Source of the DNA: Candidatus Buchananbacteria bacterium
GTDB taxonomy: Bacteria > Patescibacteriota > Patescibacteriia > 2-01-FULL-39-33 > JBAYJR01
Reading direction: 5' to 3'
Assembly: GCA_041665005.1 (NCBI GenBank)
Contig: JBAYJR010000001.1
Span: 4,727-68,726 of the forward strand
DNA: 64,000 nt
Part shown: positions 1-64,000 of the stretch, piece by piece
Layout: the number at the start of each line of letters is the position of its first letter
Numbering within the stretch: the first letter of the stretch is position 1
The notes under the pieces: model-generated
Seen by the model: the letters and a program-made list of their open reading frames with translations, nothing else
Told to the model about the DNA's origin: nothing
Databases searched by the model: none
Made by a program: the position numbers and the translations under genes

Positions 1-2
1 AA

Positions 3-752
3 TTATTGCATCCGGGAGGCTTACAGCAAGTTGGCCAAGAGAAAGTTTTAAACAGTTTAATGGCCAAGCTTTATCAGTTGGTAACTAAAAAATTAATGGG
101 TAGTCCGGCGAAAGTAATTTTTCCTTCACAGTGGATTAAAGATTTGTTTGAGCAAAAAAAGTTTTTTCCCCAGTCAATTAAGTTAGTCTTACCCAATCCG
201 GTTAGCGCTGAATTATTAGCGGTTAAAACTAAGCGCGAGGCAAAAACGGTTAGCAGTTTAGAACTGTTTTACGCCGGGCAGATTGAAGCACACAAGGGGA
301 TTTTGTGGCTGGTGGAAGTTTTAAAAGATTTAAGTTTAGATTTTAGCTTAAAAATTGCCGGTCAGGGGACTAAAGTTCTGGCGTTACAAAAAATTATAGC
401 CCAAGATCCGCGGTTTATTTATTTAGGGTTGCAAAATCAATCACAAATTTTTCAAGCTTATCAGCAAGCTGATTTTACCATCGTGCCGTCATTAGTTTAT
501 GAAAGTTATTCTTTGGCAACGGCTGAATCGTTAATTTTGGGCACCCCGGTAATTGGCGTTAATTTGGGCGGAATCGCCGAACTGGTGTTAGACACCAGGA
601 ATGGTTTTTTGTATGTCCCAGGGTCAAAATTAAGCTTTGTAGGGGCCTTAGAAAAGGCCAAAATAGCCGACTGGTTGGCGTTGAGCCAGCAGGCTCAGGT
701 TTCGGTTAAAATGGTCAAAATTGAGGATTATGTAAAACAGGTTTTAAGTTAA
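3..752 (+). CDS. Glycosyltransferase family 1, C-terminal part; 5' end lies upstream of the window
   Basis: ORF is open to the window edge; GT1 C-terminal signature ESYSLATAESLILGTPVIGVNLGGIAELV; followed by hairpin terminator 791-832. Confidence 0.7.
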   Translation, partial: LLHPGGLQQVGQEKVLNSLMAKLYQLVTKKLMGSPAKVIFPSQWIKDLFEQKKFFPQSIKLVLPNPVSAELLAVKTKREAKTVSSLELFYAGQIEAHKGILWLVEVLKDLSLDFSLKIAGQGTKVLALQKIIAQDPRFIYLGLQNQSQIFQAYQQADFTIVPSLVYESYSLATAESLILGTPVIGVNLGGIAELVLDTRNGFLYVPGSKLSFVGALEKAKIADWLALSQQAQVSVKMVKIEDYVKQVLS

Positions 753-790
753 AATTCTAGCTGTTTTTTGGTTTATTATTTTATAAAAAG

Positions 791-832
791 AAAAACCCAC
801 GAAGTTTAAACTTCGTGGGTTTGTTGTTTTTT
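791..832. terminator. Bidirectional intrinsic terminator
   Basis: aaaaacccacgaag-tttaaa-cttcgtgggtttgttgtttttt. Confidence 0.7.
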
Positions 833-880
833 GTTTAAGCATTTTAGCATGGTGTGGTACTAAAAGCTTATTTTTTAAGT

Positions 881-1315
881 TTAGCTTTGGGGATTATCGT
901 AGTTTATTACGAGATAATTTTTCCCCAGTCCGGCGCGAATATAATAGTATAACGCGCGGACTTCAACTACCTTTTCTCCCTGTATGGTCAGGGAGTATTC
1001 GTTTTTGTTGCTGTTGTCAAGGATTCCTGTGGCTCCCCCTAGAGTATATAAACCTCGGGTTCGGGGAGGATTGTCTGCAAAGTTATCCTGAATACTCAAA
1101 CCGGAGATGTGTTTTTTTAAAACTTCTGGGACAGGTTTTTGTGGGTCAATGTCAGTATACCATCCCTTGCCCTGGCTAATGGCCGAGTTTCTTTCATTCC
1201 ATATGGAAATTTGGCCTCCGTTTCCGCTTTCAATTTTAAATTTGTCTTCGTGTGCGGTTTTGGTAACCGTTTTTTCATTGAGTATTCCTGGTTTCAAATA
1301 GACTCTTTCTGACAT
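881..1315 (-). CDS. Hypothetical protein (about 144 aa)
   Basis: ATG at 1315 (MSERVYL...) preceded by GGAGAAAAC RBS; the longer in-frame extension to 1432 lacks an RBS. Confidence 0.5.
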   Translation of the reverse strand: MSERVYLKPGILNEKTVTKTAHEDKFKIESGNGGQISIWNERNSAISQGKGWYTDIDPQKPVPEVLKKHISGLSIQDNFADNPPRTRGLYTLGGATGILDNSNKNEYSLTIQGEKVVEVRALYYYIRAGLGKNYLVINYDNPQS

Positions 1316-1552
1316 GTTTTCTCCTTTTTCGTCCCGGTTTGATTTGCACTCCAATTTTTTTGGAGTTGCAGGCCGTGGTACGATTGGAAATAGTTTTTGT
1401 AATGGACTATTGCTAACACACCTTAGCAACAAAATATCGTAGCATATTTATGGTTTTTTGTCAAGAGTATTAATTCGTTAGCCCAGGTTAAACCTTGACT
1501 TTTTTAATATTTTGTGCTAGGCTGTAGGAAAATAAACAGGGGGATTAGTCTG

Positions 1553-2047
1553 ATGGCAGAACTAAAAAGTTTTAAACAAAAGTTCGATGAGGCCGAACAG
1601 CAACGGCTTGAAAATAAAATTAATTTAGAAATTCAGCGAAACTTTAATCCAGCTGACGCTGAAAGTTTTTTTACTTTCTGGAGTTACCTTGAGGTGACAC
1701 AGAGAGCCGAAGAAAAAATATTAGTTGATTCGGAATATCTGTTGCGGTTAGTCATTTTTAGTTTAGTCGCAACAGTGGGCTTGTTTTTTTGTAGATTTGG
1801 TCAGTCGTTGGTGGCGGTGGCGGCGCTTTGGAGCTGGATCGCGACCGGAAAAAAACTTCTTCTGTTTGGTAAGAATTCAAAATATTTTTACCAAGCCAGG
1901 AAAACTTTGTTAGAGGTAATTGACAAAGATCCTGAACACAACAAGGCTATTATGCTAAAAGCTAGAAAGATTTTTTTAGAATATAAGGCAATCTGGCCAG
2001 AAGAGATTTTGTCAGAAGGCGATTTGCGAAGTAAAGCAGGAAAATAA
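1553..2047 (+). CDS. Hypothetical protein with a central hydrophobic segment
   Basis: ATG at 1553 (MAELKSF) preceded by GGGGGA; the track's upstream GTG start has no RBS. Confidence 0.45.
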   Translation: MAELKSFKQKFDEAEQQRLENKINLEIQRNFNPADAESFFTFWSYLEVTQRAEEKILVDSEYLLRLVIFSLVATVGLFFCRFGQSLVAVAALWSWIATGKKLLLFGKNSKYFYQARKTLLEVIDKDPEHNKAIMLKARKIFLEYKAIWPEEILSEGDLRSKAGK

Positions 2048-2179
2048 TTTCCTGCTTTTTTTATTAATTTAAAACAATTAAATTGAGGTGGATTTGATAT
2101 TGAAGTAGGCTATTTAGACTTGACAATTTGGGTTTATCGTGCTAGAGTAATTTGATAGTAAAAATTTTAGGAGGAATAT

Positions 2180-2707
2180 TTGATGAATATTCTATTTATT
2201 CCGGTTTGTGAAGCTAGTCCACCAGAAAATTTGGCGGGCACGGAAAATTTAAGGAGATTGAAAACCGGGTTGCGACTTTATCAATCCGGCGGATATGAGT
2301 TTATTTTACTCAGCGGTGGTGGTGGCACTATTGTTGAGTGGCCAAGTACACGTTTAATGCAGCGGTATTTGGTCAGGAATGGCGTGCCGAGCGATAAAAT
2401 TATTGTTGAGCAATGCTCGGTCACGACCTTTGAGAACGTAGAGTTTTCCTTACAAATTTTGCGGGAGGAATTTCCCGGTAAGGAAATTTGGCTGACGGTA
2501 GTCAGTCAATGGCAGCACACGTTACGGTTTTGGCTGACCTTGCGGGCTTATGAGGTTAAGTTCATAATTTGCCCCCAACCAAGCCAAGTGTCTGGTTGGC
2601 AAACTTTAGGAGAGTGGGCTTACCTGGTTTACACCTGGTATGATCCTACGGGGAGGAAATATTTCGCCAAATGGGGCGCCAAAAGGCGTCGCCAGAAGCG
2701 CCGGTAA
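2180..2707 (+). CDS. DUF218 (YdcF/SanA/ElyC-like) domain protein
   Basis: LLSGGGG motif and overall DUF218 pattern; RBS AGGAGG; sigma70-like promoter TTGACA-17-TAGAGT at 2120-2148. Confidence 0.55.
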   Translation: MMNILFIPVCEASPPENLAGTENLRRLKTGLRLYQSGGYEFILLSGGGGTIVEWPSTRLMQRYLVRNGVPSDKIIVEQCSVTTFENVEFSLQILREEFPGKEIWLTVVSQWQHTLRFWLTLRAYEVKFIICPQPSQVSGWQTLGEWAYLVYTWYDPTGRKYFAKWGAKRRRQKRR

Positions 2708-2793
2708 GAGTTAGGGCTAGTTATTAAAACTAGCCCTTTTATTTTTGGTGAAAATTTGGTAAACTAAAGAGGATTTAAAGCTAAATTTAATTT

Positions 2794-3834
2794 ATGGATT
2801 TTGGTACAATTTTATTAATTTTTTTAGTGCTAGCCGGTTTTGCAGCGGTAATTTTAGTGTTGAACAAAAAAAATACTCAGCCAGAAAACACGCAAGGTAT
2901 GACGATGTTGCAAAATCAGCTTAACGAATTGCATCGGGTGGTAGATAACAAATTAAGCGAATCGCATCGTAGCTTACAGCAACAGTTTGGCCAGAGTTTA
3001 AAAATTGTGCAAGATGTGACTGAGAAGTTAACTAAATTAGATGAAACCAACAAGCAAGTTATTTCTTTTGCCGATCAACTACAACAACTGCAAAATATTT
3101 TAAAAAATCCCAAACAACGGGGAGTCTTGGGTGAATATTATTTAGAAACCTTATTAAAAAATGTCCTGCCGCCCGGCAGTTATCAAATGCAGTATCCATT
3201 TAAGGACGGCACGATTGTAGATGCAATAGTTAGAGTAAAAGATAAAGTTATCCCGATTGATTCTAAATTTTCGTTGGAAAATTATAATCGTTTAGTGGAA
3301 GAACGTAACGAAACGGAACGGGCCAGGTTAGAAAAATCTTTTGTGAATGATTTAAAGTTGCGTATTACCGAAACGGCTAAATATATTCAGCCGTCGCAAG
3401 GCACCACGGACTTTGCTTTTATGTTTATTCCGCACGAAGCCATTTACTATGATTTGATTGTTAATAAAATTGGGGCGCTAAAAGATGAAGATACGGAAAA
3501 TTTAATTCAGCGCGCGGCCGGTAAATACAAAGTGATTATTGTTTCGCCCACCTCTTTTTTGGCTTATTTACAGACGGTACTGCAGGGTTTGCGGGCAATG
3601 CAAATTGAAGAATCAGCCAAAGAAATTCGCCAGCGGGTGGAACAATTAGGTAAGCACTTATTAAACTATGATGATTATTTTTCTAAATTAGGCACGCAGT
3701 TGGGCACCACGGTTAATACTTACAACGCCGCTTATAAGGAATTTATGAAAATTGAAAAAGACGTGGTAAAAATCGCCGGTGGCGAAACGCAGCTAGAAAT
3801 AAAGGTTTTGGACAAACCAAACATTGAGCCTTGA
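2794..3834 (+). CDS. rmuC: DNA recombination protein RmuC
   Basis: N-terminal TM, long coiled-coil region, C-terminal RmuC-like block FMFIPHEAIYYDL ... VSPTSFLAYL. Confidence 0.7.
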   Translation: MDFGTILLIFLVLAGFAAVILVLNKKNTQPENTQGMTMLQNQLNELHRVVDNKLSESHRSLQQQFGQSLKIVQDVTEKLTKLDETNKQVISFADQLQQLQNILKNPKQRGVLGEYYLETLLKNVLPPGSYQMQYPFKDGTIVDAIVRVKDKVIPIDSKFSLENYNRLVEERNETERARLEKSFVNDLKLRITETAKYIQPSQGTTDFAFMFIPHEAIYYDLIVNKIGALKDEDTENLIQRAAGKYKVIIVSPTSFLAYLQTVLQGLRAMQIEESAKEIRQRVEQLGKHLLNYDDYFSKLGTQLGTTVNTYNAAYKEFMKIEKDVVKIAGGETQLEIKVLDKPNIEP

Positions 3835-4142
3835 CAATTTTTTTAAAATAATTTACTATTAATTTAGTTAGCCTATTCCAGTTTTGGACAGGCCACAGAT
3901 AGCGTTGCTTTATAGTGACCCACTGTCTCAGCATGGAGTAATCCATGGAACTGGGTTTATTGAGTAAAATGGCATATAAAATAAGTGATCGAAGGCTAGA
4001 GAAATACTATATTGCTAAGCCCGAGATGTCGTATTTAAGGCCGGCCCTCTCACCAACCGTTTAGACGGTTGGTTTTATTTTTCAGAATAAAACACATAAT
4101 TTCTGCCATATTTAGATTTTTTATGGTAAAATAGAGGTAGTT

Positions 4143-7142
4143 ATGAATAGTAGTTTGCTAAAAGATTTAAATGCCGAACAGCAACAGGCTGTCACTTATG
4201 GTGACGGTCCTTTGTTATTGGTTTCGGGCGCCGGTACTGGTAAAACCACTGTAATTACTCGGCGGCTAGCTTATTTAATTTTGGTTAAGCACGTGCCAAC
4301 TACTGACATCTTAGCCCTGACTTTTACCGACAAGGCCGCCGCCGAAATGGAAGAGCGGGTGGACAAATTAATGCCTTACGGTTATTTGGATATTGCTATT
4401 GGTACTTTTCACGCTTGGTGCGAAAAGTTATTGCAAGATTATGGTTTGGAAATTGGCCTGCCAAATAATTTTAAGTTATTAAATACTACTGAGCAGTGGT
4501 TATTGGTGCGACAAAATTTAGCCAAGTTTAAATTAGATTATTATCGGCCGCTAGGTAATCCTATTCGGTTTATTCACGAACTAATTAAACATTTTTCTCG
4601 CTTGAAAGATGAAAACATTACGCCAGAGCAATATTTGGCCTATGCCGAAAATTTAAAGCTTAATGCCGATTCGGCGGATTTTATTAAAGAATTGATTGAC
4701 GACGAGACGCGCGCCAGTTTGACGGAGTCAGAATTAAAAGAATTATCAACGCAAGAAATTAAAAAAGTTGAGGAAGTGGCCAATGCTTACCACCTTTATC
4801 AGCAATTATTACTAGACAACCAGGCCTTGGATTTTGGCGATTTAATTACCTACAGCTTGCGCCTACTTAAAGCCCGGCCTAAGATTTTAGCTAAGTTAAG
4901 AAAGAAATATCAATATATTCTGGTGGACGAATTTCAGGATACTAATTTAGCGCAATATGATTTGATTAAGTTGTTGGCTACGCCGCGTAATAATCTGACG
5001 GTTTGTGGTGATGATGATCAATCAGTTTATAAATTTCGCGGGGCGGCGATTTCTAACGTTTTACATTTTATGGATGATTTTCCCGCCGCGACTAAGATTT
5101 TTTTAACCAAAAATTATCGTTCGGCGCAAAATATTTTAGATTTGGCTCATGCTTTTATTAAACAAAACGATCCTAATCGTTTGGAATATAAATTGGCTCA
5201 AGGAAAAGCTACACCTAAAAAATTGACCGCACAAATAAAAGCGGACGGCGAAATTTTACATTTACACGCGGCCACTGCCGAACAGGAAGTAAACGCGGTT
5301 TTGAGCAAAATCGCGGAATTAAAAATATCAGACCCCAGTTGTAATTGGAGCGATTTTGCCATTTTGGTGCGCGCCAATGATACTGCCAGTTTATTTATTT
5401 ATGCCTTGGAAAAAAATGAATTGCCTTACCAATTTGTGGCCTCACGGGGTTTATATAGTAAGCCAATTATTTTGGATATTTTAGCTTATTTAAAGTTGTT
5501 GGATAATTATCATGAAGGCCCGGCGCTGTATCGGGTGTTACGTTGGCCGCAGTTTAATTTATCCACGGCCGCCTTGATGAATTTAAGTTATTGGTCCCAG
5601 CGCAAAAGTCAGTCGCTGTATGAAACCTTAAAGCAGGCGGCCGCCGTACCGCAATTGCCCGAAGAAGAAATTGGTGAAGTTAATAAATTATTAGCCTTGA
5701 TTGAAAAACATTCGCAATTAACCAAAACCAAAGCGGTCAGCGAGGTGATTTTAACTTTTTTAGAGGATACAGGTTACCTAAAAGAATTAACCAGGCTTGA
5801 AAATGTTAAATCAGTGGAAGCGGCGGCTCAGTTAGAACAGTTTTATAAAAAAATTAGAGATTGGGAAAGTGCCGCGGCGGAAAAAACGGTGCACAATTTT
5901 TTACAGCTGATTGAGTTTGAATTAGAGGCGGGTGAAGCCGGCGCTTTAAAGCCGTCCACTCAAGCGGGACCGGAAGCGATTAAAGTAATGACCGTGCATG
6001 CCGCTAAAGGCTTGGAATTTAAATATGTCTTTATTGTTAGTTTGGTTGATCGACGGTTTCCGGCCAGTGAACGCAGTGAGGCAATTGAGATACCTAGTAG
6101 TTTGGTTAAGGAACAGTTACCGGTGGGCGATACTCATTTAGAAGAGGAACGGCGGTTATTCTATGTGGCGATGACTCGAGCTAAACAAGGTTTGTATTTA
6201 ACCAGTGCCCAAGATTATGGTGGCGCGCGGGCTAAAAAGTTGTCACGTTTTTTGAATGAATTAGAACCATTGGGATTAAAATTAGCTCCGGCCAAAGAAA
6301 CGGCCGTAGCAAACTTAGAAAATATTTCGGTCAGCGCCGAAGATTGGTCCGAGTTTGTCCCGCAAAAATTTTCTTTTACCCAATTAAAAGCCTTTGAGGC
6401 CTGTCCTTATCAGTATCGTTTTGCTCATTTGTTGCGAATTCCGGTTAAAGGTAAGGCGGTTTTTTCTTTTGGTAAAACCTTGCATAACACTTTGCAAAAG
6501 TTTTTTGTTTTGGTCCAAGAAAGATCCAGTGTGGTTCAGCCAAGTTTATTAGGGGAAAGCCAAGCGGTGGCCGGTAAAATAGTTACTCTGGAGGAATTGC
6601 AGGATTTATATGAACAAAGTTGGCAAGGGGATTGGTTTGAAAGTCCGGAACAAAAAGTTGAATATTTAGCCAAAGGTAGAAGTATTTTAAAAAATTTTTA
6701 TCAATCGCTGGGTGAAAAATTCCCAGTCCCGCTTTATTTGGAATATCCGTTCAATTTAAAAATTTCCGATGGCCAAGATTATACTATTAAAGGAGTAATT
6801 GATCGAGTAGATGAAGAGGCCGGTCAATTAGTGTTGATTGATTATAAAACTGGAACGGCCAAAAATCCTAGTAAATTAACCTTGGAAGACAAAGAACAGC
6901 TGTTAATTTATCAAATCGCGGCTGAAGAAATTTTTGACCGGCCCGTCCAGAAGCTGTATTATTACTATTTAGAAGGTGATCTTAAGGCGGAGTTCTTGGG
7001 CACGGCCAAAGAATTGGAGAAAGTAAAGAATAAAGTGATTAAAACGATTGAAGAAATTAGGCGAGGAAAATTTTTACCCACCCCCGGTCGAATTTGTAAG
7101 TTTTGTGATTTTAAAAACATCTGTGAATTTAGAGTTAATTAA
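4143..7142 (+). CDS. UvrD/PcrA-family ATP-dependent helicase fused to a C-terminal PD-(D/E)xK, Cas4/AddB-like nuclease domain
   Basis: Walker A GAGTGKT, DExQD-like VDEFQDTN, helicase motif VI-like VAMTRAK; C-terminus has IDRVDEE ... LIDYKTG and a Cys cluster (ACPY ... CKFCDFKNIC) typical of Cas4-like FeS nucleases. Confidence 0.85.
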   Translation: MNSSLLKDLNAEQQQAVTYGDGPLLLVSGAGTGKTTVITRRLAYLILVKHVPTTDILALTFTDKAAAEMEERVDKLMPYGYLDIAIGTFHAWCEKLLQDYGLEIGLPNNFKLLNTTEQWLLVRQNLAKFKLDYYRPLGNPIRFIHELIKHFSRLKDENITPEQYLAYAENLKLNADSADFIKELIDDETRASLTESELKELSTQEIKKVEEVANAYHLYQQLLLDNQALDFGDLITYSLRLLKARPKILAKLRKKYQYILVDEFQDTNLAQYDLIKLLATPRNNLTVCGDDDQSVYKFRGAAISNVLHFMDDFPAATKIFLTKNYRSAQNILDLAHAFIKQNDPNRLEYKLAQGKATPKKLTAQIKADGEILHLHAATAEQEVNAVLSKIAELKISDPSCNWSDFAILVRANDTASLFIYALEKNELPYQFVASRGLYSKPIILDILAYLKLLDNYHEGPALYRVLRWPQFNLSTAALMNLSYWSQRKSQSLYETLKQAAAVPQLPEEEIGEVNKLLALIEKHSQLTKTKAVSEVILTFLEDTGYLKELTRLENVKSVEAAAQLEQFYKKIRDWESAAAEKTVHNFLQLIEFELEAGEAGALKPSTQAGPEAIKVMTVHAAKGLEFKYVFIVSLVDRRFPASERSEAIEIPSSLVKEQLPVGDTHLEEERRLFYVAMTRAKQGLYLTSAQDYGGARAKKLSRFLNELEPLGLKLAPAKETAVANLENISVSAEDWSEFVPQKFSFTQLKAFEACPYQYRFAHLLRIPVKGKAVFSFGKTLHNTLQKFFVLVQERSSVVQPSLLGESQAVAGKIVTLEELQDLYEQSWQGDWFESPEQKVEYLAKGRSILKNFYQSLGEKFPVPLYLEYPFNLKISDGQDYTIKGVIDRVDEEAGQLVLIDYKTGTAKNPSKLTLEDKEQLLIYQIAAEEIFDRPVQKLYYYYLEGDLKAEFLGTAKELEKVKNKVIKTIEEIRRGKFLPTPGRICKFCDFKNICEFRVN

Positions 7143-7181
7143 AAAAACTTTTTAACTTTATACTTTTTACTTGATAACTAA

Positions 7182-7478
7182 ATGTCAATGCACCAGCTAA
7201 AAGATTTATTGCAACGCTCCGTTAATCGAGCGGGAATTTCTAAAGAAGTGGAAGCTTCTTTGATTTGTGAAAAATTTTTGGAAGTGGTTAAAGAAACGTT
7301 TGGCGCGGCTTGGCAAAAAAATTGTAAGCCGCTTTATGTTAAAAATAATACGATTACGGTGGCTTGTTTAAACAACGTCGTGGCCCAAGAAATAAAATTA
7401 CGGGAAAAAGTTTTGCTGGCTAGTTTAGAAAAAATTTTAAAAAAGAAAAGCGTAGAAAGGATTAGGTTTGTAATTTAG
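7182..7478 (+). CDS. DUF721 (DciA-like) small protein
   Basis: About 98 aa with the typical W..NCKPLYVKNNTITVACLNNVVAQEIKL pattern of the DUF721 family. Confidence 0.5.
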   Translation: MSMHQLKDLLQRSVNRAGISKEVEASLICEKFLEVVKETFGAAWQKNCKPLYVKNNTITVACLNNVVAQEIKLREKVLLASLEKILKKKSVERIRFVI

Positions 7479-7493
7479 TAAAGAAGTCAAAAA

Positions 7494-7583
7494 GTGTAAA
7501 GTGTAAAGTGTAAAGTGTAAAGTGTAAAGTGTAAAGTGTAAAGTGTAAAGTGTAAAGTGTAAAGTGTAAAGTGTAAAGTGTAA
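7494..7583. repeat. Perfect heptanucleotide microsatellite (GTGTAAA)x about 12.7
   Basis: Read directly in the sequence, immediately upstream of the four-helix-bundle gene. Confidence 0.95.
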
Positions 7584-7588
7584 AAGTA

Positions 7589-7933
7589 ATGAGGATTGAA
7601 AAATTTGAAGATATTTATGCCTGGCAAAAGGGGAGACAACTAGTAATTGAAGTTTATCGGTTAACGGAGGATAGTCGGGATTATTCTTTTAGAGATCAAT
7701 TAAGGCGGGCCAGTATTTCTGTTATGAACAATATTGCCGAAGGCTTTGAACGAAATACTAATCAGGAATTTAAACATTTTTTGTACATTGCCAAAGGCTC
7801 GTGTGGTGAGGTAAGATCGATGTTGTATTTGACTTTAGAGTTTAATTATTTTACCACTGAGCAGTTTAATAAAGTGTATAGTTTGTCAGTCGAAATTTCT
7901 AGGTTACTGGCTGGTTTAATAAAATCCTTATAG
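7589..7933 (+). CDS. Four-helix-bundle protein of the 23S rRNA intervening-sequence protein family (PF05635/TIGR02436-like)
   Basis: Hallmark block FRDQLRRASISVMNNIAEGFERNTNQEFKHFLYIAKGSCGEVRSMLYL. Confidence 0.85.
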   Translation: MRIEKFEDIYAWQKGRQLVIEVYRLTEDSRDYSFRDQLRRASISVMNNIAEGFERNTNQEFKHFLYIAKGSCGEVRSMLYLTLEFNYFTTEQFNKVYSLSVEISRLLAGLIKSL

Positions 7934-7935
7934 TT

Positions 7936-8004
7936 TTTACGCTCTTTACTTTTTACTTTCTATTTTTAACTATTTAATTTTTAATTTTTAATTTTTAAAT
8001 TTAT
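7936..8004. repeat. AT-rich imperfect tandem repeat (TTTTACT / TTTTTAA units)
   Basis: tttttacgctctttactttttactttctatttttaactatttaatttttaatttttaatttttaaatttat; loosely inverse-like to the upstream GTGTAAA repeat. Confidence 0.7.
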
Positions 8005-8163
8005 ATGCGTGATCATGCTCGGGGCAAGTCAAACAAAAAAGTAGTGGGTTATCGAACGCCGTCTCGCTTTAAAGTGGTGGGTCCGCAGGCCAATCAACGC
8101 GAACAAGGACATTTTAGTCGGCCAACCGAAGCCCAACGGAGCCGCGCTTTTAAGGCTAAATAA
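8005..8163 (+). CDS. Possible small, highly basic protein (52 aa; MRDHARGKSNKKVVGYRTPSRFKVVGPQANQREQGHFSRPTEAQRSRAFKAK)
   Basis: ORF shorter than the track cutoff, translated by hand; start context AAATTTATATG matches many genes in this window; higher GC than the flanks; ends at a shared hairpin terminator at 8162-8195. Confidence 0.3.
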   Translation: MRDHARGKSNKKVVGYRTPSRFKVVGPQANQREQGHFSRPTEAQRSRAFKAK

Positions 8164-8177
8164 AAAAACCGCAAATT

Positions 8178-8855
8178 TTAAAATTTGCGGTTAGTAGCTA
8201 AAGGTTTTTCGGTTAGTTTTTTTCTGTCGCTGATAATTTTATCCAGACCAACACACTGGATATTTTTTTGTTTCAACCAAGCTAGTAGGTCCGGCAAATA
8301 ATTCAAAGTTTCTGTTTGGTCGTGCAGTAAAATTATTGACGGCCAAGTCAGCTCGGCTAACTGGCTAGTAACACAAGCCAGGGCTTTTTCTGGTTTTTGC
8401 CAGTCGCGACTATCTACTTGCCAAGTAACTGTTTGATAGCCTAAGCGGTCAAGGGTTAGTTGGTTAGCCCCGTTATACCGACCAGCGGGCGGCCGGAAAT
8501 AAATTGGTTTGGTGCCAAAATATTCCTGGCAGAGTTTTTCGGTGGTGGTAATTTGACTAACTAATTGTTGGTCCGTTAGTTTGGTAATATTGGGGTGATC
8601 AAAAGTGTGGTTGCCGATCAGACAATTATTAGCTAATGCTTGTTGCAAAGCCGAATAATACTTAGGTAATTGTTCGCCGATAACAAAAAAGGTTACGGAA
8701 CAAGAATTTGCGGCCAAAGTTGAAACAATGGCCTGGGTATTAATTGTTGGCGCGTCATCAATTGTTATGGCTACTTCCGTTGGCCAGGCTAATAAAGCCT
8801 GGTTTGTTAATAAACTTAACCCCAAATAGAGCCCCAGTAGTGTTTTTTTGGTCAT
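8178..8855 (-). CDS. Polysaccharide deacetylase (NodB homology domain), secreted
   Basis: N-terminal signal peptide; TIDDAP and HTFDHP motifs of the NodB/CE4 family. Confidence 0.8.
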   Translation of the reverse strand: MTKKTLLGLYLGLSLLTNQALLAWPTEVAITIDDAPTINTQAIVSTLAANSCSVTFFVIGEQLPKYYSALQQALANNCLIGNHTFDHPNITKLTDQQLVSQITTTEKLCQEYFGTKPIYFRPPAGRYNGANQLTLDRLGYQTVTWQVDSRDWQKPEKALACVTSQLAELTWPSIILLHDQTETLNYLPDLLAWLKQKNIQCVGLDKIISDRKKLTEKPLATNRKF

Positions 8856-8983
8856 GATTTATCCCTCCTAAATAGTATTGAGCAGTTTAGCATATTCGGG
8901 GGTTTTAGCAAGGGGATGGAGTTTAAATATTGGTAATAAATAATTAATTTTGGCTTAAATAAGCCAATATATAAGAATGACAC

Positions 8984-9012
8984 TTGACAAGATTTTGAAT
9001 ATGTGATATACT
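8984..9012 (+). promoter_or_regulatory. Sigma70-like promoter, TTGACA-17-TGaTATACT (extended -10)
   Basis: TTGACA at 8984-8989, 17 nt spacer, TGATATACT at 9004-9012; no CDS follows, only a structured region. Confidence 0.5.
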
Positions 9013-9018
9013 GTAATA

Positions 9019-9225
9019 TTACGATAAGAAATCGTAATTAGCAGTTAAAATTGTTTTTTACAAAATTTAATCAAAATTCTCTGAGGAGAGAGTTTTTATT
9101 GTCATTGCGAGGCTGTTTGCCGTGGCGATCTTTAGCTAGTCTAAAGATTTGTTTCACCCCGTTTAAACGTGGCTTGCAATGACAAAATAAAAAACTCTCC
9201 ATTAGGTGAGTTTTTTTGTTTAATG
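9019..9225 (+). ncRNA. Candidate small RNA: 5' hairpin, then a long near-perfect stem of about 24 bp enclosing about 75 nt with internal hairpins, then a U-tract
   Basis: Hairpin attacgat-aagaa-atcgtaat at 9019-9040; arms GGAGAGAGTTTTTATTGTCATTGC (9076-9099) and GCAATGACAAAATAAAAAACTCTCC (9176-9201); inner hairpin atctttag-ctagt-ctaaagat; T7 tract at 9212-9218. Confidence 0.35.
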
Positions 9226-9440
9226 CTAGCCGCAGTGTTGTTGAGAATCAAGTTCTAAAACAGGGAGAAAAACACATTATGTTATATTAGAGCCCGAAAG
9301 TTTTTCATCAGGTATCCTCAATAACACCGTGGCCAGCCAGATTCATTAAACTGACCATTGGCTAATCGGCGACCAGACCCCAACCTGCCTATTGGTTTCC
9401 ATTTAAAGGCTGGAAAAACTTTGTTTTAAGTTTAAAAACT

Positions 9441-9520
9441 TAAAATGATAGCAGCCTCCTTCCTCTGAGGAGACAAGAATTTTTTCTTGGCTTCTCAGAG
9501 AAGGGACAAAAATTTGTTCC
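9441..9520 (+). repeat. Conserved 5' leader element, copy 1 (homologous to 10824-10895)
   Basis: cagcctccttcctctgaggagacaagaattttttcttggcttctcagagaagggacaaaaa aligns with cagccccccttttccaaggagacaaaaattatcttttggctttttagaaaagggataag; the small hairpin changes in a compensatory way (cttc/gaag versus ctttt/aaaag). Confidence 0.6.
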
Positions 9521-9547
9521 AGATTGATTTTTAGAAAGGAGAAAACT

Positions 9548-9721
9548 ATGTTTTCTTTTTGCTATTACGCGGTGTTAATCACCGCAATGTTCGCTCTTTT
9601 TTTTACGGCAGTATATAAAGGCTTAGTAAAAAAAGATTATCTCAAGTTTGGTATCTGTATGGGGTTGATGAATTTTTTCGGCCTCATCATCATGGTATCA
9701 AAGTGGATGCTAAACATATAG
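9548..9721 (+). CDS. Small hydrophobic membrane peptide (57 aa, two predicted TM helices)
   Basis: RBS AAAGGAG 8 nt before ATG at 9548 (MFSFCYYAVLITAMFALFF ...); the track's TTG start at 9524 is less likely. Confidence 0.5.
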   Translation: MFSFCYYAVLITAMFALFFTAVYKGLVKKDYLKFGICMGLMNFFGLIIMVSKWMLNI

Positions 9722-9735
9722 GTTTCTAAAGGTAT

Positions 9736-9770
9736 CCGAGAGAATACTAAGGTATAAATACCATCTCTCG
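9736..9770 (+). repeat. Conserved two-tier hairpin, copy 1 (CCGAGAGAAT-loop-ATCTCTCG), terminator-like
   Basis: Outer stem CGAGAGA/TCTCTCG, inner stem GGTA/TACC; copies 2 and 3 have the same architecture; followed by a T-rich tract. Confidence 0.6.
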
Positions 9771-10325
9771 TCTTCTTGAGGGTTGCAGAATATTTTCTGA
9801 AATTCTCCAGAAGCTTCCGCAGCCGCGGTTTGCGGACTGAGGAGGTTATTACACTATACATTAAAATTGAGGTTAGTCACTTTTGTGACGCTGACTGACT
9901 GGCGCTTTGTTCTTGGTCTTGGACTAAGGGTTTAGCGTTTAACCAGTTGGTGACTAAACCACCAAGGTCTTTGACCTTAAGAGGTTTGGTCTCGGCCAAG
10001 AGTTTTCTTGGCCGCCTCTACTTAAGGGTTGCAGATGATTATTTGAAACTCTCAAGTAGTTTTTTCACCAAGTAGGGTGGAAAAATAAAAAATAGACCTT
10101 TAAAATTTTGCAACTAAATTTTTGCTTAGGAGGCCAATTTTGACTGACGCTTCATTGGTGTAAAACTAAATGATGTCTAGGTTAAATTGGATTTGCCCAT
10201 AATTATTTGGGTCAGGAAGTTAAGTTTTAGAATAATATTACTATAATATTTTCTAGTTTTACTTAACTACAATCTTAAGCAAAAGTTTAGTTGCAAAAAT
10301 TATTTACTGTGAAGGAGGTGGAGAG

Positions 10326-10785
10326 CTTGAAGCTTGAAACCAGACCAAAACATTTTTTGGATTTTTTGCTATGGCCACTACTGCGAATTTTTTGGGAGCC
10401 ATTATCCCGGAAGAATTCCCACTGGTGGCACTGGTTAGACTATTACGGCAATGTTTTTTTGCCGTTAGAAATAAATCCGGTGCCGTCAAAAGAAATTCGT
10501 TATAGTTTTTGGCAGCGGTTTTACCTGACCAACTTCGGTTGGCGCAAAGTCGTCGTAGTTAAGCCAAAAGGCTACACGGGTGGCTATCGCCTGGGCTTTA
10601 TTTCCCAGACAGAGAAAAAGAAGCAGGTCTGCGCGGTCATTTTGTCAGGTCAGGCCGCGGCCTTAATCGGTGGCAGTAAAGTTCAGTTCTTTGCCATTGA
10701 TTATTATGGTAGGGAGATTCCCTTAGAATTGGTAGAGGTTACTTATAACAAAGCAACACTGCCAAAAGAAATCATTCTAGTTTAG
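10326..10785 (+). CDS. Hypothetical protein (about 153 aa from TTG; the track's ATG at 10291 gives 164 aa)
   Basis: A strong RBS, GAAGGAGGTGG, lies inside the track ORF 6 nt before TTG at 10326, which suggests the real start is the TTG. Confidence 0.4.
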
Positions 10786-10823
10786 TTAATGGGCTGGAAA
10801 TATTATTTAAGTTAAAATTTAAG

Positions 10824-10895
10824 TAATATCAGCCCCCCTTTTCCAAGGAGACAAAAATTATCTTTTGGCTTTTTAGAAAAGGGATAAGTAACATC
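10824..10895 (+). repeat. Conserved 5' leader element, copy 2
   Basis: See copy 1 at 9441-9520. Confidence 0.6.
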
Positions 10896-10924
10896 ATCCC
10901 TAATTGCTCATTGAGAGGTGAAAA

Positions 10925-11176
10925 ATGAAAAAAGAAGTTAAATTTTCATTATGTAAGACTTACTCCTTTTTAGGAGTGGTCTGGATTGGGATTATATTTT
11001 TAATAATCTGGGTGTTCGGTTTTGGGGAAACCAGATTGCCAATCAGTGTATCAACTATTTCCGACGGTACAGTTTTTATTATCTGTACCCTCGGGGCCAT
11101 CTATTTGGCCACTCTTTTTTTAGCAACAGCTTTGTTTTATTGCTTTAATCGCCAATGGCCCTGGCGGAAAAGTTAG
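10925..11176 (+). CDS. Small membrane protein (83 aa, two to three TM helices)
   Basis: RBS GAGAGGTG before the ATG; strongly hydrophobic; followed by conserved hairpin copy 2. Confidence 0.5.
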   Translation: MKKEVKFSLCKTYSFLGVVWIGIIFLIIWVFGFGETRLPISVSTISDGTVFIICTLGAIYLATLFLATALFYCFNRQWPWRKS

Positions 11177-11193
11177 GGTAAACAAAAGAGCAT

Positions 11194-11227
11194 CCGAGAG
11201 AATGCCTAGGTAAAATACCATCTCTCG
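11194..11227 (+). repeat. Conserved two-tier hairpin, copy 2
   Basis: ccgagagaatgcctaggtaaaataccatctctcg followed by ttttt. Confidence 0.6.
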
Positions 11228-11324
11228 TTTTTCCAAATTTATTATTAAAAAATAGTAAATTTAGAAAAATTCAGCACCAAATGGTGATGAATAAGTTATG
11301 CTTAAAAAGGAGATGGTTAATATG

Positions 11325-11549
11325 TTCGGAGGCATTAATGTTTTCCAGTCTAACACCTGTAAGGGTGTTTTGGTAAAATTGGCATATAAGTTAGTTTACA
11401 GAGGGCCATTTGCTGCGATGCCAACTTACCACACCGGAGTGTTTGTTCTTCCGGATGGAATTAATTTGGAACATGTCAATCTTAATCAGCACATACCCCA
11501 CAAGCCATACCAAAAGGTTGAGCTTGTGGAAGTATTAAGAGCTGACTGA
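11325..11549 (+). CDS. Small soluble hypothetical protein (about 75 aa)
   Basis: RBS AAGGAG 9 nt before ATG at 11325 (MFGGINVF ...); the track start at 11298 is less likely; followed by conserved hairpin copy 3. Confidence 0.4.
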   Translation, partial: FGGINVFQSNTCKGVLVKLAYKLVYRGPFAAMPTYHTGVFVLPDGINLEHVNLNQHIPHKPYQKVELVEVLRAD

Positions 11550-11566
11550 TTAGGCTATTAGTGTAT

Positions 11567-11601
11567 CTGAGAGAATACTAAGGTATAAATACCATCTCTC
11601 G
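11567..11601 (+). repeat. Conserved two-tier hairpin, copy 3
   Basis: ctgagagaatactaaggtataaataccatctctcg; the closing base pair changes C-G to U-G. Confidence 0.6.
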
Positions 11602-11690
11602 TTTTCCTAAGTTTTGCAGAATTGAAAAATTTAGGAAACTGGTTAAAGAAATTTGACCAGTAGAAATAAAATTTAAAGGAGGCAAGTAGA

Positions 11691-12068
11691 ATGAATAAAG
11701 AGACGAAAGAGATGTGCAAAACGGTAGTTATTTTTTTGTTACTTGTGGGGGTTGTGGTAGGTATTTTCGACCATTATATGTCGAAAACTTCTCAAGCGAA
11801 AAAAGAAGCCGAACTAAAGGCCCGGTGGGAGCATCAATACAACACAGACATGCAGGCCCGCGACCGGATTAAACCAGTCGCGAATGGCTGGGAGTATAAT
11901 GGTAAAATTGAAAACGATGAACAGCTTTCGGTTGCTTGGTCTGAAATTAACAAACAATTACACCAATCCCGGTTTGGTCTCACTCCAGATGAGGATCCGT
12001 TTGAACTGCGGCTCATTGTCCGCGTTAATCCAGCGGACATCATCTCTCCGGCGCCAAGACGTAAGTAG
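11691..12068 (+). CDS. Hypothetical protein with an N-terminal TM helix
   Basis: RBS AAGGAGG; intrinsic terminator at 12087-12116 (ggggttat-ttaa-tataacccc plus ttctttct). Confidence 0.5.
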   Translation: MNKETKEMCKTVVIFLLLVGVVVGIFDHYMSKTSQAKKEAELKARWEHQYNTDMQARDRIKPVANGWEYNGKIENDEQLSVAWSEINKQLHQSRFGLTPDEDPFELRLIVRVNPADIISPAPRRK

Positions 12069-12303
12069 CTTTGCCGGCTAGTCTTAGGGGTTATTTAATA
12101 TAACCCCTTCTTTCTAAGGGCACCACGATTGGTGATGCTTTGAGAAAGGAAAATATTTAAATAAAATATTTATTTAAGCTAGAGGTTAATCATGCTACGC
12201 GGAAGATTATGATGAAAAACTAAAAAAATAATTTTAAACCGAGTTTTTAGAAATAAAAATACCACTTTAGTTAGTTGTTCACAAGTTAACTCTTGACAAA
12301 GAC

Positions 12304-12332
12304 TTGAGAATAGCTAACTGCGGTGATATACT
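12304..12332 (+). promoter_or_regulatory. Sigma70-like promoter, TTGAGA-17-TGaTATACT; same extended -10 as the promoter at 8984
   Basis: TTGAGA at 12304-12309, extended -10 at 12324-12332; an upstream TTGACA at 12293 would give a 28 nt spacer and is rejected. Confidence 0.45.
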
Positions 12333-12339
12333 ACTGCGG

Positions 12340-12477
12340 TAGAGAAGACGCGATATTATTGGTTGGCTCAAAATCAACCTCGTCACGCCTAGCGTGACAA
12401 AATCTCTCTCCTCGGTAGATTTCTGACTAACCAATTTGCCCTTCTTGAACACCCCCGCTTCGGCTGGGGTGTTTTTA
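12340..12477 (+). ncRNA. Candidate small RNA (about 135 nt) ending in a strong intrinsic terminator
   Basis: Long-range pairing attggttgg / ccaaccaat-like, internal perfect hairpin gtcacgc-cta-gcgtgac, terminator cacccccgc-ttcg-gctggggtg plus TTTTTATT (12450-12477); no ORF; does not match SRP, tmRNA or RNase P motifs that I can recognise. Confidence 0.35.
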
Positions 12478-12539
12478 TTGCGCTAAAATTGTTATAATAA
12501 AGTTGTTTAGACAGTAACTAATTATCTTTAGTAAAATTT

Positions 12540-12920
12540 ATGTCTTTAAAAAGTTTATTAGCTACCTTGTGGGCCTGTACTTTGTTGTTGTGGTTAACTT
12601 GGAGCCTGGTCTTATTTAAGATTGATCCGATAGAAGGCGGATTTTTGGCAATTAGTTTTTTTTATAGCAGTTTAGTTTTAGCTTTATTGGGAACTTTTGT
12701 CCTAGCGGGTTATTATTTGCGACGTTATCGTCAGCCCGAAGCATTGCCTTACCGATTAGTGGTAATTTCTTTACGTCAGGGCTGGTGGTTTAGCTTGGTA
12801 GTGTTAATTACTTTAATTTTGCAAAGTCAAAATTGGTTAACTTGGTGGAATGTCGCGTTATTAATTTTAGCCCTAGGAATTTTGGAATTTTTCTTTATTT
12901 CTTTCAAGGGAGAAAATTAA
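12540..12920 (+). CDS. Hypothetical integral membrane protein (four TM helices)
   Basis: Hydrophobic profile; -10 TATAAT at about 12492. Confidence 0.5.
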   Translation: MSLKSLLATLWACTLLLWLTWSLVLFKIDPIEGGFLAISFFYSSLVLALLGTFVLAGYYLRRYRQPEALPYRLVVISLRQGWWFSLVVLITLILQSQNWLTWWNVALLILALGILEFFFISFKGEN

Positions 12921-13000
12921 ATTTTTGGCTTAATTGCTAAACTTGCTTTTGTTGGCCAAAGATAGTATAATAATCCTATTATTTAGGATTATTTATTTTA

Positions 13001-14065
13001 ATGAAAGATCAATTAACTAAGTTATTAGCTTTAGCCAAACAGGAAATTTCTCAAGCCAGTGATTTGGCGGCGATAACACAATTAGAAATTAAATATTTAG
13101 GACGCGCTCAGGGCGAGTTAACGGCGATTTTGCGTCAATTAAAAACTGTGGCTGAAGCGGATCGGCCAATGGTGGGCCAATTAGCTAATCAGGTTAAACT
13201 AGAATTAGAGCAGGCTTTGAATACTAAAAAACAGGAATTAACCACAGGCGACTTGGCTGGCAATTTAGCTAAAGATTGGTTGGATGTTACTAGTCCGGGT
13301 TTAACTAAGGCAGTTGGTCATTTACACCCCATTACCCAGGCAATTAATGAAATCGTAGAAATTATGGGGCAGTTGGGTTTTTATCGCGTGCGTTATCCCG
13401 AAGTAGAGTGGGATTATTATGCTTTTTCCAGTTTAAATATGCCGGCTGATCATCCCGCTCGCGATGAATGGGAAACTTTTTTTATTGATAAAGAACCGGT
13501 TGGTGAGCTGGGCCAACGGTTATTAACACCCCATACTTCTTCGGGTCAGGTGCGAGAAATGGAAAAGGGTCGGTTGCCAATTAGAATGTTAAATGTTGCT
13601 AAATGCTATCGGCGTCAGATGGATGTTTCGCATTTAGTAATGTTTCATCAATTTGAAGGTTTGTTGGTTGATAAAAATGTCAGCATCGCGGAAATTAAGG
13701 GTACGTTTGATTTTTTTGTCAAAAAGTTTTTTGGTCCCGATCGGACGATTCGTTTACGACCGCATCATTTTCGGTTTACCGAACCAAGTTTTGAAATTGA
13801 TGTATCTTGTGGTTTATGTGGCGGGACTGGCAAATTAAGCCAAGGCGAGGATTGCCGGGTTTGTAAAATGGGTTGGTTGGAATTAGGCGGCGCCGGCATG
13901 GTGCATCCGAATGTTTTAAAAGCGGGGAAAATTGACCCCAAAGTTTATCAGGGCTTTGCTTTTGGTTGGGGAGTGGAACGAACTTATATGATGAAGGCGG
14001 GAGTAAAATTAGATGACATCCGTTTAATTTATCAAAACGATTTAAGATTTTTAGAACAATTTTAA
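13001..14065 (+). CDS. pheS: Phenylalanine--tRNA ligase alpha subunit, with an inserted Cys4 zinc-ribbon
   Basis: Class II motifs FRFTEPSFEID ... GWGVERT; insertion SCGLCGGTGKLSQGEDCRVCKMG where E. coli PheS has a short loop. Confidence 0.95.
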   Translation: MKDQLTKLLALAKQEISQASDLAAITQLEIKYLGRAQGELTAILRQLKTVAEADRPMVGQLANQVKLELEQALNTKKQELTTGDLAGNLAKDWLDVTSPGLTKAVGHLHPITQAINEIVEIMGQLGFYRVRYPEVEWDYYAFSSLNMPADHPARDEWETFFIDKEPVGELGQRLLTPHTSSGQVREMEKGRLPIRMLNVAKCYRRQMDVSHLVMFHQFEGLLVDKNVSIAEIKGTFDFFVKKFFGPDRTIRLRPHHFRFTEPSFEIDVSCGLCGGTGKLSQGEDCRVCKMGWLELGGAGMVHPNVLKAGKIDPKVYQGFAFGWGVERTYMMKAGVKLDDIRLIYQNDLRFLEQF

Positions 14066-14066
14066 T

Positions 14067-16436
14067 ATGCACTTAATGGTTAGTTACAACTGGCTGAAAG
14101 AATATTTACGGACCAAAAAGACGGCCAAAGAATTTGCGGCCGAAATTTCTTTAAAAGGCCCGACGGTTGATCATATTATTGAAACTCAGGCGGGTTTTAG
14201 CGGAGTGGTGGTGGGTAAAATTTTAGAAATTAATCGGCACCCAGATGCGGATAAACTGCAAGTTACTAAAGTAGAAGTTGGCAAGGCGGGAGGAATTTTA
14301 ACCATTGTTTGTGGCGCGGCCAATATTGCGGTTGGTCAAAAGGTGCCCGTGGCGTTAATTGGTGCCATGTTGCCGGGAGAATTTAAGATTGCTAAACGGG
14401 AAATGCGTGGGGTGGTTTCTCAAGGCATGCTTTGTTCGGCTAAAGAATTACAGTTTGGCGAAGATCATTCGGGGATTTTAATTTTAGCAGAAGATTCTAT
14501 CGTGGGTTTACCGTTGGAAAAAGTTTTGCCGGTTAATGATGCGGTGTTGGATTTTGAAATTACCTCTAATCGTCCTGATGCGATGTCGGTAGTTGGTCTA
14601 GCCCGAGAGGCCAGCGCGATTTTAGCAGAAAAATTTTTATATCGTGAACCAAAAGTTGATTTAAAATTAACGACCAAGGCCTTACCCTTGCATTTAGAAA
14701 TTAAAGAACCACAACTTTGTCCACGTTATCAGGCGGTGGTTTTAAGCGGAGTCAGGGTGGCTCCTTCGCCGTTGTGGTTACAACAACGGCTAATTGCTTC
14801 CGGTTTACGGCCGATTAATAATTTAGTGGATATTACTAATTATGTTTTGTTGGAATACGGCCAGCCATTACACGTGTTTGATTATGATAAATTAGTTGGT
14901 CATAAAATTATCGTTAGACAGGCTAAGGCGGGGGAAAAAATCTTAGCGTTAGACGGTAAAACTTACGAGTTAAATGCGCCACAGTTGGTTATTGCGGATG
15001 AACAACAACCCGTGGCAGTGGCCGGGGTAATGGGAGGGGAATTAAGTTCGGCCCAAGTAACCACTAAACAGGTAGTAATTGAAGCGGCTAATTTTTCGGC
15101 AGTGTCGGTTAGGAAAACAGCTCGCGCCTTAAATTTACATTCCGAAGCCTCAGATTTATTTGAAAAAAGCTTAAGTCCTAGTGGCACTTACCCGGCTATT
15201 TTACGGGCAATTGAATTAATAATTAAGCTAGCGGACGGCCAAGTGGCTTCAGAAATTTTTGATCAAGGTAAAAAAATTGCAGCCCCGGAAGTGATTAAAT
15301 TATCCTTAGCGACGGTGGATAAATATTTGGGAGTAAAAATTTCGCCAATCCAAATTAAAAAGATTTTAGTTAGCCTGGGTTTTGTGGTTAGCGGTAATAG
15401 TAAAGAAATTTCGGTTACCGCTCCGGCTTGGCGGGCTGCTGAAATTGAAGGTGAACATGATTTAATTGAAGAAATCGCTCGGATTTATGGTTATCAAAAT
15501 TTGCCGACGCACACCCCTTTGGGCGAAGTACCGGCTTGGCCAGTGGAAATTAGTTTTTATTGGGAAAATATTATTAAAAATTGTTTGGCGGGTTTAGGCT
15601 TTTGGGAAATTTATAGTTATTCTTTGGTTAGTGAAAAAAGTCTTAAATCTTTGGGGTTAGCAACCACTGATTGTTTAGCAGTGGTCAATCCTTTAAGCTC
15701 CGAATATCAATATTTGCGTACTAGTTTACTGCCTAGTTTGTTAAAAGTGGTTGGTGATAATCAAGATAACTTTGCCTCGCAACATCTTTTTGAATTAGCT
15801 AATATTTATCAGCCTCAACTAAATGACTTACCGCAAGAGGAGTTAACTTTAGCCTTAGTGCAAACCGGCTTAGAGGCGGCTAAAACTTTTTTTGATCTAA
15901 AAGGCAGTTTAACGGTCTTGTTTGATAAATTGGGAGTGGTGGCGGAATATAAAAATTTTACGGGCGAAAATTTTTGGCATCCCGCTCGGAGTGCCGAAAT
16001 TTTGGTTGCCGGGGTAGTGGTTGGTAAATTAGGGGAAATTAGGCCCGAAGCTAAAGCTAATTATGATTTAAAACAACCAATCGTGGCGGCTCAGCTTAAC
16101 TTAACGGCGTTAATTAAGCTTGCGCGACTTTATAAAACTTATATTCCTTTGCCAAAATTTCCCGCCATGGTTTTAGATTTATCAGTAGTACTGGCCAAAC
16201 AAGTTAGTTGGCAAGAATTGGCCCAAACAGTCAAAGGAGTTAATAAGTTAATCCAGGCCGTGGAATTATTTGATGTTTATCAGGGGGCTAATATTCCCGA
16301 GGGTAAAAAGAGCGTAGCCTTTAGCGTGACTTATCGTCATCCTGAACGAACCTTAAAATCCGAAGAAGTGGATAATATTCAAACAGAGATAATTAAGTTG
16401 CTGCGGGAAAAGTTTAACGGAGAAATTAGGCAATAA
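14067..16436 (+). CDS. pheT: Phenylalanine--tRNA ligase beta subunit
   Basis: N-terminal tRNA-binding domain, B3/B4 and B5 domains and C-terminal FDX-ACB-like region recognisable; immediately follows pheS. Confidence 0.95.
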   Translation: MHLMVSYNWLKEYLRTKKTAKEFAAEISLKGPTVDHIIETQAGFSGVVVGKILEINRHPDADKLQVTKVEVGKAGGILTIVCGAANIAVGQKVPVALIGAMLPGEFKIAKREMRGVVSQGMLCSAKELQFGEDHSGILILAEDSIVGLPLEKVLPVNDAVLDFEITSNRPDAMSVVGLAREASAILAEKFLYREPKVDLKLTTKALPLHLEIKEPQLCPRYQAVVLSGVRVAPSPLWLQQRLIASGLRPINNLVDITNYVLLEYGQPLHVFDYDKLVGHKIIVRQAKAGEKILALDGKTYELNAPQLVIADEQQPVAVAGVMGGELSSAQVTTKQVVIEAANFSAVSVRKTARALNLHSEASDLFEKSLSPSGTYPAILRAIELIIKLADGQVASEIFDQGKKIAAPEVIKLSLATVDKYLGVKISPIQIKKILVSLGFVVSGNSKEISVTAPAWRAAEIEGEHDLIEEIARIYGYQNLPTHTPLGEVPAWPVEISFYWENIIKNCLAGLGFWEIYSYSLVSEKSLKSLGLATTDCLAVVNPLSSEYQYLRTSLLPSLLKVVGDNQDNFASQHLFELANIYQPQLNDLPQEELTLALVQTGLEAAKTFFDLKGSLTVLFDKLGVVAEYKNFTGENFWHPARSAEILVAGVVVGKLGEIRPEAKANYDLKQPIVAAQLNLTALIKLARLYKTYIPLPKFPAMVLDLSVVLAKQVSWQELAQTVKGVNKLIQAVELFDVYQGANIPEGKKSVAFSVTYRHPERTLKSEEVDNIQTEIIKLLREKFNGEIRQ

Positions 16437-16468
16437 TTTTAATAATTTTAAAAATTAAAACAAACTTT

Positions 16469-16768
16469 ATGTTAGGCACTTCACACGATCTATTGTTGGT
16501 AGTTATCGCTAGTTGTTTATTTTTATTCACCTTGTTTGTTTGTTGGGGGATGTTTTATCTAATTATGATTTTTCGGGATTTTAGTAAGATAACTTCCAGT
16601 TTTAGAAAAAAATTAGAATTAATTGATGGAATTTTAAAAGGTTTGAAGGAGAGATTAGAGAATACTTCCGCCTCTATGGGACTATTAGTAGAAGGGGTGT
16701 CAAAGATTGTTAAATATTTTCAGGAGAGAGCTGAAAAAAAAGAAACCAAGAAAAAAAGGAGTAAATAG
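16469..16768 (+). CDS. Hypothetical small membrane protein
   Basis: N-terminal TM helix, coiled C-terminus. Confidence 0.45.
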   Translation: MLGTSHDLLLVVIASCLFLFTLFVCWGMFYLIMIFRDFSKITSSFRKKLELIDGILKGLKERLENTSASMGLLVEGVSKIVKYFQERAEKKETKKKRSK

Positions 16769-16868
16769 CTTAGCTAAATTAATACCGATAATAAATAAGG
16801 ATCATATACCAATATTCCTTAGCTAAGGTCTGGTTTTTGATTGTGCAAAACAATATTTTTATTAATTT

Positions 16869-18050
16869 ATGTCTCAGCTCAAAGATAATTGCCAAGAACT
16901 TACCAACCTGCTTTTGGAACTTAAAAACCTTAAGTCGGAGTTTGATTTGGCTTATCAAGAAGCTTTGGTTAGTCGTGACCTGACTAAACTCAGGGGGTTA
17001 AAGATGCAAATTGAGAGCGAGGTAAGTAAATTAGAGGTTAAGGCCGATCCTTTTAATGTCGCCTTTGAAGTAGATTTGAGAAAAAAATTAGCTGAACAAA
17101 GTAATTTAGATTTTGTTGGTGCTTTCCATGAGGGCTGGGCTTTGGTTAAAAATGGTGTAGAATATTTTTATATAGATCGGACTGGCAAGGAAATTGGTCC
17201 GGTCATGTTTAGTCCTGTTAGGTATGATTATGCTCAAAATTTTTCAAACGGTTTGGCTTGGGTTGTAATAAGTGGAAAATATTTTTATATTGATTACACA
17301 GGCAAAGAAATTAGCGTTGAAAGATACGACGATGCTACTGACTTTAAGGAAGGCTTGGCGGGTGTTAAAAGAGGCAAAGAATGGTTTTTTATCAATCCTG
17401 CTGGTCAAGCAATTAATTTAGAAAGATATGATGATGTCGGCAACTTTTCTGAAGGCTTGGCTCGAGTTATAAAAAAACACACCCAGTGGTTTTATATTAA
17501 TCACGCTGGTCAAGAAATTAGCGCCGAAAGATACGATGGTGCTGAGGATTTTCATGAAGGCTTAGCTCGAGTTAGAAAAGATAACAAGTGGTTCTATATT
17601 AATCGAGTTGGTTCAGAATTAGTCTTGAAGGACTATGATTTTGTTGGTGATTTTGTTGGTGGCTTGGCCGTGGCCCGAAAGGATAAGAAATATTTATACA
17701 TTGATCACTCGGGTAAGGAAATTATTTCAGCCAAGTATAACGCGGCCGGTGGTTTTGTAGAAGGCTTGGCTTGGGTTAGGGAAGGCGAAAAATATTATTT
17801 TATTGATCGTACTGGTCAAGAAATTAGTGCCGAAAGATATGATCGTGTTGGCAACTTTTCGGAAGGCTTGGCTTTGGTTAGGGAAGACAATAAATATTAT
17901 TTTATTGATCGTGCTGGTCGAGCAATCAATCCCGAAAAATATGATTTTGCCGAAAATTTTTCAGAAGGCTTGGCTCGGGTTACAAAAGATGGCAAGTGGT
18001 TTTATATTGACCATGCCGGCCGCAAAATATTTGAGGGGGAATTGCCTTAA
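16869..18050 (+). CDS. Paralog A1: conserved N-terminal CxELT..LKxLKxEFDL module plus about nine WG-like beta-propeller repeats
   Basis: Repeats of the form [KE][WY]F[YF]I[DN]xxGxEIxxERYDxAxxFSEGLARV resemble the KWG / WG-containing repeat (PF14903); the N-terminal 60 aa are shared with A2, A3 and the B family. Confidence 0.6.
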   Translation: MSQLKDNCQELTNLLLELKNLKSEFDLAYQEALVSRDLTKLRGLKMQIESEVSKLEVKADPFNVAFEVDLRKKLAEQSNLDFVGAFHEGWALVKNGVEYFYIDRTGKEIGPVMFSPVRYDYAQNFSNGLAWVVISGKYFYIDYTGKEISVERYDDATDFKEGLAGVKRGKEWFFINPAGQAINLERYDDVGNFSEGLARVIKKHTQWFYINHAGQEISAERYDGAEDFHEGLARVRKDNKWFYINRVGSELVLKDYDFVGDFVGGLAVARKDKKYLYIDHSGKEIISAKYNAAGGFVEGLAWVREGEKYYFIDRTGQEISAERYDRVGNFSEGLALVREDNKYYFIDRAGRAINPEKYDFAENFSEGLARVTKDGKWFYIDHAGRKIFEGELP

Positions 18051-18053
18051 TCT

Positions 18054-19220
18054 ATGTCTAATCCGGGATACAATTGCCAAGAACTTACTAACCTACTTTC
18101 GGCACTAAAAAACCTTAAGTCTGATTTTAATCTGGCTTATCAAGAAATCTTGGTTAGCCATGATTTAAGTCTAGCTAGAGCGCTTAAAATAAAAGTTAAA
18201 GAAAAGGTTAATAGTTTAGAGGCAAGAACTAATCCTTTTAATATCGCCTTTGAAGTAGATTTGAGAAAAAACTTAGCTGAACAAAATAATTTAGATTTTG
18301 TTGGTGCTTTTCATGGGGGCTGGGCTAAGGTTAAAAAAGATGGAAAATATTTTTTTATTGATAAAACCGGCAAGGAGCTTAGTTCAGAAAGATATGAGAG
18401 TGTTGGTAATTTTTCGGAAGGCTTGGCTTGGGTAAGAGATTCCAGAGGGTCTATTTATATTGATCGGACGGGCCAAGAAATTAGTTTAAAAAGATATAAT
18501 GTAGCGGGTGATTTTCATGAAGGTTTAGCTAGGGTTTTTGATACTGGGGACCATTTTTTTATTAATCGTGCCGGTCAAGAAATTAGTTCCGAAAGGTATG
18601 ATTTAGCTAATAATTTTTCGGAAGGCTTTGCGGGCGTTAAACAAGCTGGAAAAATGTTTTTTGTTGACCATGCAGGTAAAAAGCTTAATTTTAAGGAAGA
18701 TTATAAAGAGGTTTGTGATTTTTCTGAAGGTTTAGCCCGAGTTTCTAAAGATAAGGTGATGTTTTTTATTGACTATACAGGTCAAAGAGGCGTCACAACG
18801 ACTTATGATAACGCTAGTAGTTTTGTTGGTGGCTTGGCTTGGGTTGAAAAAGATGGAGAAGTTTTTTATATTAATTATGCTGGTGAGAAAGTTATTTCAG
18901 TAAAATATGATTTTGCTGATGATTTTCACGAAGGTTTGGCCCGGGTAGAAAAAGATGGTAAGTGGTCTTTTATTGATCGCACCGGCCAAGAGATTAATGC
19001 TGAAAAATATGATTTTGCTTCTAATTTTTCAGAAGGTTTAGTCCGGGTTGTAAGAAATAAGGAGTGGTTTTATGTTGACCGTGCTGGTCAAGAAATTAGT
19101 GCCGAAAGATATGCCTTTGCCGAAAATTTTTCTGAAGGTTTGGCACGAGTCCAAGAACAAGAATATGGAGAATATTCTTATATCGACCATACTGGTCGTA
19201 AGATATTTGATGAGAAATAA
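18054..19220 (+). CDS. Paralog A2: same architecture as A1
   Basis: MSNPGYNCQELTNLLSALKNLKSDFNLAYQE ... followed by WG-like repeats; 3 nt gap from A1. Confidence 0.6.
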   Translation: MSNPGYNCQELTNLLSALKNLKSDFNLAYQEILVSHDLSLARALKIKVKEKVNSLEARTNPFNIAFEVDLRKNLAEQNNLDFVGAFHGGWAKVKKDGKYFFIDKTGKELSSERYESVGNFSEGLAWVRDSRGSIYIDRTGQEISLKRYNVAGDFHEGLARVFDTGDHFFINRAGQEISSERYDLANNFSEGFAGVKQAGKMFFVDHAGKKLNFKEDYKEVCDFSEGLARVSKDKVMFFIDYTGQRGVTTTYDNASSFVGGLAWVEKDGEVFYINYAGEKVISVKYDFADDFHEGLARVEKDGKWSFIDRTGQEINAEKYDFASNFSEGLVRVVRNKEWFYVDRAGQEISAERYAFAENFSEGLARVQEQEYGEYSYIDHTGRKIFDEK

Positions 19221-19229
19221 CTTTTATCT

Positions 19230-20390
19230 ATGCCCAATCCCAAACCCAACTGTCAGGAACTTACTAACTTACTTTTGGCACTAAAAAATCTTAAGCCTGA
19301 GTTTGATTTGGCCTATCAAGAAGCCTTAATTAGCCGCGATTTGACTAAACTTAGGGGATTAAAAATACAAATTGAGAGTAAGGTAAAAGAATTGGAGGCC
19401 AAGCTTGACCCTTATAACATTGAACTACGAAAGAAATTAGCCGAAGAAAATGACTTTGATTTTGTTGGTAATTTTCATGACGGCTGGGCAAAAGTCAAAC
19501 AGTGTGGAGAATGGTTTTATGTTGATTGCTCTGGGCAACGAATTAACTCGAAAGAATACGACATTGCCTGTGATTTTTCAGAAGGCTTGGCTTCGGTTTG
19601 TAAAGATCATCAATGGTTTTATATTGATTGTGCCGGCCAAGCAATTAATTTCGAAAAATATGATGTTGCCGATAATTTTTCGGAAGGCTTAGCTTGGGTT
19701 AGAAAACAGAATACCTTTTTTTATATTAATAAGATTGGTCAGGCAATTAATACTGAAACTTATAGCAACGTTAGCCGTTTTCGGGGAGGCTTGGCTCATG
19801 TGAAAAAAACTGGAAAAAATTTGCTTATTGAAGATTTGCTTATTGATAGAACCGGTAAAGAGATAAGTTTAGGAAAATATGATATGGTTGGTGATTTTTC
19901 GGAAGGCTTGGTAAGAGTTTATTGTAAAGATCAGGGATGGTTTTATGTTGACCGCATGGGTCAAGAAATTAGTGCCGAAAGATATGATGGTGCGGAGGAT
20001 TTTCATGAAGGCTTGGCTCAAGTTAAAAGACAGGGGCAGTGGTTTTACATTAACCAGTCTGGGCGAGCAGTTAATCAAGAAACATATGATTTTGCTTCTA
20101 ATTTTTCGGAAGGTCTGACCCGGGTTATGAAAAATAGAAAAATGTTCTATATTGATCACGAGGGTCAAACAGTTAATCAAGAAACATATGATGAGGCTAG
20201 AGATTTCTCGGAAGGCTTGGCTCCAGTTAGAAAAGATGATAAGTGGTTTTATATTGATCGCGCTTGCCAAGCAATTAATTCTGAAAAATATAATATTGCC
20301 TTAAATTTTTGTGGAGGATTGGCATTAGTTACAAAAGCCGGAGAACGGTTTTATATTGACCACACTGGTCGCAAAATATTTAAGGATTAA
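19230..20390 (+). CDS. Paralog A3: same architecture as A1
   Basis: MPNPKPNCQELTNLLLALKNLKPEFDLAYQE ... followed by WG-like repeats; 9 nt gap from A2. Confidence 0.6.
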   Translation: MPNPKPNCQELTNLLLALKNLKPEFDLAYQEALISRDLTKLRGLKIQIESKVKELEAKLDPYNIELRKKLAEENDFDFVGNFHDGWAKVKQCGEWFYVDCSGQRINSKEYDIACDFSEGLASVCKDHQWFYIDCAGQAINFEKYDVADNFSEGLAWVRKQNTFFYINKIGQAINTETYSNVSRFRGGLAHVKKTGKNLLIEDLLIDRTGKEISLGKYDMVGDFSEGLVRVYCKDQGWFYVDRMGQEISAERYDGAEDFHEGLAQVKRQGQWFYINQSGRAVNQETYDFASNFSEGLTRVMKNRKMFYIDHEGQTVNQETYDEARDFSEGLAPVRKDDKWFYIDRACQAINSEKYNIALNFCGGLALVTKAGERFYIDHTGRKIFKD

Positions 20391-20607
20391 TGATTTTATT
20401 CGTAGTTTAAAAACCCACTAGTTTAGCGGGTTTTTTAGTCTTTTTGGGACCGTTGACATAAGCTGATATTTAATTTTGAAATAACACTAAAATAGTTTAT
20501 AATATAGGCAGCTAAAATTAAAAACCAAAAGTCAAAAATCAAGATTGTTGGGGGCTACTAATTAGTATAATTTAACGTTTTGAGCTTTGACTTTTGATTT
20601 TTTTATT

Positions 20608-23600
20608 ATGTCATTTGTTCACCTACACACCCATTCGCATTATAGTTTGTTGGATGGTTTAAGCAAAATACCAGAATTAGTAAATCATGCCAAGGAATTG
20701 GGGATGCCGGCTTTGGCGTTAACGGACCATGGCGTAATGTATGGGGCGGTTGATTTTATGCAATCGGCGACTAAGGCGGGGATTAAGCCAATTATCGGCG
20801 TGGAGGCTTATGTTGCGCCTAATGGGCGGTTAAATAAGCGCCCTAAAATTGATGAACGGCCTTATCATTTGGTGTTATTAGCCAAAAATAATATTGGCTA
20901 TAAGAATTTGTTAAAATTAACCACAGCGGCACACTTAGAAGGTTTTTATTATAAACCGCGGATTGATTGGGAAATTTTAGAACAAAACCAGGAAGGTTTA
21001 ATCGCTTTAACCGCTTGTTTGCAAGGAGAGCTACCGCGAGCGATTTTAAATGATGATCCGAAGAAGGTTAAAGAATTAATTGAGCGTTTTCAAAAAATAT
21101 TTAAAGAAGATTTTTATTTGGAAGTTCAGCATCACCCTAGTTTGCCCAAGCAAAGGCAGGTTAATCAAGAAATTTTTAGTTTAGCTAAAGCCAATGGTAT
21201 TGGGGTAGTGGCCACCAACGACATTCATTACACCAAGGCTAGCGACGCCGAAGCCCAGGATATTTTGTTGTGCATCCAAACCAAAAAAGTTTTAACCGAT
21301 CCGGATCGTCTAAGTTATTTGGGTGAGGATTTTTCAATGCGTTCGCCCGAGCAAATGCAAAAAGATTTTAGCGATCATCCGGAAGTCATTAGTAATACTT
21401 TAAGAATCGCTGAACAATGCAATTGGCAGTTGGAATTTGGTAAAACCTTTTTGCCGCATTTTCCTTTACCGGCCGGAGTAACCCCAGAAAAATATCTGAG
21501 CGAGATGTGCTATAAAAATTTACCAACTAGATATCCGCAGGCGGTAACCGGCCCGGCGGCGACGGAAGTAAAAGAGCGTTTAGAATATGAATTAGGCATC
21601 GTGGGTAAAACTGGTTTTGCTTCATATTTTTTGATTGTACAAGATTTTATTAATTGGGCCAAAAACAATGGCGTGGTAGTTGGTCCGGGGCGTGGTTCCG
21701 CCGCCGGTTCGATCGTTGCTTTTTTAACTAATATTACTAATATTGATCCAATTAAGTATAATTTGCTGTTTGAAAGATTTTTAAATCCCGAACGTATTTC
21801 CATGCCGGATATTGATACTGATTTTGCCGATATTCGTCGAGATCAGGTATTACGGTATGTAGAACAAAAATATGGTAAAGATCACGTGGCGCAAATTATT
21901 ACTTTTGGGACGATGGCGGCTCGGGCGGTAATACGTGACGTGGGTCGAGCCATGAGCTTGCCTTATAGCTATTGCGATAAGGTGGCCAAGTTTATTCCGA
22001 TGATGACGCCGCTTAAAGAAGCCTTGGCAACCGTGCCGGAGCTAAAGGAGGTTTTAGCCACTGAGGATGGAAAAAAATTAATGGACATTGCTTTGCGCTT
22101 GGAAGGGGTAGCTAGACATTCCTCAGTTCATGCTTGTGGAGTAGTTATTACTAAAGAGCCACTAGTAGAATATTTGCCGCTACAATATTCACCCAGTGGT
22201 GATGAAGCAGTAATTACCCAATATTCTTTGCATCCGGTAGAGGATTTAGGTTTATTGAAAATGGATTTTTTAGGTTTAAAAAATTTAACAATCATTGAGC
22301 GCACTTTAGAAGTGGTAGAAAAAGTTCGGGGACAAAAAATTGATATTAATCAGTTGCCCTTGAATGATCAGGCCACTTTTAAATTATTACAAGAAGCAGA
22401 AACTACTGGAGTATTTCAGATAGAAAGTTCGGGGATGAAAAGATATTTAAAACAATTAAGGCCGACGGAATTGGAAGATATTATTGCCATGGTGGCTTTG
22501 TATCGTCCCGGTCCAATGGAATATATTCCTGATTATATTGAAGGTAAGCATGGCCGTAAGAAAATAGAATATTTAGATCTTAGATTAAAGCCAATTTTGG
22601 AAAAAACTTACGGTATTGTGGTTTATCAAGAGCAATTGATGCAAATTGCCCGTGATTTGGCCGGTTTTACTTTAGGTCAGGCAGATGTTTTGCGTAAGGC
22701 AGTTGGTAAAAAGAATTTAAAACTTTTGAAAGAGCAGGAAGAAAAAATGATTGCCGGCATGATTAAAAATAAAATTACCCAAAAAGTAGCGCAACAAATT
22801 TGGAATTTTATTTTGCCTTTTGCGGCTTATGGGTTTAATCGTTCTCACGCGGCTTGTTACGCAATGATTGCTTATCAGACCGCTTATTTGAAGGCACATT
22901 TTGCCCCAGAATTTATGTCTTCGTTATTAACTTCTGACCAAGGTGATATTGAGCGCGTAGCCGAAGTTGTTGAGGAATGCCGGCAAATGGGGATTGCGGT
23001 TTTACCGCCAGATATAAATGAAAGTTTTAAAACTTTTACGGTGGTGGCCGAAACACTAGAGACGGATCAGCCGCGGTTGCGTTTTGGTTTATTGGCGATT
23101 AAAAATATGGGAGAAAATATTGTCAGTGCGATTATTAGTGAACGCAAGGCCAATGGTGTTTATAAAAATTTAGAAGATTTATTGTCGCGGGTTAAAAATA
23201 AGGATTTAAATAAAAAATCTTTGGAGGCTTTAATTAAGTCTGGCAGTTTGGATAGCTTTGGTGAACGCAATCAATTGCTAAAAAATATTGAAAAAATGTT
23301 ACAGTTTACCAAGGAAGTAAATAATCACGAAGAAACTCAACAGGTTAGTTTGTTTAACGAGTTACCACAGGCTATGTTGGTTTCTTTGCGTTTAACCGCT
23401 TATCCGGAGGCCTCTAAGGCTGAAAAATTGGCCTGGGAGAAGGAGTTTTTGGGTTTATTTATCTCTGAACACCCTTTGAAGGATTATGAGGCAGTTTTAC
23501 AGGGCTTGACGGTTAACACTAATCAATTATTCTCAAAGGCGAGTCAGGTGGTTAAAATTGCCGGAATCGTTACGGCGGTTAAAAGAATCTTTACTAAAAA

Positions 23601-24177
23601 AGGGGAATTAATGTTGTTTGTTAAAATTGAAGACGCTAAAGGTAGCACGGAGGTTTTGGTTTTCCCTAAAGTTTTACAAAATAGTAATCGTGAAGTTTGG
23701 CAAGAAAATTTAGTGCTACTTGTTGAGGGTCGGGTGTCGGATAAGGACGGTGAAATGAAAATTTTGGCGGAACGAGTTTGTGTTTTAACTTTAGAACAAG
23801 CTCCCGCCTTGATTGCGGAGTTTATCAAAGCGGGTGGCAATCATAGTTATGGCAACGGTTATCAAAGGGGTTATCAAAATGGTTATCAAAAAAATTATAA
23901 TAATTTTTCCAGTCAAAAACTGGAACCAACTTTGGCTCCCTCGACTAGTCCAGAACCAGTCAAAGTTTTACCAGTGGCAATAAATTTAACGGAACCGATT
24001 TCGGCGGAAATATTAAAAGGTTTAAAGGAGCTTTTAACGGCGCAACCGGGTCAGCAACAAATTTATTTAATTATTAAACAACTAGATGGTAGTTTAAAAA
24101 AGATTAAGACGCAATACGTGGTTAAGTGGGATGAAGTTTTAAAACAACAGATTAAAAATTTGTTGGGGCGGACTTAG
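20608..24177 (+). CDS. dnaE: DNA polymerase III alpha subunit (DnaE1-type)
   Basis: PHP domain (HLHTHSHYSLLDG), polymerase core, OB fold; start taken as ATG at 20608 (MSFVHLHTHS) because the track start at 20587 overlaps the promoter-proximal inverted repeat; a Q/N/Y/G-rich insert sits near the C-terminus. Confidence 0.93.
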   Translation: MSFVHLHTHSHYSLLDGLSKIPELVNHAKELGMPALALTDHGVMYGAVDFMQSATKAGIKPIIGVEAYVAPNGRLNKRPKIDERPYHLVLLAKNNIGYKNLLKLTTAAHLEGFYYKPRIDWEILEQNQEGLIALTACLQGELPRAILNDDPKKVKELIERFQKIFKEDFYLEVQHHPSLPKQRQVNQEIFSLAKANGIGVVATNDIHYTKASDAEAQDILLCIQTKKVLTDPDRLSYLGEDFSMRSPEQMQKDFSDHPEVISNTLRIAEQCNWQLEFGKTFLPHFPLPAGVTPEKYLSEMCYKNLPTRYPQAVTGPAATEVKERLEYELGIVGKTGFASYFLIVQDFINWAKNNGVVVGPGRGSAAGSIVAFLTNITNIDPIKYNLLFERFLNPERISMPDIDTDFADIRRDQVLRYVEQKYGKDHVAQIITFGTMAARAVIRDVGRAMSLPYSYCDKVAKFIPMMTPLKEALATVPELKEVLATEDGKKLMDIALRLEGVARHSSVHACGVVITKEPLVEYLPLQYSPSGDEAVITQYSLHPVEDLGLLKMDFLGLKNLTIIERTLEVVEKVRGQKIDINQLPLNDQATFKLLQEAETTGVFQIESSGMKRYLKQLRPTELEDIIAMVALYRPGPMEYIPDYIEGKHGRKKIEYLDLRLKPILEKTYGIVVYQEQLMQIARDLAGFTLGQADVLRKAVGKKNLKLLKEQEEKMIAGMIKNKITQKVAQQIWNFILPFAAYGFNRSHAACYAMIAYQTAYLKAHFAPEFMSSLLTSDQGDIERVAEVVEECRQMGIAVLPPDINESFKTFTVVAETLETDQPRLRFGLLAIKNMGENIVSAIISERKANGVYKNLEDLLSRVKNKDLNKKSLEALIKSGSLDSFGERNQLLKNIEKMLQFTKEVNNHEETQQVSLFNELPQAMLVSLRLTAYPEASKAEKLAWEKEFLGLFISEHPLKDYEAVLQGLTVNTNQLFSKASQVVKIAGIVTAVKRIFTKKGELMLFVKIEDAKGSTEVLVFPKVLQNSNREVWQENLVLLVEGRVSDKDGEMKILAERVCVLTLEQAPALIAEFIKAGGNHSYGNGYQRGYQNGYQKNYNNFSSQKLEPTLAPSTSPEPVKVLPVAINLTEPISAEILKGLKELLTAQPGQQQIYLIIKQLDGSLKKIKTQYVVKWDEVLKQQIKNLLGRT

Positions 24178-24223
24178 GTTGGTTAAATATTGGCTTGGTG
24201 ATATAATATAAATAAGTAAAAAT

Positions 24224-25351
24224 ATGATTAAAAATTCAGAAATAAAAATTGGTTTATATCGGCGTTTGGCCATTAGTTTTATAAGCTTAACCGTTATTTT
24301 ATTGGTGGCGGTAATTTATTTTTCTTTAGCTAAAGCCGAAATTCAAATCGTGCCTTTGGCCCAGTCCAGTAATGTTGATTTTGTGATTAATATTCAAAAC
24401 CAAGCTAGCGGTGAGGAAACGTTAGCCGGTCAGCTGGTTGAGGCTAGCTTGGCCGCCGAAAAGGTCTTTCCTGTTATTGCTACCAAGGAAATTAAAACTA
24501 ACATTTTAGGGGAAGTGACGCTAACTAATACCACTAATAATCCGCAAACTTTAGTGGCGACTACTCGGCTATTAAGTCCGGATCAGGTCTTATTAAGATT
24601 AAATAAAAAAGTTTTGGTGCCCGCTAAGGGCCAAGTTAGTGTTGAGGTTTATGCAGATAAGCCGGAAGCTTTTAGTACTTTAGCACCGACCAAATTTACT
24701 ATTCCTGGCTTGCGCCAAGATTTGCAAAGCCAAATTTATGCCGAAAGTGCTAATCAGTTAACTTCGGGTTTTCGGCAAATAAAAATTTTAACGCAGGTAG
24801 AAATTGATCGGATTAGAGGAGAATATACCAAGGAATTAACTAAGCAAATAATTTCTCAATTAAATTCTAAAATTGGGGGACAACTAGCCGAAGACCAGGT
24901 TAAGGTAGAAATTAAGGATTTTTCGGTTAGCGATCCGGTTGAGACGGAGACTGATGAAACGACGGTTAAATTAGCCTTGCATGCGGTAGCAGTGACTTAT
25001 GATCAAAACAAGATGTTGGAATTAGCGCAGACTAAGTTATTAGGCTATTTGCCTCAGGCTAAGGAATTGGCGGGGTTATCGGGTAGCCAGTTGACAGTAG
25101 CAATTCAGGATTATGATTTAGCCAAGCAACAGGCCAAGCTTAGGGTGAGTTATCAGACCAATTTTTGGCTGCAACCGGGGTCGGGTATTTTGGATAAAAG
25201 TCAGTTAGTGGGCTTAAGCACGGAACAGGTTAAACAATATTTTACTCAATTTTCTGAGATTAAAGAGATTAAAATAAAATTATCGCCACCGTGGTCAACT
25301 TATTTGCCCAAAGAAGAAAGTAAGATTGAAATAAAAATTATTAGTCAGTAA
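24224..25351 (+). CDS. Hypothetical protein with an N-terminal TM anchor
   Basis: ORF with a hydrophobic N-terminus; no recognisable domain. Confidence 0.45.
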   Translation: MIKNSEIKIGLYRRLAISFISLTVILLVAVIYFSLAKAEIQIVPLAQSSNVDFVINIQNQASGEETLAGQLVEASLAAEKVFPVIATKEIKTNILGEVTLTNTTNNPQTLVATTRLLSPDQVLLRLNKKVLVPAKGQVSVEVYADKPEAFSTLAPTKFTIPGLRQDLQSQIYAESANQLTSGFRQIKILTQVEIDRIRGEYTKELTKQIISQLNSKIGGQLAEDQVKVEIKDFSVSDPVETETDETTVKLALHAVAVTYDQNKMLELAQTKLLGYLPQAKELAGLSGSQLTVAIQDYDLAKQQAKLRVSYQTNFWLQPGSGILDKSQLVGLSTEQVKQYFTQFSEIKEIKIKLSPPWSTYLPKEESKIEIKIISQ

Positions 25352-25354
25352 TTT

Positions 25355-25388
25355 TAAAAGCCGGCTGTTAAACAGTCGGCTTTATTAG
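25355..25388. terminator. Bidirectional intrinsic terminator
   Basis: aaaagccggctg-ttaaa-cagtcggcttta. Confidence 0.6.
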
Positions 25389-25718
25389 AGGCCAAATTTT
25401 ACTTGCCACGTCTTCGGGACTTTTATTTTCCCAGTTGGCTGAAATTACTTCGCAGTCAATTTTTTTAACCCAAGCGGTTAAACTTTCGTCGGCGGTGAAA
25501 ATATAAATTTTGCCTGAGAATATTTCTTTTAAAAAAGAAATATCTTTTTTTTCCGCCTCAACCGGTGCTACTAAGGCAACCAGTTTAATTTGATTGTCCT
25601 TAATAAGTTTTTCGGCCAGGAGAACCATTTTGGTCCAAAAGTACGGTTGGCCGGATGTTTGTTTTACCTCACTAAGCAGGCAAGTGTTAGTAAATTCGCC
25701 AAACAAATAAATTAGCAT
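25368..25718 (-). CDS. Hypothetical protein (116 aa)
   Basis: ORF only; shares the bidirectional terminator at 25355-25388. Confidence 0.4.
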   Translation of the reverse strand: MLIYLFGEFTNTCLLSEVKQTSGQPYFWTKMVLLAEKLIKDNQIKLVALVAPVEAEKKDISFLKEIFSGKIYIFTADESLTAWVKKIDCEVISANWENKSPEDVASKIWPLIKPTV

Positions 25719-25774
25719 ACAAAATCCTCCTTTAAATTTGAAAATACTTTAGCATAAATAGTTAGAGGCGTCAA

Positions 25775-25980
25775 TTGACTTATTTTGCGGCTTGCGGTAT
25801 ATTATTACTAGGCGATTGAGGGTTTTACCAAAACCTTTGTTTATTTAAGCATTTTGCGCCAAGCGCAGAACTAAGCCAAGTTTAATGAAGTGATCCGGCC
25901 TGACGGTCGTGATAAGCAGGGTGGAACCACCCCGACACAGTCGAGGGTCCCGGCAGACATTGTTTGGCCGGTTTTATTTT
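25775..25980 (+). promoter_or_regulatory. Promoter (TTGACT-17-TATATT) plus a T-box-like leader upstream of thrS
   Basis: T-box-like core AGCAGGGTGGAACCAC at 25915-25930; an ACC (Thr) triplet followed by A at 25827-25830 in the candidate Stem I; terminator ccggc-agacattgtttg-gccgg plus TTTTATTTT at 25950-25980. Confidence 0.5.
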
Positions 25981-26021
25981 GTGTAAAATATACTAAGTAT
26001 AATAAATAATTATAAAATTAT

Positions 26022-27782
26022 ATGACAACCGAAAAAATTGATTTGCAGATTAGGCGCCATTCTTGTGCGCATTTAATGGCTGCGGCTGTGCAAGTATTAT
26101 GGCCCGAAACTAAATTCGCGATTGGCCCGGCTATTGACGAGGGATTTTATTATGATTTTGATTTACCCCAGGCACTCTCACCCGAGGATTTAGTAAAAAT
26201 TGAAGCTAAAATGTCGGAGTTAAAAAAACAGGGCTTAGCTTTTGAACGCCAAGAATTAACCATTGATGAAGCGATTAAGCAAATGCGTCAAGCTGGTCAA
26301 ATTTACAAAGTGGAATTATTAGAAGAATTAAAAGTCGCTGGCGAAACTAAGGTTAGTTTTTATCAAACTGGGGAATTTGTTGATTTATGCCGAGGGCCAC
26401 ATTTGGCCAGCACTAAAGAAATTGGCAGTTTTAAACTATTGTCTTTAGCGGGAGCTTATTGGCGGGGCGATGAAAAAAATAAAATGTTAACCCGGATTTA
26501 TGGCACTTGTTTTGCTGCCAAAGAAGAATTAGCTGCTCACTTAAATAATTTAGAAGAAGCTAAAAAAAGGGATCATCGAGTAATTGGTAAAAATCTCAAC
26601 CTGTTTGTATTTTCTGATCTAGTGGGTAAGGGTTTGCCGCTATTAACCGAGAAAGGTTCAGTGATTAGGCGGGAGCTGGAGAGGTATATTGTTGATGAAG
26701 AGATTAAGCGCGGATATAAGCATGTTTATACCCCGGATATTGCTAAAGTAGATTTATATCGAAAGTCCGGTCATTATCCTTATTATAAAGACACAATGTA
26801 TCCGGTGATGAAGGTTGACGAAGAAGAATTGATTCTGCGGCCAATGACTTGTCCCCATCATTTTGAATTATATTTAAGCAAACCTAGAAGCTATAAGGAG
26901 TTGCCAGTCAGGTTTGCCGAGTTAGCCAAACAGTTTCGTTATGAAAAATCCGGTGAGTTAACGGGACTAATGAGAGTGCGATCTTTTTGTTTGGCTGATG
27001 CTCATATAGTTTGTCGAAAAGACCAAGCAGTGAGCGAGATTAACAGTGCTCTGAATTTAATTGAGGATGTAGCGACGGTCTTGGGATTAAAAAAGGGCGA
27101 GAATTATCGTTACCGACTCTCTCTGGGTGATAGAAAGGAAGAAAAAAAATATTATAAAGACGACGAGGCCTGGGATTCTGCCGAGGACATTTTACGTAAA
27201 GTTTTGACTACCCGTGAATCACCATTTTTTGAAGCAGTAGGTGAGGCGGCTTTTTATGGCCCCAAAATAGACATTCAGATGAAAAATTGGTCTGGGGGAG
27301 AAAATACTGCTTTTACTGTGCAGTACGACTTTGTTATGCCTAAGAGGTTTAAGCTAGTATATAATGATAGCGATGGGCAAGAGAAAGAAGCTATTGTGAT
27401 TCATCGTTCTTCGATTGGAGCCTTTGAGAGAGTTATGGCATTTTTGATTGAGCATTATGCTGGCGCTTTTCCGGTATGGTTATCGCCAGTGCAAGCGCAG
27501 ATTATTACGGTGTCGGACAAATTTAATGAGTATGGAGAAAAAGTTTTGGCGGAATTAAAAGAAGTTAGTATTCGAGCAGAATTAGATAGTGGTAATGACT
27601 CTTTGGGTAAAAAAATTCGTAATGCCGAGAAACAAAAAATTCCTTATGTTTTAGTAGTAGGCGAAAAAGAAGAAAAAGCGAAGTCAGTCGGGGTCCGGGC
27701 GCGTAGTCAGGGAGATTTGGGTGAAGTAAAATTGTCAGAGTTTATTAAAAAGATTATTAAGGAAGTAATCAAACGAACTTAA
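26022..27782 (+). CDS. thrS: Threonine--tRNA ligase, short form lacking the N-terminal TGS domain
   Basis: HxxxH in the second additional domain, class II motif 2 FRYEKSGELTGLMRVRSFCLADAH, C-terminal anticodon-binding domain. Confidence 0.9.
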   Translation: MTTEKIDLQIRRHSCAHLMAAAVQVLWPETKFAIGPAIDEGFYYDFDLPQALSPEDLVKIEAKMSELKKQGLAFERQELTIDEAIKQMRQAGQIYKVELLEELKVAGETKVSFYQTGEFVDLCRGPHLASTKEIGSFKLLSLAGAYWRGDEKNKMLTRIYGTCFAAKEELAAHLNNLEEAKKRDHRVIGKNLNLFVFSDLVGKGLPLLTEKGSVIRRELERYIVDEEIKRGYKHVYTPDIAKVDLYRKSGHYPYYKDTMYPVMKVDEEELILRPMTCPHHFELYLSKPRSYKELPVRFAELAKQFRYEKSGELTGLMRVRSFCLADAHIVCRKDQAVSEINSALNLIEDVATVLGLKKGENYRYRLSLGDRKEEKKYYKDDEAWDSAEDILRKVLTTRESPFFEAVGEAAFYGPKIDIQMKNWSGGENTAFTVQYDFVMPKRFKLVYNDSDGQEKEAIVIHRSSIGAFERVMAFLIEHYAGAFPVWLSPVQAQIITVSDKFNEYGEKVLAELKEVSIRAELDSGNDSLGKKIRNAEKQKIPYVLVVGEKEEKAKSVGVRARSQGDLGEVKLSEFIKKIIKEVIKRT

Positions 27783-28223
27783 ATGAAGATAAGAAATTGT
27801 TTGTTAGTTTTGTTGGTGATTTTAGTAGCGGGTTGTACGGTTGGTTTATCTAATAATTTGCCTTTGACTGGTGATACCAATAATCAAATAATTAATCGAC
27901 CAGCAAGTTCGACAAGTCTGTGGTGGGTGGCTTATACGCCGATGCAATGTCAAGAAACTCCGTGGCAAATTTGGTTTGAATCTGGCCAAGCGCCAAAATA
28001 TCTAACTGCTCCGACCGAGGAACAATTAGCGCAAGATTATTTAGTGCAAGTGCTAGCGGTGGCCGTAATAAAACTAGAAAAAGTTCGGCCAGAGGGGGTT
28101 AGTTTTTGCCAAGCCTGTTTTAGTTGTCCGCAAGGTTATTATTTGAATGTTCAAGTTAATAAAATTGATCGGCAAAAATTATTGAATAATGATTGGCAAG
28201 ATGCCATTAAAATTAAAGAATAA
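27783..28223 (+). CDS. Putative lipoprotein
   Basis: Signal peptide with lipobox-like LVAGC. Confidence 0.5.
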   Translation: MKIRNCLLVLLVILVAGCTVGLSNNLPLTGDTNNQIINRPASSTSLWWVAYTPMQCQETPWQIWFESGQAPKYLTAPTEEQLAQDYLVQVLAVAVIKLEKVRPEGVSFCQACFSCPQGYYLNVQVNKIDRQKLLNNDWQDAIKIKE

Positions 28224-28225
28224 TC

Positions 28226-29488
28226 ATGAAAAGATATTTTCTTTATATTTATGGTTGTCAGCTGAATTTAGCAGATGCTGAACGTTTAGCCCAAGTCTTA
28301 GAAGATTTGGGTTATGTTCGGGCGGCCAAAGTAGCTGAGGCAAATTTAGTAGTAATAGTGGCTTGTTCGGTTAGACAAAAGGCGGTGGATAAATTGTTTG
28401 GCTTAGCCAAAAATTTAAAAAAATTAAAATTAAAACCCCAAACCATTTTAACCGGTTGCGTAGCGCCTACTGATAAGTTAAAGTTTAAAAATAAATTTGA
28501 CTTAGTAATAGAGATTAAAGAATTAATAAATTTGCCACGATATTTAAAGAATAAATCAAAATCCAAGCGGCAACAGAATTATTTATCTTTGTTGCCCTTA
28601 TATCATTCAACTTTTCAAGCCTATATTCCAGTAATGACTGGTTGTAATAATTTTTGTGCTTATTGTATTGTGCCTTATGTTCGTGGTCGTGAATATAGCC
28701 GTCCGGCCGGAGAGGTTATTAAGGAAGTTGCTAAATTAATTAAGGCTGGCTATAAGGAGATCACACTAGTTGGACAAAATGTTAACTCTTACGCTTATCA
28801 AAAATATGATTTTCCTAAGTTGTTAAAAACCATTGATCAGTTGCCGGGTCAGTATTGGCTTCGTTTTTTAACCAGCCATCCTAAAGATTTATCTAAGGAG
28901 CTAATCGCGGTAATGAAGGCAGGTAGGCACTTGACGCCTTATTTGCATTTACCTTTGCAGGCTGGTGATGATCAAATTTTACGTAAGATGAATCGGGGCT
29001 ATACGGTCAAGCAGTATCTGGCGTTGATTAAACAAGTGCGTCAGGCGGTGCCGGGTTTGGCTATCACTACGGATATTATTGTCGGCTTTCCGACTGAAAC
29101 TAAAAAACAATTTGCGCAAACTAAAAAAGTTTTTAAGCAAATTGGTTATGATATGGCTTATCTATCGCAATATTCGCCCCGGCCAAGTACAGCCGCCGCG
29201 CGATTGGTTGATGATGTCGTACCTACCGAAAAGAAAAGACGGTGGCAAGAGTTAAATCAATTATTAAAGCAATCAAGCCTAAAAGCTAATCGTCGTTGGC
29301 TGGGCAAGGAGACAATGGTTTTAGTAGATCAGGTAAAAGCCGATAATAAGTTAGTAATTAATTTTGCTAAAACAATCGATTTAAAAAATGTTAAATTTAC
29401 AGCGGCTAAAAGCCATTTAGGGCAATTTGTTAAAGTTAAAATAGTAAAGATTAATGATTTTAATTTATTAGCCGAAGTAATTAGATAG
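28226..29488 (+). CDS. miaB: Radical-SAM methylthiotransferase, MiaB-like
   Basis: MTTase N domain, CNNFCAYC radical SAM motif, C-terminal TRAM; the adjacent miaA supports a MiaB assignment, but RimO or MtaB cannot be excluded. Confidence 0.75.
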   Translation: MKRYFLYIYGCQLNLADAERLAQVLEDLGYVRAAKVAEANLVVIVACSVRQKAVDKLFGLAKNLKKLKLKPQTILTGCVAPTDKLKFKNKFDLVIEIKELINLPRYLKNKSKSKRQQNYLSLLPLYHSTFQAYIPVMTGCNNFCAYCIVPYVRGREYSRPAGEVIKEVAKLIKAGYKEITLVGQNVNSYAYQKYDFPKLLKTIDQLPGQYWLRFLTSHPKDLSKELIAVMKAGRHLTPYLHLPLQAGDDQILRKMNRGYTVKQYLALIKQVRQAVPGLAITTDIIVGFPTETKKQFAQTKKVFKQIGYDMAYLSQYSPRPSTAAARLVDDVVPTEKKRRWQELNQLLKQSSLKANRRWLGKETMVLVDQVKADNKLVINFAKTIDLKNVKFTAAKSHLGQFVKVKIVKINDFNLLAEVIR

Positions 29489-29490
29489 TT

Positions 29491-30372
29491 ATGTCATTGC
29501 CAAAAGTTTTAGTAGTTTTAGGGCCAACCGCTTCGGGTAAAACCGAATTAGCTTTAAAACTGGCCAAAAAGTTTAATGGTGAATTACTAAATGCGGATTC
29601 ACGGCAGATTTATCGTGGCTTAAATATTGCTACCGCTAAAGTTAAAACTAAAGCGGTAAAAACCCATTTATTGAATCTGGTTAAGCCTAATCAGAATTTT
29701 TCGGTAGTAAAATATCAGCTAGCAGCCGATAAAAAAATCAAGCAGATCATTAAGCGAGGAAAGTTGCCAATTTTAGTTGGCGGAACTGGTTTGTATCTGG
29801 CGGCGGTAGTAGATAATTGGCAAATTCCAAAATTAAAAGTGGATTTAAATTTAAGAAAAAAAATAGCCAAGCTGACCGCTAGACAACTTTATCAAAAATT
29901 AAAAAGTCTAGACCCTATCTCGGCAAAAAATATTGGGCAACATAATCAGCGGCGACTAATTAGAGCGGTAGAGGTTTGTTTATTATCGGGTAGGCCCTTT
30001 AGTCAGTTACAGCAAAAAGGTCAACCAAAGTATCAGGTGTTGCAGTTAGGGTTAAAAATTTCGCGCCAGGAACTTTATCGTCGGATTAACGCCCGAGTAT
30101 TAAGAATGTTTAAACAGGGTTTGGTTGCTGAAACTAAAAAATTATTGAAAAAATATTCTGCGGCCTTACCGGCAATGTCTAGTATTGGTTATCGAGAAGT
30201 GGTTAAATTTTTACAAGGGGAAATAAAGCTAGTTGATTGTCAGGAATTGATTAAAATTAATACCCGCCATTATGCCAAGCGACAAATTACTTGGTTTAAG
30301 CGTGACCAGAGAATCAAGTGGGTTAAAAATTTTAAGGCGGCGCAAAAGCTAGTTAAAAAGTTTGTTGAATAA
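29491..30372 (+). CDS. miaA: tRNA dimethylallyltransferase
   Basis: P-loop GPTASGKT and DSRQIYRGLNIATAK motif. Confidence 0.9.
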   Translation: MSLPKVLVVLGPTASGKTELALKLAKKFNGELLNADSRQIYRGLNIATAKVKTKAVKTHLLNLVKPNQNFSVVKYQLAADKKIKQIIKRGKLPILVGGTGLYLAAVVDNWQIPKLKVDLNLRKKIAKLTARQLYQKLKSLDPISAKNIGQHNQRRLIRAVEVCLLSGRPFSQLQQKGQPKYQVLQLGLKISRQELYRRINARVLRMFKQGLVAETKKLLKKYSAALPAMSSIGYREVVKFLQGEIKLVDCQELIKINTRHYAKRQITWFKRDQRIKWVKNFKAAQKLVKKFVE

Positions 30373-30402
30373 AAAAATCGCCAAGCAGTTGGCGATTTTT
30401 TA
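30371..30402. terminator. Bidirectional intrinsic terminator
   Basis: aaaaaaatcgccaa-gcag-ttggcgatttttt. Confidence 0.7.
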
Positions 30403-30404
30403 GT

Positions 30405-30938
30405 CTAATGTTTTGGCGGCCAGGTAGTGGTCGGCATTAGTGGCGGCAAACCTCTAGTTTTTAAATTAGAGTTTTTGGCCGGTTGATCTAATCTAAAGTT
30501 TTCTTTAGCTAATTCATCGGCTCGGTCTTCTAGGTGTCTTTTGGTTAGTAAAGATTTTTTAACACCTTCTTTTCGCAGATAGTTGTCGACGGTAGTAGAA
30601 GAATCTTGGTGAGAACTGATTAGATTTTTTGTTTGTAAAATTTTTAAGATTTTTTTAGCTTGTTGACTGTTAATTTGTTTTTGACCGCTTAAAACAGCCC
30701 CTGCCTCAGAAATTTTAGCCTTAGCTAATTCAGTTGCGGCTTTATTTAGTAAGTTAGCGTTTAAAGCTGATTGTCCAGTTGGTCGATTTTTTTTAATTAG
30801 TTCGTTTAGGGTTATTTTTTTGGGCTGATTTTTTATAATATCGGCATTGGTAATGCGGTGGCGAAATCTTAAATAACCTTCAGTAATGGTTTTGTTGGTA
30901 GTATTTTTACGCGCCAAAGAGCCAAAAGTTATTGGCAT
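30405..30938 (-). CDS. Hypothetical low-complexity protein downstream of gatB
   Basis: ORF starts 8 nt after the gatB stop; K/N/T-rich. Confidence 0.45.
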   Translation of the reverse strand: MPITFGSLARKNTTNKTITEGYLRFRHRITNADIIKNQPKKITLNELIKKNRPTGQSALNANLLNKAATELAKAKISEAGAVLSGQKQINSQQAKKILKILQTKNLISSHQDSSTTVDNYLRKEGVKKSLLTKRHLEDRADELAKENFRLDQPAKNSNLKTRGLPPLMPTTTWPPKH

Positions 30939-30945
30939 AAAGCGT

Positions 30946-32493
30946 TTATTTAGTTAGTTGTTGCAAAAAAAGTTCTTCTAAGACTTGAGGATTAGCCTTG
31001 CCTTTGGTTTCTTTCATGGCGCAACCAAGTAAAAATTTAATGGCTACTAGTTTGCCATTTTTGTAATCATTAGTTGGCCCAGGATTAGCGGCGATTATTT
31101 TGTTTACGATTTCGGTTAATTCAGTGCTGTCTGAAACTTGGTTTAAATCTTGATCGGCTAAAATATGTTCGGGGTCAGCGCCGGTAGTAAACATTTTTTC
31201 TAAGATAGTTTGGGCCGCCGCGGAATTTATTTTATTTTGATAAATTAAAGTAATAAATTCTGCAAAATTTTCGGGAGTAATTTTGTTGGCCTGAACTTTA
31301 AGTTGTTTTTCGTTTAATAATTTAAAGAGTTTGTTAATTAACCAGTTACTTACTAATTTAGCCAATTTAGCCTTATTGGTTTCCCAAATTTCTTGTTGAC
31401 TACCACTAACAGTTTCTAAACTAGTTAACCAAGCTTGGAGTTCCGAAATAGTTTTTTCGGTGTAGGCTGAAAGGTGTTTATCATCCGTTAAAATGGCGGC
31501 TTCACTAGCATTAAAGCCATATTCTGCTTGAAAACGATAAAATTTATTTTCTGGCAATTCCGGTAAGGTGCTTTTTAGAGTAGAAATTTGTTGCTCGGTA
31601 ATTTTTAAAGGAGGTAAATCGGGTTCAGGAAAATAACGGTAATCGTGAGCCGCTTCTTTGGAACGTTGAGAAAAAGTAATTTGTTTAACATCATCCCAGC
31701 CACGAGTTTCTTGTTTTAACGGTTCGCCTTCATTGAGGGCCTTGGCTTGGCGGATTAATTCATATTCAATGGCTCTCTCTAGAGCTTTGAAAGAATTAAT
31801 ATTTTTTACTTCGGTTTTAGGATTTAATTCGTAGCCGGGTTGGGTAATAATTTTACCGTCTTTTACCTCAAATTGGCCAGCTTCTTGTAGGGAAATGTTG
31901 GCCTCGCAACGCATTTGACCTTGTTCCATATTGGCATCAGAAATCTCCAAGTATCTCAAAATCTTTTGAAATTCCTGGCAAAATTCTTTGGCATCAACGG
32001 CCGAAGTAATGACTGGCTCGGTAACTAATTCCATTAAAGGAGTGCTAGAGCGACTATAATCAGCTAGGCTATAATTAGTGTTTTGGGGATGTTTGAGGGT
32101 GCCAGTGTCTTCTTCTAGGTGTAAATGGTCAATGGTAATTGGCAGGCCATTTTTTAGTTTAATATAACCACCAAAGCCAATGGGGTCGGGCTGGGAGGTG
32201 ATTTGGTAGCCTTTGGGTAAATCGGGGTAAAAATAATTTTTGCGGCTAAATTTTGGTTCAGGATTGATGGTCTGATGCAAAGCTAGGGCAGTCAAAATAG
32301 TCCAGTCAACGGCCTGTTGGTTGATTACTGGTAGGGTTCCGGGATGCCCTAGGCAAATTTCACAAATTACCTTGTTGGGGGAATCTTGCAGTTCGTAGCC
32401 GTTAGCACAGCGACAAAACATTTTGCTGGCAGTTTTGAGCTCAGCATGGATTTCTAAGCCAATAATTGGCAGGTATTTCTTTTCTTTAGACAT
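30946..32493 (-). CDS. gatB: Asp-tRNA(Asn)/Glu-tRNA(Gln) amidotransferase subunit B
   Basis: LEIHAELKTASKMFCRC N-terminal signature and C-terminal GatB/YqeY domain. Confidence 0.95.
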   Translation of the reverse strand: MSKEKKYLPIIGLEIHAELKTASKMFCRCANGYELQDSPNKVICEICLGHPGTLPVINQQAVDWTILTALALHQTINPEPKFSRKNYFYPDLPKGYQITSQPDPIGFGGYIKLKNGLPITIDHLHLEEDTGTLKHPQNTNYSLADYSRSSTPLMELVTEPVITSAVDAKEFCQEFQKILRYLEISDANMEQGQMRCEANISLQEAGQFEVKDGKIITQPGYELNPKTEVKNINSFKALERAIEYELIRQAKALNEGEPLKQETRGWDDVKQITFSQRSKEAAHDYRYFPEPDLPPLKITEQQISTLKSTLPELPENKFYRFQAEYGFNASEAAILTDDKHLSAYTEKTISELQAWLTSLETVSGSQQEIWETNKAKLAKLVSNWLINKLFKLLNEKQLKVQANKITPENFAEFITLIYQNKINSAAAQTILEKMFTTGADPEHILADQDLNQVSDSTELTEIVNKIIAANPGPTNDYKNGKLVAIKFLLGCAMKETKGKANPQVLEELFLQQLTK

Positions 32494-32541
32494 AGTAAAA
32501 TATTGATTATTAACTTTTACATCTTAGCATATTTGATTAAT

Positions 32542-32575
32542 AAAAAAAAGGGGACTACTTGGTAGTCCCCGGGGG
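32542..32575 (-). terminator. Intrinsic terminator after tdk
   Basis: On the minus strand, ggggactac-caa-gtagtcccc followed by TTTTTTTT. Confidence 0.7.
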
Positions 32576-33259
32576 TTATTTTTTGATTCTTTTTTTTGGG
32601 GATTTCGGTACTTTTTGGTGAAGAGTACCATACTCCGGGATTGGTTTCTTTTGATTGTCTTCGGCTAGACAGTGGCATCTTACGCATCTGGCCTCATAGG
32701 TGTAGCCGTCCTTTTCCTTTTTGCCACCTACGATTATTGTTGGCTCTTTACGACTCGAGGGTTTGCCCCGGTTTAGTCGTTGCGTAAGCATATGACCTTC
32801 AATTTCGCATTTTTCACATTTGCCGGGAAGTTTTACCACTTCTTGGGCTGCTCCCAGCAAATTACCCATGGGTCCGAAGGCCTCCCGTTTAAAATTAGTA
32901 TCCAGTCCAGCGATAATGACCCGGATACCAGTTTTGGCTAAAGCCAGAACCACGTCCACTAGTTTGTTGGAAAAGAACTGTGCTTCATCTATTCCTACAA
33001 CTTTCGTTCCAAACTTAATCTTTTTTAAGATTCTTTGGGGACATTTAGCAGGAACTATTTCGGCCGGAAAACAAGATCCGTCCAAAGAAGCGATCTTGCC
33101 TCCTTTAATCCTGGTGTCTCGGTTTGGCTTGAAACATTGAACTTTTAAGCCGTTAGCTTTTTCCGCATCTAGTAAATCCCTGATTAAGTAACTGGTTTTA
33201 CCGGAAAACATGGATCCGGTATAAACCAATAATCCACCACGATTAGGATCTTTGTACAT
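32576..33259 (-). CDS. tdk: Thymidine kinase
   Basis: P-loop GSMFSGKT and Zn ribbon C..C ... CVRC. Confidence 0.9.
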   Translation of the reverse strand: MYKDPNRGGLLVYTGSMFSGKTSYLIRDLLDAEKANGLKVQCFKPNRDTRIKGGKIASLDGSCFPAEIVPAKCPQRILKKIKFGTKVVGIDEAQFFSNKLVDVVLALAKTGIRVIIAGLDTNFKREAFGPMGNLLGAAQEVVKLPGKCEKCEIEGHMLTQRLNRGKPSSRKEPTIIVGGKKEKDGYTYEARCVRCHCLAEDNQKKPIPEYGTLHQKVPKSPKKRIKK

Positions 33260-33370
33260 TTTTTCACCTCCTGTTGAAATAAAAAGCTTTAATATCTTAA
33301 CACAATCTAAAAATAAAGCAAATTAGAAGCAAATTGTAAAAGGTTAGTTAACAAAGTTAGTTTTTTTAAA

Positions 33371-34375
33371 TTAAATTAGGCTAGCACTCTCGCCATCAGG
33401 GGTTTCTATAAAGTCATCAAAAACCCCGGGAAATATTTTTTTAAATTCGCGTAAAACATCTAGCATTAAATAACGAATTTCCCATTGGGCATGCGAGTCG
33501 CAACGCATTTTAAAAATATGGCGCCACTCTTGCAGATTGGTAGAAATAACAATTTCCGAGCAACAAGCGTTAGGTAAAATAAATCGTGCATCCTCGTTAA
33601 TTTTAGAATTAGTTTGACCAGCCAGTTGGGCTTGTTTCAGGTCGGCCTGTAATTCTTGATAGGCCTGGTCAATATTTTTTATTTGCTCTTGGTATTTGGC
33701 GGTTAGGCCAGCCGCTTTAATCGCCGGCGGGGTAACAAAATAATTGTTTTTATAAATTCCTTGTTCGTCGCAGTATCTTTGAGACTCTTGAGAAATAGCC
33801 ATTAAGCGATGCCGCACTAATTGATGAGTTAGGGCTCGTGAACAGTCTTTAAATCTAACCATGGCCCACCAGTGCTTTTTTTGTTGTTCAAGGTTATAGG
33901 TCAGCTTAGGGTTTAATTCTAAAGCAAAATCTAGAGTCGGTTTAGCTAAAATTAAATCTTTAAAAAGTAAAGGGGCTAGGCCTGCTAGTTTTTCCCATAA
34001 AGCTCTAACTAATTCATCGGTCGGGGCGTTTCTAAATAAATCTCTAAACATCCGAGCGTTACCAGAAAGTAGCCATTGATCGGTGGTTAATTGTTCTAAG
34101 CCCAAAGCCAATAGAGGATTAGCGAGAATTAAATTTAGAATTGGTTCAGCTTTAAGATTTTTTAATAAAAAAACAAAATAGCTATGTTCAATTACCGATT
34201 CGTGGCCCCGTTTTAAAATGCCGTTAATAAACCCGCCCGCGGAATCCGTGGTAATTTTTTCGTAGGATTTGTAACAAGTCCGGCCAGCTAATTCTATTTT
34301 TTGAGCGATTTCCGGCGGAGTTTCGCCTTTGAGAGTTAATAAAATTTCAAATTGGCCAGTGGCTTTACTGGGCAT
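33371..34375 (-). CDS. thyX: Flavin-dependent thymidylate synthase ThyX, with an N-terminal extension
   Basis: ThyX motif RHRLMAISQESQRY (RHRxxxxxxSxRY). Confidence 0.7.
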   Translation of the reverse strand: MPSKATGQFEILLTLKGETPPEIAQKIELAGRTCYKSYEKITTDSAGGFINGILKRGHESVIEHSYFVFLLKNLKAEPILNLILANPLLALGLEQLTTDQWLLSGNARMFRDLFRNAPTDELVRALWEKLAGLAPLLFKDLILAKPTLDFALELNPKLTYNLEQQKKHWWAMVRFKDCSRALTHQLVRHRLMAISQESQRYCDEQGIYKNNYFVTPPAIKAAGLTAKYQEQIKNIDQAYQELQADLKQAQLAGQTNSKINEDARFILPNACCSEIVISTNLQEWRHIFKMRCDSHAQWEIRYLMLDVLREFKKIFPGVFDDFIETPDGESASLI

Positions 34376-34377
34376 AA

Positions 34378-35013
34378 TTATTTTTTTGGTTTGTAGTATT
34401 TTAAAATTTTATCAGTTACAACTGTTTCCACTTTTTTGGCTACCTCGGCAATGTTTTGTTGACCGTCAATTACGACCGAATAATCAAAGAATTTTTCGTT
34501 GAGCCATTGGTAGGCGCGCCAGACGCGAGAAAGTTTGTCGCGAGTTTCAAAGAGTTCAATAGAAAAGCGACTATCTTCCATTCGTTTAATGCAGTTTTCT
34601 GGTGACACTTTTAAAATAATGGTTAAATCTGGCATAATAAAACGTTCATTTAGGCTGAGCAACCAATCTTTTTCGGGGATCTCTAAAGAACCAAAAGCGA
34701 CGGTAGAAAATAAATAACGGTCGCAAATTACCCACACGCCACTTTGTAGTAGGGGAATAATTTCTTTTTCTAAATGATGAGCGCGGTCGGCGGCAAAGAG
34801 TAATTGTAAACATTCTTGAGAGCTTTTCCAGTCGTGGGTTAGTTGACCACGAATTAAACCACCAACAATGTTGTTGGTTGGTTCTTTGGCTAAAGCGGCT
34901 TTGATTTTTTGGCTTTTTAGCCAGGCCACTAGTTTTTCGGCTTGGGTAGAGGAGCCCGAACCGTCTAAGCCTTCAAAAACTATAAATTTTCCCGGATACT
35001 TGTTTTGACGCAT
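34378..35013 (-). CDS. tmk: Thymidylate kinase
   Basis: FIVFEGLDGSGSSTQ P-loop and DRY-like region. Confidence 0.85.
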   Translation of the reverse strand: MRQNKYPGKFIVFEGLDGSGSSTQAEKLVAWLKSQKIKAALAKEPTNNIVGGLIRGQLTHDWKSSQECLQLLFAADRAHHLEKEIIPLLQSGVWVICDRYLFSTVAFGSLEIPEKDWLLSLNERFIMPDLTIILKVSPENCIKRMEDSRFSIELFETRDKLSRVWRAYQWLNEKFFDYSVVIDGQQNIAEVAKKVETVVTDKILKYYKPKK

Positions 35014-35017
35014 AAAG

Positions 35018-35581
35018 TTAAAGATTAATTTTTTGATAAAGTTGATTAATTTTTTGTTGTAATTCTGCCAAACTGCCGTCGTTAGTTATGGTGAAGTCAG
35101 CTAAAGCCATGACGGAGTTTAATTGCTGTTGATTGGCTGAGCCGGTTCTTTCTTGGGCTTCTTGTTGGGCAAATTTAATAAAATCCACACTGTCTTCTAG
35201 GCGACCACGTTGTTTAATGCGTTGAAAGCGAGTTTGTTGATCAGCGTCAACGTTGATTAAAAAAAAGTTTTTAGATTTTTTTAAAGCGACAATTTCATCA
35301 GGATGACGCAGGCTAACAACTAACGCCCGGTTAATATTTTTTTCGTTAATTTGTTGCAAGATTTTTTCGGCTAAAATGCCGTGGCCAAAGTTTTTTCTTA
35401 GATCATTACCAATCATTATTAGGTTATCACGATTAGTTTCAAGTTGGCGAAAGCCGCATTCTTGGCGAATAATATCGGAGCAGGAAAAATAGGCAAAGCC
35501 TTGGTCTTTAAACCAATCCGCAACGGTGTCTTTGCCGCTACCCTGGGTGCCAGTTAGGCCGATGATTAATTGTTTAGGCAT
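35018..35581 (-). CDS. P-loop nucleotide kinase (dephospho-CoA kinase-like or dNMP kinase-like)
   Basis: GLTGTQGSGKDT resembles the CoaE P-loop GLTGGIGSGKST; the gene context is dTTP metabolism. Confidence 0.5.
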   Translation of the reverse strand: MPKQLIIGLTGTQGSGKDTVADWFKDQGFAYFSCSDIIRQECGFRQLETNRDNLIMIGNDLRKNFGHGILAEKILQQINEKNINRALVVSLRHPDEIVALKKSKNFFLINVDADQQTRFQRIKQRGRLEDSVDFIKFAQQEAQERTGSANQQQLNSVMALADFTITNDGSLAELQQKINQLYQKINL

Positions 35582-35582
35582 A

Positions 35583-36077
35583 TTACATGTCTGAATAAGT
35601 AGTTATTTGACTAGAAAGTAATTGAAACTCTACCCCGGCTTGTAAAAATATTTCTTTGCTGCGATTGCCAGTGTGATAATCTTGGGCACAAATTACTCTT
35701 TTAATACCGGAATTAATAATCATCTTGGCGCAGGTATAACAAGGGGTCATTTTACAATACATGGTAGCACCGTTGATGCTAACGCCAAATCTAGCCGCTT
35801 GGCAGATGGCATTTTGTTCGGCGTGGGTGGTTCTAATACAATGTTTTGATTGGGAACCGTCAATTTGGGTGACGGTATGCATTTCATGTCCTGCTTCATC
35901 ACAATGAGCCAAACCGGCCGGAGCGCCTACGTAACCGGTGCAAACAATCCTTTTATCTTTAACAATAGCAGCGCCGGCTCGGCCCCGATCGCAGGTGCCG
36001 CGACTGCCAACCAATTCGGCGATTTTCATAAAATATTCGTCCCAAGAGGGGCGATGGTGATTGAGGGAATTTTCCAT
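35583..36077 (-). CDS. dCMP deaminase (ComEB-type)
   Basis: HAEQNA ... PCYTCAKMI zinc-binding CDA fold; start taken at MENSLNHHRPSWDEYF; the track's TTG extension is unlikely. Confidence 0.85.
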   Translation of the reverse strand: MENSLNHHRPSWDEYFMKIAELVGSRGTCDRGRAGAAIVKDKRIVCTGYVGAPAGLAHCDEAGHEMHTVTQIDGSQSKHCIRTTHAEQNAICQAARFGVSINGATMYCKMTPCYTCAKMIINSGIKRVICAQDYHTGNRSKEIFLQAGVEFQLLSSQITTYSDM

Positions 36078-36243
36078 AAATTGAAAAGTTAAATAGTTTT
36101 CTGGCCTTATTTTAGCAAACAAAAAACTAAGGGGCAAATTTTTAGGAAATTATTTTAAATTAACTAATAAAATCAGGCTTTTTTGGTGATAATCAAAAAT
36201 TAAACCCCCAAGTTTTAGTTGGGGGTTTAATAGTCATCTTGAA

Positions 36244-36927
36244 TTATATTTGTACTCTAATTCCGGGGCCCATGGTAGAGCAGATAGAAATGTTTTTTAA
36301 GTAAACACCTTTGCTGGCGGCGGGTTTAACTTTTTTAACGGCCTCCACAAAAGTATTAAAATTGGCTAATAGATTTTCTGGAGCAAAAGAGGTCTTGCCA
36401 ATAATCTGGTGCACATTGCCGGTATCGTCATTTTTAAAGTCCGCGCGACCCTTGCTTAATTCTTCAACTACTTGTTTGATATTTTGGGTGACGGTTTCGT
36501 TCTTAGGATTAGGCATCAAACCGCGAGGTCCTAAAATTTTAGCCACCGTCGCTAAATCTTTCATCATTTCGGGAGTGGCTACCAAAACCTCAAAACTTAT
36601 TTTACCTTCTTTGATCTGTTGGATAATTTCAGCGCCGCCAACAATTTTGGCACCAGCTGCTTTGGCTTCGTTCAATTTATCCAGGTTACTAGAAACTACC
36701 GCGATTACTCGGCTTCGGCCTAAACCAAACGGTAAGGCGACTGTACCGCGCACTTGTTGATCGGATTTGGCGGCGTTAATTCCTAATTTAATATGCACCT
36801 CAACCGAAGCGTCAAACTTAATCGTAGAAGCCTGCTTAACTAAAGCCAAGGCCTCAGCCAGGGGATACAACTTTTTTGGCTCAATTAATTTGGCCACTTT
36901 TTGATAACGTTTACCATGTTTACTCAT
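36244..36927 (-). CDS. rplA: 50S ribosomal protein L1
   Basis: Recognised by sequence; hairpin terminator downstream at 36203-36230. Confidence 0.95.
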   Translation of the reverse strand: MSKHGKRYQKVAKLIEPKKLYPLAEALALVKQASTIKFDASVEVHIKLGINAAKSDQQVRGTVALPFGLGRSRVIAVVSSNLDKLNEAKAAGAKIVGGAEIIQQIKEGKISFEVLVATPEMMKDLATVAKILGPRGLMPNPKNETVTQNIKQVVEELSKGRADFKNDDTGNVHQIIGKTSFAPENLLANFNTFVEAVKKVKPAASKGVYLKNISICSTMGPGIRVQI

Positions 36928-37010
36928 ATTTTTTTGCCTTTCGTGGTCATAACGCTTGATTGACTAAATCAAACTGCCACAAAAATTAATAAATTTATTG
37001 TTTAATTATT

Positions 37011-37433
37011 TTAGACGACGGTTAAACCCATTTGTCTGGCTGTGCCTTCCACTAAACGACAGGCGGCGTCCAGGTCTTGGGTGTTTAAATCAGGCATTTT
37101 TTTCTGGGCGATTTCTCTAACCTGCGCTTTAGTTACTTTACCCACTTTTTCTTGTAAAGGTTTACCTGAGCCCTTGCTAATTCCGGCGGCTTTTTTTAAC
37201 ATTTCGGCCACGGGAGTAGTTTTTAGTTTAAAGGTGTAAGTACGATCTTCAAAAACGGTAATTTCTACCGGTGTGACTTCGTCCATACGTTCGCGGGTAG
37301 CGGCGTTAAATTTTTGACAGAATTCAGAAATATTTAAACCATGTTGACCTAAAGCAGGGCCAACCGGAGGAGCTGGAGTGGCTTTGCCACCAGCAATTTG
37401 TAACTTGATTATTGTTTTGACTTTTTTAGCCAT
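37011..37433 (-). CDS. rplK: 50S ribosomal protein L11
   Basis: Recognised by sequence. Confidence 0.95.
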
Positions 37434-37519
37434 ATAAATTTAAATTAGTTAGATAGTTAGCTAAGAAGTTTAGAAGCAGTAAATAAATTATTTACAAACT
37501 AATTAGCAAAATTGATTAG

Positions 37520-38065
37520 TTAAACTTTTTTGATTTGTAAGAAATCTAATTCTACCGGCGTTTCGCGACCGAATAAAGAAATTAAAACTTTAATCTTACC
37601 GCGGGTTTCGTCAAGCTCAGAAATTTTTCCTTCCATATTTTTGAAGGGCCCATCTACGATTCTAACTGGAGTGTTAATGGCCACATCAATTTGATATTTA
37701 GGTTCCTCCACACCCATGCGTCGTTGTAATTCTTTAACTTCGGCGTCAGAAATTGGGGTGGGGGTAGTGCCGGAACCGACAAAACCGGTAACATTTGGCG
37801 TATTGCGCACAACATACCAAGAATCATCAGTTACAATCATTTCTACCAAAACATAACCGGGAAATATTTTTTCTTCGGTAATTTTGCGTTTACCATTTTT
37901 GATACGAATCTTTTTTTCGGTCGGTACTAAAATATTAAAAATTTTATCTTCGACGTCCATTGATTCAATGCGTTGGTGCAAATTGCGTTCAACACTTTCC
38001 TCATAACCAGAATAGGTGTGCAAAACATACCAGCGACGACCTTGTTGTAAAACTTGTTTAGGCAT
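37520..38065 (-). CDS. nusG: Transcription termination/antitermination factor NusG
   Basis: NGN domain plus C-terminal KOW. Confidence 0.9.
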   Translation of the reverse strand: MPKQVLQQGRRWYVLHTYSGYEESVERNLHQRIESMDVEDKIFNILVPTEKKIRIKNGKRKITEEKIFPGYVLVEMIVTDDSWYVVRNTPNVTGFVGSGTTPTPISDAEVKELQRRMGVEEPKYQIDVAINTPVRIVDGPFKNMEGKISELDETRGKIKVLISLFGRETPVELDFLQIKKV

Positions 38066-38091
38066 ATTAGTTTAGTAAATTATTTTTTGTT

Positions 38092-38286
38092 TTATTTAAT
38101 AAAAAACTTTTCCATGCCAAAAATTAGAATATAATCAATTACGCCTAAAAATATGGCTACACCCAAAGAAATACCGATTACTAATAAGGAGTAGTTAATA
38201 GTTTGTTGGCGAGTAGGCCAAGTTACTTTTTTCATTTCTTGGTAGGATTCTTTGAGATAGTTTGAAATTTTGTTAAGCATGCTCAT
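38092..38286 (-). CDS. secE: Preprotein translocase subunit SecE
   Basis: 64 aa, single C-terminal TM helix, conserved position upstream of nusG. Confidence 0.85.
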   Translation of the reverse strand: MSMLNKISNYLKESYQEMKKVTWPTRQQTINYSLLVIGISLGVAIFLGVIDYILIFGMEKFFIK

Positions 38287-38475
38287 AGTTTTGTGGTTTT
38301 AAAAATCCCCTGGACGGGGAATTAAGTATTTACAATTACTGCTATAGTATAAACAATTATTTTAAAAATGTCAAATTAGGGGATGCATAATTTCTTAAAA
38401 TTTGCTATAATAGGTTATAGTTTAGTGTTTAAATTTGTTTTTTGGCTTGATTAAGCCAAGAAAGGGGGTGAGAAT

Positions 38476-38694
38476 ATGAAAGCAGCCCATATAATTGCTT
38501 TTATTCTAGTTATTATTGGAGCCCTAAATTGGTTGTTAGTCGGTTTGTTTAGTTGGGATTTGGTAGTTGCGATTTTTGGTTCCTGGCCGGTTATTGTTAA
38601 GATAATTTACGTTATCGTTGGTTTGGCGGCGATCTATGAAATTGCTATTCACAAGCAAAATTGCAAAGCTTGTGCTAGTAAAGTTCAAATGTAG
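38476..38694 (+). CDS. DUF378 small membrane protein
   Basis: AFILVIIGALNWLLVGLF pattern. Confidence 0.65.
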   Translation: MKAAHIIAFILVIIGALNWLLVGLFSWDLVVAIFGSWPVIVKIIYVIVGLAAIYEIAIHKQNCKACASKVQM

Positions 38695-38825
38695 GATTTT
38701 TTAGTCAATACTTAGAATTTTATAAATAATCTAGCCCTCTTAATTGGGGGCTAGATTTTATATTGACAATTATGATGATTTGCTATACAATGTTAGCTCT
38801 AGCAAATATTAGGAGGAGAAAAACG

Positions 38826-39047
38826 ATGAATAGAGCTTTAAACGATGATATCACGACTTTCCGGGCGATGCCACAAGAACCTTGCCATGATTGTAAAAAA
38901 CTTGGCTGTACGGTTTTTCATCGGGGGTCTATGAATCCCGATAACAAAGTGCATAAATTTTGTGGGGCGTGCTGGGAGTATCGTCAACAGCACTTCAGAA
39001 AATATGGAAGAGCTTTGGACTTAGGATTGGGTCTAACTAAAGTGTAA
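38826..39047 (+). CDS. Small Cys/His-rich protein (73 aa)
   Basis: RBS AGGAGG before ATG at 38826; CHDCKKLGC ... CGACWEY; promoter TTGACA-17-TACAAT at 38763; terminator at 39048-39083. Confidence 0.5.
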   Translation: MNRALNDDITTFRAMPQEPCHDCKKLGCTVFHRGSMNPDNKVHKFCGACWEYRQQHFRKYGRALDLGLGLTKV

Positions 39048-39262
39048 GGCGGTTTACCGGCTAAATAATTAGCCGGTTTTTTATTGAAAATTATTAAAAT
39101 TAGATTATTGACAAAAGGCGGTAGTCGTGATAATAATACGATAATGAAAGGAGAGGCTTAATCTAGCACTGTTAATTCCTAGGCGTTATGTCTGGGTGGT
39201 CTCAAAATTTTGAGATAACGATGGCTGTGTAGCTGTCAATTTAAAAATCAGGAGGTGCCGTT

Positions 39263-39634
39263 ATGGCATGGTCTACGATAAGACAAGGGCAGCGGCGTAA
39301 ATTTATAGCTAATTTCGCCATTGTCAAAGGTCCAGGAAAATATGATCTTGAACGTGGAATTATGGATGGTAAGGTTTTGCGTTTTACTGTTCACAAAAGA
39401 AGTCTTTCGATTATGGTTAGCGATCAAGAATTTATGGTTTATTTGGAGAATTTAGGGCCGCTAGATAGATCAAAAGATTCCTGGGAGATGTCCGGTATGG
39501 TTGTTGCTATCGATCGTGAAGAAAAATTTGGACAGGTGTTTGAAGGAAATTATTGCGTGTCTAAACATGAAGGAGTGATTCGTATTTTTTGCTCCGAGCC
39601 TTCAAAGCCTTTGAAGTCAAAAAATAAGTTGTAA
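39263..39634 (+). CDS. Hypothetical protein
   Basis: RBS CAGGAGG; promoter TTGACA at 39108; bidirectional terminator at 39633-39671. Confidence 0.5.
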   Translation: MAWSTIRQGQRRKFIANFAIVKGPGKYDLERGIMDGKVLRFTVHKRSLSIMVSDQEFMVYLENLGPLDRSKDSWEMSGMVVAIDREEKFGQVFEGNYCVSKHEGVIRIFCSEPSKPLKSKNKL

Positions 39635-39671
39635 AAACAAAATCCTCACAGAAACTGTGAGGATTTTTTTA
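39633..39671. terminator. Bidirectional intrinsic terminator between the 39263 gene and gyrB
   Basis: aaaaacaaaatcctcaca-gaaac-tgtgaggattttttt. Confidence 0.75.
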
Positions 39672-39688
39672 TTGAACAAAATAGCTGA

Positions 39689-41752
<2,064 letters not shown>

Positions 41753-41949
41753 TTAAATAGAATAATTATTGTTAAACTAAAAAATTGTTCTTAAAAATTA
41801 AGCCACAATTTAGGCAATTTTTTGCGGTTTTGAAACCGATATTTTCTAAGCTTATTTTAGCATATTTTTTGGCGGGTGTTAAGGGGATAATTCTGGCTTG
41901 CTTGGAGGTTTTTATGGTATAATGATTTTGTTAGTAATTTAACAAATTT

Positions 41950-42810
41950 ATGGATGGCAATAGTCAAGTGCCCACTTGGCGGATTAATTTAAGCTTTTGG
42001 TATTTGAATCATCGCGCCGGATTAAAAAAAATCTTGGTTTATTTTTTGATTGGTCTGGATAGTTGTATTTTGGTAGCTTTGGCAATTTTGTTGGTTGTTT
42101 TGGCAATTTCGGAAAGGAATTACTTGGAACAGATGTCTTTGTTAAGATATAATCTGGTTAATTATCAAGCTTATCACGTGGCTCATCAACCCAAGGTTTT
42201 GCAATGGGGCGCTGTGCAAGTTTTGGGAGGCAAAAACAGCAAATATGATTTAGTAGCCGAAGTTTATAATCCCAATGAGGAGTGGGAGGCTTATGTAACC
42301 TATCAATTTTTATCCGGTGGCAATTTGTTAACTAAAAAAACTGCTTTTGTTTTACCGCAAGAGCGTAAAAGTATTTTTAGTTTGGGTGAAAAAATTACCA
42401 ACGCCCCCGAAGTTTCTTTTCAAATGATTAAGGTGGAGTGGCACAGGCGCGCTCAGGCCAAAGTTTGGCAAGACGAAAGACTACGTTTTACAATTACTGA
42501 TTTGACGGTTAATCGAGAAAACTATGGTTCTGATTTGGTTTTAACGGGAGTAAAATTTAAAGTTACCAATAATTCCATTTTCAATTTTTGGCAAGTGGGG
42601 TTTATTGTTAAATATGGCACCGGTGGTAGTTTGTCGGCGATTAATTATGTGGCCACTCAAGAATTAGCCAGCGGGCAGACTAAAGAAATCCAAACCAGTT
42701 GGTTAGGCAGTTTGCCGGCCGGGTTGGCGGCAGAGGTTACAGCCGAGGTTGATATTTTTGATGAGTCGGTTTACTATCAAACCCTAGAACCAGCTGGAGA
42801 ATTGAAATAA
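41950..42810 (+). CDS. Hypothetical membrane-anchored protein
   Basis: TM helix near the N-terminus; terminator at 42823-42850. Confidence 0.45.
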   Translation: MDGNSQVPTWRINLSFWYLNHRAGLKKILVYFLIGLDSCILVALAILLVVLAISERNYLEQMSLLRYNLVNYQAYHVAHQPKVLQWGAVQVLGGKNSKYDLVAEVYNPNEEWEAYVTYQFLSGGNLLTKKTAFVLPQERKSIFSLGEKITNAPEVSFQMIKVEWHRRAQAKVWQDERLRFTITDLTVNRENYGSDLVLTGVKFKVTNNSIFNFWQVGFIVKYGTGGSLSAINYVATQELASGQTKEIQTSWLGSLPAGLAAEVTAEVDIFDESVYYQTLEPAGELK

Positions 42811-42913
42811 TAATAGCTTGAGAGCTAAACTGGCTGGCCGCCGGTTTTTTTATTGGTTAGAGTTATTGACAAATTAGGGATAATTTGTTAAAAATAAGAA
42901 AATTATAAAGGAG

Positions 42914-43408
42914 GTGACTTGCATGAAATCTTCAAATTATTGTTTCCAGCTGGGTTGTCCAAATTCCTCAACTGGCTCCAATGGGATTGAAATGAGCTCT
43001 AGGTATTTTGGTAAACCAAATTTAGAGGCCCGTCAGTCTAGTTTGACGGAGTTAATTCCGACTAGAGGGGAATTGGGTGAATCGGCCGCCAAGATTACTT
43101 ATCATTTTAAAAATCAAGAAGATCGGGAGAGGTTCATGAAGGAGTTCCAAGACAAACATAATCGTTTGTTGGCTTTTTATCAAGCATTTATTTTGGGTAC
43201 CCCAGTTGAACAGCTGGGACACGCTATAAATTGTTTGGTAGCAGTTGAAATTTCTTTTCCCTTTTGCTCCGATCTTTGTGCTCAGGAATTTTTTAAGGAG
43301 CTGGATTTGAAACAACAATTCAGTAGGGTTTATACTTTACACCAAAACTGGATTGATCGCATTGGTAAAAAGAATAATCCCGATAGGAGGGGGGATTTTG
43401 TGGGGTAG
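42914..43408 (+). CDS. Hypothetical protein
   Basis: RBS AAGGAGG; promoter TTGACA at 42867; terminator at 43425-43457. Confidence 0.5.
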   Translation: MTCMKSSNYCFQLGCPNSSTGSNGIEMSSRYFGKPNLEARQSSLTELIPTRGELGESAAKITYHFKNQEDRERFMKEFQDKHNRLLAFYQAFILGTPVEQLGHAINCLVAVEISFPFCSDLCAQEFFKELDLKQQFSRVYTLHQNWIDRIGKKNNPDRRGDFVG

Positions 43409-43520
43409 AATATTTTAACTATTAGCCGCTGGTAAATTAAAAACCAGCGGTTTTTTTATGTACCATTGACAAAAGTCAGGATTGTTGCTATTATTGGTTG
43501 ATAAAAAGGAGGATTTTTCT

Positions 43521-43763
43521 ATGAAATGTCCATGCTGTAACAAAGGGGAATTGGTCAAGGGCAGCACAACCAGTGCTTGTTCGGCTGATTTCGTTAATTG
43601 TTCGGTTTGTGGGTTTAGTGTCCACAAATCATTTTTGGCTGATCCAATTTCGGCAGCCAAAAGAGTCCAGGAGTATAAAGATTCCTTGACCAAAAAAATC
43701 GCTGCGGGCCAGGTGGCCCAGCAGAGGCTGGAAAGTATTGATACTTTTCAGATTGAAGAATAG
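43521..43763 (+). CDS. Small zinc-ribbon protein
   Basis: RBS AAGGAGG before ATG at 43521 (MKCPCCNKGE ... CSVCG); terminator at 43775-43805. Confidence 0.5.
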   Translation: MKCPCCNKGELVKGSTTSACSADFVNCSVCGFSVHKSFLADPISAAKRVQEYKDSLTKKIAAGQVAQQRLESIDTFQIEE

Positions 43764-43846
43764 AATCAAAAAATAGCCCAAGTTGAAAGATACTTGGGTT
43801 TTTTATTTGGTTATATTCTCTAAAATAATCCTTTATTTTGGGGGTC

Positions 43847-43876
43847 TTGACAGGTTTTGGCTAGATGGTTTATAAT
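43847..43876 (+). promoter_or_regulatory. hrcA promoter, TTGACA-18-TATAAT
   Basis: Consensus hexamers read directly in the sequence. Confidence 0.6.
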
Positions 43877-43880
43877 GACA

Positions 43881-43907
43881 TTAGCACTCTAAAGCTTTGA
43901 GTGCTAA
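43881..43907 (+). promoter_or_regulatory. CIRCE operator (HrcA binding site), perfect consensus
   Basis: TTAGCACTC-taaagcttt-GAGTGCTAA. Confidence 0.9.
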
Positions 43908-43934
43908 TTAGTAAAACCCTTGAATTTAAAGGAT

Positions 43935-44642
43935 ATGGAAGCAAGATTGCAAAATTTATTACGTTATATTATTAAAGAATACATTGCCACGGCCGAGCCA
44001 GTTGGTTCGCAAGTTATGGTTAAAAAGTATTTTAAAGAATTAAGTCCGGCGACGATTCGTAATGATATGGCGGAGCTAGAAAGCCAGGCATTGATTTTTC
44101 AGCCTCATATTTCGGCTGGCCGGTTGCCGACCGAAGATGGCTGGCAGTATTATTTAAAAAATTTGGTCGCTAATAAAGAAGTGACGGCGGAGGTAAAGAA
44201 AGATTTAAAGCAGTTGCTGGCCAGGGTTAAATCCGAAAAAGAAGTTGGTTTAAAAGATTTAGCCAAGCATTTAGCGGAAGTTAGTCAAAATGCTATTTTA
44301 GTTGGTTTCGGTCCGCACGACGTTTATTATACTGGTTTGGCCAATTTATTTTCTCAGCCAGAATTTAGCCGTCAAGAGGTGGTTTATAATGTTTCTATGG
44401 TGATTGACCATTTTGATGATACGATGAGTAAGGTGTTTGGTCGAGTTGCTAGTCAAGTACAGATTTTAGCTGGACAAGAAAATCCTTTTAGTGAAGCCTG
44501 CGGGATGATTTTGGGTCGCTATCAATTAGTTGGCCAGTCAGCCGGTGTATTGGGAGTTTTAGGCCCAGTTAGAATGGATTATGATCGTAATTTAGCTTTA
44601 ATCAAATTTGTTTTGCAAAATTTAAATCCTGAGATTAATTAA
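43935..44642 (+). CDS. hrcA: Heat-inducible transcription repressor HrcA, short form (about 236-240 aa)
   Basis: N-terminal wHTH LLRYIIKEYIATAEPVGSQ; CIRCE immediately upstream; an alternative TTG start at 43920. Confidence 0.75.
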   Translation: MEARLQNLLRYIIKEYIATAEPVGSQVMVKKYFKELSPATIRNDMAELESQALIFQPHISAGRLPTEDGWQYYLKNLVANKEVTAEVKKDLKQLLARVKSEKEVGLKDLAKHLAEVSQNAILVGFGPHDVYYTGLANLFSQPEFSRQEVVYNVSMVIDHFDDTMSKVFGRVASQVQILAGQENPFSEACGMILGRYQLVGQSAGVLGVLGPVRMDYDRNLALIKFVLQNLNPEIN

Positions 44643-44645
44643 TTT

Positions 44646-45182
44646 ATGAATTTAAACGATTCCACCACTGATCAATTGGATGATTCAGAACAAATTTCTG
44701 ATCAGGCTGATTTAGTTAGCCAGTTGGCGCAATTAAAACAAGACTTGGCTTTAGCGCAAAAGCAAGCTGACGAACATTTGGCTGGTTGGCAACGGGCGCG
44801 AGCGGATTATGCTAATTTAAAAAAAGAAACAGAAAAAAGACAAGGAGAAATGATTCAGTTTGCTAATGCTTCTTTACTGGCGCAATTATTGCCGGTTTAC
44901 GATAATTTGAAAGTAGCCTGGCAACATTTGCCCGAAGAAAGAAAGGGTGATGAATGGGTGAAAGGGCTAGAGCAAATTAAAAACCAGTTTAAAGATTTTT
45001 TTGCTAAATTAGGCATTACCGAAATTAAGACTTTGGGTGAGCCGTTTAATCCCGAATTTCATGAGGCGGTAGCGATGGAAGAAAAGCCGGGAGTTAGTCA
45101 ACAGATTATTGAAGAGTTAAAACCGGGATATTTATTACATAATCAGGTGTTGGTTCCGGCTAAAGTAAAAATTATAAAGTAA
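44646..45182 (+). CDS. grpE: Nucleotide exchange factor GrpE
   Basis: Coiled-coil N-terminus and GrpE C-terminal domain. Confidence 0.9.
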   Translation: MNLNDSTTDQLDDSEQISDQADLVSQLAQLKQDLALAQKQADEHLAGWQRARADYANLKKETEKRQGEMIQFANASLLAQLLPVYDNLKVAWQHLPEERKGDEWVKGLEQIKNQFKDFFAKLGITEIKTLGEPFNPEFHEAVAMEEKPGVSQQIIEELKPGYLLHNQVLVPAKVKIIK

Positions 45183-45228
45183 GCGCTTTTGCAAATTTGC
45201 AAAAGTTTAATAAATAATTAACAAAAAT

Positions 45229-45654
45229 ATGGCAATTGTTAGATGGACTCCGTCAATTGAGCCCTGGGACGAAATTGACAAAGCCTGGGACAATATGTTG
45301 ACTTGGCCTCGTTTGGAGGCTTTTGTGCCCGCTGTTAATGTTTATCAAACTAAAGATTGTGTGATGGTAGAAACCGCCTTAGCCGGTATTAATCCGGATA
45401 AAGTGGATATTGCGATTGAGAATGGTATTTTGACTATTAAAGGGCAGCAAGAAAAAAAGAGTGAAGTGGAAGAAAAAAATTATTATCGCAAAGAAATTAG
45501 AACCGGTAGTTTTCACCGAACGATTGCTTTGCCTACTTCCGTAATTGGTGAAAAGGCAGAAGCGGTATTTGATAAAGGTTTATTGACCATTAAAATTCCT
45601 AAGGCAGTTGAAGCAAAGCTTAAAAGTATCAAGATTAAGGTTAATAAAAAATAA
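45229..45654 (+). CDS. Hsp20 / alpha-crystallin small heat-shock protein
   Basis: ACD domain pattern. Confidence 0.85.
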   Translation: MAIVRWTPSIEPWDEIDKAWDNMLTWPRLEAFVPAVNVYQTKDCVMVETALAGINPDKVDIAIENGILTIKGQQEKKSEVEEKNYYRKEIRTGSFHRTIALPTSVIGEKAEAVFDKGLLTIKIPKAVEAKLKSIKIKVNKK

Positions 45655-45683
45655 AAAGCCGCCCCGGCTAGAATAACCGGGGC
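45653..45683 (-). terminator. Intrinsic terminator on the minus strand
   Basis: gccccgg-ttattctag-ccggggc followed by ggcTTTTT when read on the minus strand. Confidence 0.6.
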
Positions 45684-45725
45684 AGTTGAAATGGGTAGAA
45701 AAAATTTTTTGTCTATCCGTTACAG

Positions 45726-46076
45726 CTAAACTAGTTTTTTGGGATTAAGTAAGTCAAGACACAGCATGTCCTTTTCAAAACGTACAAGATATTTTTTTAG
45801 CTGCTGAATAGTGTTGTTAATTTTAGTTTGAGTCTTTGGATCCTTATTTTCGGCGGATTCTTGTAGATAACTAATGATTAAGTCCTTGCTTTCTTTTGCT
45901 GGCTTGCTCATTAAAAAAAGTTTTTCTTCATAAGCGAGGGGGCGCCTGATATCACCTAAAGCAGTGTTGTTTTCTTCAGAGATTTCGCCAAAAGTTTGCA
46001 AAAAATAAGAGCCGAGCTCGTATAGGCCGGTTTCCTTTAAAGCGCTAGCATATTCAATATTTGAGGGTTTTTTCAT
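45726..46076 (-). CDS. Hypothetical protein
   Basis: ORF only. Confidence 0.4.
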   Translation of the reverse strand: MKKPSNIEYASALKETGLYELGSYFLQTFGEISEENNTALGDIRRPLAYEEKLFLMSKPAKESKDLIISYLQESAENKDPKTQTKINNTIQQLKKYLVRFEKDMLCLDLLNPKKLV

Positions 46077-46196
46077 AAGTTTGTTGGTTAATTATTACTA
46101 GTTTAAAGTGTAGCGCTTTTATTTCAGTTAGTCAAAATATTGTTCTTTAAAAAAGCACTGAACAAATTTGTCCAGTGCTGAGTCAAAAACGGTTTT

Positions 46197-46505
46197 TTAC
46201 ACCCGAGCCGGCAAGTTGATCTTTTGGTAAATAAGATCAATTAGCTTCGACCAAGTGACATGGCTCCAAAATATTTCTTGATCTGAGGAATCTAGCTTAA
46301 TTTCAAAAATCAGCTCAATATCATCCTGTAGTTCTATTAGGGCTAATGAGTCTAAACCCAAATCAATTAGGGTAGTCTCTGGTAAAATTTGGCGCTGGTC
46401 AATAGGATTGTTTTTGAAAAGTTCGTCCTGTTTGGGGAGTTTGTCGGTCAGTAATCTAATTAGTTCTTTTTCGATTTCTTGTTTTGTAGAATAGGTCATA
46501 ATCAT
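46197..46505 (-). CDS. Acyl-carrier-protein-like (PP-binding) small protein
   Basis: IDLGLDSLALIEL phosphopantetheine-attachment motif. Confidence 0.6.
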   Translation of the reverse strand: MIMTYSTKQEIEKELIRLLTDKLPKQDELFKNNPIDQRQILPETTLIDLGLDSLALIELQDDIELIFEIKLDSSDQEIFWSHVTWSKLIDLIYQKINLPARV

Positions 46506-46797
46506 ACCTCCTTTTGCTTTGTTTTAAAGCTTAGTCCTAATTTAAAAATTTGTCAAAATTAAATAAGCAACTAATTTAATAATAAATTAAAAAATAATTA
46601 AGAAAATTTATGAGTAAAATTATTGGTACCCCATACCTTTTTCGAAGAGAGTACTATTAAGAGGTGTCTTGGTTCCTCGGAATCGGCTTCGCCTTACTAT
46701 TACTAAAGAGTTGGCCGATTTTGAAAAAAGGTACGGGGCGAGCGAAAATTTATAGAGGCAAAGTTAATAATATTAAATAATAATAAACTAAAAGACT

Positions 46798-48738
46798 ATG
46801 AGTAAAATAATTGGGATTGATTTGGGAACCACCAATTCCGCAGTGGCGGTAATTGAAGGTGGAGTGCCAAAAATTTTAGAAAATGCGGAAGGCGCGCGTA
46901 CTACGCCGTCGGTGGTGGCAATTTCTAAAACTGGCGAACGTTTAGTTGGTCAATTAGCTAAACGTCAAGCGGTGGTTAATCCGGAAAACACTCTTTATTC
47001 CATTAAGCGTTTAATTGGTCGGCGTTGGGAAGACCCCGAAGTGCAACGTGACTTAAAAGTAGCGCCTTATAAAATTGTACAATCCGGAGTGGGAGTTAAA
47101 ATTTTAATGAACGGCAAAGAATATACACCGCAAGAAGTTTCGGCGATGATTTTGCAAAAGATTAAGGCGGATGCGGAAAGTCGTTTGGGTGATAAAGTGA
47201 CCGAAGCCGTAATTACGGTGCCGGCTTATTTTGATGATGCGCAACGTCAGGCCACTAAAGAAGCAGGAGAAATTGCCGGCTTAACTGTCAAACGGATTAT
47301 TAACGAACCAACCGCCGCCGCTTTGGCTTATGGTTTTGATAAGAAAAAAGATCAACAAATTGCCGTTTATGATTTGGGTGGTGGAACTTTTGATATTTCT
47401 ATTTTAAATGTTACGGCCGACACCGTGGAAGTGCAGGCGACTAATGGTGATACTCATTTAGGTGGCGATGATTTTGATCAAAAATTGATTAATTGGATAA
47501 TTGAAACATTCCGTAAAGAAACCGGCATAAATTTGGCCAGTGATCCTTTGGCTTTGCAGCGCGTTAAAGAAGCGGCCGAAAAAGCCAAGATTGAATTGTC
47601 CACAGCGATGGAAACAGAAATTAATCAGCCGTTCATTACCACTGACGCCACGGGGCCAAAACATTTGTTGATTAAATTATCACGAGCCAAGTTAGAAGAA
47701 TTGGTTGGTGAATTAGTGCAAGCTACTTTGGAGCCAGTTAAAAAGGCTTTAAATGATGCTGGTTTAAAAGTTTCAGATATTGATGAAGTAGTAATGGTTG
47801 GCGGTATGACTAGAATGCCTTTGGTGATGCAAACAGTAGAAAAGTTTTTTAGCAAGAAACCAAATATTTCGGTTAATCCGGATGAAGTAGTCGCCTTAGG
47901 GGCCGCGGTACAAGCCGGGGTTTTGCAAGGCGAAGTACGTGATGTTTTATTGTTGGATGTTACGCCGTTAACTCTGGGAATTGAAACTTTGGGTGGCGTG
48001 GCTACGCCGTTGATTGAAAGAAACACCACTATTCCTACTTCCAAGGCTCAAGTATTTTCTACGGCGGCTGATAATCAAACTTCAGTAGAGATCCATATTT
48101 TGCAAGGTGAACGGCCAATGGCTGGTGATAACAAAACTTTAGGTCGCTTTATTTTGGATGGCATTCCGCCAGCGCCTCGGGGTATGCCACAAGTAGAAGT
48201 AGCTTTTGATTTGGATGCCAACGGCATTTTGAATGTCAAAGCCAAAGATAAGGCCACTAACAAAGAACAGCATATCACCATTACGGCTTCTACCGGTTTG
48301 TCAAAAGAGGAAGTGGAAAAAATGAAAAAGGATGCGGAATTACACGCCGAAGAAGATAAGACTAAAAAAGAATTAATTGAGCAGAAAAATTTAGCGGAAA
48401 ATTTAATTTTTACGGCAGAAAAAGCTTTAAAAGACGCAGGCGATAAAGTAACGCCGGAATTACGTAAAGAGGTAATGGATAAAATTGAAGATTTAAAGAA
48501 AGTAAAAGATGGTTCTGATAAAGAATTGATTAAAACCAATTTTCAAGGTTTGTCCGAAACTTTGCAAAAAATTGGTCAAGCAATGTATGCTCAGAGTCAG
48601 CAACCAGGCGCTACCTCGGCCGGCCAAGCCGATCAACAGGCTGGTGGTGAACCCGGTGGTCAAACCGAACAGCCAGCCGGTAATGATCAGGCCAAAACTG
48701 GTACGGTTGAAGGGGAATACGAAGAAGTAAAAAAGTAA
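46798..48738 (+). CDS. dnaK: Chaperone DnaK (Hsp70)
   Basis: [10 protein letters not shown] and DLGGGTFD motifs among others. Confidence 0.98.
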
Positions 48739-48788
48739 TTATTAACTCAGTAGAGGCGGGTTTTGACCCGCCTCTTGGGTTGTAAAAT

Positions 48789-49340
48789 ATGAAAAAAGAT
48801 ATTGTTAAGGCCGCCAAAGAATATATGAAGCGGCAGACGAAAAAAAATCGGGCGCCAGCCTGGGCTTTGACAAAAATAGCCGTTAGCAAGGCCAAAGAGT
48901 TATTTAAGTGCTATGCGGTTGATAAAAAGGTGGTTTTGACGGCTTTGTATTTAGCTCATTTACAGTTTGGTGAACAATTAAGGCAACAAAAAAATCATGA
49001 TTTTAAAAGTGCCAAATTAGCGGCTAACTTTTTAGAAAAGTTTTTGGTTGATAAAAGTTTTAAAGCTAAAGTATTAAATGCCATTAAGGCCCATCATAAT
49101 AAAATTAAAACTAGATCTTTGGAGGCTGAAGTTGTAAAGAATGCTGAAGCTTTTAAGTTTTTAACTTTGGCCGGGGTTAAGATTATGTATCAGGAGGCAC
49201 TAAGGCGCGGGTATGGTACAAAAGAAGCAAAAGATTACGCTTTGTTAAAGATGAGACAAAAATACCAATTAGTTACCTTGCCTTGTTGTAAAAAAGAAGC
49301 CTTTAAAAATCGTCAATTAATAATTAAATTTTTTAAATAA
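48789..49340 (+). CDS. Hypothetical protein
   Basis: ORF between dnaK and dnaJ; no confident domain. Confidence 0.45.
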   Translation: MKKDIVKAAKEYMKRQTKKNRAPAWALTKIAVSKAKELFKCYAVDKKVVLTALYLAHLQFGEQLRQQKNHDFKSAKLAANFLEKFLVDKSFKAKVLNAIKAHHNKIKTRSLEAEVVKNAEAFKFLTLAGVKIMYQEALRRGYGTKEAKDYALLKMRQKYQLVTLPCCKKEAFKNRQLIIKFFK

Positions 49341-49346
49341 ATTTTT

Positions 49347-49640
49347 ATGACACAACCAAATCAACCAAACCAAGAAATAAAAATTCAAGACGCTTTAGCG
49401 GGTGCGGAATATGCTAATGCGATGCAGATTAGCCACAATAAAGAGGAATTTTATCTGAATTTTTTTAACATTGCTCCACCAACTGGCCGAGTTTGTGCTA
49501 AAATAATTACTAACCCCGGTCATCTTAAACGGATGATCGCCGCTTTGCAAGATAATTTAAAAAAATACGAAGCACAATTTGGGGTGGTAACCGAAGCGGA
49601 ATCTTCTTTAGACAAGGAAATTGGGTTTAAAACGAGTTAA
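49347..49640 (+). CDS. DUF3467 family protein
   Basis: ANAMQISHNKEEFYLNFF pattern. Confidence 0.55.
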   Translation: MTQPNQPNQEIKIQDALAGAEYANAMQISHNKEEFYLNFFNIAPPTGRVCAKIITNPGHLKRMIAALQDNLKKYEAQFGVVTEAESSLDKEIGFKTS

Positions 49641-49714
49641 TTCAAAATTGAAAATTCAAAAGGCAAAATTTAGGTTGTCATTTTAATTTTTGATTTTTAC
49701 CTTTTACTTTTACT

Positions 49715-50848
49715 ATGTCCCGTGATTATTACGAAGTTTTGGGTGTTACCAAAAACGCCACTCAAGACGAAGTCAAAAAAGCTTTTCACAAGCTAGCCCA
49801 TCAACACCACCCGGATAAAAAAGGTGGTAATGAGGCCAAGTTTAAAGAAATCAACGAAGCTTACCAAGTTTTGAGTAATGTTTCAAAACGCCAACAATAT
49901 GATCAGTTCGGCGCTAATTTTGGTAGTGGTAACCAAGGTGGTTCCGGTGGTGGCGGTTTTTCCTGGCAAGATTTTTCGCGCGCCCAGCAACAGTCAGGTG
50001 GTTTTGGCGGTGGCAATCCTTTTGGTGATGGGGCGCAATTTGATTTTGGAGACTTGGGTGACGTTTTTTCCGATTTTTTTGGTTTTAGCAATCAGGGTGG
50101 CGGTCGCGGTAAAAAACAAACACCCAAAGGTCGGGACATGCAAGTGCAAATTAGTTTGCCGTTTATTGAAGCGGTTTTTGGCGTGGAAAAAACTTTTGAT
50201 TTACCAAAAAATGTTAATTGTGAGCATTGCGCGGGTAGTGGCGCGGAGCCGGGTAGCAAAGTAAAAACTTGCCCGACTTGTGGCGGCCAAGGCCGAGTGG
50301 GTAGGATTCAACGGACAATTTTAGGCAATTTTCAGGCTTATGCGGTTTGTGATGCTTGTCAGGGCGAAGGTGTACAAATTGAAAAAAAATGTGTCCAGTG
50401 CCATGGAGTGGGAGTGGTTAGAGAAACTAAAAAAATTAAGGTTAAAATTCCGGCGGGAATTTCTACAGGACAATCCATTCATTTGCCACACGAAGGGGAA
50501 GCGGTGGGTAAAAAAGGCCAGCCGGGGGATTTGTATATTTTAGTACAAGTGGAAGCGGATCCGAGATTTAACCGTCAGGGAGATGATATTTATTCAAAAA
50601 TTAATTTAAATATTATTCAGGCGACTTTGGGCGATAAAATAGAAATAGAGACCGTTGATGGTCCGATTAAATTAACTATTCCCGAAGGCACGCAAGCTGG
50701 CACTATTTTTCGTTTGGCGGGTAAGGGGGTGCCAAAATTAAAAAGGTTTGGCCGCGGGGATCATTTAGTGGAAACGGTAGTTAAAGTGCCCAAGCATTTA
50801 AATCGTCGGCAACGCGAGCTACTTGAAGAATTTAAAAAAGTGGAGTAA
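49715..50848 (+). CDS. dnaJ: Chaperone DnaJ
   Basis: J domain with HPD, G/F region, four CxxCxGxG repeats. Confidence 0.95.
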   Translation: MSRDYYEVLGVTKNATQDEVKKAFHKLAHQHHPDKKGGNEAKFKEINEAYQVLSNVSKRQQYDQFGANFGSGNQGGSGGGGFSWQDFSRAQQQSGGFGGGNPFGDGAQFDFGDLGDVFSDFFGFSNQGGGRGKKQTPKGRDMQVQISLPFIEAVFGVEKTFDLPKNVNCEHCAGSGAEPGSKVKTCPTCGGQGRVGRIQRTILGNFQAYAVCDACQGEGVQIEKKCVQCHGVGVVRETKKIKVKIPAGISTGQSIHLPHEGEAVGKKGQPGDLYILVQVEADPRFNRQGDDIYSKINLNIIQATLGDKIEIETVDGPIKLTIPEGTQAGTIFRLAGKGVPKLKRFGRGDHLVETVVKVPKHLNRRQRELLEEFKKVE

Positions 50849-50878
50849 ATTTTTTATTTTTTTATATTATTAAACTTT

Positions 50879-51736
50879 ATGAGTATTAATAGTGAGTTGA
50901 TTAAAAGATTTGCACTTTTTGCTATAGCGCCAGTTTTGCTAGTATTATTTCCAATCATAGTTACTTTCTATATTTTTAATTTTCCCGTGATGCTTTTGGA
51001 GGAGACCTCAGGTCTTTTAAGGGTTAATACAAAACAATTAGAGTTTGTAAAAAATGATTTTTTATCTAAAGGTAATATCTTAAATGTTTTATCAAAGAGT
51101 AATATTGTAAGTGAATCTATGCCCTACAATCTTTATGTTTACGTTAGTAAATCTGGAATAGCTAGTGTTCACGACGGTAGCGTTGTTGAATGCGGTTATG
51201 ATGGTGTAACTACTACCCCAGTATACTCAAAAGAAAAAATACTTTCAAGGAATATTAGAATTAAGGATATTGATAAAGTCGCTGAAAAAATTTGGTGTTC
51301 TAGTACTTATACTTGTCGTTCAATGTTTTGTGATTGGGGGGGTGTGCAAAATCTACCCTCGGCATCCTCTAGTAATTATTTTTCACTATCAACATCAACA
51401 TATCAAATATATTTGAACGCGAGTTCTACGGGTCGTCTCGCTGAATTATTCGGGTCAGTGACATCCTCTTCGGATCATTTTTTTTGGTCGACATCAACAT
51501 ATCAAATAGATTTGAATGCGAGTTCTACGAGTTGGTGGAGTGGGCGTGATAATTATAAAACTATTTCTGACAATAACAAGCAAAAAATAAAAGTTATACT
51601 TAGACCATCTTCTTTATTTGCATGGGTGCTAGTTTATTTATTGAGCGTGTTAATAAATTTGGCTATTTTGAAGTTAATCAAGGAAGTAACTTACATAATC
51701 AAGATTGGTATTGTTAAATACATAATAAAAGAGTAA
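50879..51736 (+). CDS. Hypothetical membrane protein with internal STSTYQI(Y/D)LNASST repeats; visibly lower GC than the flanks
   Basis: N- and C-terminal TM helices; the repeat appears twice; codon composition is AT-skewed relative to the neighbours. Confidence 0.45.
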   Translation: MSINSELIKRFALFAIAPVLLVLFPIIVTFYIFNFPVMLLEETSGLLRVNTKQLEFVKNDFLSKGNILNVLSKSNIVSESMPYNLYVYVSKSGIASVHDGSVVECGYDGVTTTPVYSKEKILSRNIRIKDIDKVAEKIWCSSTYTCRSMFCDWGGVQNLPSASSSNYFSLSTSTYQIYLNASSTGRLAELFGSVTSSSDHFFWSTSTYQIDLNASSTSWWSGRDNYKTISDNNKQKIKVILRPSSLFAWVLVYLLSVLINLAILKLIKEVTYIIKIGIVKYIIKE

Positions 51737-51752
51737 TATTTATTTTAATTTT

Positions 51753-51824
51753 GCCGCCATCGTCTAGTGGTTAGGACGCTAGGTTCTCATCCTGGTAACA
51801 GGGGTTCGATTCCCCTTGGCGGTA
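51753..51824 (+). tRNA. tRNA-Glu (anticodon CUC)
   Basis: Manual cloverleaf: acceptor GCCGCCA/TGGCGGT, D-arm GTCT/GGAC, anticodon stem CTAGG/CCTGG with loop TTCTCAT, T-arm AGGGG-TTCGATT-CCCCT, discriminator A; no encoded CCA. Confidence 0.85.
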
Positions 51825-51907
51825 CAATATATTTATAGTGTTAAGAGGTATAATCTGTTTATTGGTTAAATAAATTAAAAATCATGTGCATCAAAGGAGG
51901 TGCGATT

Positions 51908-52117
51908 ATGAGTGCTGTCACAGTTAACGGTGTAATAGTTCGGTATTTTGATCCGTCAAACGGTAAGGATGCTAGGGATTGTTATAACCCCAATTGTAAC
52001 ACAAATGATCCCTTAGTTGACTATTTAATGGTGGGAAGATTGATGATAGAAACTTGTGAAAGGCATCAAACTGGCTTAGCGGAAGCTAAGAAAGTTCTTG
52101 AGGCCGCTCAAAAATAA
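51908..52117 (+). CDS. Small hypothetical protein (about 70 aa)
   Basis: RBS AAAGGAGG before the ATG; terminator at 52134-52172. Confidence 0.45.
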   Translation: MSAVTVNGVIVRYFDPSNGKDARDCYNPNCNTNDPLVDYLMVGRLMIETCERHQTGLAEAKKVLEAAQK

Positions 52118-52244
52118 ACTAAACAAAAACCATCAGCGGAAGGCATTAAAGTCTTCCGCTTTTTTATTTTTTAAAAAATCTGCTATAATGTTTAGGCACC
52201 TCAAAACTTGGGGCGCAATTTTTTACTCTTAAAAACAAAATCAC

Positions 52245-52598
52245 ATGCCGGAATTAAATGAAATTTTTTTGCGGATGCAAGAAAACAAACGTCAACAAAA
52301 AGACATTCGTAAATCTTTTAAAGATGCTTTGGCCAGTTCGCCCGCTTATCACGAAGTTACGGAACAGTATAAAGTAATTAAAGAAAAGAAAAAAACTTTA
52401 GAAAACCAAGTCTGGCAGGATTTTTCGCGGGAGTTGGAGGATTTAGACAAATTTCGTCAAGATTTAAAATCCGATGAGTTAATTTTAAGTGATTTGGCGG
52501 TTAATAAAATTTTGAAAGGCGAGCAATTAAAAATTACGGATCAGTATAATCATAATTACGAGCCGATTATTGCCGTTAAGTTTAAAAAAATTGATTAG
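52245..52598 (+). CDS. Hypothetical protein
   Basis: ORF; -10 TATAAT at 52183. Confidence 0.45.
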   Translation: MPELNEIFLRMQENKRQQKDIRKSFKDALASSPAYHEVTEQYKVIKEKKKTLENQVWQDFSRELEDLDKFRQDLKSDELILSDLAVNKILKGEQLKITDQYNHNYEPIIAVKFKKID

Positions 52599-52702
52599 GC
52601 TAGTTAGGATGCAAGAATGATAGTTGCGGGTAAAGTATTGACAAAAGCTGAAAAATGGTGTATAAACAAAATACATAAGTTTATTCAAAGGAGGTTCGTC
52701 TA

Positions 52703-53089
52703 ATGGGTGAAAAAGTGTATCAATGGTTTATTGTAATAGCTTCGCCTGAGGTTAATAATTCCTTGGCAGCTTATTTCGCCAGCAAGGGAGAAATGGTTGA
52801 GCGGGAAAATTATGAACTTTACATTCCTAAAGAGGATCGTAAGGTTCAGGCTTGGGAAGTCGAATACCCAACGGTCGGCTTGTTACTGAAAAACAAGACC
52901 TTCCAATTAGATCGAGATTATAAGATATATAATCGGTGTGGCCGTAACGGTCAAGTGCGAAAGTGGTTGTTTGCCAAAAAGCGAACCACCGTCGCGGTTA
53001 AAAATAAATTGGCGGCTATGCGCCAGCCAAAAAAACCGCTATCCTGTGGGAGTAATCCCACTAGAGTAGCAGCGGTCTTCTCTAAATAA
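52703..53089 (+). CDS. Hypothetical protein
   Basis: RBS AAAGGAGG; promoter TTGACA at 52637; terminator at 53102-53133. Confidence 0.5.
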   Translation: MGEKVYQWFIVIASPEVNNSLAAYFASKGEMVERENYELYIPKEDRKVQAWEVEYPTVGLLLKNKTFQLDRDYKIYNRCGRNGQVRKWLFAKKRTTVAVKNKLAAMRQPKKPLSCGSNPTRVAAVFSK

Positions 53090-53205
53090 TCGTATTTTTT
53101 TAAGCAACCAATAATTGGTTGCTTTTTTTTGGGGGTAATTTTTGTCACAACCAGGGGATTGTGCTAAACTGAAACAGTCGCCAGATAAAAATATCATTTG
53201 AGTTT

Positions 53206-54480
53206 ATGGTTAAGGCAGTTAAAAAATTTAACTTAGTAATTATTGGCGGTGGCGCCAGTGGTTTAGTGGCAGCAATTGCCGCTAAACGTCGCCAACCGGA
53301 TTTAACCGTAGCAGTGCTAGAGCGGACTTTTGCTTTGGGTCGCAAGGTGTTAATTACCGGCGCGGGACGTTGCAATTTGGCTAATGTTAAGCTTGCTCAA
53401 AATCCCGAGCGTTATTATCAGGGTGAGACTACGGTAATTAAATCAGTGTTTGAGCAATTTGGTTATACTCAGTTGATAAATTTTTTTGCGGAGTTGGGGA
53501 TTGAAACTTATCAAGAAGTTAAAAATAATAGCGGTAAAATTTATCCGGTGACTGATTCAGCTAAAACAATTGTAGAATTATTAGTTGATGAAGCTAAGCG
53601 GTTAGGCGTTAAATTTTTATTACAAACGGAAGTTAAAAAGCTTAAAAAAACTGGTTTACAATTTAGTCTATTAACAACCACGCCAGAAGGAAAAGAGGAA
53701 ATAATAGCCGAGCAAGTAATTTTAGCCGCCGGCGGTAAAACCTATCCGGCCTTAGGGGCTAATGGCTCGGGTTATGATTTGGCGCAAAGTTTGGGGCACC
53801 AGATAGTGCCGGTTACTTGCGCTGGTGTGCCAGTGGTGGCAAAAAATTCTTTATCGCAATTATTGCAAAAAACTAAAGTTAATTTAGCCGTAACCTGCTT
53901 AATTGCTGGTCAGCCCGTGGCGCAAACTATTAATGATGTAATGTTTACGGATTACGGTTTGTCCGGCACGGCAATTTTAGAAATCAGTCGGCCCATTGCG
54001 AAAGCCTTACAGCAAAATTCTCAAAGCAAAATTATTATTGTTTTAAATTTTTTTCCGGAGCAAACCGTAGCTCAAGTTAAAACTAAATTATTTACCCGGT
54101 GGCAAAAGCGTCCCGAACAAACTTTAGAGAAAAGCTTATTGGGTTTTTGGCCGCCTAAAGTGCCAGTGGCTTTGTTAAAAGTTTTAAAAATTGAACCAAA
54201 TTTATTAGTTAAAGATTTGAGTCAGGCACAAACAAAATGGTTAATAGACAATTTGACTGCTTATGAAATAAAAGTAAGTGGCATTCGCGGTTGGCAGGAG
54301 GCCGAATTTAGCGTGGGTGGCGTGCCGGCCGCCGAAGTTAAGGTTAAAACTTTGGAATCAATTAAAGTGCCCGGTTTATATTTGGCGGGTGAAATTTTGG
54401 ATGTTGATGGTCCGTTAGGCGGTTATAATTTAGCTTGGGCTTGGGCCTCGGGTTACGTGGCTGGGCAATTACAAAAATAA
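53206..54480 (+). CDS. HI0933/BaiN-like NAD(FAD)-utilising flavoprotein
   Basis: LVIIGGGASGLVAA dinucleotide-binding motif and overall HI0933-like pattern. Confidence 0.75.
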   Translation: MVKAVKKFNLVIIGGGASGLVAAIAAKRRQPDLTVAVLERTFALGRKVLITGAGRCNLANVKLAQNPERYYQGETTVIKSVFEQFGYTQLINFFAELGIETYQEVKNNSGKIYPVTDSAKTIVELLVDEAKRLGVKFLLQTEVKKLKKTGLQFSLLTTTPEGKEEIIAEQVILAAGGKTYPALGANGSGYDLAQSLGHQIVPVTCAGVPVVAKNSLSQLLQKTKVNLAVTCLIAGQPVAQTINDVMFTDYGLSGTAILEISRPIAKALQQNSQSKIIIVLNFFPEQTVAQVKTKLFTRWQKRPEQTLEKSLLGFWPPKVPVALLKVLKIEPNLLVKDLSQAQTKWLIDNLTAYEIKVSGIRGWQEAEFSVGGVPAAEVKVKTLESIKVPGLYLAGEILDVDGPLGGYNLAWAWASGYVAGQLQK

Positions 54481-54494
54481 TTTTAATTTTTATT

Positions 54495-55070
54495 ATGTCT
54501 AAAGAAATCGTGTTTGATATTGAAACTCGGGATATCTTCTCGGCGGAAAAGAAAAATCCGTCAGATTTGCGTTTGTCGGTAGTGGTAATTTATCGGTATG
54601 AAACTAATACCTATGAACATTTTTTTGAATCAGAATTAGCTAAACTTTGGCCGTTGTTGGAACACAGCGAGCGGTTGATTGGTTATAATATTAACCATTT
54701 TGATTTGCCGGTTTTGCAAAATTCTTATTCGGGTCAATTAAGTCGTTTGCCGGCCTTAGATTTATTTGAAGAAGTGCAAAAAGCGGCCGGCTTTCGCTTG
54801 AAGCTGGAATCATTAGCGCAGGCTACTTTGGGCTATGGTAAAAGTGGTTCTGGTTTAGATGCAGTTAAATATTTTGCAGAAGGGAAGTTAAAAGAATTAG
54901 TCAAATATTGCACGGACGATGTTAAAGTAACCAAAGAATTGTATGAATATGGTTTAAAGAATAAAGAAGTTTTTTACCAAGATTTTTTTAGTAAAAATAA
55001 AATTAAAGTGCCAGTTGATTTTACGACTAAAGATTTAAAATCCTCAGTTAATTTAAGTTTACCTTTTTAG
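54495..55070 (+). CDS. RNase H-like 3'-5' exonuclease (YprB/DnaQ-like)
   Basis: FDIET acidic motif, NINHFDLPVL, C-terminal CTDDV...ELYEY; the track start at 54435 overlaps the upstream gene, so ATG at 54495 is preferred. Confidence 0.5.
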   Translation: MSKEIVFDIETRDIFSAEKKNPSDLRLSVVVIYRYETNTYEHFFESELAKLWPLLEHSERLIGYNINHFDLPVLQNSYSGQLSRLPALDLFEEVQKAAGFRLKLESLAQATLGYGKSGSGLDAVKYFAEGKLKELVKYCTDDVKVTKELYEYGLKNKEVFYQDFFSKNKIKVPVDFTTKDLKSSVNLSLPF

Positions 55071-55096
55071 CTGTTGAAAGCTTAGTTAAGGCCTAA

Positions 55097-55125
55097 TTGG
55101 ACTAACAGTTTAGTCCAATTTTTTG
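55097..55125 (+). terminator. Intrinsic terminator
   Basis: ttggactaa-cagt-ttagtccaa plus TTTTTTG. Confidence 0.7.
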
Positions 55126-55143
55126 TTTTATTATTTACGTATT

Positions 55144-55207
55144 TTTTGTCATTCCGGCCTACGAGCCGGAATCTAGCCCCTTTGTCATTCCTGGCTTGAC
55201 CAGGAAT
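55144..55207. repeat. Two tandem 36 nt repeats, each TTTGTCATTCC followed by a palindromic hairpin (CCGGC...GCCGG and CCTGG...CCAGG)
   Basis: tttgtcattccggcctacgagccggaat / tttgtcattcctggcttgaccaggaat; the stems are kept by compensatory changes. Confidence 0.7.
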
Positions 55208-55567
55208 CCGGATTAATTAATTTTGTCACTATTACTCCAGAAGTGATTACTTCTCAGCAGAACATTCTCCTTATTATTTCTTGTTCTTTTGGCAGCAAAA
55301 GAACCAAAACTGCTGGGTGACAAATTCACTAGTTGCTACTTAGGATATGTAGTGAATTAATCCTTGACGTTCAATTGTCACCCAGACCCAGGGTGGTTCT
55401 GCCCGCGTTAAATATAAATAATAATAAAAACACCCAATAGAACTTAGATTGGTTGTCGGACTAAGGATGGTTATCTGGGGTTTAGGTCGGTTGTAAAAAG
55501 TATGGGTTTTTGTTAAGATAGACAAAGCTTAACTGCTAAACATCAGTCAAATTTTTATAGTATTTAT

Positions 55568-56635
55568 ATGCCCCAACTTTGCCCCGAACTCACTACCAAA
55601 CTAGCCCCCCTCAAACAACTCAAACAAGAGTTTGATTTGGAATTAACCAAAGCTCAGAGTTTAAGTCCTAATAAACCAGAGGATTTAGTTTTGGTTAGGG
55701 AGGCTAAGATTAAATTAGAACAAGCCTCTCAAGCTTTTCAAGATCTCCAAAACGAACTCTGGTTAGAAACCCCCGAACTAACCCCAGAAAACCTTAAAGC
55801 CCAGTATGAAGCCCAAGTAGACATTCTCCGTAAAAACAACCTCCTAAAAACCCTCTCCACTGGCGAATTAGGTATTGAAGCAATTGATAAGCGGGAATAC
55901 CCCATACCAACTCTAGAACAAATAGAGTTTTTTATCTTAAAAAATAAAGAATTTTTGAAAACCAAAATTCCACAAGGCTTTGTTAAACTAATTATTGTTC
56001 CCTTTGGCTTGCCAATTAGTTCCCTAATAGAGGCTTATAGCAAGGCCTTAATCGAATGCCACAAACAAGGCTGTTTATATGATGCCCAATTCCTACATTT
56101 TGAGTTTAATGCAAAACCTATCCATGATTATACCGGATGGGTCAAAGCCGAAGCCACAGGAGAGCTAGTATATTTCCCCAAAGAATACTCAAAAACTACT
56201 CATCAAGGTAAAACTAAGCAAGAACTTTTACCTACTCAAGCTTGGCAAATTCTAATGCTTGAAGACTCGCCCGATATTCCAGATAAAGGCAAGGGCAAAA
56301 CCGTTAATGGTCGTCAGCAACCAGAAGCTAACCAATCACCCAATGACTATCTTAAACAACTCCAAACCAACCTTCAGTATAAAGGCGAACAAGGCTTAAC
56401 CCCAGAATCCTGGCTAGTTTATGGTTTAGATTATTTAAAAGAAGGACGCCAAATAATTGATAGCCGGCAAGATTACTATAGAGGCTGTATTATGGTTAAT
56501 AGTTATTTTAAAGAAACTGGTTATGTGCCGACAGCCTACCCTGGCCATGGCGATATGTCGGTCACTTTGGATCGGAAGAGCCCGAACGATTCCTGGACTA
56601 TCGGTGCCACCCGCTTTGCAGTAAGTATTCTTTAA
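55568..56635 (+). CDS. Paralog B1: conserved N-terminal MPQLCPELTTKL ... EFDLELTK module plus an unknown C-terminal domain of about 300 aa
   Basis: N-terminus homologous to A1-A3; C-terminal domain shared with B3 and B4 at high nucleotide identity. Confidence 0.6.
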   Translation: MPQLCPELTTKLAPLKQLKQEFDLELTKAQSLSPNKPEDLVLVREAKIKLEQASQAFQDLQNELWLETPELTPENLKAQYEAQVDILRKNNLLKTLSTGELGIEAIDKREYPIPTLEQIEFFILKNKEFLKTKIPQGFVKLIIVPFGLPISSLIEAYSKALIECHKQGCLYDAQFLHFEFNAKPIHDYTGWVKAEATGELVYFPKEYSKTTHQGKTKQELLPTQAWQILMLEDSPDIPDKGKGKTVNGRQQPEANQSPNDYLKQLQTNLQYKGEQGLTPESWLVYGLDYLKEGRQIIDSRQDYYRGCIMVNSYFKETGYVPTAYPGHGDMSVTLDRKSPNDSWTIGATRFAVSIL

Positions 56636-56645
56636 ATAAATTTGT

Positions 56646-57833
56646 ATGCCCCAACTTTGCCCCGAACTTACAACCAAGCTAGCCTCCCTCAAACAACTCA
56701 AAGCAGAGTTTGATTTGGAATTAACCAAAATTAAAAATTTAGATTCTAAAAAATCAGATGATTTAGTTTTGGTTAGGCAAATAAAAAATCAATTGGAGTC
56801 GACCTTGAAAAGTATCCAAGAAATTATGGTAACAGTTGATTGGAAAGATTTTTATTACAGAGAACTAACTTCTGTAGAAAACAAAAATAATTATCATGAA
56901 GAGCAGGTTCTTGAAGGAAACGGTAATGGAGTGTTAGCTTTGCAGGTTTTACATGGTGGACTACGGTTGGTTTCTGGTGGCGGCGATGGTACTATTAAGC
57001 TTTGGGAGTGGGAGCTAAATCTTCCTAGTCGGTATAAAGAGAAGCAAACTTTTTCGGAGCGTTACTCAGTTTCAGCCCTGCAGGTTTTACCTGATGGTAA
57101 TATTGTTTCGGCCGCTAGTAATGGGACTATGAAGATTTGGGATCGGAATATTTATGGTTTGGTTGAAACTTCGCAGATTATTAGAGAACATATGCAGGGT
57201 TATGTACAAACACTTAAGGTTTTTCCTAGTGGTCGAATTGTTGCCGGGATTAGTAATGGTGGTATTGAAATTTGGGATAAAGACAGTCAGGGTCAATATT
57301 ATCAGGCCCAGGGTATTGCCGGGTCGGGAGGTCATGTGCTGACCTTGCAAACTTTACCGGACGGTCAGATCTTTTTTAGCAATGGTAAAATCAATATTTT
57401 GCATCAGGACAGTTGGAATCAGTATGATAGATTACAAGAAATTGATAACCAAGATCTCTTCACTCTGGTTTTGCAAGTCTTGCCCGATGGTCGGATCGTT
57501 TCGGGCACTCTGCAAGGCGACATTCAAATATGGGATCAAGATGCCAAAGGTAAATACCAATTAACTCAATCTTTTTTTGGTCACAGAAATTCTGTACGAG
57601 ATTTGCAAGTCTTGCCCGATGGTCGGATTGTTTCTGGTGGCGGGGATTACACGGTTAAAATTTGGGAACAAGACCAAGCGGGTATTTATCGTAACATTGA
57701 AACACTTTCTAGTGCTAAGGTTACCAATGACCACGGATCGGTCTATACTTTGCAGGTTTTGGCTGATGGTCGGATTTTTGCGGGTTATGGTAATAATAAT
57801 GTTATAATCTGGGATGGTGATAAGGTAAAATAA
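56646..57833 (+). CDS. Paralog B2: same N-terminal module fused to a WD40-type beta-propeller
   Basis: Repeats GDGTIKLWEW, SNGTMKIWD, GGIEIWDKD, GDIQIWDQD, GGDYTVKIWEQD and LQVLPDGRIVSG. Confidence 0.65.
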   Translation: MPQLCPELTTKLASLKQLKAEFDLELTKIKNLDSKKSDDLVLVRQIKNQLESTLKSIQEIMVTVDWKDFYYRELTSVENKNNYHEEQVLEGNGNGVLALQVLHGGLRLVSGGGDGTIKLWEWELNLPSRYKEKQTFSERYSVSALQVLPDGNIVSAASNGTMKIWDRNIYGLVETSQIIREHMQGYVQTLKVFPSGRIVAGISNGGIEIWDKDSQGQYYQAQGIAGSGGHVLTLQTLPDGQIFFSNGKINILHQDSWNQYDRLQEIDNQDLFTLVLQVLPDGRIVSGTLQGDIQIWDQDAKGKYQLTQSFFGHRNSVRDLQVLPDGRIVSGGGDYTVKIWEQDQAGIYRNIETLSSAKVTNDHGSVYTLQVLADGRIFAGYGNNNVIIWDGDKVK

Positions 57834-57843
57834 ATAAATTTAT

Positions 57844-58926
57844 ATGCCCAGACTTTGTCCCAAACTTACAACTAAACTAGAATCCACCAAAGCGCTTAAA
57901 AAAGAGTTTGATTTGGAATTTACTAAAATTAGAAATCTAAACTCTAAAAAATCCGAGGATCTTATTTTCATCAGAGACATTAAATCCAACCTGAACCAAA
58001 CCCTCCAAGACCTCCAAAACCAACTCTGGCTAGAAACCCCCGAATTAACCCGAGAAAACCTTAAAGCCCAATATGAATTTCAGAAAAACCTTCTTATTAA
58101 GGCTGGCTTAGCAAAACCTCTCTCCACTGGTGAATTAGGTATTGAAGCAATCGATAACAAAGAATACCCCATACCCACCCTAGAACAGATTGAAGAAATG
58201 ATGCTAGAAAAACGTAAGTTATTAGAAACCAAAATCCCACAAGGCTTTGTTAAGTTAGTTCTTGTTCCTTTCGGCTTGCCAATTAGCTCCCTAATAGAGG
58301 CTTATGACAAGGCCCTAACGGAATATCATCAGCGAGGTGAGCTCCTAGACACCCAAAATAAACCTTTGGGGCTTGATAAAGAGATTGGTAAAAAGTTTAT
58401 TTATGATAATGGTGCTAAATATTATATCCAAGCCGAAGCCACGGGAGATTTAGTATATTTCCCTCAAGAATACTCCAAAATTACTCATCAAGGTAAAACC
58501 AAAAAACAACTCCTAGCCACCCAAGCCTGGCAAGTCCTACTACTTGAAGACTTGCCCGACCTTCCAGATCAAGGTCAAGGTAAAATCATAGCTAAACGCC
58601 AGCAACCAGAAGCTAACCAAATACCCAAGAAGTATCTTAGACAACTCCAGACCGACCCTCAGTATAAAGGTGAACAAGGTTTAACTCCAGAATCCTGGCT
58701 AGTTTATGGCTTAAGTCACTTAGTGCAAAGTAAACAAATGATTGAGAGCGGGGAAAGAGAATATGGTTATAGGGGTTGTTATTTACTTGATAGTTGTTTT
58801 AAAAAATCTGGTGACGTGCTGTACGCCTATTTATATCGTAGCGATGCGCGGGTCAGCTTGGTTCGGAGTGCTCCGGATAGTCACAATACCTACGGTGCCG
58901 GTCGGTTTTCGGTGAGTATTTCTTGA
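57844..58926 (+). CDS. Paralog B3: same architecture as B1
   Basis: MPRLCPKLTTKL ... then ETPELTRENLKAQYE ... GFVKLVLVPFGLPISSLIEAY. Confidence 0.6.
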   Translation: MPRLCPKLTTKLESTKALKKEFDLEFTKIRNLNSKKSEDLIFIRDIKSNLNQTLQDLQNQLWLETPELTRENLKAQYEFQKNLLIKAGLAKPLSTGELGIEAIDNKEYPIPTLEQIEEMMLEKRKLLETKIPQGFVKLVLVPFGLPISSLIEAYDKALTEYHQRGELLDTQNKPLGLDKEIGKKFIYDNGAKYYIQAEATGDLVYFPQEYSKITHQGKTKKQLLATQAWQVLLLEDLPDLPDQGQGKIIAKRQQPEANQIPKKYLRQLQTDPQYKGEQGLTPESWLVYGLSHLVQSKQMIESGEREYGYRGCYLLDSCFKKSGDVLYAYLYRSDARVSLVRSAPDSHNTYGAGRFSVSIS

Positions 58927-58959
58927 TCTTTGTTTTTAGTTAATAATTAGTTCCAGCTA

Positions 58960-58989
58960 TTGACAATAATTAATTTGCTTGCTATAATA
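58960..58989 (+). promoter_or_regulatory. Promoter TTGACA-18-TATAAT
   Basis: Consensus hexamers; followed immediately by a hairpin plus T-tract in the 5' UTR. Confidence 0.55.
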
Positions 58990-59000
58990 TTTTCACTTTA

Positions 59001-59024
59001 AAAGCCTGTAGGCTTTTTTATTTT
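59001..59024 (+). terminator. Leader hairpin plus U-tract (attenuator-like) between the promoter and the RBS of the small peptide gene
   Basis: aaagcc-tgta-ggcttt followed by tttatttt. Confidence 0.5.
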
Positions 59025-59042
59025 ACCAAGGAGGTAAACAAA

Positions 59043-59183
59043 TTGATTAAAAACAATCAAACAACAGGGGATGGTAAGCAGGATAAGGCAAACAGCTGTC
59101 AGAGGCATTTTGAGTACCAAATGCCCGATGGCAGTATTATCTGCTATCATTGTGGGGAAGCCTTAATAAAGGCTAAACCCTAA
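59043..59183 (+). CDS. Small Cys/His peptide (46 aa; LIKNNQTTGDGKQDKANSCQRHFEYQMPDGSIICYHCGEALIKAKP)
   Basis: Strong RBS AAGGAGG 8 nt before TTG; below the track size cutoff; terminator at 59198-59228. Confidence 0.4.
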   Translation: MIKNNQTTGDGKQDKANSCQRHFEYQMPDGSIICYHCGEALIKAKP

Positions 59184-59294
59184 ATTTTCCCCGAATCACC
59201 GGCGTTAATATTTAATGCCGGTTTTTTATTTGACAAAGAGTCTTGGCCAATGTTATACTAAATATGATAAATCATACTAATCATATTAAACCAT

Positions 59295-59576
59295 ATGAAC
59301 AAAAAAATCAGCGGACACCTTGATGCCCAGTGCTATGGTGTGACCACCTTGGGCGAGCGGGGACAAATTGTTATTCCTAACGAATTGCGCCAAGCTTTGC
59401 GTTTGCGAAGTGGTGATAAACTGCTAGTATTTAGTCGTTTTGATAAACTAATTGCTTTGGTTAAAGCCACAGAGTTGGAAAGTTTTTTAAATTATATGAT
59501 GAAAAAGTTTGGCCCAAAAATCATCCCAGCCCAGTATCGTTCGCATTTAGCCAAGGCTAAAACTAAGAAAAAATAA
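59295..59576 (+). CDS. AbrB/MazE/SpoVT-family DNA-binding protein
   Basis: Swapped-hairpin motif VTTLGERGQIVIPNELRQALRLRSGDKLLVF; promoter TTGACA-18-TATACT at 59232. Confidence 0.65.
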   Translation: MNKKISGHLDAQCYGVTTLGERGQIVIPNELRQALRLRSGDKLLVFSRFDKLIALVKATELESFLNYMMKKFGPKIIPAQYRSHLAKAKTKKK

Positions 59577-59639
59577 CTGGCCAAATTGGGCTAAAAGTGC
59601 TATAGTAATTAAATAATATTATAATTTTTAATAAAATTT

Positions 59640-61217
59640 ATGAGTATGGTAAAAGTGTTTAAAAACAAATGGTTTTGGGTTGGCGCGGTAATTGTTATAT
59701 TGATTATCGGCTATTTTTGGTTAGCCGCCGGCAAGAGCACAGTAGTATATACTACGGAGCCGGTTAAACGAGCTAATATTATTCAAACCGTAACGGCTAC
59801 TGGCGAAGTACAAAGCGCTACGGAAATTAATTTAAATTTTAAAAATTCTGGTTGGTTGGCTAGATTAAATGTCAAAGTGGGTGACAAAGTTAAAGCCGGA
59901 CAAGAATTAGCGCAGTTACAAAATGGTTCGTTAGTGGCTTCGGTAATGGCGGCGCAAGCTAATTTGACTAAAGTTTTGGCCGGTACAGCCGCCGAAGATA
60001 TTAAAATTTACGAACAAAGCGTGGCCAAAGAACAAGCGGCTTTGGATACTTTATTGAGTAAGCGTGATCAGGATTTAGTCACCTCTCGTAACAAAGTATT
60101 AGACGCTTTAAATAATGCCAATTTTGCGGCGGCCGTGGCCTTGAATACGGTTTATAAAGATTTAATTGATACTAATAATATCAGCAATTTAAATGTTATG
60201 CAGACTAGTTTGTATAACAATATTTCGCCTGGTTACAGTTTAGCCAATAGCAAATTAATTTCGGCCAAAAATTTTTATACCACGGCGGCTAGCACTAGAA
60301 ATGATTTAGATATTATTGCGGCAGTTAACGCTACCAAGGAAGCCTTAAATCAGTTGACAATTTTATTAAGTAATTCTTTTGAAGTGGCCGATTCAATCAT
60401 TCTTAATAGTACTTATACCCAAAGCAAAAAGGATACCATCAAAACCGAAATTACTACCGAACAAGGTAATACTAATGCTAATCTAACGGCGGTAGAAACG
60501 GCTCGGGCGACTTTGGTTAACGGTGCGGCTTCGTATGAAAGTCAAATTAAAACGCAACAGGCAGCCTTGGCTTATGCCCAGGCTCAGTTGGCTCAAAAAC
60601 AAGCTCCGGCTAAGCAATACGATGTGGATTATTATCGTGCGCAGTTGCTACAAGCGCAGGCTAATTTAGGAGATACGATTATTCGGGCGCCGATTGATGG
60701 GGTAATCACCAAAAAGAATTACGAGGTAGGTGATCAAGTTTCACAAACCAACCCGGTGTTAGTTATGATGGGTAATAGCAACTTAGAAATTGAAGTTAAC
60801 ATTCCAGAATCGGACGTGGCTAAATTAAAAGTTGGTCAATCGGTGGATATTACTTTGGATGCATTTGGGGAAGATATTCCTTTTAAAGGCCAGGTGACTT
60901 TTATCGATCCGGCCGCTACCAAAATTTCGGACGTGGTTTATTATAAAACCAAAGTTACTTTAGATGACAATAAAGAGGCGATTAAACCGGGTATGACGGC
61001 TAATTTAACAATTACTACGGCTAATCGCGAAAATGTTTTGGTTACCTTGCAACGTGCGGTAATTAGTAAAGATGGTCAAAAAACGGTACAGGTCTTAGTG
61101 GCCGGTCAGCCGGTAGAAAAGCCAGTTGAATTGGGTTTGTGGGGTGATGAAGGTTTGGTGGAAGTATTAAGCGGTTTAACTGAGGGGGAACAAGTAGTTA
61201 CCTTTACTAAAAAATAA
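59640..61217 (+). CDS. HlyD/MacA-family membrane fusion protein (periplasmic adaptor)
   Basis: N-terminal TM helix, long coiled coil, barrel-sandwich block IIRAPIDGVITKKNYEVGDQV. Confidence 0.8.
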   Translation: MSMVKVFKNKWFWVGAVIVILIIGYFWLAAGKSTVVYTTEPVKRANIIQTVTATGEVQSATEINLNFKNSGWLARLNVKVGDKVKAGQELAQLQNGSLVASVMAAQANLTKVLAGTAAEDIKIYEQSVAKEQAALDTLLSKRDQDLVTSRNKVLDALNNANFAAAVALNTVYKDLIDTNNISNLNVMQTSLYNNISPGYSLANSKLISAKNFYTTAASTRNDLDIIAAVNATKEALNQLTILLSNSFEVADSIILNSTYTQSKKDTIKTEITTEQGNTNANLTAVETARATLVNGAASYESQIKTQQAALAYAQAQLAQKQAPAKQYDVDYYRAQLLQAQANLGDTIIRAPIDGVITKKNYEVGDQVSQTNPVLVMMGNSNLEIEVNIPESDVAKLKVGQSVDITLDAFGEDIPFKGQVTFIDPAATKISDVVYYKTKVTLDDNKEAIKPGMTANLTITTANRENVLVTLQRAVISKDGQKTVQVLVAGQPVEKPVELGLWGDEGLVEVLSGLTEGEQVVTFTKK

Positions 61218-61226
61218 ATTGGTTTT

Positions 61227-61952
61227 ATGGATAAGCAAACAATCATAAAAATAGTTGATTTGTGTAAGGATTATGTTAATGAGGGAGTGGTTACCGATGT
61301 TTTACACGGCATTACTTTTGAAATTAAAGCTGGTGAATTTGTGGCGATTATGGGGCCGTCGGGTTCTGGTAAATCTACTTTAATGCATATTTTAGGATTT
61401 CTAGATTCGCCGACTACCGGTGAATATTATTTTGATGGTGATGACGTAAAAAAATTAACGGATGAAGAAATGGCTAAGGTGAGAAATCAGAAAATTGGGT
61501 TTATTTTTCAACAGTTTAATTTGTTACCCAAAACCTCGGTTTACGACAATGTTAAATTGCCGCTGCTATATGGCAAGTATACTGATATTGATGGACGAGT
61601 CAAAAAGGCGATTACGGCCGTTGGTTTGGAACATCGGTTAAATTATTTATCCAACCAATTATCGGGCGGAGAAAAACAGCGAGTAGCCATTGCTCGATCT
61701 TTAGTGACTGATCCCAAAGTAATTTTTGCGGATGAACCGACAGGCAACCTTGACTCTAAATCCGGCAAACAGATTATGAATATTTTAAACCAGTTAAACG
61801 AAGAGGGCCACACTATCATTTTGGTAACGCACGAAACTTATACCGCCGAACATGCTAAGCGTATTTTAAAAATTAAAGACGGTTTGATGGTGGAAGACAG
61901 ATTAGTAGATGAACAAACGAGAAAAAATGCTTTGGCGGGTATTTTGAAATAG
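61227..61952 (+). CDS. ABC transporter ATP-binding protein (MacB/LolD/FtsE-like)
   Basis: Walker [10 protein letters not shown], signature [15 protein letters not shown], Walker [12 protein letters not shown]. Confidence 0.9.
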
Positions 61953-61966
61953 TAATAATTGTTTTT

Positions 61967-63211
61967 ATGGATCTTATTGGTAATCTTAATTTATCTTATA
62001 AAAATTTAACGGTAAATAAAACCCGGACTTTACTGACCATGTTGGGCTTGATTATTGGTATTTCTTCGGTGATTATTATTATGTCGGTCGGGGCCGGAGC
62101 CCAGAGCTTGGTTTTGAACCAGGTTAAAAGTGTGGGTACTAATTTAATTGGCGTGTTACCGGGGGCTTCTGACGAAAATGGTCCACCGGCGACGGCTTTT
62201 GGTTCGGTAATTACGACTTTAAAATATGATGACGCGGTTGCTTTGGCCAAAAAAAGTAATGTGCCTTATGCGGTGGCGGTGGCGCCTTATGTTAAGGGTA
62301 CGGGCACGGTTACTTGGCAGTCGCATTCGTTAGACACTAATTTTAGTGGTACCTCGGCTAGTTATATAGAAGTTGAAGAGGGGGCTAAAGTAATTAGTGG
62401 TCGATTTTTTAATCTTGATGAAGAAAAAAATTTAGCGCGGGTAGCGGTGTTGGGCAGTGAAGTGCGGGATAAATTATTTGAACAAAACGATCCCATTGAT
62501 CAACAAATTAAAATTAAAAATGAAACTTTTAAAGTAATTGGCGTGATGGAGCCACGAGGCGTTTCGGGTTTTCAAAATCAAGATGACCAGATTTTTATTC
62601 CGGTTTCTACCGCGCAGAAATTATTGTTAGGCATAAATTATTTAGGTTTTATTCGGGTGCGGGTAGATAGTGTTGACAACATTCCGCAAACCATTGAAGA
62701 TGTTAAGGCCACTTTGCGTTACCAACATAACATTAAAAAAGCTAAAGACGATGATTTTAGTGTGCGGAGCGCCACGCAAATGTTGGATGTTTTTGGCACC
62801 GTAACCAGTGCTTTGAGTTTATTTTTAACGGCGGTAGCAGCTATTTCTTTGTTGGTTGGCGGAATTGGGATTATGAATATTATGTTAGTAGCGGTAACCG
62901 AACGGATTCGCGAAATTGGCTTGCGCAAAGCTGTAGGAGCAACTCGGCGTGATTTATTGGAGCAGTTTTTAATTGAAACGGTAATTATTACTTCTTTTGC
63001 CGGTTTGCTAGGTTTAATTTTAGGCATAGTCTTTTCTTTTTTAGTGGCAATGGTTGCGCAATATTTAGGTTATGCTTGGGATTTTGTAGTGCCGGTCTGG
63101 TCAATTATTTTATCTTTTGGTATTGCAGTAATTATTGGTTTTTTATTTGGGTTATACCCAGCCTATCAAGCGGCCAAATTAGATCCGGTAGTCGCATTGC
63201 GTAAAGAGTAG
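61967..63211 (+). CDS. ABC transporter permease (FtsX/MacB-type)
   Basis: N-terminal TM helix, large periplasmic domain, C-terminal FtsX domain with three TM helices. Confidence 0.8.
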   Translation: MDLIGNLNLSYKNLTVNKTRTLLTMLGLIIGISSVIIIMSVGAGAQSLVLNQVKSVGTNLIGVLPGASDENGPPATAFGSVITTLKYDDAVALAKKSNVPYAVAVAPYVKGTGTVTWQSHSLDTNFSGTSASYIEVEEGAKVISGRFFNLDEEKNLARVAVLGSEVRDKLFEQNDPIDQQIKIKNETFKVIGVMEPRGVSGFQNQDDQIFIPVSTAQKLLLGINYLGFIRVRVDSVDNIPQTIEDVKATLRYQHNIKKAKDDDFSVRSATQMLDVFGTVTSALSLFLTAVAAISLLVGGIGIMNIMLVAVTERIREIGLRKAVGATRRDLLEQFLIETVIITSFAGLLGLILGIVFSFLVAMVAQYLGYAWDFVVPVWSIILSFGIAVIIGFLFGLYPAYQAAKLDPVVALRKE

Positions 63212-63231
63212 ATTATTTTTAATAAATTTAT

Positions 63232-64000
63232 ATGCCCAGACTTTGTCCCAAACTTACAACTAAACTAGAATCCCTCAAAAAACTCAAACAAGAGTTTGAT
63301 TTGGAATTGACTAAAGTTAAAAACCCAGACTCCAAAAAGTCCAATGATCTTATTTTCATCAGAGATATTAAAGCAAAACTAAACCAAACCCTTCAAGACC
63401 TCCAAACTGAACTCTGGCTAAAAACCCCCGAACTAACTAAAGAAAATCTTGAAGCCCAATATGAATTCCAGAAGAACCTTCTTCTAAACTCAGGCCTGCT
63501 AAAAACCCTTTCTACTGGTGAATTAGGTATTAAAGCAATTGATAAGCAGGAATATCCCATACCTACCTTAGAGCAGGTTGAAGAAAATATTATAGATAAA
63601 AGAGAGTTGCTTGAAGCTAAGGTTAATCAAGGCTTTGTTAAACTAGTTCTTGTCCCCTTTGGTTTGCCAGTCAGCTCTTTAATAGATGCTTACGACAAGG
63701 CCCTGATGGAACACTATCAACAAGGTGAGTTATTGGACGCCCAAAATAAATTATTAAATATTTATAAAAGGCCTGATGATGAGGAGTTTATTAGTGATCA
63801 TACTGGATACCCCGAAGCCGAAGCTAAAGGGGATTTAGTATATTTTCCCAAAAAATTCTCTGCTAATCATCAAGGTAAAACCAAGCAAGAACTTTTACCC
63901 ACCCAAGCCTGGCAAGTTCTATTACTTGAAGACTTGCCGGATCTTCCAGATAGAGATCAAGGCAAAACCAAGGCTGGTCGCCAGCAACCGGAAGCTTGCC
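63232..64000 (+). CDS. Paralog B4: same architecture as B1/B3, 3' end beyond the window
   Basis: MPRLCPKLTTKLESLKKLKQEFDLELTK ...; about 85% nucleotide identity to B3 over the aligned stretches; ORF is open to the window end. Confidence 0.6.
   Translation, partial: MPRLCPKLTTKLESLKKLKQEFDLELTKVKNPDSKKSNDLIFIRDIKAKLNQTLQDLQTELWLKTPELTKENLEAQYEFQKNLLLNSGLLKTLSTGELGIKAIDKQEYPIPTLEQVEENIIDKRELLEAKVNQGFVKLVLVPFGLPVSSLIDAYDKALMEHYQQGELLDAQNKLLNIYKRPDDEEFISDHTGYPEAEAKGDLVYFPKKFSANHQGKTKQELLPTQAWQVLLLEDLPDLPDRDQGKTKAGRQQPEAC

Follow-up and report, generated by a model that had tools for sequence, protein, structure and literature searches.

The locus and its transcription signals

The window analyzed here is a 64,000-nucleotide stretch of DNA from Candidatus Buchananbacteria, in which the gene for a 126-aa membrane protein (12540–12920, + strand) is followed on the same strand by pheS (13001–14065) and pheT (14067–16436). 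The membrane protein reaches the cut-off of no Pfam family and carries the NCBI label "hypothetical protein" from a Candidatus Buchananbacteria MAG, with the next homologue being 48% identical. It is a conserved partner of pheS/pheT, as tblastn placed its gene just upstream of pheS in 51 unique loci. In the genome and metagenome collections, the nearest relatives of the window's PheS derive from Candidatus Buchananbacteria and other Patescibacteria MAGs and display at most 65% identity, and over the 1.5 kb compared, the window shares 100% identity with two contigs that encode the exact membrane protein.

A predicted small RNA of about 140 nt lies ahead of these genes on the + strand (~12338–12477), comprising a rod-shaped hairpin (12342–12446) and an intrinsic terminator. 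Its ends, at ~12338 and ~12476, are predictions from sequence and agree with the transcript of about 135 nt proposed in a preliminary description of this DNA. The promoter given there was recovered by a promoter scan at 12304–12332 (+), where the −35 TTGAGA (12304–12309) is separated by a 17-nt spacer from an extended −10, TG-a-TATACT, that ends at 12332 (10/12 matches). A TTGACA-like element, CTCTTGACAA (12290–12299, +), precedes this true −35, and the consensus TTGACA within it (12293–12298) explains why the preliminary description set the start of the feature at 12293. The element is 28 nt from the −10 and is therefore too distant to act as the −35 of the RNA promoter. The same decamer is also found a few nucleotides 5′ of the true −35 in the related loci L102, L047, L147, L019, L045, L037, L118, L030, and L044. 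Taken singly, promoter-like matches are not above chance in this AT-rich window (20 found versus 16.2 expected); what lifts the observation above chance is that 22 other genomes conserve promoter, fold, and terminator at the corresponding position.

The window ORF listing holds no + strand ORF of at least 30 aa that overlaps the RNA unit, which upholds the earlier statement that the transcript is noncoding. A 57-aa GTG ORF on the − strand (12279–12452) does overlap the unit and is very probably spurious, since homologues differ by many 1–2-nt indels and by compensatory pair changes, and since the conserved G•U pairs of the RNA read as A·C on the other strand.

Fold and parts of the RNA

Folding of the 140 nt from 12338 afforded a minimum free energy (MFE) of −52.2 kcal/mol, compared with −31.2 ± 3.8 for shuffled sequences (z = −5.6), and none of the 200 shuffles equaled it; the opposite strand displays a weaker fold (z −4.0). 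The window RNA adopts a single long imperfect hairpin, with the terminator following directly and without a spacer. In the basal stem P1, the purine strand GAGAAG (12342–12347, +; family consensus AGGGAAGG) is paired with CUUCUU (12441–12446; family consensus CCUUCUC), and no segment of the family is more conserved than this latter strand. In the covarying middle helices, P2 and P3, the 5′ strands lie at 12358–12379 and the 3′ strands at 12414–12439, as assigned from the window fold and from covariation. The long-range pairing that had been noted by eye is present in the MFE fold, where ATTGGTTGG (12358–12366) pairs with the CTAACCAAT region (~12428–12436), and the internal hairpin reported alongside it corresponds to P4, a perfect apical hairpin of 7 bp (GTCACGC-CTA-GCGTGAC, 12382–12398). 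Next to the tip, on the 3′ side, 15 unpaired nucleotides form an exposed loop, AAAAUCUCUCUCCUC (12399–12413), which is G-free and pyrimidine-rich.

The intrinsic terminator (12447–12477, +) abuts P1 and consists of a GC-rich stem, a TTCG loop, and a U-tract. Its hairpin, GAACACCCCCGC-TTCG-GCTGGGGTGTT, spans 12447–12474 and is followed by a T-run, and the promoter/terminator scan located terminator-like hairpins at 12453–12471 with the T-run after them; this is the terminator listed in the preliminary description. The P1 of the window is a variant relative to the family consensus.

Structural homologues and covariation

When the RNA was compared with 160 pheS loci by nhmmer and blastn, only the source contig was matched. 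Because sequence homology searching returned only the RNA itself, a structure-aware search was needed. A first covariance model, built from the single window sequence and its MFE structure, retrieved full-length matches in 12 distinct loci, all on the pheS strand and just 5′ of a homologue of the membrane gene. A second covariance model built from these matches brought the total to 23 members, namely the window and 22 other Patescibacteria loci, with E values from 1e-26 to 5e-5. When 16 of the homologues were folded singly, the same architecture was obtained (z −3 to −8): the 8-bp basal stem leads through an asymmetric internal loop into a rod of ~20 bp, this rod is capped by an apical hairpin whose 3′ loop is unpaired, and the terminator follows. 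A strong terminator is located at the same place in all 23 members.

The helices are retained despite extensive sequence change. In the model-fitted alignment, 86.4% of cells are paired, compared with 63.7% in shuffles and 35–52% when the partners are slid, and double changes were observed in 43 of 48 pairs, including all 27 pairs of helices 2–4. Compensatory double changes affect every one of the 20 pairs in helices 2 and 3, with a covariation score of 0.61 versus ~0.1 for slid controls, and all seven pairs of P4 covary across the family. Because a model-fitted alignment leans toward its model, the count was repeated on a plain MAFFT alignment with the structure that RNAalifold itself proposes. 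There, 88.6% of cells are paired (39–54% slid), the covariation score is 0.45 (0.09–0.20 slid), and compensatory change is seen in 17 of the 18 pairs that make up the two middle helices. The strand assignment follows from the U-tract of the terminator and from the conserved G•U pairs, both of which make sense on the + strand alone. Judged by these alignments, the RNA is a genuine conserved structure on the + strand, and the conservation search proposed in the preliminary description has thus yielded structural homologues with compensatory changes in 22 other genomes.

A contrasting reading dispenses with a functional RNA and sees a repeat, palindromic or MITE-like, or else a terminator or insulator of elaborate form. 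The genomes do contain many palindromic GTCATTGCGAG...CTCGCAATGAC elements, which also insert beside the RNA gene, and one such element in the window (9101–9183) gives a weak model match of 29 bits. However, mobile repeats are expected to be multicopy and similar in sequence, whereas the RNA is found as one copy per locus at a syntenic site, possesses a conserved, dedicated promoter, and keeps its base pairs through compensatory changes despite divergence beyond the reach of nhmmer and blastn. We accordingly give the repeat reading almost no weight. Two further candidates were rejected: an RNA paralogue at 9088–9219, where the 29-bit match is explained by the GTCATTGCGAG palindromic element plus a terminator, and a phage origin, given that the conserved pattern is unmatched in viral contigs.

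A separate gene or a leader of pheST

The RNA promoter of the homologues follows the pattern TTGnnn-17-(TGn)TAYAAT and ends ~6–7 nt before the RNA 5′ end (22/22), with the TG extension (TGnTAYAAT) present in 19 of the 22. A second TATAAT, situated between the terminator and the ATG of the membrane gene, was identified in all 22 loci checked and has the form TGnTATAAT in 18. In the window this element is the extended −10 TGTTATAAT (12490–12498, +), which lies outside the RNA and 41 nt before the ATG at 12540, so the preliminary description was right to ascribe a −10 of its own to the downstream membrane-protein gene. At most loci without an RNA match, TATAAT-type promoters are found at the same place, the majority with a TG extension. 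The downstream genes thus appear to be independent of the RNA promoter, because their own TATAAT follows the terminator and is also found in RNA-less loci. The membrane gene and pheS each display promoter matches of their own, and in L040, according to the scan, the membrane gene is followed by a terminator-like site and pheS is preceded by a promoter-like one.

The distribution and orientation of the RNA gene bear on the same question. No RNA match was obtained at 28 of the 51 unique membrane-pheS loci, a few of which are cut by contig ends, and many of the RNA-less loci, including those of the closest PheS relatives (L001–L008), have intergenic spacers of only ~50–110 nt. In L044, the whole unit, comprising a CTTGACAA element, the −35, TGTTATAAT, the RNA, and the terminator, is inverted and divergent from membrane-pheS.

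In Firmicutes and Enterobacteria, pheST is under leader control, exerted by a T-box and by pheM, respectively. A cis-acting 5′ leader or attenuator of membrane-pheS-pheT, whether T-box-like, a Phe leader peptide, or an unknown riboswitch, with regulated read-through of the terminator, is a rival to a separate gene. Like these leaders, the RNA is positioned upstream of pheS, immediately before membrane-pheST and on the same strand in 22 of 23 genomes, and consists of a hairpin followed by an intrinsic terminator; P1 also happens to hold GAA paired with UUC, and the L040 member gives a weak match to Phe_leader (22.6 bits versus a gathering score of 55, E 0.08). Unlike them, it has a separate downstream promoter, occurs in an inverted copy, and is without a match at about half of the loci, most of which nevertheless retain the TATAAT-type promoter, and it lacks a T-box sequence, a conserved specifier, a conserved peptide, and an antiterminator. 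On this balance, we consider leader control improbable.

The individual leader types were rejected on more specific grounds. A T-box displays the T-box sequence …GGGUGGNACCGCG, an antiterminator with a UGGN bulge, and a specifier codon in the Stem I internal loop near the base. The T-box model (RF00230) gave no match at gathering score in the window or 12 relatives, nor at E ≤ 10 in the window locus and L040, and no conserved UGGN or T-box sequence was found; the 5′ arm of the terminator, AAAUCCCGYC, contains no UGGN, and only 0–2 nt separate P1 from the terminator. As a would-be specifier, UUC is found in the loop of only 8 of the 13 members of alignment A2 (manual count), at a position that is not fixed, and it is absent in the window; the loop moreover adjoins the apex, not the base. 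A leader of the pheM type (RF01859) is defined by a short conserved ORF, rich in Phe codons, that overlaps alternative hairpins; here, the L040 score stands alongside a lack of any conserved ORF or start codon, and the AUG peptides, where present, are of 4 aa (MLDD, MLAC, MLIL, MPIR, and MSSC) or of 37–53 aa without Phe runs (manual reading). No conserved antiterminator pairing was found: pairing of a 5′ GGAUUU with the terminator arm AAAUCC is available in some members and missing in the window, L028, L047, and L102.

Together, these comparisons support an autonomous gene and not a pheST leader. The RNA has the features of a stand-alone small RNA, namely its own promoter and Rho-independent terminator, both predicted from sequence, and a structure conserved by compensatory changes. 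The preliminary description had left the choice between an unclassified small RNA and a riboregulator of the downstream gene; the former stands, given the conserved promoter and terminator and the covariation across 23 genomes, and the latter is disfavored by the membrane-gene promoter (22/22), the L044 inversion, the 28 of 51 loci without an RNA match, and a loop that has no complementarity to the start regions of the neighboring genes. The persistence of the linkage to membrane-pheST where PheS is only 55–62% identical to that of the window nonetheless hints at some local function.

Comparison with known RNA families

At gathering score, Rfam 15 identified only a tRNA-Glu elsewhere in the window and nothing at the RNA locus, and no match was obtained in 12 homologous loci. 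The Rfam scan suggested earlier thus assigned the RNA to no family, and no known leader was identified. Relaxing the threshold to E ≤ 10 for the window locus and L040 retrieved only sub-threshold noise far below the cut-offs (rnk_pseudo, MicX, istR, GcvB, PyrR, and Phe_leader, with the two loci taken together). The models for 6S, SRP, RNase P, tmRNA, and rRNA did not match even at E ≤ 10 in these two loci, in accord with the earlier remark that no SRP, tmRNA, or RNase P signature could be seen. SRP RNA (RF00169) was further rejected on inspection: the apical loops of the members are CUA, GUU, UUA, UUU, and ACG, the apical stem covaries freely, and neither the GNRA tetraloop nor the AGCA motif of SRP helix 8 is present.

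A 6S-like RNA in miniature, mimicking an open promoter to bind RNA polymerase holoenzyme, or another housekeeping RNA that Rfam misses in CPR bacteria, would also account for a stand-alone, rod-like gene with a strong promoter that is conserved in small genomes with few regulators. In the literature searched, no description of a 6S RNA in Patescibacteria was found, the one co-mention having concerned SRP. 6S RNA (RF00013) is a rod of 160–200 nt with a large, two-sided central bubble and long closing and terminal stems. The present RNA shares the rod shape, the stand-alone gene, an internal single-stranded region, and probably abundance, but its rod of ~100 nt is about half as long, and its single-stranded region is one-sided and distal, with 1–4 nt on the 5′ side and 8–18 nt on the 3′ side, beside the tip and not at the center. 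Its "terminal stem," P4, has 7 bp and is dispensable. With the absence of any housekeeping match at E ≤ 10 and of the SRP helix 8 motifs added to these differences, a 6S-like or overlooked housekeeping RNA strikes us as very improbable.

A looser, architectural analogy can be drawn with the Y RNAs, which are bound by Ro/Rsr proteins. In both cases, a basal stem formed by the paired ends would be the protein site, the upper stem is variable, an internal loop is pyrimidine-rich, and the 3′ end is a U-tail. The RNA lacks an Rfam Y_RNA match and a tRNA-like module, and we claim no membership in that family; among the 18 neighboring proteins scanned, there is no rsr/TROVE gene.

Invariant and variable segments

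Conservation is distributed unevenly along the RNA. By mean pairwise identity, the 5′ and 3′ strands of P1 reach 0.80 and 0.92, respectively, and the terminator arms 0.78, compared with ~0.5 elsewhere. The P1 strands of the family read AGGGAAGG/CCUUCUCU, and the wobble pair within them is kept as G•U in 20 of the 23 informative rows of alignment A3. Some of the terminator conservation is only partly RNA-specific, because the stem ATCCCGCC...GGCGGGAT is also found at unrelated terminators in L030, L042, L057, and L068; part of it may be a habit of the lineage and not a specific signal. P4 is dispensable, since L045 and L108 do without it, and L117 shows that the 5′ internal loop can take an insertion, in its case a perfect 52-nt hairpin.

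The 3′ loop is unpaired in the MFE structure of every homologue and contains 3% G, compared with 19% overall. Its sequence is variable, with UCUCUCUCCUC, AUUUCCAUC, UUCACACUUC, UUUUAAAA, and UAUUGAUUUA among the members, and is CU-rich in some of them. For the closely related pair L040 and L043, a manual count gave 4 changes in the ~12 nt of the loop versus ~7 in the ~120 nt elsewhere, making it the fastest-changing segment between them.

G-free, C/U-rich loops are typical of antisense small RNAs that pair with Shine–Dalgarno regions. A trans-acting antisense RNA would use the loop, which is AAAAUCUCUCUCCUC in the window, to bind ribosome-binding sites rich in purines and so block translation, in the manner of the C-rich loops of Hfq-independent small RNAs; in favor of this reading, the loop is single-stranded in every member and depleted in G. 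The window itself contains a candidate target: CUCUCUCCUCGG is complementary to 12 contiguous nucleotides, CUGAGGAGAGAG, at ~9081–9092 when the terminal G of the loop is counted as G•U. The GAGGAGAGAG stretch at 9083–9092 occupies, by manual reading, the Shine–Dalgarno position before a 27-aa TTG ORF, which sits inside another promoter–terminator unit and is below the 30-aa limit of the ORF listing. With a duplex energy of −22.9 kcal/mol, this is the best non-self site for the loop in 64 kb. Against these points, sites as good turn up in the window for 3 of 20 shuffled seeds, such that the match is not significant, the anti-Shine–Dalgarno core CUCC is found in only 5 of 23 members of a family whose loop sequence is not conserved, and complementarity to the start regions of the membrane gene and pheS is absent (mean z +0.93 and +0.27, respectively). 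A conserved antisense seed is disfavored because the loop evolves so fast, and we regard antisense pairing as possible but rather unlikely.

Among the Hfq-independent regulatory small RNAs with C/U-rich loops, RsaE/RoxS of Firmicutes and RepG of Helicobacter are likewise ~100–150 nt in length, have their own promoter and intrinsic terminator, and display stable hairpins and an exposed, G-poor, pyrimidine-rich loop. In those RNAs, however, the C-rich loop is the most conserved part and serves as the seed, whereas in the present RNA the loop is the least conserved part and the nucleotides that do not vary are held within the basal helix; neither by sequence nor through Rfam is it related to them. 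By eye, a triple helix joining the P1 purine strand and the CU loop was also rejected, as the sequences fit inconsistently and the loop is ~22 bp away along the rod.

Proposed function

We favor a stand-alone small-RNA family of Candidatus Buchananbacteria and related Patescibacteria that acts in trans, with a protein partner preferred over a conserved seed, and assign this reading a probability of roughly 0.55. When one helix is invariant and keeps a fixed wobble while the helices beside it covary freely, the invariant helix is usually a site that a protein or a tertiary partner reads. The combination of an invariant wobble helix with a fast-evolving loop is thus the reason for favoring a ribonucleoprotein or decoy role over seed pairing. 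Assuming that the RNA is real, a rough apportionment would give the largest share, short of half, to protein binding or an RNP, clearly smaller and similar shares to antisense pairing and to other functions, and a minor share to local action in cis.

The sequences themselves show a strong sigma-70-type promoter, from which transcription is predicted to start 2–4 nt before the invariant purine run (AGGGAAGG; AGAGAAG in the window). This run pairs with the invariant pyrimidine run CCUUCUC[U] ~100 nt downstream and thereby closes a rod of ~30 bp, in which the middle helices covary freely. A G-free, pyrimidine-rich loop is presented near the tip of this rod, and the GC-rich terminator abutting the basal stem ends the predicted transcript. 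In the proposed mechanism, the product would act in trans as an abundant, stable RNA. Its specific recognition element would be the invariant basal stem, which includes the conserved G•U and would stack on the terminator hairpin, and the partner would be a protein or another macromolecule. The rod would act as a spacer, and the G-free loop may provide a single-stranded contact of low specificity.

Patescibacteria comprise a large share of bacterial diversity and are uncultured, with genomes of ~1 Mb and few recognizable regulators. A search of full-text literature returned no description of such an RNA or of any Patescibacteria small RNA. Stand-alone small RNAs are a familiar kind of bacterial molecule; what seems to be new is this family and its occurrence in Patescibacteria. 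With 23 alignable members, strong covariation, and a promoter architecture that is defined and, in about half, includes a precisely placed DnaA box, this well-supported family could enter RNA databases, serve to annotate metagenome-assembled genomes, and be sought in groundwater metatranscriptomes. Should it prove to be merely one more regulatory small RNA, the result would be a useful annotation rather than a surprise. The invariant G•U basal helix and the free-running loop offer a concrete handle for finding the partner protein.

An upstream DnaA box

A possible link to replication is found upstream of the promoter. In the favored reading, a DnaA box situated ~61 nt 5′ of the RNA start would tie expression to DnaA in approximately half of the lineages. 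A more speculative version of the trans-acting reading, which we put forward as unlikely, envisages a lineage-specific CPR housekeeping RNA that is a subunit or decoy of a protein, with DnaA gating its synthesis from the box fixed at that distance. If true, the state of replication or of the cell cycle would be linked through the RNA to a second core process, in organisms without most of the classical regulators. A replication origin at the window itself was rejected, as the GC skew stays positive over its whole length and no clustering or enrichment of DnaA boxes was observed.

The window carries only a degenerate DnaA-box-like 9-mer, TTGTTCACA (12275–12283, +), located 63 nt before the RNA start and with two mismatches to TTATCCACA; its function is uncertain because the window copy is a weak match. 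Perfect TTATCCACA boxes number only 27 in 901 kb of loci. Of the 22 relatives, 12 have such a box ahead of the RNA, one of these boxes being in reverse orientation. Ten of the 12 boxes lie 60–64 nt before the start of the covariance-model match, and the others are at −52 in L018 and, allowing for the insertion, at about −57 in L117. The members without a DnaA box carry CTCTTGACAA just 5′ of the −35, as the window does.

DnaA Boxes and Decamers at the RNA Promoter

A perfect DnaA box (TTATCCACA) was found at a near-constant position upstream of the promoter of the rod-shaped small RNA (window 12338–12477, +) in 12 (L016, L018, L028, L039, L040, L053, L065, L108, L111, L112, L117, and L147) of its 22 relatives, the Patescibacteria pheS loci carrying a structural homologue. 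The distance from box to RNA start is 52–64 nt in these 12 carriers, with an insertion allowed for in L117, and the loci compared contain only 27 perfect boxes in a total of 901 kb. The near-constant recurrence among relatives suggests, at the level of sequence, that the RNA is under DnaA-dependent control. In the window, the equivalent place is occupied by TTGTTCACA (12275–12283).

Members lacking a DnaA box display the decamer CTCTTGACAA, positioned 4–11 nt 5′ of the functional −35 element of the RNA promoter. This decamer is present in L102, L047, L147, L019, L045, L037, L118, L030, and L044 as well as at window 12290–12299, with a second copy at 1458–1467 (−). The decamer itself was rejected as the −35 element, given that its spacing to the −10 is too long.

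Structural Variants and a Second Promoter–Terminator Unit

Two kinds of structural variant were observed among the relatives. In the L117 homologue (1209–1396), a perfect hairpin of 52 nt has been inserted into the internal loop on the 5′ side, yielding a three-way junction. The homologues in L045 (3107–3227) and L108 (2337–2458) have no apical hairpin and terminate in a 17-nt open loop.

A second promoter–terminator unit lies at window 8981–9219 (+), with a TTGACA-17-TGaTATACT promoter (8985–9013), a terminator at about 9190–9215, and a folding z of −6.4. R2, the second covariance model of the RNA family, matched this unit weakly (29 bits). Its GAGGAGAGAG stretch (9083–9092) is complementary to the G-free, pyrimidine-rich loop of the small RNA (12399–12413), a match that is statistically not significant. 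The unit also encloses a palindromic element, GTCATTGCGAGG...GCTTGCAATGAC (9101–9183).

Inverted GTCATTGCGAG...CTCGCAATGAC pairs, represented in the window at 9101–9183 and spaced about 70–130 nt, recur across the intergenic regions of these Patescibacteria (18 of 162 loci, including L019, L033, L043, L053, L085, L131, L145, and L047). Frequent insertion points adjoin the RNA gene or fall between it and the membrane protein gene, and the pairs resemble a family of MITE-like palindromic repeats.

Genomic Neighborhood

The stretch from 7143 to 12300 looks like a variable insert, flanked by a UvrD/PD-(D/E)XK helicase-nuclease gene on one side and the membrane protein gene and pheS on the other. 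Across 9436–11622, small ORFs without a Pfam match alternate with repeated modules: one of 74 nt (9436 and 10814, 74% identical), one of 60 nt (9732 and 11563, 90% identical), and a third, shorter copy near 11192–11240. A gene of the 23S rRNA intervening-sequence protein family (PF05635) is located at 7589–7933. In L007, L011, and L033, the gene directly 5′ of the membrane protein–pheS pair may likewise encode a UvrD/PD-(D/E)XK helicase-nuclease, a guess from its 3′-terminal sequence.

The uncharacterized membrane protein of ∼125 residues (window 12540–12920), for which no Pfam match exceeded the cut-off, is encoded directly 5′ of pheS as its conserved partner in 51 unique loci from Buchananbacteria-like genomes. 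Its gene has its own TGnTATAAT promoter in most cases. Since terminator-like and promoter-like sites separate it from pheS (L040, 3920–3976; window, about 12930–12985), the two genes may form separate transcription units, which would suggest that promoters are packed very densely in such small genomes. Located 3′ of pheT are three tandem paralogues with abundant WG-containing beta repeats (PF14903; 16869–20390).

Follow-up and report, generated by a model that had tools for sequence, protein, structure and literature searches.

The window analysed here, a stretch of 64,000 nucleotides from a Candidatus Buchananbacteria MAG, carries seven genes that begin alike and end differently, which raises the question of what a shared N-terminal module does on unrelated bodies. 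The host is a CPR bacterium (Patescibacteria). Genomes of this group are extremely reduced, and little is known of how its members recognise hosts or defend themselves. All seven genes are on the forward strand. Gene A1 (16869..18050, 393 aa) carries the module at approximately aa 1-60 (nt 16869-17048), followed by nine WG repeats. A2 (18054..19220, 388 aa; module nt 18054-18230) starts 3 nt past A1, and A3 (19230..20390, 386 aa; module nt 19230-19415) starts 9 nt past A2, both with WG repeats behind the module. Further downstream, B1 (WCW02_00335; 55568..56635, 355 aa; module nt 55568-55762) continues into a body of about 290 aa (the B body), B2 (56646..57833, 395 aa; module nt 56646-56828; start 10 nt past B1) into a WD40 propeller, and B3 (WCW02_00345; 57844..58926, 360 aa; module nt 57844-58029; start 10 nt past B2) again into a B body. 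B4 (WCW02_00370; 63232..64000), also a module with a B body, is cut by the end of the window (full length 362 aa). ORF calls, alignment and HMM scanning agreed with the original prediction in placing a common N-terminal module on these seven ORFs. The spacing of 3-20 nt that had been given for genes within each cluster held for the adjoining module genes, with gaps of 3, 9, 10 and 10 nt, but not for B4, which lies outside the B1-B3 cluster, 4.3 kb downstream, and starts 20 nt past the stop codon of a gene for an FtsX-type ABC permease.

The module comprises approximately 57 aa at the N-terminus of all seven ORFs, and in the alignment of their first ~60 aa the residues M1, C, L, T, L, K, L, K, F, L, D, L, R and K were invariant. 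A six-frame HMM scan of the window detected exactly seven copies, scoring 73-78 bits (A1, 74.0; A2, 73.7; A3, 77.7; B2, 74.4; B3, 77.1; B4, 76.7). Against a profile made without A1-A3, the modules of these three proteins scored 44.6-49.1 bits (with the database size taken as 1.84e9, E 1e-6 to 5e-8) and the best unrelated background ORF about 8 bits. Judged by this profile comparison, the relatedness of the seven modules is therefore far beyond chance, which settles the doubt, raised with the original prediction, whether the N-termini are significantly related at all. An exhaustive search of 1.84e9 proteins resulted in 211 protein clusters with the module at E<=1e-3; the module profile, used in a word-indexed homolog search, brought up no more than five short proteins, which were of little information. 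The module was N-terminal in 173 of 181 matches, and the eight 'internal' matches look like cases of mis-called start codons. Its consensus begins with a short free N-terminus, usually M-P/S-x-x, and an almost invariant Cys (at position 3-8 in 159 of 168 matches), and from the Cys reads C-x-E/Q-L/I-x-x-x-L/Y-x-x-L-K-x-L-K-x-E-F-D-L-E ... D/N-L ... L ... L-W. A dN/dS of 0.27 indicated purifying selection. The few named sources of module proteins were Patescibacteria, and as far as these show the family is restricted to this group. Pattern-based scans of a viral contig collection for the module and the B body gave zero copies, an absence that says little on conflict, either way.

The module had been described as no named domain, and this was confirmed: neither it nor the B body matched any family in Pfam, NCBIfam, PADLOC or PHROG. 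Residues 1-60 gave only weak coiled-coil noise against Pfam-A at E<=1, in a Pfam copy that may lack some models of the effector-associated domains (EADs; EAD1-11/bDLD), and profiles of the module and bodies gave only noise against PDB sequences. The best PDB profile match of the module, 22 aa long, was to the ELL2/occludin OCEL helix at E 0.007 and was taken as a coiled-coil chance match. A literature search for an earlier description of the module family found nothing relevant. The module, which no database describes, and the B body are two domain families that could be defined now. In the AlphaFold (AF2) model the module forms a two-helix antiparallel hairpin (helices 6-31 and 37-64), with moderate confidence for the monomer (pLDDT 54-76); the predicted helices are long and amphipathic, and the conserved Cys is predicted to cap helix 1.

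A Pfam scan recovered the three body types that had been proposed, namely WG repeats in A1-A3, WD40 in B2 and a body without a family in B1, B3 and B4. The WG_beta_rep model PF14903 (gathering score 25.6) scored 243.8 bits on A1 (E 7.7e-74), 203 bits on A2 (E 4.3e-61) and 154.7 bits on A3 (E 5.2e-46), with seven to nine repeats in each and E-values in the range 1e-46 to 1e-74. The WD40 model PF00400 (gathering score 27) scored 107.2 bits on B2 (E 2.5e-31). In the metagenome matches the module was fused to approximately 24 body clusters, including WG repeats, WD40, 'GLDSxxAWExR' alpha-repeats, RNI-type LRRs (LRR_6) and a superfamily ending in a C-type-lectin/FGE-like domain, and almost all of these fusion partners were binding scaffolds. 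No NTPase, protease or membrane anchor was found with the module in ~190 module proteins and ~260 kb of the MAG, and no NTPase or vWA domain among the matches listed (150 of 211) and the same ~260 kb. Nuclease, TIR and pore-forming domains fused to the module were absent from the matches examined, and among the matches listed nearly all module proteins were <=483 aa. The proposal of a common N-terminal adaptor on swappable binding bodies was thus borne out on a larger scale, with 38 module genes of five body types in the ~260 kb sampled from the MAG in addition to the ~24 body clusters.

The AlphaFold model of the B body consisted of an alpha/beta N-terminal half and a C-type-lectin/FGE-like C-terminal half. 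The latter was assigned to the C-type lectin/FGE-sulfatase fold by structural similarity, and the alpha/beta half had no PDB match. FGE-sulfatase (PF03781) and DUF1566 (PF07603) were absent at E<=10 from 25 family members, and hhalign joined the B, C and E body families via common regions with 89.5-95.7% probability. Column entropy in aa 301-346 of the B bodies was 1.35-2.21 bits, compared with 0.3-1.0 elsewhere; in B1 this hypervariable C-terminal segment, located in the CLec-like domain, spans 56468..56605 on the forward strand. Among B paralogs dN/dS was 0.82 in the C-terminal ~45 aa, 0.24 in the core and 0.24-0.27 elsewhere, so that the description of the family as rapidly diversifying fits that C-terminal stretch of the B bodies and not the remainder. 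The polar residues K133, Y202, H212, K217, R249, E274 and E280 were invariant in the B body and could mark an enzymatic site, not a pure binder.

The B genes had further been taken to be about 85% identical in DNA, by recent duplication or gene conversion. The identity of B1, B3 and B4 is in fact 73-79%, reaching 85.6% only in the first 180 nt of B3 versus B4, and the duplications are old, since the median dS among B paralogs is 0.7-0.95. These values do not support a recent duplication or gene conversion. The 5' gene ends were not more conserved than the remainder at the DNA level, and there is therefore no sign of a recombination or phase-variation cassette. Module genes of the MAG occurred in mixed tandem arrays of two to five genes, such as [B][WD40][B] and [B][WD40][B][C][B], in which WD40 genes almost always adjoined a B or C gene, and B diversity was held as ~20 germline paralogs. 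The modules grouped by genome, not by body type: identity across different bodies within the MAG was 56-74%, as against 25-40% to the modules that other organisms carry on a body of the same type, and WG-linked modules were a class of their own. This grouping could stem from recombination, gene conversion or vertical divergence after lineage-specific domain shuffling. The arrays were surrounded by housekeeping genes (PheT/DnaE, IleRS, Mur ligases), not by defence islands, and the only recurrent accessory neighbours were Mur-ligase paralogs. In other genomes the module often occurred once or twice, amid housekeeping genes, a distribution that fits a common partner better than obligate hetero-assembly. 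Locus tags up to WCW02_05020 in steps of 5 imply a total of ~1,000 genes in the MAG, and on this count, inferred from locus-tag numbering, the family would take about 4% of the genes.

The reading that we favour, and hold to be plausible if somewhat short of an even chance, is that the module serves for coupling, as a homotypic or common-partner adaptor, and that the binding domains behind it form a germline repertoire. The module would bind its own copies or one shared lineage-specific partner and would thereby assemble interchangeable ligand-binding bodies into common complexes, which the conserved Cys may stabilise through a disulfide, a metal or some other link that depends on the thiol. 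The B bodies would serve for binding, with a conserved core and a C-terminal face diversified among germline paralogs, and the whole array would act as a hard-wired recognition repertoire, for host interaction or conflict sensing. Homology of the modules, their strict N-terminal position, the invariance of the Cys and purifying selection support a coupling role at the level of sequence. Further support comes from fusion partners that are nearly all binding scaffolds, from the hhalign links between body families, from the concentration of variability in aa 301-346 and from arrays of mixed body types. Binding of modules to each other or to a common partner is what we infer, as are the part played by the Cys and the biological purpose. 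By analogy, the lineage-specific closeness of the modules is the behaviour described for homotypic coupling adaptors, the EADs (PMC7159879). A core component bearing the module, as the target of coupling, was found neither in ~190 module proteins nor in ~260 kb of the MAG. We regard as rather unlikely a bolder proposal, that the Cys-capped hairpin is a new CPR-specific assembly or targeting device which mounts binders on a common scaffold or the cell surface as a germline 'antibody-like' repertoire, made up of propellers, LRRs, alpha-solenoids and lectin-fold domains whose one face is hypervariable. If true, an ultra-small episymbiont would need neither a DGR nor an NTPase switch to recognise its hosts or its invaders, and the spending of ~4% of genes on the family would be explained. 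Because a conserved handle is joined to classic recognition scaffolds, one of them with a hypervariable lectin-fold face, the family is a strong candidate either for a minimal immune repertoire or for the molecular interface on which the episymbiotic lifestyle rests.

A conserved Cys close to the N-terminus, which in some copies follows an L (MPQLC), is also what an ordinary lipoprotein signal would display, and a classical signal or lipoprotein sequence had been named as a possible refutation. Lipoprotein signals (Lgt/Lsp lipobox) have a positively charged n-region, a hydrophobic h-region of 7-22 aa and then L-[AS]-[GA]-C. In the module only 2-7 residues stand ahead of the Cys (position 3-8), with neither a positively charged n-region nor a hydrophobic h-region, and what follows the Cys is a charged, conserved helix where a mature lipoprotein would have a linker. 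Over the first 30 aa of the seven proteins the mean Kyte-Doolittle hydropathy was negative (-0.16 to -0.60), there was no hydrophobic stretch and the lipobox was lacking; these features rule out a lipoprotein or Sec signal, to which we give next to no probability. More weight, if still a low probability, falls to a CPR-specific signal for non-classical export or surface attachment that works without a leader: a T4SS-like or pilus-related machine might recognise the module, or the Cys might serve as an anchor, and adhesin-like binders would reach the episymbiont surface or the host. However, the seven proteins had no hydrophobic segment even over their full length (maximum 19-residue Kyte-Doolittle mean <1.8), and known signals do not resemble a charged helical hairpin of 57 aa that is under purifying selection. 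Substrates of type VII secretion (WXG100/LXG) are helical hairpins with W-x-G in the turn, and their genomes contain EssC/T7SS genes; on the first of these two marks, the turn of the modelled hairpin has no conserved W-x-G. Secretion genes do not recur beside the arrays, where the Mur ligases alone are repeated, module-less B homologs are also without signal peptides, and WD40 and RNI-type LRR bodies are typically cytosolic.

Expanded paralogs with a hypervariable binding face, together with WD40 genes placed almost always beside a B or C gene, would also suit an NTPase-less immune or conflict system, in which the hairpins oligomerise on activation like Death/CARD or NLR CC domains; WD40, LRR and alpha-repeat members may then be sensors, and CLec-type members sensors or effectors. 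Conflict systems also contain FGS/CLec, beta-propeller, HEAT and TPR sensor scaffolds (PMC7159879). We nevertheless think such a system unlikely, as PADLOC gave no match, no match examined had an NTPase, nuclease, protease, TIR or pore-forming domain fused to the module, and the arrays lie between PheT/DnaE, IleRS and Mur ligases, outside defence islands. Diversity-generating retroelements (DGRs) are reportedly common in CPR, and the B genes share with DGR variable proteins both the CLec/FGE fold and variability at the C-terminal position equivalent to the variable region of DGR-diversified lectin-fold proteins. The hallmark of a DGR target protein is a cognate template repeat (TR) with a reverse transcriptase (RT) and adenine-specific VR/TR mismatches. 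In ~260 kb of the MAG we detected no template-repeat-like copy of the 3' ends (the best matches were paralogs, ~70%) and no ORF with reverse-transcriptase motifs, and the paralogs differ along their whole length (dS 0.7-0.95). A DGR as the source of the C-terminal variability was rejected for the sampled sequence, and we consider it very improbable.

The coupling adaptor proposed here has its closest counterpart in the EADs of bacterial NTP-dependent conflict systems (Kaur, Burroughs, Iyer and Aravind 2020; PMC7159879). EAD1 has up to 22 paralogs per genome, and EAD copies resemble each other more within one lineage or neighbourhood than between lineages. The module resembles EADs as a small, non-enzymatic, all-helical terminal domain (57 aa, helices 6-31 and 37-64), present on adjacent genes with different partners and in many paralogs per genome, with lineage-specific nearest copies (56-74% within the MAG versus 25-40% outside) and with partners that include FGS/CLec, beta-propeller and HEAT-like domains. 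Unlike the EADs, it was on no core component (VMAP/vWA-MoxR, iSTAND, GAP1 GTPase, Ubl) among the matches listed (150 of 211) and in the ~260 kb of the MAG. It also differs in that its partners are binding scaffolds and not enzymatic effectors, in having no Pfam sequence match, a strictly N-terminal position and an invariant N-terminal Cys, and in its named sources, which are Patescibacteria, whereas those of EADs are multicellular bacteria.

The F-box and SOCS-box substrate receptors of eukaryotes and some symbiont effectors likewise combine an N-terminal helical adaptor of ~50 aa with WD40, LRR or other bodies in large paralog families. The F-box (PF00646/PF12937, ~45 aa) gave no Pfam match at E<=1, and the hairpin is predicted to have two helices, not three; CPR bacteria are not known to have Skp1/cullin partners. 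The B bodies differ from DGR variable proteins and FGE/DUF1566 C-type-lectin-fold binders (Mtd, TvpA, TaqVP, Lcl C-terminal domain) in that they have no Pfam FGE-sulfatase/DUF1566 match, hold their diversity in ~20 germline paralogs with no RT or template repeat in ~260 kb, and have a novel alpha/beta N-terminal half that matched nothing in the PDB. From phage receptor-binding proteins and Mycoplasma families of variable surface proteins the module proteins are set apart by the lack of viral-contig copies in pattern-based scans, by having no signal peptide or lipobox, and by 5' gene ends that are not extra-conserved in DNA and give no sign of a cassette. With these proteins and families the module proteins share a conserved N-terminus on variable C-terminal bodies and tandem multi-gene arrays in a reduced genome.

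The ORF listing placed all seven genes at the stated positions on the forward strand: A1 (16869-18050), A2 (18054-19220), A3 (19230-20390), B1 (55568-56635), B2 (56646-57833), B3 (57844-58926) and B4 (63232 to the window end). The first ~60 residues of the seven proteins, which comprise the module, a Cys-capped helical N-terminus, agree, the initiator Met aside, at 14 invariant positions, among them the Cys and the LK.LK.EFDL core. A module profile searched against the six-frame translation of the window detected exactly seven copies (73-78 bits), and a profile lacking A1-A3 still retrieved A1-A3 with 44.6-49.1 bits (E of 1e-6 to 5e-8, scaled to 1.84e9 sequences), the best unrelated ORF reaching ~8 bits. 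The original observation that all seven N-termini are related thus held, and these scores indicate true homology of the A-type and B-type modules. Pfam confirmed WG repeats (WG_beta_rep, PF14903) in A1-A3 and a WD40 propeller in B2, as had been proposed, and assigned no family to the C-terminal bodies of B1, B3 and B4.

The spacers A1/A2, A2/A3, B1/B2 and B2/B3 are 3, 9, 10 and 10 nt long. B4 lies apart from B1-B3, 4.3 kb downstream. The interval (59295-63211) holds an AbrB/SpoVT-like gene (93 aa) and then an operon of HlyD-like adaptor, ABC ATPase and FtsX-permease, to which we assign, on sequence, a putative MacAB-like identity. Since B4 starts only 20 nt past the permease stop codon, it may be co-transcribed with this exporter. 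At another locus of the same MAG (L012), a B gene is followed within a few kb by an ABC ATPase and by a paralog of ORF 53206-54480 of the window. B1 is preceded by 497 nt of intergenic DNA (55071-55567), a length unusual for such a compact genome; the Rfam scan of the whole window gave no match in this region. It contains a perfect 11-nt hairpin with a T-run behind it (55095-55120), apparently the terminator of the preceding gene, two tandem copies, 36 nt apart, of a TTTGTCATTCC..GG hairpin unit (55145-55210) and, across 55313-55385, an inverted repeat of 11 nt, CTGGGTGACAA/TTGTCACCCAG.

B1 is identical to WCW02_00335, a hypothetical protein of the Candidatus Buchananbacteria MAG (CPR/Patescibacteria), from which ~20 more B-type paralogs with 50-69% identity to B1 were retrieved. 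The window and ten further loci obtained by a metagenome scan, ~260 kb together, contained 38 module-bearing genes, with bodies of the B type (20), WD40 (8), WG (4), a short C body of ~240 aa (4) and 'GLDSxxAWExR' alpha-repeats of ~420 aa (2). They form tandem arrays of 2-5 genes on the same strand in which body types are mixed, such as B-WD40-B, WD40-C-WD40-B and B-WD40-B-C-B. The arrays are flanked by housekeeping genes, namely PheT/DnaE in the window, IleRS immediately before the array at L006 and Mur ligases elsewhere, and a search of the sampled MAG loci for a recurrent non-family neighbour yielded none except Mur-ligase paralogs. With ~1,000 genes in the genome, a figure inferred from locus-tag numbering, the family accounts for ~4% of them, an unusual scale. 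One MAG protein, P0058 (WCW02_01930, 81 aa), is a module without a body, and further short module-only proteins occurred among the database matches; these may act as free adaptors or as competitors, or else be gene remnants.

Searched exhaustively with HMMER, a set of 1.84e9 representative proteins yielded 211 clusters with the module at E<=1e-3, 39 of them at E<=1e-10. Among the 181 matches with at least 35 bits the module was N-terminal in 173, and the upstream extensions of the other 8 look like mis-called starts. The Cys occupied position 3-8 in 159 of 168 matches and was absent in only 3; residue 2 was mostly Pro or Ser. A signal peptide or lipobox was rejected, as only 2-7 residues precede the Cys, there is no hydrophobic segment and N-terminal hydropathy is negative. 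When the module was trimmed off, local BLAST clustering of the remainders resulted in 24 body clusters, including WG repeats, WD40, RNI-type LRR (PF13516), alpha-repeats, DUF5701 and several unannotated families, which bears out the predicted shared adaptor on swappable bodies. The alpha-repeat body (L008 11071-12342; L015 11097-12347; P0061, P0124, P0157, P0197) consists of 8-12 tandem units of ~30 aa with the signature G-L-D-S-x-x-A-W-E-x-R; the units matched no Pfam family above threshold, look like HEAT/ARM-type repeats and seem to make up a repeat family not described before. P0096 (564 aa) carries two modules (residues 1-52 and 329-380) with a different body behind each, and looks like two neighbouring family genes joined by loss of a stop codon or by an artefact of assembly or gene calling.

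The named sources of the module were Patescibacteria, Nealsonbacteria, Saccharibacteria and one bin labelled Gammaproteobacteria. The clear copies in the latter (L002 and L003, CAZSPT01 contigs of an 'uncultured Gammaproteobacteria' MAG) point either to a CPR contig that was binned wrongly or to a rare case outside Patescibacteria, and the distribution is CPR-restricted as far as could be seen. Outside the Buchananbacteria MAG, module genes are single or paired amid housekeeping genes; pattern-based scans of a viral contig collection found no module or B-body copies. Some B-body homologs lack the module: they have nothing in its place or a different coiled-coil extension, and none has a signal peptide. 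Module and body are thus separable units. Module sequences group by genome and not by body: within the MAG, identity between modules across B, WD40, C and alpha-repeat bodies is 56-74%, whereas identity to modules on like bodies in other organisms is only 25-40%. The WG-linked modules are a second class, 77% identical among themselves and 33-42% to the first.

For B1, AlphaFold2 with an alignment of 25 sequences (pLDDT 88.4, pTM 0.82) predicted disorder for residues 1-5, helices at 6-31 and 37-64 forming the module hairpin (moderate confidence, pLDDT 54-76), and a high-confidence alpha/beta body. In fold comparison the C-terminal half of this body resembled the Legionella Lcl C-terminal domain (6.4) and the DGR (diversity-generating retroelement) variable proteins TvpA (6.6), Mtd (5.7) and TaqVP (4.7). 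Profile-profile comparison linked B to the short C bodies (95.7% probability, through the C-terminal ~74 columns), B to the E family (93.9%, through N-terminal body regions) and C to E (89.5%, through the C-terminal part), and more weakly D to E (64.6%). The links among B, C and E indicate that several seemingly different bodies form one superfamily with a common terminal lectin-like domain, whose typical C-terminal motif is G-x-R-x-x-V-x-V.

The ~85% DNA identity originally reported for B1, B3 and B4 was not reproduced: we found 73-79%, with 85.6% confined to the opening 180 nt of the B3/B4 pair. Median dS among B paralogs was 0.7-0.95, and this high synonymous divergence speaks for old copies, neither recent duplicates nor conversion products as had been claimed. 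Column entropy across 17 paralogs was highest at B1 residues 301-345 and had a lesser peak at 181-195. The 301-345 segment is the C-terminal face, where DGR-diversified lectin-fold proteins have their variable region. Nei-Gojobori dN/dS over 153 paralog pairs was 0.82 for residues 301-346 (>1 in 46 of 144 pairs), so that the label 'rapidly diversifying' fits this segment but neither the module (0.27) nor the body core (0.24). The values point to a conserved handle and core and a relaxed or diversifying C-terminal face. The B bodies are best read as lectin-fold binders with a diversified face, although their invariant polar residues may reflect an enzymatic role.

Homotypic coupling adaptors such as effector-associated domains (EADs) are described in PMC7159879 as terminal, shared by adjacent genes and similar in a lineage-specific manner. 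The module is likewise strictly terminal, is under purifying selection, occurs on adjacent genes with different bodies and shows lineage- and class-specific similarity, and on these four features we favour a coupling handle. Such a handle would join the binding bodies to each other or to one lineage-specific partner, and the invariant Cys could add a thiol-dependent link. A leaderless export or anchoring signal would suit the adhesin-like folds and an episymbiont's way of life, but no finding speaks for export and we regard it as doubtful. Bearing on that hypothesis, genes for a VirB4/TrwB-like ATPase and for two large proteins of the T4SS_pilin family (PF18895) lie near a module-WD40 gene in another CPR genome (L022, 5470-7881 and 15203-18954), a single instance that is not evidence of linkage. 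It also seems unlikely that the family is an NTPase-less immune system: its sensor scaffolds are those of conflict systems already described, yet neither an effector nor a PADLOC match turned up. That the B genes are targets of a DGR is very improbable, as the sampled MAG DNA contained neither a template-like copy of the B 3' ends nor an ORF with reverse-transcriptase motifs.

In line with the original reading, the module is not a named domain: neither it nor the B body matched Pfam-A, NCBIfam, PADLOC, PHROGs or the PDB sequence set, and a literature search found no description of the family. An adaptor with interchangeable binding domains is a well-known principle; this family departs from it in its Cys-capped hairpin, its lack of a core enzyme, its predicted germline lectin-fold repertoire and its distribution, confined to CPR as far as could be seen. 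Unlike EADs, the module has no copy on an NTPase, vWA or GTPase core, a defining EAD criterion, and no Pfam sequence match. We would therefore say that the putative handle works like an EAD and is architecturally like an F-box, while belonging to neither family.

Follow-up and report, generated by a model that had tools for sequence, protein, structure and literature searches.

A hairpin-dense intergenic block upstream of a paralog cluster in a Candidatus Buchananbacteria MAG: a probable mosaic of dispersed repeats led by NTS/SRM-like DNA hairpins

Genes and conserved sequences around the block

The window, that is, the whole stretch of 64,000 nucleotides that was analysed, belongs to the MAG of a Candidatus Buchananbacteria bacterium (CPR/Patescibacteria), and the product of its gene at 55568-56635 was found to be 100% identical to NCBI WCW02_00335. 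The repeat block lies within a 497-nt gap between a 3'-5' exonuclease-like gene and the start of a paralog cluster (Table 1). The paralog family was found in about, or at least, 20 copies on seven contigs of the MAG, and in about 20 copies in an Uhrbacteria genome. The preliminary description had taken the block to be free of ORFs, and this was essentially right, as a 61-codon minus-strand ORF (55340-55525) has no conserved counterpart in the homologous part of locus L071 and was rejected. Including approximately 50 kb from four further loci (L001, L002, L070 and L071), the MAG sequence covered amounted to approximately 113 kb. A profile search of genome contigs with the paralog alignment returned no close relative of the MAG.

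The paralog-cluster genes examined were those at 55568, 56646, 57844 and 63232 in the window, at 10001 and 11130 in L001, and at 1041, 6851, 8028, 8757 and 10001 in L002. All genes of the clusters have in common an N-terminal module of approximately 55-83 aa (MPQLCPELTTKL...), and they also start in the same context, AAATTTATATG, which lacks a Shine-Dalgarno sequence. Their C-termini vary (WD40, a 'B' domain of approximately 280 aa, and others), a layout resembling a family whose members use the same N-terminal module for targeting or assembly. Elsewhere in the window, the gene of a DciA-family protein (helicase loader) adjoins a gene of the '23S rRNA-intervening sequence protein' family (7182-7478 and 7589-7933). 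The stretch at 25775-25985 combines a promoter-like TTGACT-17-TATATT with approximately 170 nt of GC-rich, hairpin-forming sequence downstream of it, which ends in a stem and a T-run immediately ahead of the gene at 26022; it gave no match in Rfam and could be a leader, a riboswitch or a small RNA.

On its left side, the mosaic is bounded by the intrinsic terminator of the exonuclease-like gene, which is itself outside the mosaic; in a terminator scan, only 55095-55120 with its T-run qualified as an intrinsic terminator. On the right side, the sequence from 55374 to the ATG was found to be homologous to L071 9815-9990 at the P0007 paralog cluster (E = 1.3e-19), and the last approximately 80 nt before the ATG were also homologous to L002 6770-6841 (E = 3.4e-08). 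This part contains TTGTAA (55491-55496), a 17-nt spacer and TGtTAAGAT (55511-55519), followed by a leader of approximately 45 nt to the ATG at 55568. This candidate, which agrees at 8 of 12 positions, below the scan threshold, and is conserved in three loci, is likely the promoter of the cluster.

In L071 the order is terminator, approximately 50 nt, G-box and promoter, and compared to this arrangement the window has approximately 230 nt extra (55140-55373). The paralog cluster of L071 likewise has the TTGTCACCCAG hairpin in its upstream region. As to conservation of the motifs near homologous clusters, L071 has the far right end of the block in common with the window, and the two tandem units are missing upstream of both other same-MAG paralog clusters (L071 9719-10000 and L002 6591-6850). 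The block is made up of more than one unit, and from 55359 or 55374 on, at its right end, it belongs to repeats found at other loci.

Table 1. Features of the gap and its flanking genes, in window coordinates.
Feature	Position	Strand	Description
3'-5' exonuclease-like gene	54435-55070		upstream of block; RNase_H_2 and DNA_pol_B_exo2 domains
Intrinsic terminator of exonuclease-like gene	55095-55130	+	11-bp stem AATTGGACTAA/TTAGTCCAATT, then T-run
NTS/SRM-like hairpin repeat 1	55145-55176	+	TTTGTC, ATTCCGGC ctacga GCCGGAAT, C TAG; solo unit
NTS/SRM-like hairpin repeat 2	55181-55211	+	TTTGTC, ATTCCTGG cttga CCAGGAAT, C CGG
'Tail' module	55212-55292	+	ATTAATT..TTGTCACTATTACTCCAGAAGTGATTACTTCTCAGCAGAACATTCTCCTTA..CTTGTTCTTTTG
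Nested helix, outer	55222-55229 / 55317-55324		TTTGTCAC / GTGACAAA
Nested helix, middle	55255-55260 / 55310-55315		CAGCAG / CTGCTG
Nested helix, inner	55283-55291 / 55296-55304		GTTCTTTTG / CAAAAGAAC
'Mirror' segment	55296-55324	+	CAAAAGAAC-caaaa-CTGCTG-g-GTGACAAA
Inverted doublet	55313-55385		perfect 11-nt arms CTGGGTGACAA (55313-55323) / TTGTCACCCAG (55375-55385), 51 nt apart
'G-box' module	55359-55402	+	AATCCTTGACGTTCAATTGTCACCCAGACCCAGGGTGGTTCTG; dispersed GC-rich hairpin element
Upstream region common to paralog clusters	55374-55567	+	distal part homologous to L071 9815-9990
First paralog-cluster gene	55568-56635		355 aa, without Pfam match
WD40 protein gene of paralog cluster	56646-57833		downstream of block
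Paralog gene	57844-58926		61% identity to first cluster gene

Two tandem hairpin units and their further copies

The motifs that the preliminary description had listed are all present where it had placed them, and their clustering and the density of hairpins are above chance. The two 36-nt units with a palindrome that it had described as tandem begin 36 nt apart and are direct repeats, not inverted ones. Each consists of a T-run, GTC, ATTCCnnn, a loop of 5-6 nt, nnnGGAAT, C and YRG, and forms a perfect 8-bp stem. In unit 1, TTTGTC occupies 55145-55150 and the stem arms 55151-55158 and 55165-55172; in unit 2, which heads a longer module present in two copies, the corresponding positions are 55181-55186, 55187-55194 and 55200-55207. 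The pattern GTCATTCC-N8-22-GGAAT was found twice in the window (55148 and 55184) compared to 0.02 expected, and the structural pattern of the unit is expected 0.13 times per shuffled 64-kb window. Folded as ssDNA, unit 1 reached -8.0 kcal/mol (z = -3.7) and unit 2 reached -7.3 kcal/mol (z = -3.0); across the hairpins, energies ranged from -7.3 to -8.0 kcal/mol and z from -3.0 to -4.2.

Stem covariation was scored in an alignment of eight copies from five loci (60 scored cells; 500 shuffles). All 60 stem cells were paired (100%) compared to 90% in the shuffles, none of which reached 100%, and compensatory changes were present at two stem positions with three pair types each. These findings support selection on the hairpin of the units, as had been proposed from the compensatory changes between the two units. 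No G-U wobble was found in the 60 cells, and stems that are Watson-Crick only fit a DNA palindrome readable on either strand. With filters off, a covariance model of the eight copies found only units 1 and 2 in the whole window. The repeat is oriented, because covariance model R1 scored unit 1 at 49.3 bits forward compared to 15.9 bits reverse, and unit 2 at 37.8 bits forward compared to 14.2 bits reverse.

A search for other copies found two more in the same MAG, L001:351 and L001:11082, both with GTC, ATTCCnnn, a loop, nnnGGAAT, C and YRG. The total is four copies in approximately 113 kb of a genome of approximately 1 Mb, a small sample that is biased toward paralog loci. The L001:351 copy is found 12 nt past a stop codon, ahead of a copZ-like gene. 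Three substitutions separate it from the 28-nt NTS consensus of Neisseria, and two of the three make up a single compensated pair. The L001:11082 copy lies between tandem paralogs, 8 nt after the first and ahead of the next. The 3' ends of the four units are CTAG, CCGG, CCAG and CTAG, and one copy has the loop gaaa. Three of the four sit 8-75 nt after a stop codon in the orientation of that gene. All four are co-oriented with their flanking genes and lie on the positive-GC-skew strand, where they would presumably be exposed on the lagging-strand template.

The unit class was also detected by covariance model and pattern scans in the uncultured genomes L014, L027 and L054, and weaker variants were present in the Uhrbacteria loci L047, L049 and L050; these other-genome loci came via the paralog family. 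The literal pattern of the Ssn-related motifs (SRM) was matched by L014, L047, L049, L050, L054 and L062. In L014, an SRM on the plus strand (5157-5204) is followed by a 96-aa GIY-YIG gene (5219-5509) and an SRM on the minus strand (5510-5537), and an inverted doublet without a gene lies 1 kb from the GIY-YIG gene (4104-4203). Small GIY-YIG genes were also seen in the uncultured genomes L008 (11074-11331), L005 (1380-1595) and L055 (3489-3725), directly 3' of a paralog-family gene in L008 and L005. Among the loci examined, 5 of 15 SRM-like hairpins were within 300 nt of a paralog gene compared to 7% of random positions, a control that is biased and does not keep to intergenic positions; this suggests, as a lead and not as a result, that the hairpins are closer to paralog genes than random positions are.

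Further modules of the block

Unit 2 and the tail (approximately 80-110 nt) together make up a repeat of approximately 110-120 nt, the second copy of which is at L001 347-466. The two sequences (55180-55301 and L001 347-466) showed 88% identity over 73 nt, with an nhmmer E of 9e-15, and the L001 tail copy ends about at, 4 nt before, ATG 466 of the copZ-like gene. That gene, which encodes an HMA protein (L001 466-671), probably starts at this ATG (MKKIILKIKTMHCTGCA) and not at the called 495. The tail 21-mer GAAGTGATTACTTCTCAGCAG had one further occurrence in JGI metagenomes, on a contig of the same MAG, and none in viral contigs. Three candidate signals within the tail were rejected: a minus-strand small ORF or leader peptide (AAGGAG, then ATG-TTC-TGC-TGA, with 1-nt spacing), a plus-strand frame of seven codons from TTG, without a Shine-Dalgarno sequence, and a promoter TTGTCA-17-ATTACT, with a poor -10 element.

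The nested hairpin with its enclosed 9-bp stem, another element of the preliminary description, spans 55222-55324. It is formed by the mirror segment, the three pieces of which pair back, nested, onto GTTCTTTTG, CAGCAG and TTTGTCAC of the tail; the mirror segment is missing from the L001 copy. Folding of 55216-55330 gave z = -3.65 as RNA, with none of 200 shuffles as stable, and z = -4.9 as DNA. The additional TTGTCAC motifs are also present, at 55223 and 55375 on the plus strand and at 55317 on the minus strand. TTGTCAC alone was not enriched across the window (7 observed, 4.3 expected). For TTGTCAY, 16 occurrences were counted on both strands of the 64 kb, 5 of them within 55146-55385.

The perfect 11-nt inverted repeat CTGGGTGACAA/TTGTCACCCAG had gone unstated in the preliminary description. 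The doublet that it forms is REPIN/MITE-like in shape and folded as DNA with z = -4.5 (55308-55390). It encloses the 9-bp inverted repeat AATTCACTA (55323-55331) and TAGTGAATT (55350-55358), which had been noted earlier as ttcacta-N18-tagtgaa. At another place in the window (9086-9200), there is a long imperfect hairpin with the inverted heads TTGTCATTGCGAGGC/GCTTGCAATGACAA, an ATTGC-type relative of the units that forms a REPIN-like doublet. It lies approximately 75 nt 3' of a consensus promoter, TTGACA-17-TATACT (8984-9012), within a 1.4-kb stretch without sizeable ORFs (8856-10290), and in Rfam it matched no family and gave only sub-threshold Phe_leader matches.

Other copies of the G-box were found at L071 (approximately 9800-9845), L002 (1816-1880) and L001 (6340-6400), in L002 and L001 just past gene ends and in L071 upstream of the paralog cluster. 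Its consensus is ..TTGTyAyyCAG..GGGTGsTTCTG, and the L002 and L001 G-boxes carry an inserted CCCCGC-gta-GCGGGG hairpin and are located between the gene end and a canonical terminator.

The folding check proposed for the block gave z of about -4.6 on either strand (55125-55440). By sub-block, RNA-fold z was -2.7 for the units, -3.65 for tail and mirror and -2.1 for the doublet, and DNA-fold z was between -3.0 and -4.9. An Rfam 15 gathering scan of the whole window returned only tRNA-Glu, an E-value scan of 54900-55700 returned chance-level matches only, and scans of three same-MAG loci, at gathering as well as permissive thresholds, returned only tRNAs. In a promoter scan of the block, one borderline site was found, GTGACA-18-TAGGAT (55317-55346; 9 of 12 positions), a count equal to chance.

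Interpretation and comparison with known repeat systems

The Neisseria Transformation Sequence (NTS) is defined as CGTCATTCCCGCGMAVGCGGGAATCYRG and includes the older dRS3 repeat, and the Ssn-related motifs are the broader class beyond it (PMC11893778). The motif is bound and cut by Ssn solely as ssDNA and on one strand only, its RNA form is not bound, and SsnA is a single-domain GIY-YIG protein of 94 aa (PMC11893778). The C right 3' of the palindrome is the most important base for binding and the three bases 5' of the palindrome are the most important for cleavage (PMC11893778). In N. meningitidis the system reduces integration of repeat-bearing transforming DNA, and ssn genes are frequently flanked by repeats (PMC11893778). 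Such binding and cutting by small single-domain GIY-YIG nucleases is known from Neisseria, including N. elongata and N. wadsworthii, and from Wolbachia, the Ssn family has been reported mainly from Pseudomonadati, the repeat-rich genomes have hundreds of copies each, and the main text of the same paper contains no mention of Patescibacteria or CPR (PMC11893778).

All three determinants were found here. GTC lies directly 5' of the palindrome, where cleavage is determined, and C followed by YRG lies directly 3' of it, in both window units and both L001 copies; the palindrome forms a hairpin with the conserved ATTCC/GGAAT base. The likeness extends to the oriented hairpin with an 8-bp stem, short loop and variable, compensated upper stem, to the intergenic and dispersed position of the window repeats next to multi-copy or variable genes, and to the bracketing of a small GIY-YIG gene by repeats in the related uncultured genome L014. 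The window units failed the published NTS string at up to 1 mismatch (5-7 substitutions and 1-2 insertions would be needed) and did not match the degenerate SRM pattern, because their upper stem and loop differ. Unlike the known hosts, the host here is a CPR/Patescibacteria MAG, and the apparent copy number is low (4 in approximately 113 kb). Judged by their architecture, the units appear to belong to the NTS/SRM class, and a corresponding function would be expected of them.

Approximately 113 kb of the MAG (the window, L001, L002, L070 and L071) was searched by regex, by tblastn with YhbQ/YazA sequences and with a local HMM, and neither a GIY-YIG nor an ssn-like ORF was detected. Small GIY-YIG proteins of approximately 80 aa are very common in Patescibacteria, with 7964 matches in a search of 5.8 billion proteins, and none of the best 120 of these came from the source MAG. 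The CPR GIY-YIG profile was closest to UPF0213 and SLX1 structures, so that the CPR proteins are only candidate members of the Ssn clade (cd10448). A cognate nuclease in the source MAG, cutting at the sites and an effect on recombination are what we infer from these comparisons.

The best explanation, to which we give a probability of roughly 60%, is that short, dispersed repeats of intergenic DNA form the block as a mosaic, led by DNA hairpins of the NTS/SRM class. A pile-up of DNA repeats is preferred because the modules recur independently, the units occur at unrelated genes, neither an RNA family nor a convincing promoter was found to cover them and the stems are Watson-Crick only. The mosaic has the terminator of the exonuclease gene on one side and the conserved promoter region of the cluster on the other. 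When the plus strand becomes single-stranded in replication, DNA uptake or recombination, the units would fold as hairpins and, by analogy, would serve as sites for an Ssn-type nuclease. The outcome could be that recombination around the multi-copy paralogs is marked or limited, or merely selfish spread of the repeat. The tail, the mirror arms, the TTGTCACCCAG doublet and the G-box are separate low-copy modules piled up at one spot.

The preliminary description had offered a structured RNA or a regulatory region for the paralog cluster. At the RNA level, the hairpins would be part of a transcript, either a separate small RNA or the 3' UTR of the exonuclease-like gene, and would have the role of stabiliser, insulator or attenuator with alternative pairings. 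The strongly non-random folding, the three of four units just past a stop codon in gene orientation and the mutually exclusive helices, in which GTGACAA at 55317 pairs with either 55222 or 55375, are in keeping with such a role. However, both strands fold equally well with stems that are all Watson-Crick, a canonical terminator stands ahead of the block, the units have no T-run behind them and the inner promoter-like site is at chance level. The search of Rfam gave no family, the modules recur singly and not as one RNA, and the RNA form of the NTS is not a ligand of Ssn (PMC11893778), all of which makes an RNA element rather unlikely and tells against a single structured RNA in particular. If the palindromes and TTGTCAY motifs were instead operator dyads, they would be transcription-factor sites controlling the paralog cluster, and the position upstream of it, the clustering of TTGTCAY and the presence of the TTGTCACCCAG hairpin upstream of the L071 cluster would be explained. 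But the units are approximately 310-350 nt upstream of the conserved promoter, are missing at the L071 and L002 clusters and are present at unrelated genes, the G-box is also found downstream of unrelated genes, and an upper stem that varies and is compensated is to be expected of a hairpin, not of a fixed operator. Control of the cluster by the block is thus improbable. For individual modules, an RNA or operator role is possible, and it is less well supported.

We consider it just as improbable that these are non-autonomous mobile elements, either REP/REPIN with a RAYT or MITEs of an IS family, that merely resemble the NTS/SRM. The inverted doublets at 55313-55385 and 9099-9185, the gene-less doublet in L014 and the dispersed, low-copy modules are what such elements would leave. 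Against this, a Pfam scan of 30 window ORFs gave no domain of a transposase, RAYT or GIY-YIG protein, no target-site duplications are evident, the units are tandem and direct and not an inverted pair, and the flanks GTC and C-YRG are specifically those of the Ssn-associated class. That the block is chance or decaying sequence with no function is hardly credible. Some short inverted repeats (8-10 nt, hundreds of nt apart) are expected in AT-rich DNA, and TTGTCAC by itself is at its chance frequency, but the pattern statistics, covariation, fold z-scores and extra copies are all above chance.

Within the preferred explanation of a mosaic of DNA repeats, a further step can be proposed, which we regard as quite unlikely as it stands. 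A CPR hairpin-repeat/Ssn system beside a hugely expanded gene family might, through cuts in ssDNA, steer or limit recombination among paralogs, gene conversion or DNA integration; the doublets (55313-55385, 9099-9185 and the gene-less one in L014) would then be its mobile, nuclease-dependent form. Some CPR members are naturally competent, and to our knowledge very few repeat systems have been described for CPR. Most of the explanation is already in the literature; what is new is the putative CPR member, the locally unusual tandem arrangement and the low-copy neighbours, by which the NTS/SRM class would be extended to an ultra-small CPR bacterium. That one copy is near-identical to the Neisseria consensus across such a phylogenetic distance suggests that the hairpins travel with, or are kept by, a conserved protein partner. 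For annotation, such blocks should be treated with caution and not be called riboswitches or operators. Their placement by a large paralog family with a common promoter and N-terminal module may provide a lead on how the family diversifies or is protected.

The pile-up of modules may be likened to the NIMEs of Neisseria or the BIMEs of enterobacteria. In Neisseria, the dRS3/NIME elements are arrays of hairpin repeats interleaved with low-copy modules (see also PMC11893778). Short hairpin repeats with low-copy modules of 50-150 nt, intergenic and often near variable gene families, are found in both cases. With ATTCCG or ATTCCT, the copies in the window and in L001 depart from the dRS3 core, ATTCCC-N8-GGGAAT, which is matched by those in L014 and L054. 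In contrast to NIMEs, the window block has no filamentous prophage or Piv-type recombinase context.

Likeness to Rho-independent terminators is limited to GC-containing stem-loops after gene ends; here the T-run precedes the units and no U-run follows them. An analogy between Ssn repeats and REP/BIME elements has been drawn before (PMC11893778). The window block resembles REP/BIME and REPIN elements in its short extragenic palindromes that would act as ssDNA hairpins, its mosaic composition and its inverted doublets, and the Pfam scan of 30 window ORFs revealed no RAYT (Y1 transposase) gene. The head motif of REP is of the GTAG type, whereas the head here is GTC, and unlike in REPINs, the two main units are in tandem and only other modules form inverted doublets.

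Follow-up and report, generated by a model that had tools for sequence, protein, structure and literature searches.

The gene B2 (56646..57833) raises the question of how a coding sequence can begin like its neighbours and continue with an unrelated body. It lies in a window of 64,000 nucleotides, the whole stretch of DNA analysed here, from the genome of Candidatus Buchananbacteria bacterium, between B1 (55568..56635) and B3 (57844..58926); all features given below are located on the plus strand. A preliminary description regarded B2 as a chimera, whose first 60 or so codons form a module with its own C-rich codon usage that had moved as a recombination cassette onto a host-like WD40 body, or was of a different origin. 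The answer depends on where the shared start ends, how old the parts of B2 are, and to which genes the codon usage belongs.

B2 among the module-bearing genes

B2 is an ORF of 395 aa in which a flexible linker joins a two-helix N-terminal module to a 7-bladed WD40 propeller. Pfam reveals WD40 repeats in three stretches (PF00400, E=2.5e-31, 107 bits against a cutoff of 27), and the AF2 model (pLDDT 85.8 overall) shows helices at residues 6-31 and 37-63, disorder at 64-73, and then 28 strands, i.e., seven blades, which span residues 80-393 and mostly reach pLDDT 83-95. ORF and architecture are thus as first described. Segment 1 (56646..56732; codons 1-29, helix 1) is a consensus-type, C-rich and G-free tract, and segment 2 (56733..56834; codons 30-63, loop and helix 2) is a homologue of the module at the protein level, with diverged DNA that is not C-rich. 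The linker of the W family, DWKDFYYRELTSVENKNNY (56835..56882; pLDDT<50 at residues 64-73), leads over to the propeller with its 28 strands (56883..57824), whose composition is near that of same-strand genes, but T-rich. The linker pattern W..F(Y/D)..VEKK.NY recurs in P0091, P0072 and P0057 and in the L075 paralogs. Since it matches WD40 homologues of other organisms, the linker is a trait of the body family and not of B1 or B3. B2 is one of at least seven WD40 ("W") paralogs in the Candidatus Buchananbacteria genome, and the six further ones carry the module and the same linker.

According to the AF2 models of B1 and B2, the module is a hairpin of two helices and approximately 60 residues, in which a Cys close to the N-terminus is invariant. 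This Cys is found at residue 5-8, directly after M-P/S-x-x, with an amphipathic charged helix behind it; reading the alignments by eye, we saw no hydrophobic stretch ahead of it that would suggest a lipoprotein or Sec signal peptide. About 170 kb of this genome contain at least 33 distinct module genes (17 B, 7 WD40, 3 WG, and 6 other), with at least five unrelated bodies. The bodies found behind the module include the B body, WD40, WG repeats, LRR, a 240-250-aa body, and others. The module region has no match to any Pfam, NCBIfam or PADLOC model. Its sole match in Pfam at E<=1, Tweety, is insignificant, as are the coiled-coil matches that a profile search of PDB sequences returned (Tup1 N-terminus, E=0.3; TRAF7 coiled coil, E=0.41), and a literature search found no description of the family.

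A word-indexed protein search with the 61-aa module profile retrieved six short proteins and no known member, and an exhaustive profile search was used instead. It yielded 20 proteins, in 19 of which the module begins no later than residue five. MAG contigs with module genes were recovered by a DNA-pattern scan of metagenome contigs. In other organisms, the order module-linker-WD40 occurs in P0091 (100% coverage) and P0072, both with modules of the ancestral type, while module-WG occurs in P0073 and module-LRR_6 in P0074; hence, the fusion is old. B2 is not a one-off chimera assembled at this locus, but an old member of a module-bearing WD40 family that exists here and in other organisms.

The neighbouring genes reveal the same construction. 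B1 combines the module (hairpin H4-31/H37-64; AF2 model with pLDDT 87.7) with an orphan alpha/beta "B body"; a PDB fold search with its model gave no match, and neither did Pfam, NCBIfam or PADLOC with its sequence. Invariant residues of the B body are Y80, K133, K217, R249, E274 and E280. B3 is a B-family paralog with 62% aa identity to B1, and both genes have C3>G3 over their full length. B4, the seventh gene (63232..64000), is a further B paralog, which the end of the window truncates (complete length 362 aa, identical to P0015); just outside, a 250-aa module gene with a different body follows. The tandem genes A1, A2 and A3 (16869..20390) join a divergent version of the module (NCQELTNLL...EFDLAYQE) to WG beta-repeats (WG_beta_rep, PF14903, E=7.7e-74, 4.3e-61, and 5.2e-46, respectively).

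Module genes are arranged in tandem runs, and the 10-nt junction between the stop of one gene and the start of the next is conserved and lacks a Shine-Dalgarno. The junctions B1-B2 (56636..56645) and B2-B3 (57834..57843) are part of the motif TAAATAAATTT(A/G)TATG, which recurs between tandem module genes, and the 3' end of B2 together with the B2-B3 junction shares 93% identity with the junction that follows the WD40 gene L075:6851-8017. A conserved non-coding leader 5' of the cluster head B1 (55353..55567), with the promoter-like TTGTAA-17-TGTTAAGAT, recurs at the heads of four further clusters of module genes. The conservation of such leaders between loci, like that of gene ends and junctions, is a sign of segmental duplication. 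Housekeeping genes, an ABC exporter, and further module genes neighbour the clusters. An Rfam scan of the region found no family, and promoter and terminator scans stayed at chance level overall.

Extent and age of the shared 5' end

The 23-mer quoted in the preliminary description occurs exactly twice, at the starts of B1 and B2, with 0 occurrences expected by chance. At the DNA level, B2 is 91% identical to B1 at nt 1-87, 59-64% at nt 88-171, and unrelated beyond (Fisher p=3.6e-5), and its identity to B3 is 79% at nt 1-87 and then 60%. Of the near-identity assumed for about 60 codons and both neighbours, some 29 codons against B1 are left. In the comparison of B1, B2 and B3, the drop in identity lies at about nt 87, inside the helical hairpin, and not at the end of the module. 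Moreover, at least 14 other paralogs also reach 83-90% identity to nt 1-87 of B2. Five paralogs reach 89-91%, with B1 nearest by a small margin only, and since all five are about equally near, no donor can be named.

Segment 2 shows 46-68% nt identity to every paralog. Between B2 and the WD40 paralogs, pS at codons 2-29 is 0.16-0.43 in five of six comparisons and 0.81 in the remaining one, against 0.62-1.0 at codons 30-60 and 0.63-0.74 in the body. For W15, 3/19 synonymous differences in the tract, which holds only about 19 synonymous sites, stand against 159/216 in the body (Fisher p=9e-7). A pS that is low relative to the flanking sequence of the same gene pair, as required of a conversion tract, was thus found for five of the six WD40 paralogs. 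Family-wide, mean pS is 0.51-0.54 in the tract and 0.52-0.59 in the bodies; because the tract mean is no lower than that of the bodies, there is no general synonymous constraint on the tract.

Similar breaks occur elsewhere in the superfamily. Inside the module, identity drops from 91% to 55% between B3 and the 250-aa gene, from 98% to 55% between a partial B paralog (o09, L074) and a 424-aa gene (o18, L081), and from 97% to 80% between P0020 and a WD40 gene. Such discordant identity is visible in the alignments and indicates apparent recombination between paralogs with different bodies. The idea of a cassette is right in that different bodies share the module and paralogs apparently exchange sequence; the exchanged unit, however, is not the module, but ends at about codon 29. 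We infer that nt 1-87 of B2 are a recent gene-conversion tract terminating inside the module at approximately this codon.

A consensus-like sequence held by selection might imitate such a tract. In that case, the first 30 or so codons would be kept G-free and C/A-rich for an unstructured start that has no Shine-Dalgarno, and near-identity behind the 10-nt AT-rich junctions would reflect a constraint on the mRNA. This is consistent with an MFE of -9.2 (B2) and -9.5 (B1) for -20..+87, compared to -17.6 +/- 5.5 in 49 other genes (96th percentile), with a G fraction of 0.10-0.11 versus 0.19 at the 5' regions of B1 and B2, with a four-fold G of 0 in codons 1-29 of most B and W genes, and with the absence of Shine-Dalgarno sequences from the stop-to-start junctions. 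However, whole genes and not only their starts are G-poor, pair-specific runs of 94-98% beside segments of 55-85% resemble exchange, and paralog-wide pS of codons 2-29 is as high as in the bodies, so that the tract is not generally constrained. We thus consider selection in place of conversion unlikely. Far less credible still is a recent de novo fusion, in which unequal crossing-over in the array would have joined a B1-like 5' end to a module-less WD40 gene. The position of B2 between B1 and B3, the common junction motif, and B1 as nearest match over nt 1-87 would fit. Yet codons 30-63 of B2 are module-like as protein with DNA of about 60% identity to any paralog, from which it follows that a module was already present; the six other WD40 paralogs with module and linker, as well as P0091 and P0072, already contradict this reading.

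Codon usage of the module genes

At four-fold sites of B2, C-ending codons amount to 8/13 in codons 1-29, where G is found at 0/13, to 1/6 in codons 30-57, and to 19/137 in the body. The 8/13 differ from the rest of the gene (20/143, p=2.9e-4) and from same-strand genes, whose level is 0.20 (p=0.0013); compared with opposite-strand genes, at 0.35, p is 0.08. Extended to 60 codons, C3 is 0.18 compared to a background of 0.123 +/- 0.048, i.e., in the top 13% only, and the reported richness in C-ending codons is real but concentrated in codons 1-29; ctg, which had been listed among the C-ending codons, neither ends in C nor occurs as an in-frame codon in this stretch. Module GC3 (0.35-0.38) does not differ from the background (0.357 +/- 0.071), an outcome which the preliminary description itself had named as speaking against its proposal. 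With no such difference, elevated GC3 was rejected as the codon signature. The contrast in the modules is one of C-ending versus G-ending codons. The WD40 body is roughly host-like, as had been stated, in C3 (0.12) and G3 (0.21), but not in T3 (0.46 versus 0.36); four-fold sites of the propeller show C 0.14, G 0.19, and T 0.53.

The C-over-G bias spans the whole length of B1, B3, B4 and of the younger B and WD40 paralogs. Codon usage of module and body does not differ in B1, B3, B4 and P0004 (p>0.3), and differs marginally in P0002 (p=0.044). Compared with same-strand genes and stratified by codon box, the B genes have a Mantel-Haenszel OR for C:G of 6.5 (p=1.6e-38), while the OR against opposite-strand genes is 1.6. 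The tract's C-ending, G-avoiding codons are the ordinary full-length usage of the donor genes, which equals that of opposite-strand genes.

A module of about 60 codons that is mobile or foreign and carries its own C-rich usage onto host-like bodies would account for the sharp compositional step in B2 (four-fold C 8/13, then 20/143) and for the many bodies. Further, in eight genes the consensus allele of codons 1-29 ends in C at approximately 60-70% of its four-fold sites, which is nominally more than the 32-40% in B bodies. However, eight homologous copies of 13 codons are about one observation, for which 8/13 versus 0.35 gives p=0.08, and the step occurs at codon 29 instead of the module boundary near residue 63. 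The modules of six other non-B genes are not C-rich (10-21% C), and the A-family modules, to which the same bias had been ascribed, reveal 3/19, 0/22 and 7/18 (16%, 0% and 39%, the third not significant). With module usage equal to body usage in four genes, GC3 at background level, and codons like those of opposite-strand genes in the same genome, neither a usage proper to the module nor a different origin is borne out. This explanation is largely refuted by the present data, and we regard it as very improbable.

The depletion of G extends to the whole superfamily. Four-fold G is 0.10 in 31 module genes versus 0.26 in 34 neighbours (MWU p=9e-12), and all of these 31, which are those of the at least 33 module genes with enough sites, are G-depleted. 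A comparison across genomes, based on 72 B-homologue loci from a scan of genome contigs other than those of this MAG, showed a lean to the same C>G bias in 19 of 26 genomes.

Several causes of the bias were rejected. Amino-acid composition fails because the bias holds within every four-fold box, and neighbouring-base context because, given codon box and following base, G is expected at 0.277 and observed at 0.099. High expression was dismissed since the same-strand chaperones DnaK, GrpE, DnaJ and Hsp20 are G>C and the opposite-strand C>G genes include tdk, thyX, tmk and gyrB besides L1 and L11. A simple block inversion of B1-B3 disagrees with the same-strand signature of the B2 body and with 13 of 16 B paralogs at other loci, which are C>G though co-oriented with G>C neighbours. 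The likeliest candidates are a C-rich founder cassette that recently multiplied in a burst of segmental duplication, or a family-specific regime of mutation or selection that acts asymmetrically on the two strands. A founder with subsequent amelioration poorly fits the G-poverty that persists in the anciently diverged B2, W14 and A family, and gives no reason for the same lean in B homologues of 19 of 26 other genomes.

Proposed history and related systems

Taken together, we think it probable that B2 is an old, diverged WD40 member of a module superfamily whose 5' ends are patched by conversion. Recombination or gene conversion among module paralogs would overwrite 5' ends, and the first 87 nt of B2 (codons 1-29, up to or near the hairpin loop) would recently have received a consensus allele. 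The donor side would comprise the younger B and WD40 paralogs. The remainder of B2 is anciently diverged, and the composition of its older body has drifted to the T-rich state of the same strand. The hairpin may serve as a shared docking or oligomerisation handle for interchangeable binding bodies (WD40, WG, LRR, orphan folds); judging by architecture and by analogy with the systems below, it would connect these bodies with each other or with a partner that they share.

Effector-associated domains (EADs) and bacterial Death-like adaptor domains are small, often alpha-helical terminal modules; several proteins per genome share a module while their effector or repeat domains differ, the copies of one lineage resemble each other more than those found elsewhere, and homotypic coupling has been proposed (PMC7159879; Kaur, Burroughs, Iyer, Aravind 2020). 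Our module resembles them as a terminal helical element common to proteins with different bodies. In contrast to them, it has no sequence match in Pfam (E<=1), NCBIfam or PADLOC, no NTPase, vWA-MoxR or STAND core was seen beside its clusters, and it occurs in tens of tandem copies per genome, in CPR and not in a multicellular bacterium.

The F-box families of eukaryotes and of Legionella-type effectors likewise combine a short N-terminal helical module with interchangeable WD40, LRR or beta-propeller-like bodies and show large lineage-specific expansions. The likeness is one of architecture only. Module proteins have no Pfam F-box match at E<=0.1-1, the modelled two-helix hairpin with its N-terminal Cys differs from the three-helix F-box, and we know of no Skp1-like partner in these bacteria. 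With the type VII substrates PE/PPE, WXG100 and LXG, the superfamily shares an N-terminal helix-turn-helix hairpin, variable C-terminal domains, large multigene families and gene conversion between paralogs; no Pfam or NCBIfam match to these families was found, and no WXG or YxxxD/E motif was noticed by eye in the hairpin alignments. Tup1/Groucho-type proteins have a similar order of helical N-terminal oligomerisation segment, flexible linker and 7-bladed WD40 propeller, but the profile matches are insignificant and the segment studied here also heads non-WD40 bodies.

Bacterial multigene families under concerted evolution are known as conversion mosaics with short near-identical tracts between diverged paralogs, and in compositional amelioration of relocated or acquired genes a signature marks the donor and decays with age. 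The near-identical tract of B2 and its donor-marking composition recall both. Unlike amelioration, however, the signature of the module genes is a skew from G to C/T at synonymous sites and not one of GC content, it matches opposite-strand genes, and it is common to unrelated bodies and to B-family relatives elsewhere.

A wider reading, which we offer tentatively and consider unlikely, is that CPR/Patescibacteria possess an undescribed combinatorial docking system built on the Cys-bearing handle, coupled to a family-specific, strand-asymmetric regime removing synonymous G. If this were true, the handle would dock dozens of bodies (WD40, WG, LRR, and at least two orphan folds), would have grown to at least 33 genes in a single genome of about 1,000 genes, and would diversify by segmental duplication and short-tract gene conversion. 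The stripping of G would act regardless of body, paralog age and host lineage. It could stem, for example, from an intermediate, single-stranded or of opposite sense, through which the genes are propagated or repaired, or alternatively from selection for G-poor, unstructured mRNAs independent of Shine-Dalgarno sequences.

For the study of multigene families, B2 illustrates that a local step in codon usage can date and orient gene conversion without implying a foreign origin. The synonymous G-poverty common to unrelated bodies in this genome and to B-family relatives in others is hard to ascribe to strand, expression, amino-acid composition or context and, if it truly is a family-specific process, would provide an unusual handle on the spread of these families. 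Despite the tiny genomes of CPR bacteria, which live attached to other cells, the present one gives dozens of genes to one uncharacterised superfamily of binding domains with a common N-terminal handle, of which module, B body and 250-aa body are absent from Pfam, NCBIfam and PADLOC. Such binding-domain families are prime candidates for interaction with hosts or partners.

Module-bearing genes in the window and the genome

A homologous module of approximately 60 residues opens all seven proteins (B1–B4 and A1–A3) and follows the pattern M-x3-6-C-x-E-L-T-x2-L-x3-K-x-L-K-x-E-F-D-L ... D-L-x3-R-x2-K. AlphaFold models of B1 (pLDDT 87.7) and B2 (85.8) depict it as a two-helix hairpin, with helices at residues 4-31 and 37-64 in B1 and 6-31 and 37-63 in B2; in the B2 model, residues 64-73 are disordered and lead into a propeller of 28 strands. 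B2 (56646..57833, plus strand) is a clean ORF of 395 aa with a WD40 match in Pfam (E=2.5e-31). It is flanked by B1 (55568..56635, plus strand, 355 aa, WCW02_00335) and B3 (57844..58926, plus strand, 360 aa), each spacer measuring exactly 10 nt. A Pfam search of B1 and B3 gave no match. The fourth B gene, B4, starts at 63232 and runs past the window end, and A1-A3 (16869..20390), which complete the seven genes of the preliminary description, match WG_beta_rep in Pfam. The source MAG is assigned to Candidatus Buchananbacteria (Patescibacteria/CPR), locus tags WCW02_.

B4 and a 250-aa module gene interrupt a MacA-ABC-permease exporter operon (window 59640-64000, and 6409-13144 on contig L073), their insertion point lying between two MacB/FtsX-type permease genes. 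A MazE/AbrB-like gene (59295-59576) is located upstream of this operon. The sole Rfam match in the window is one tRNA gene (51753-51824).

In the MAG, B1 has 20 paralogs at 41-69% identity. With further contigs of the same MAG included, approximately 170 kb yielded 33 distinct genes that carry the module; the orphan B body of B1, B3 and B4 follows it in 17, WD40 in 7, WG in 3 and other bodies in 6, namely a 236-252-aa body (C body), a 414-aa protein and a 424-aa protein. Module genes form tandem runs, e.g., WD40-236aa-WD40-B at 6851-11059 of contig L075. Stop-to-start junctions (TAAATAAATTTATATG) are conserved, as are the ends of the upstream genes, which indicates that multi-gene units were duplicated as segments. 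Five cluster-head genes have a conserved non-coding leader in common, 85-200 nt long (window 55353-55567, L075 ~6600-6850, and upstream of the first module gene on L079, L086 and L120), which carries a promoter-like TTGTAA-17-TGTTAAGAT element (17-nt spacer) within about 85 nt; Rfam returned no match for it. Three of these loci add a block of about 110 nt holding a hairpin, CACCCAGACCCAGGGTG. The 440-nt spacer upstream of B1 further contains, at 55146-55215, two small neighbouring hairpins (…GGCCTACGAGCCGGAATC, …TGGCTTGACCAGGAATCC) that have a common head, TTGTCATTCC, and are absent elsewhere in the window.

Contig L075 also encodes, at 6851-8017, a 388-aa WD40 paralog whose blades are near-perfect repeats (TLQVLPDGRIVSGSDDKTIKIWQPDSxGNYKNTQTL), which suggests recent internal homogenisation. 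Giant T4SS_pilin and Big_5 domain proteins (987 aa, 4057 aa) are found at 17124-21059, about 6 kb from the four-gene module cluster.

Origin of the 5' tract of B2

The preliminary description regarded B2 as a chimera, nearly identical in DNA to B1 and B3 over some 60 codons. This applies to B1 for nt 1-87 (91% identity); identity then drops to 59-64% over nt 88-171, beyond which the sequences are unrelated. B3 reaches 79% and then 60% in the same two stretches, and the 23-mer quoted in that description has exact copies in B1 and B2 only. The step at nt 87 coincides with a step in codon usage and falls within the hairpin, off the domain boundary.

In an exhaustive search, a profile of the seven window modules retrieved 20 proteins, 19 of which start the module within their first five residues; the lone exception, a repetitive 993-aa protein, is probably spurious. 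The bodies behind the module comprise the B body, WD40 (P0057 and, in a different organism, P0072), WG repeats (P0073), an RNI-type LRR (P0074, LRR_6 E=5e-7), the C body, and one more of about 310 aa. P0091 (375 aa), with an ancestral-type module, can be aligned with B2 along its entire length and shares its W..F..VEKK.NY linker and ...IWDGDKV end; module-WD40 is thus an established architecture, and residues 64-79 of B2 are part of the WD40 family. Judged by these alignments, the fusion is old; B2 did not arise as a local chimera. What stands of the cassette reading is recombination between paralogs of unlike bodies. Several B-family homologues (L001, L002, L007, L009, L013, L027 and others) come from bins labelled 'uncultured Gammaproteobacteria' or 'Bdellovibrionales', which could be mis-binned CPR contigs or reflect a wider distribution of the family.

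Against six WD40 paralogs, the B2 body is saturated at synonymous sites (pS 0.63-0.74, pN 0.35-0.41) and codons 30-60 show pS 0.62-1.0, whereas codons 2-29 show only 0.16-0.43 in five of the six. Compared with the WD40 paralog W15, synonymous differences amount to 3/19 in codons 2-29 versus 159/216 in the body (p=9e-7). Averaged over all paralogs, pS in codons 2-29 (0.51-0.54) is not below that elsewhere (0.52-0.59), and hence the tract is under no general constraint. Pair-specific identity mosaics between body types are plentiful (98%->55%, 97%->80%, 94%->85%, 91%->55%). We infer that B2 is an old paralog in which the consensus allele of younger paralogs recently overwrote the first 87 nt; since the nearest copy, B1, reaches 91% and four others 89-90%, no single donor is singled out. 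Selection that keeps gene starts G-free and unstructured may contribute to the tract: few genes of the window have start regions as unstructured as those of B1 and B2 (MFE -9.5/-9.2 vs -17.6 +/- 5.5), and module-gene junctions lack a Shine-Dalgarno sequence. Yet such selection accounts neither for the pair-specific mosaics nor for a bias that spans whole genes.

Synonymous-site composition of the superfamily

Third codon positions in this genome show a strong strand asymmetry, with C3 0.12 and G3 0.23 in plus-strand genes, C3 0.24 and G3 0.12 in minus-strand genes, and GC3 0.36 on either strand. Four-fold sites across the whole window (plus-strand C 0.20, G 0.265; minus-strand C 0.35, G 0.117) do not mirror each other between strands, which implies a coding-strand C>G component in addition to the replication skew. 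The module was previously thought to carry its own codon usage, but its GC3 (0.35-0.38) is at background level, which speaks against this on GC3, and modules resemble their bodies in four of five B genes tested (p>0.3; P0002, p=0.044). In B2 a compositional step is real, with C-ending four-fold sites at 8/13 in codons 1-29, 1/6 in the remaining module codons and 19/137 in the body (first segment vs remainder, p=2.9e-4), but it ends at codon 29 and leaves GC3 unchanged. A C-rich bias had also been ascribed to the A-family N-termini; the modules of A1 and A2 are not C-rich, and the 39% of A3 is not significant. Modules on three C-type bodies and on two of the WD40 genes are likewise not C-rich (10-21%).

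C>G usage spans the full length of B1, B3, B4 and other B paralogs. In every four-fold box, B genes favour C over G when compared with genes of their own strand (Mantel-Haenszel OR 6.5, p=1.6e-38), and they are nearly indistinguishable from opposite-strand genes, including two-fold codons and Leu CTN versus TTR. A C-rich, G-poor composition (four-fold C 0.29-0.42, G 0.03-0.13) marks the core B paralogs (pairwise dS 0.5-0.75, dN/dS 0.3-0.4) and five WD40 paralogs (body pS 0.34-0.55), while older or divergent members (B2, W14, P0019-21, C bodies, A family) are T-rich and nonetheless G-poor. All 31 measurable module genes have a four-fold G of 0.03-0.18 (mean 0.10), whereas 34 neighbours on the same strand range over 0.14-0.36 (mean 0.26; p=9e-12); module genes are co-oriented with G>C neighbours in all loci read except the ambiguous L098.

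Expression level was rejected as a cause, as chaperones on the same strand are G>C and low-expression enzymes are found among the C>G genes of the opposite strand; so was codon box plus following base (G expected 0.277, observed 0.099). One scenario, a burst from a C-rich founder cassette with subsequent amelioration (fast C-to-T change, slow regain of G), fits in part. It matches the young-to-old series of members, but saturated members are G-poor still and B homologues of other genomes lean likewise, with a four-fold G-C skew of -0.25 versus +0.02 in co-oriented neighbours (36 of 45 loci, 19 of 26 genomes; p=8e-4). An independent expansion in Uhrbacteria GW2011_GWE2_46_68 has G 0.11 versus 0.21-0.23 on either strand. 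This genome (LCMS01 contigs, L036-L069) holds about 20 B-body loci, whose four-fold sites are G-poor and T-rich, with Leu CTN far exceeding TTR (1155:176).

The module as a putative handle

No model in Pfam, NCBIfam or PADLOC matches the module, the B body or the C body. The B body yields a confident alpha/beta predicted model, for which no PDB neighbours were found, and no partner gene is consistently adjacent to module genes in the loci read. The architecture, in which one short helical handle fronts a variety of binding bodies and homogenisation is lineage-specific, comes closest to the adaptor logic of effector-associated and Death-like domains (PMC7159879) or to that of F-box families. 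For F-box families the likeness is one of architecture only, and membership tests for both groups were negative. The main alternative to a handle is a secretion or targeting signal. As a working inference from this architecture, the module may act as a docking or oligomerisation handle.
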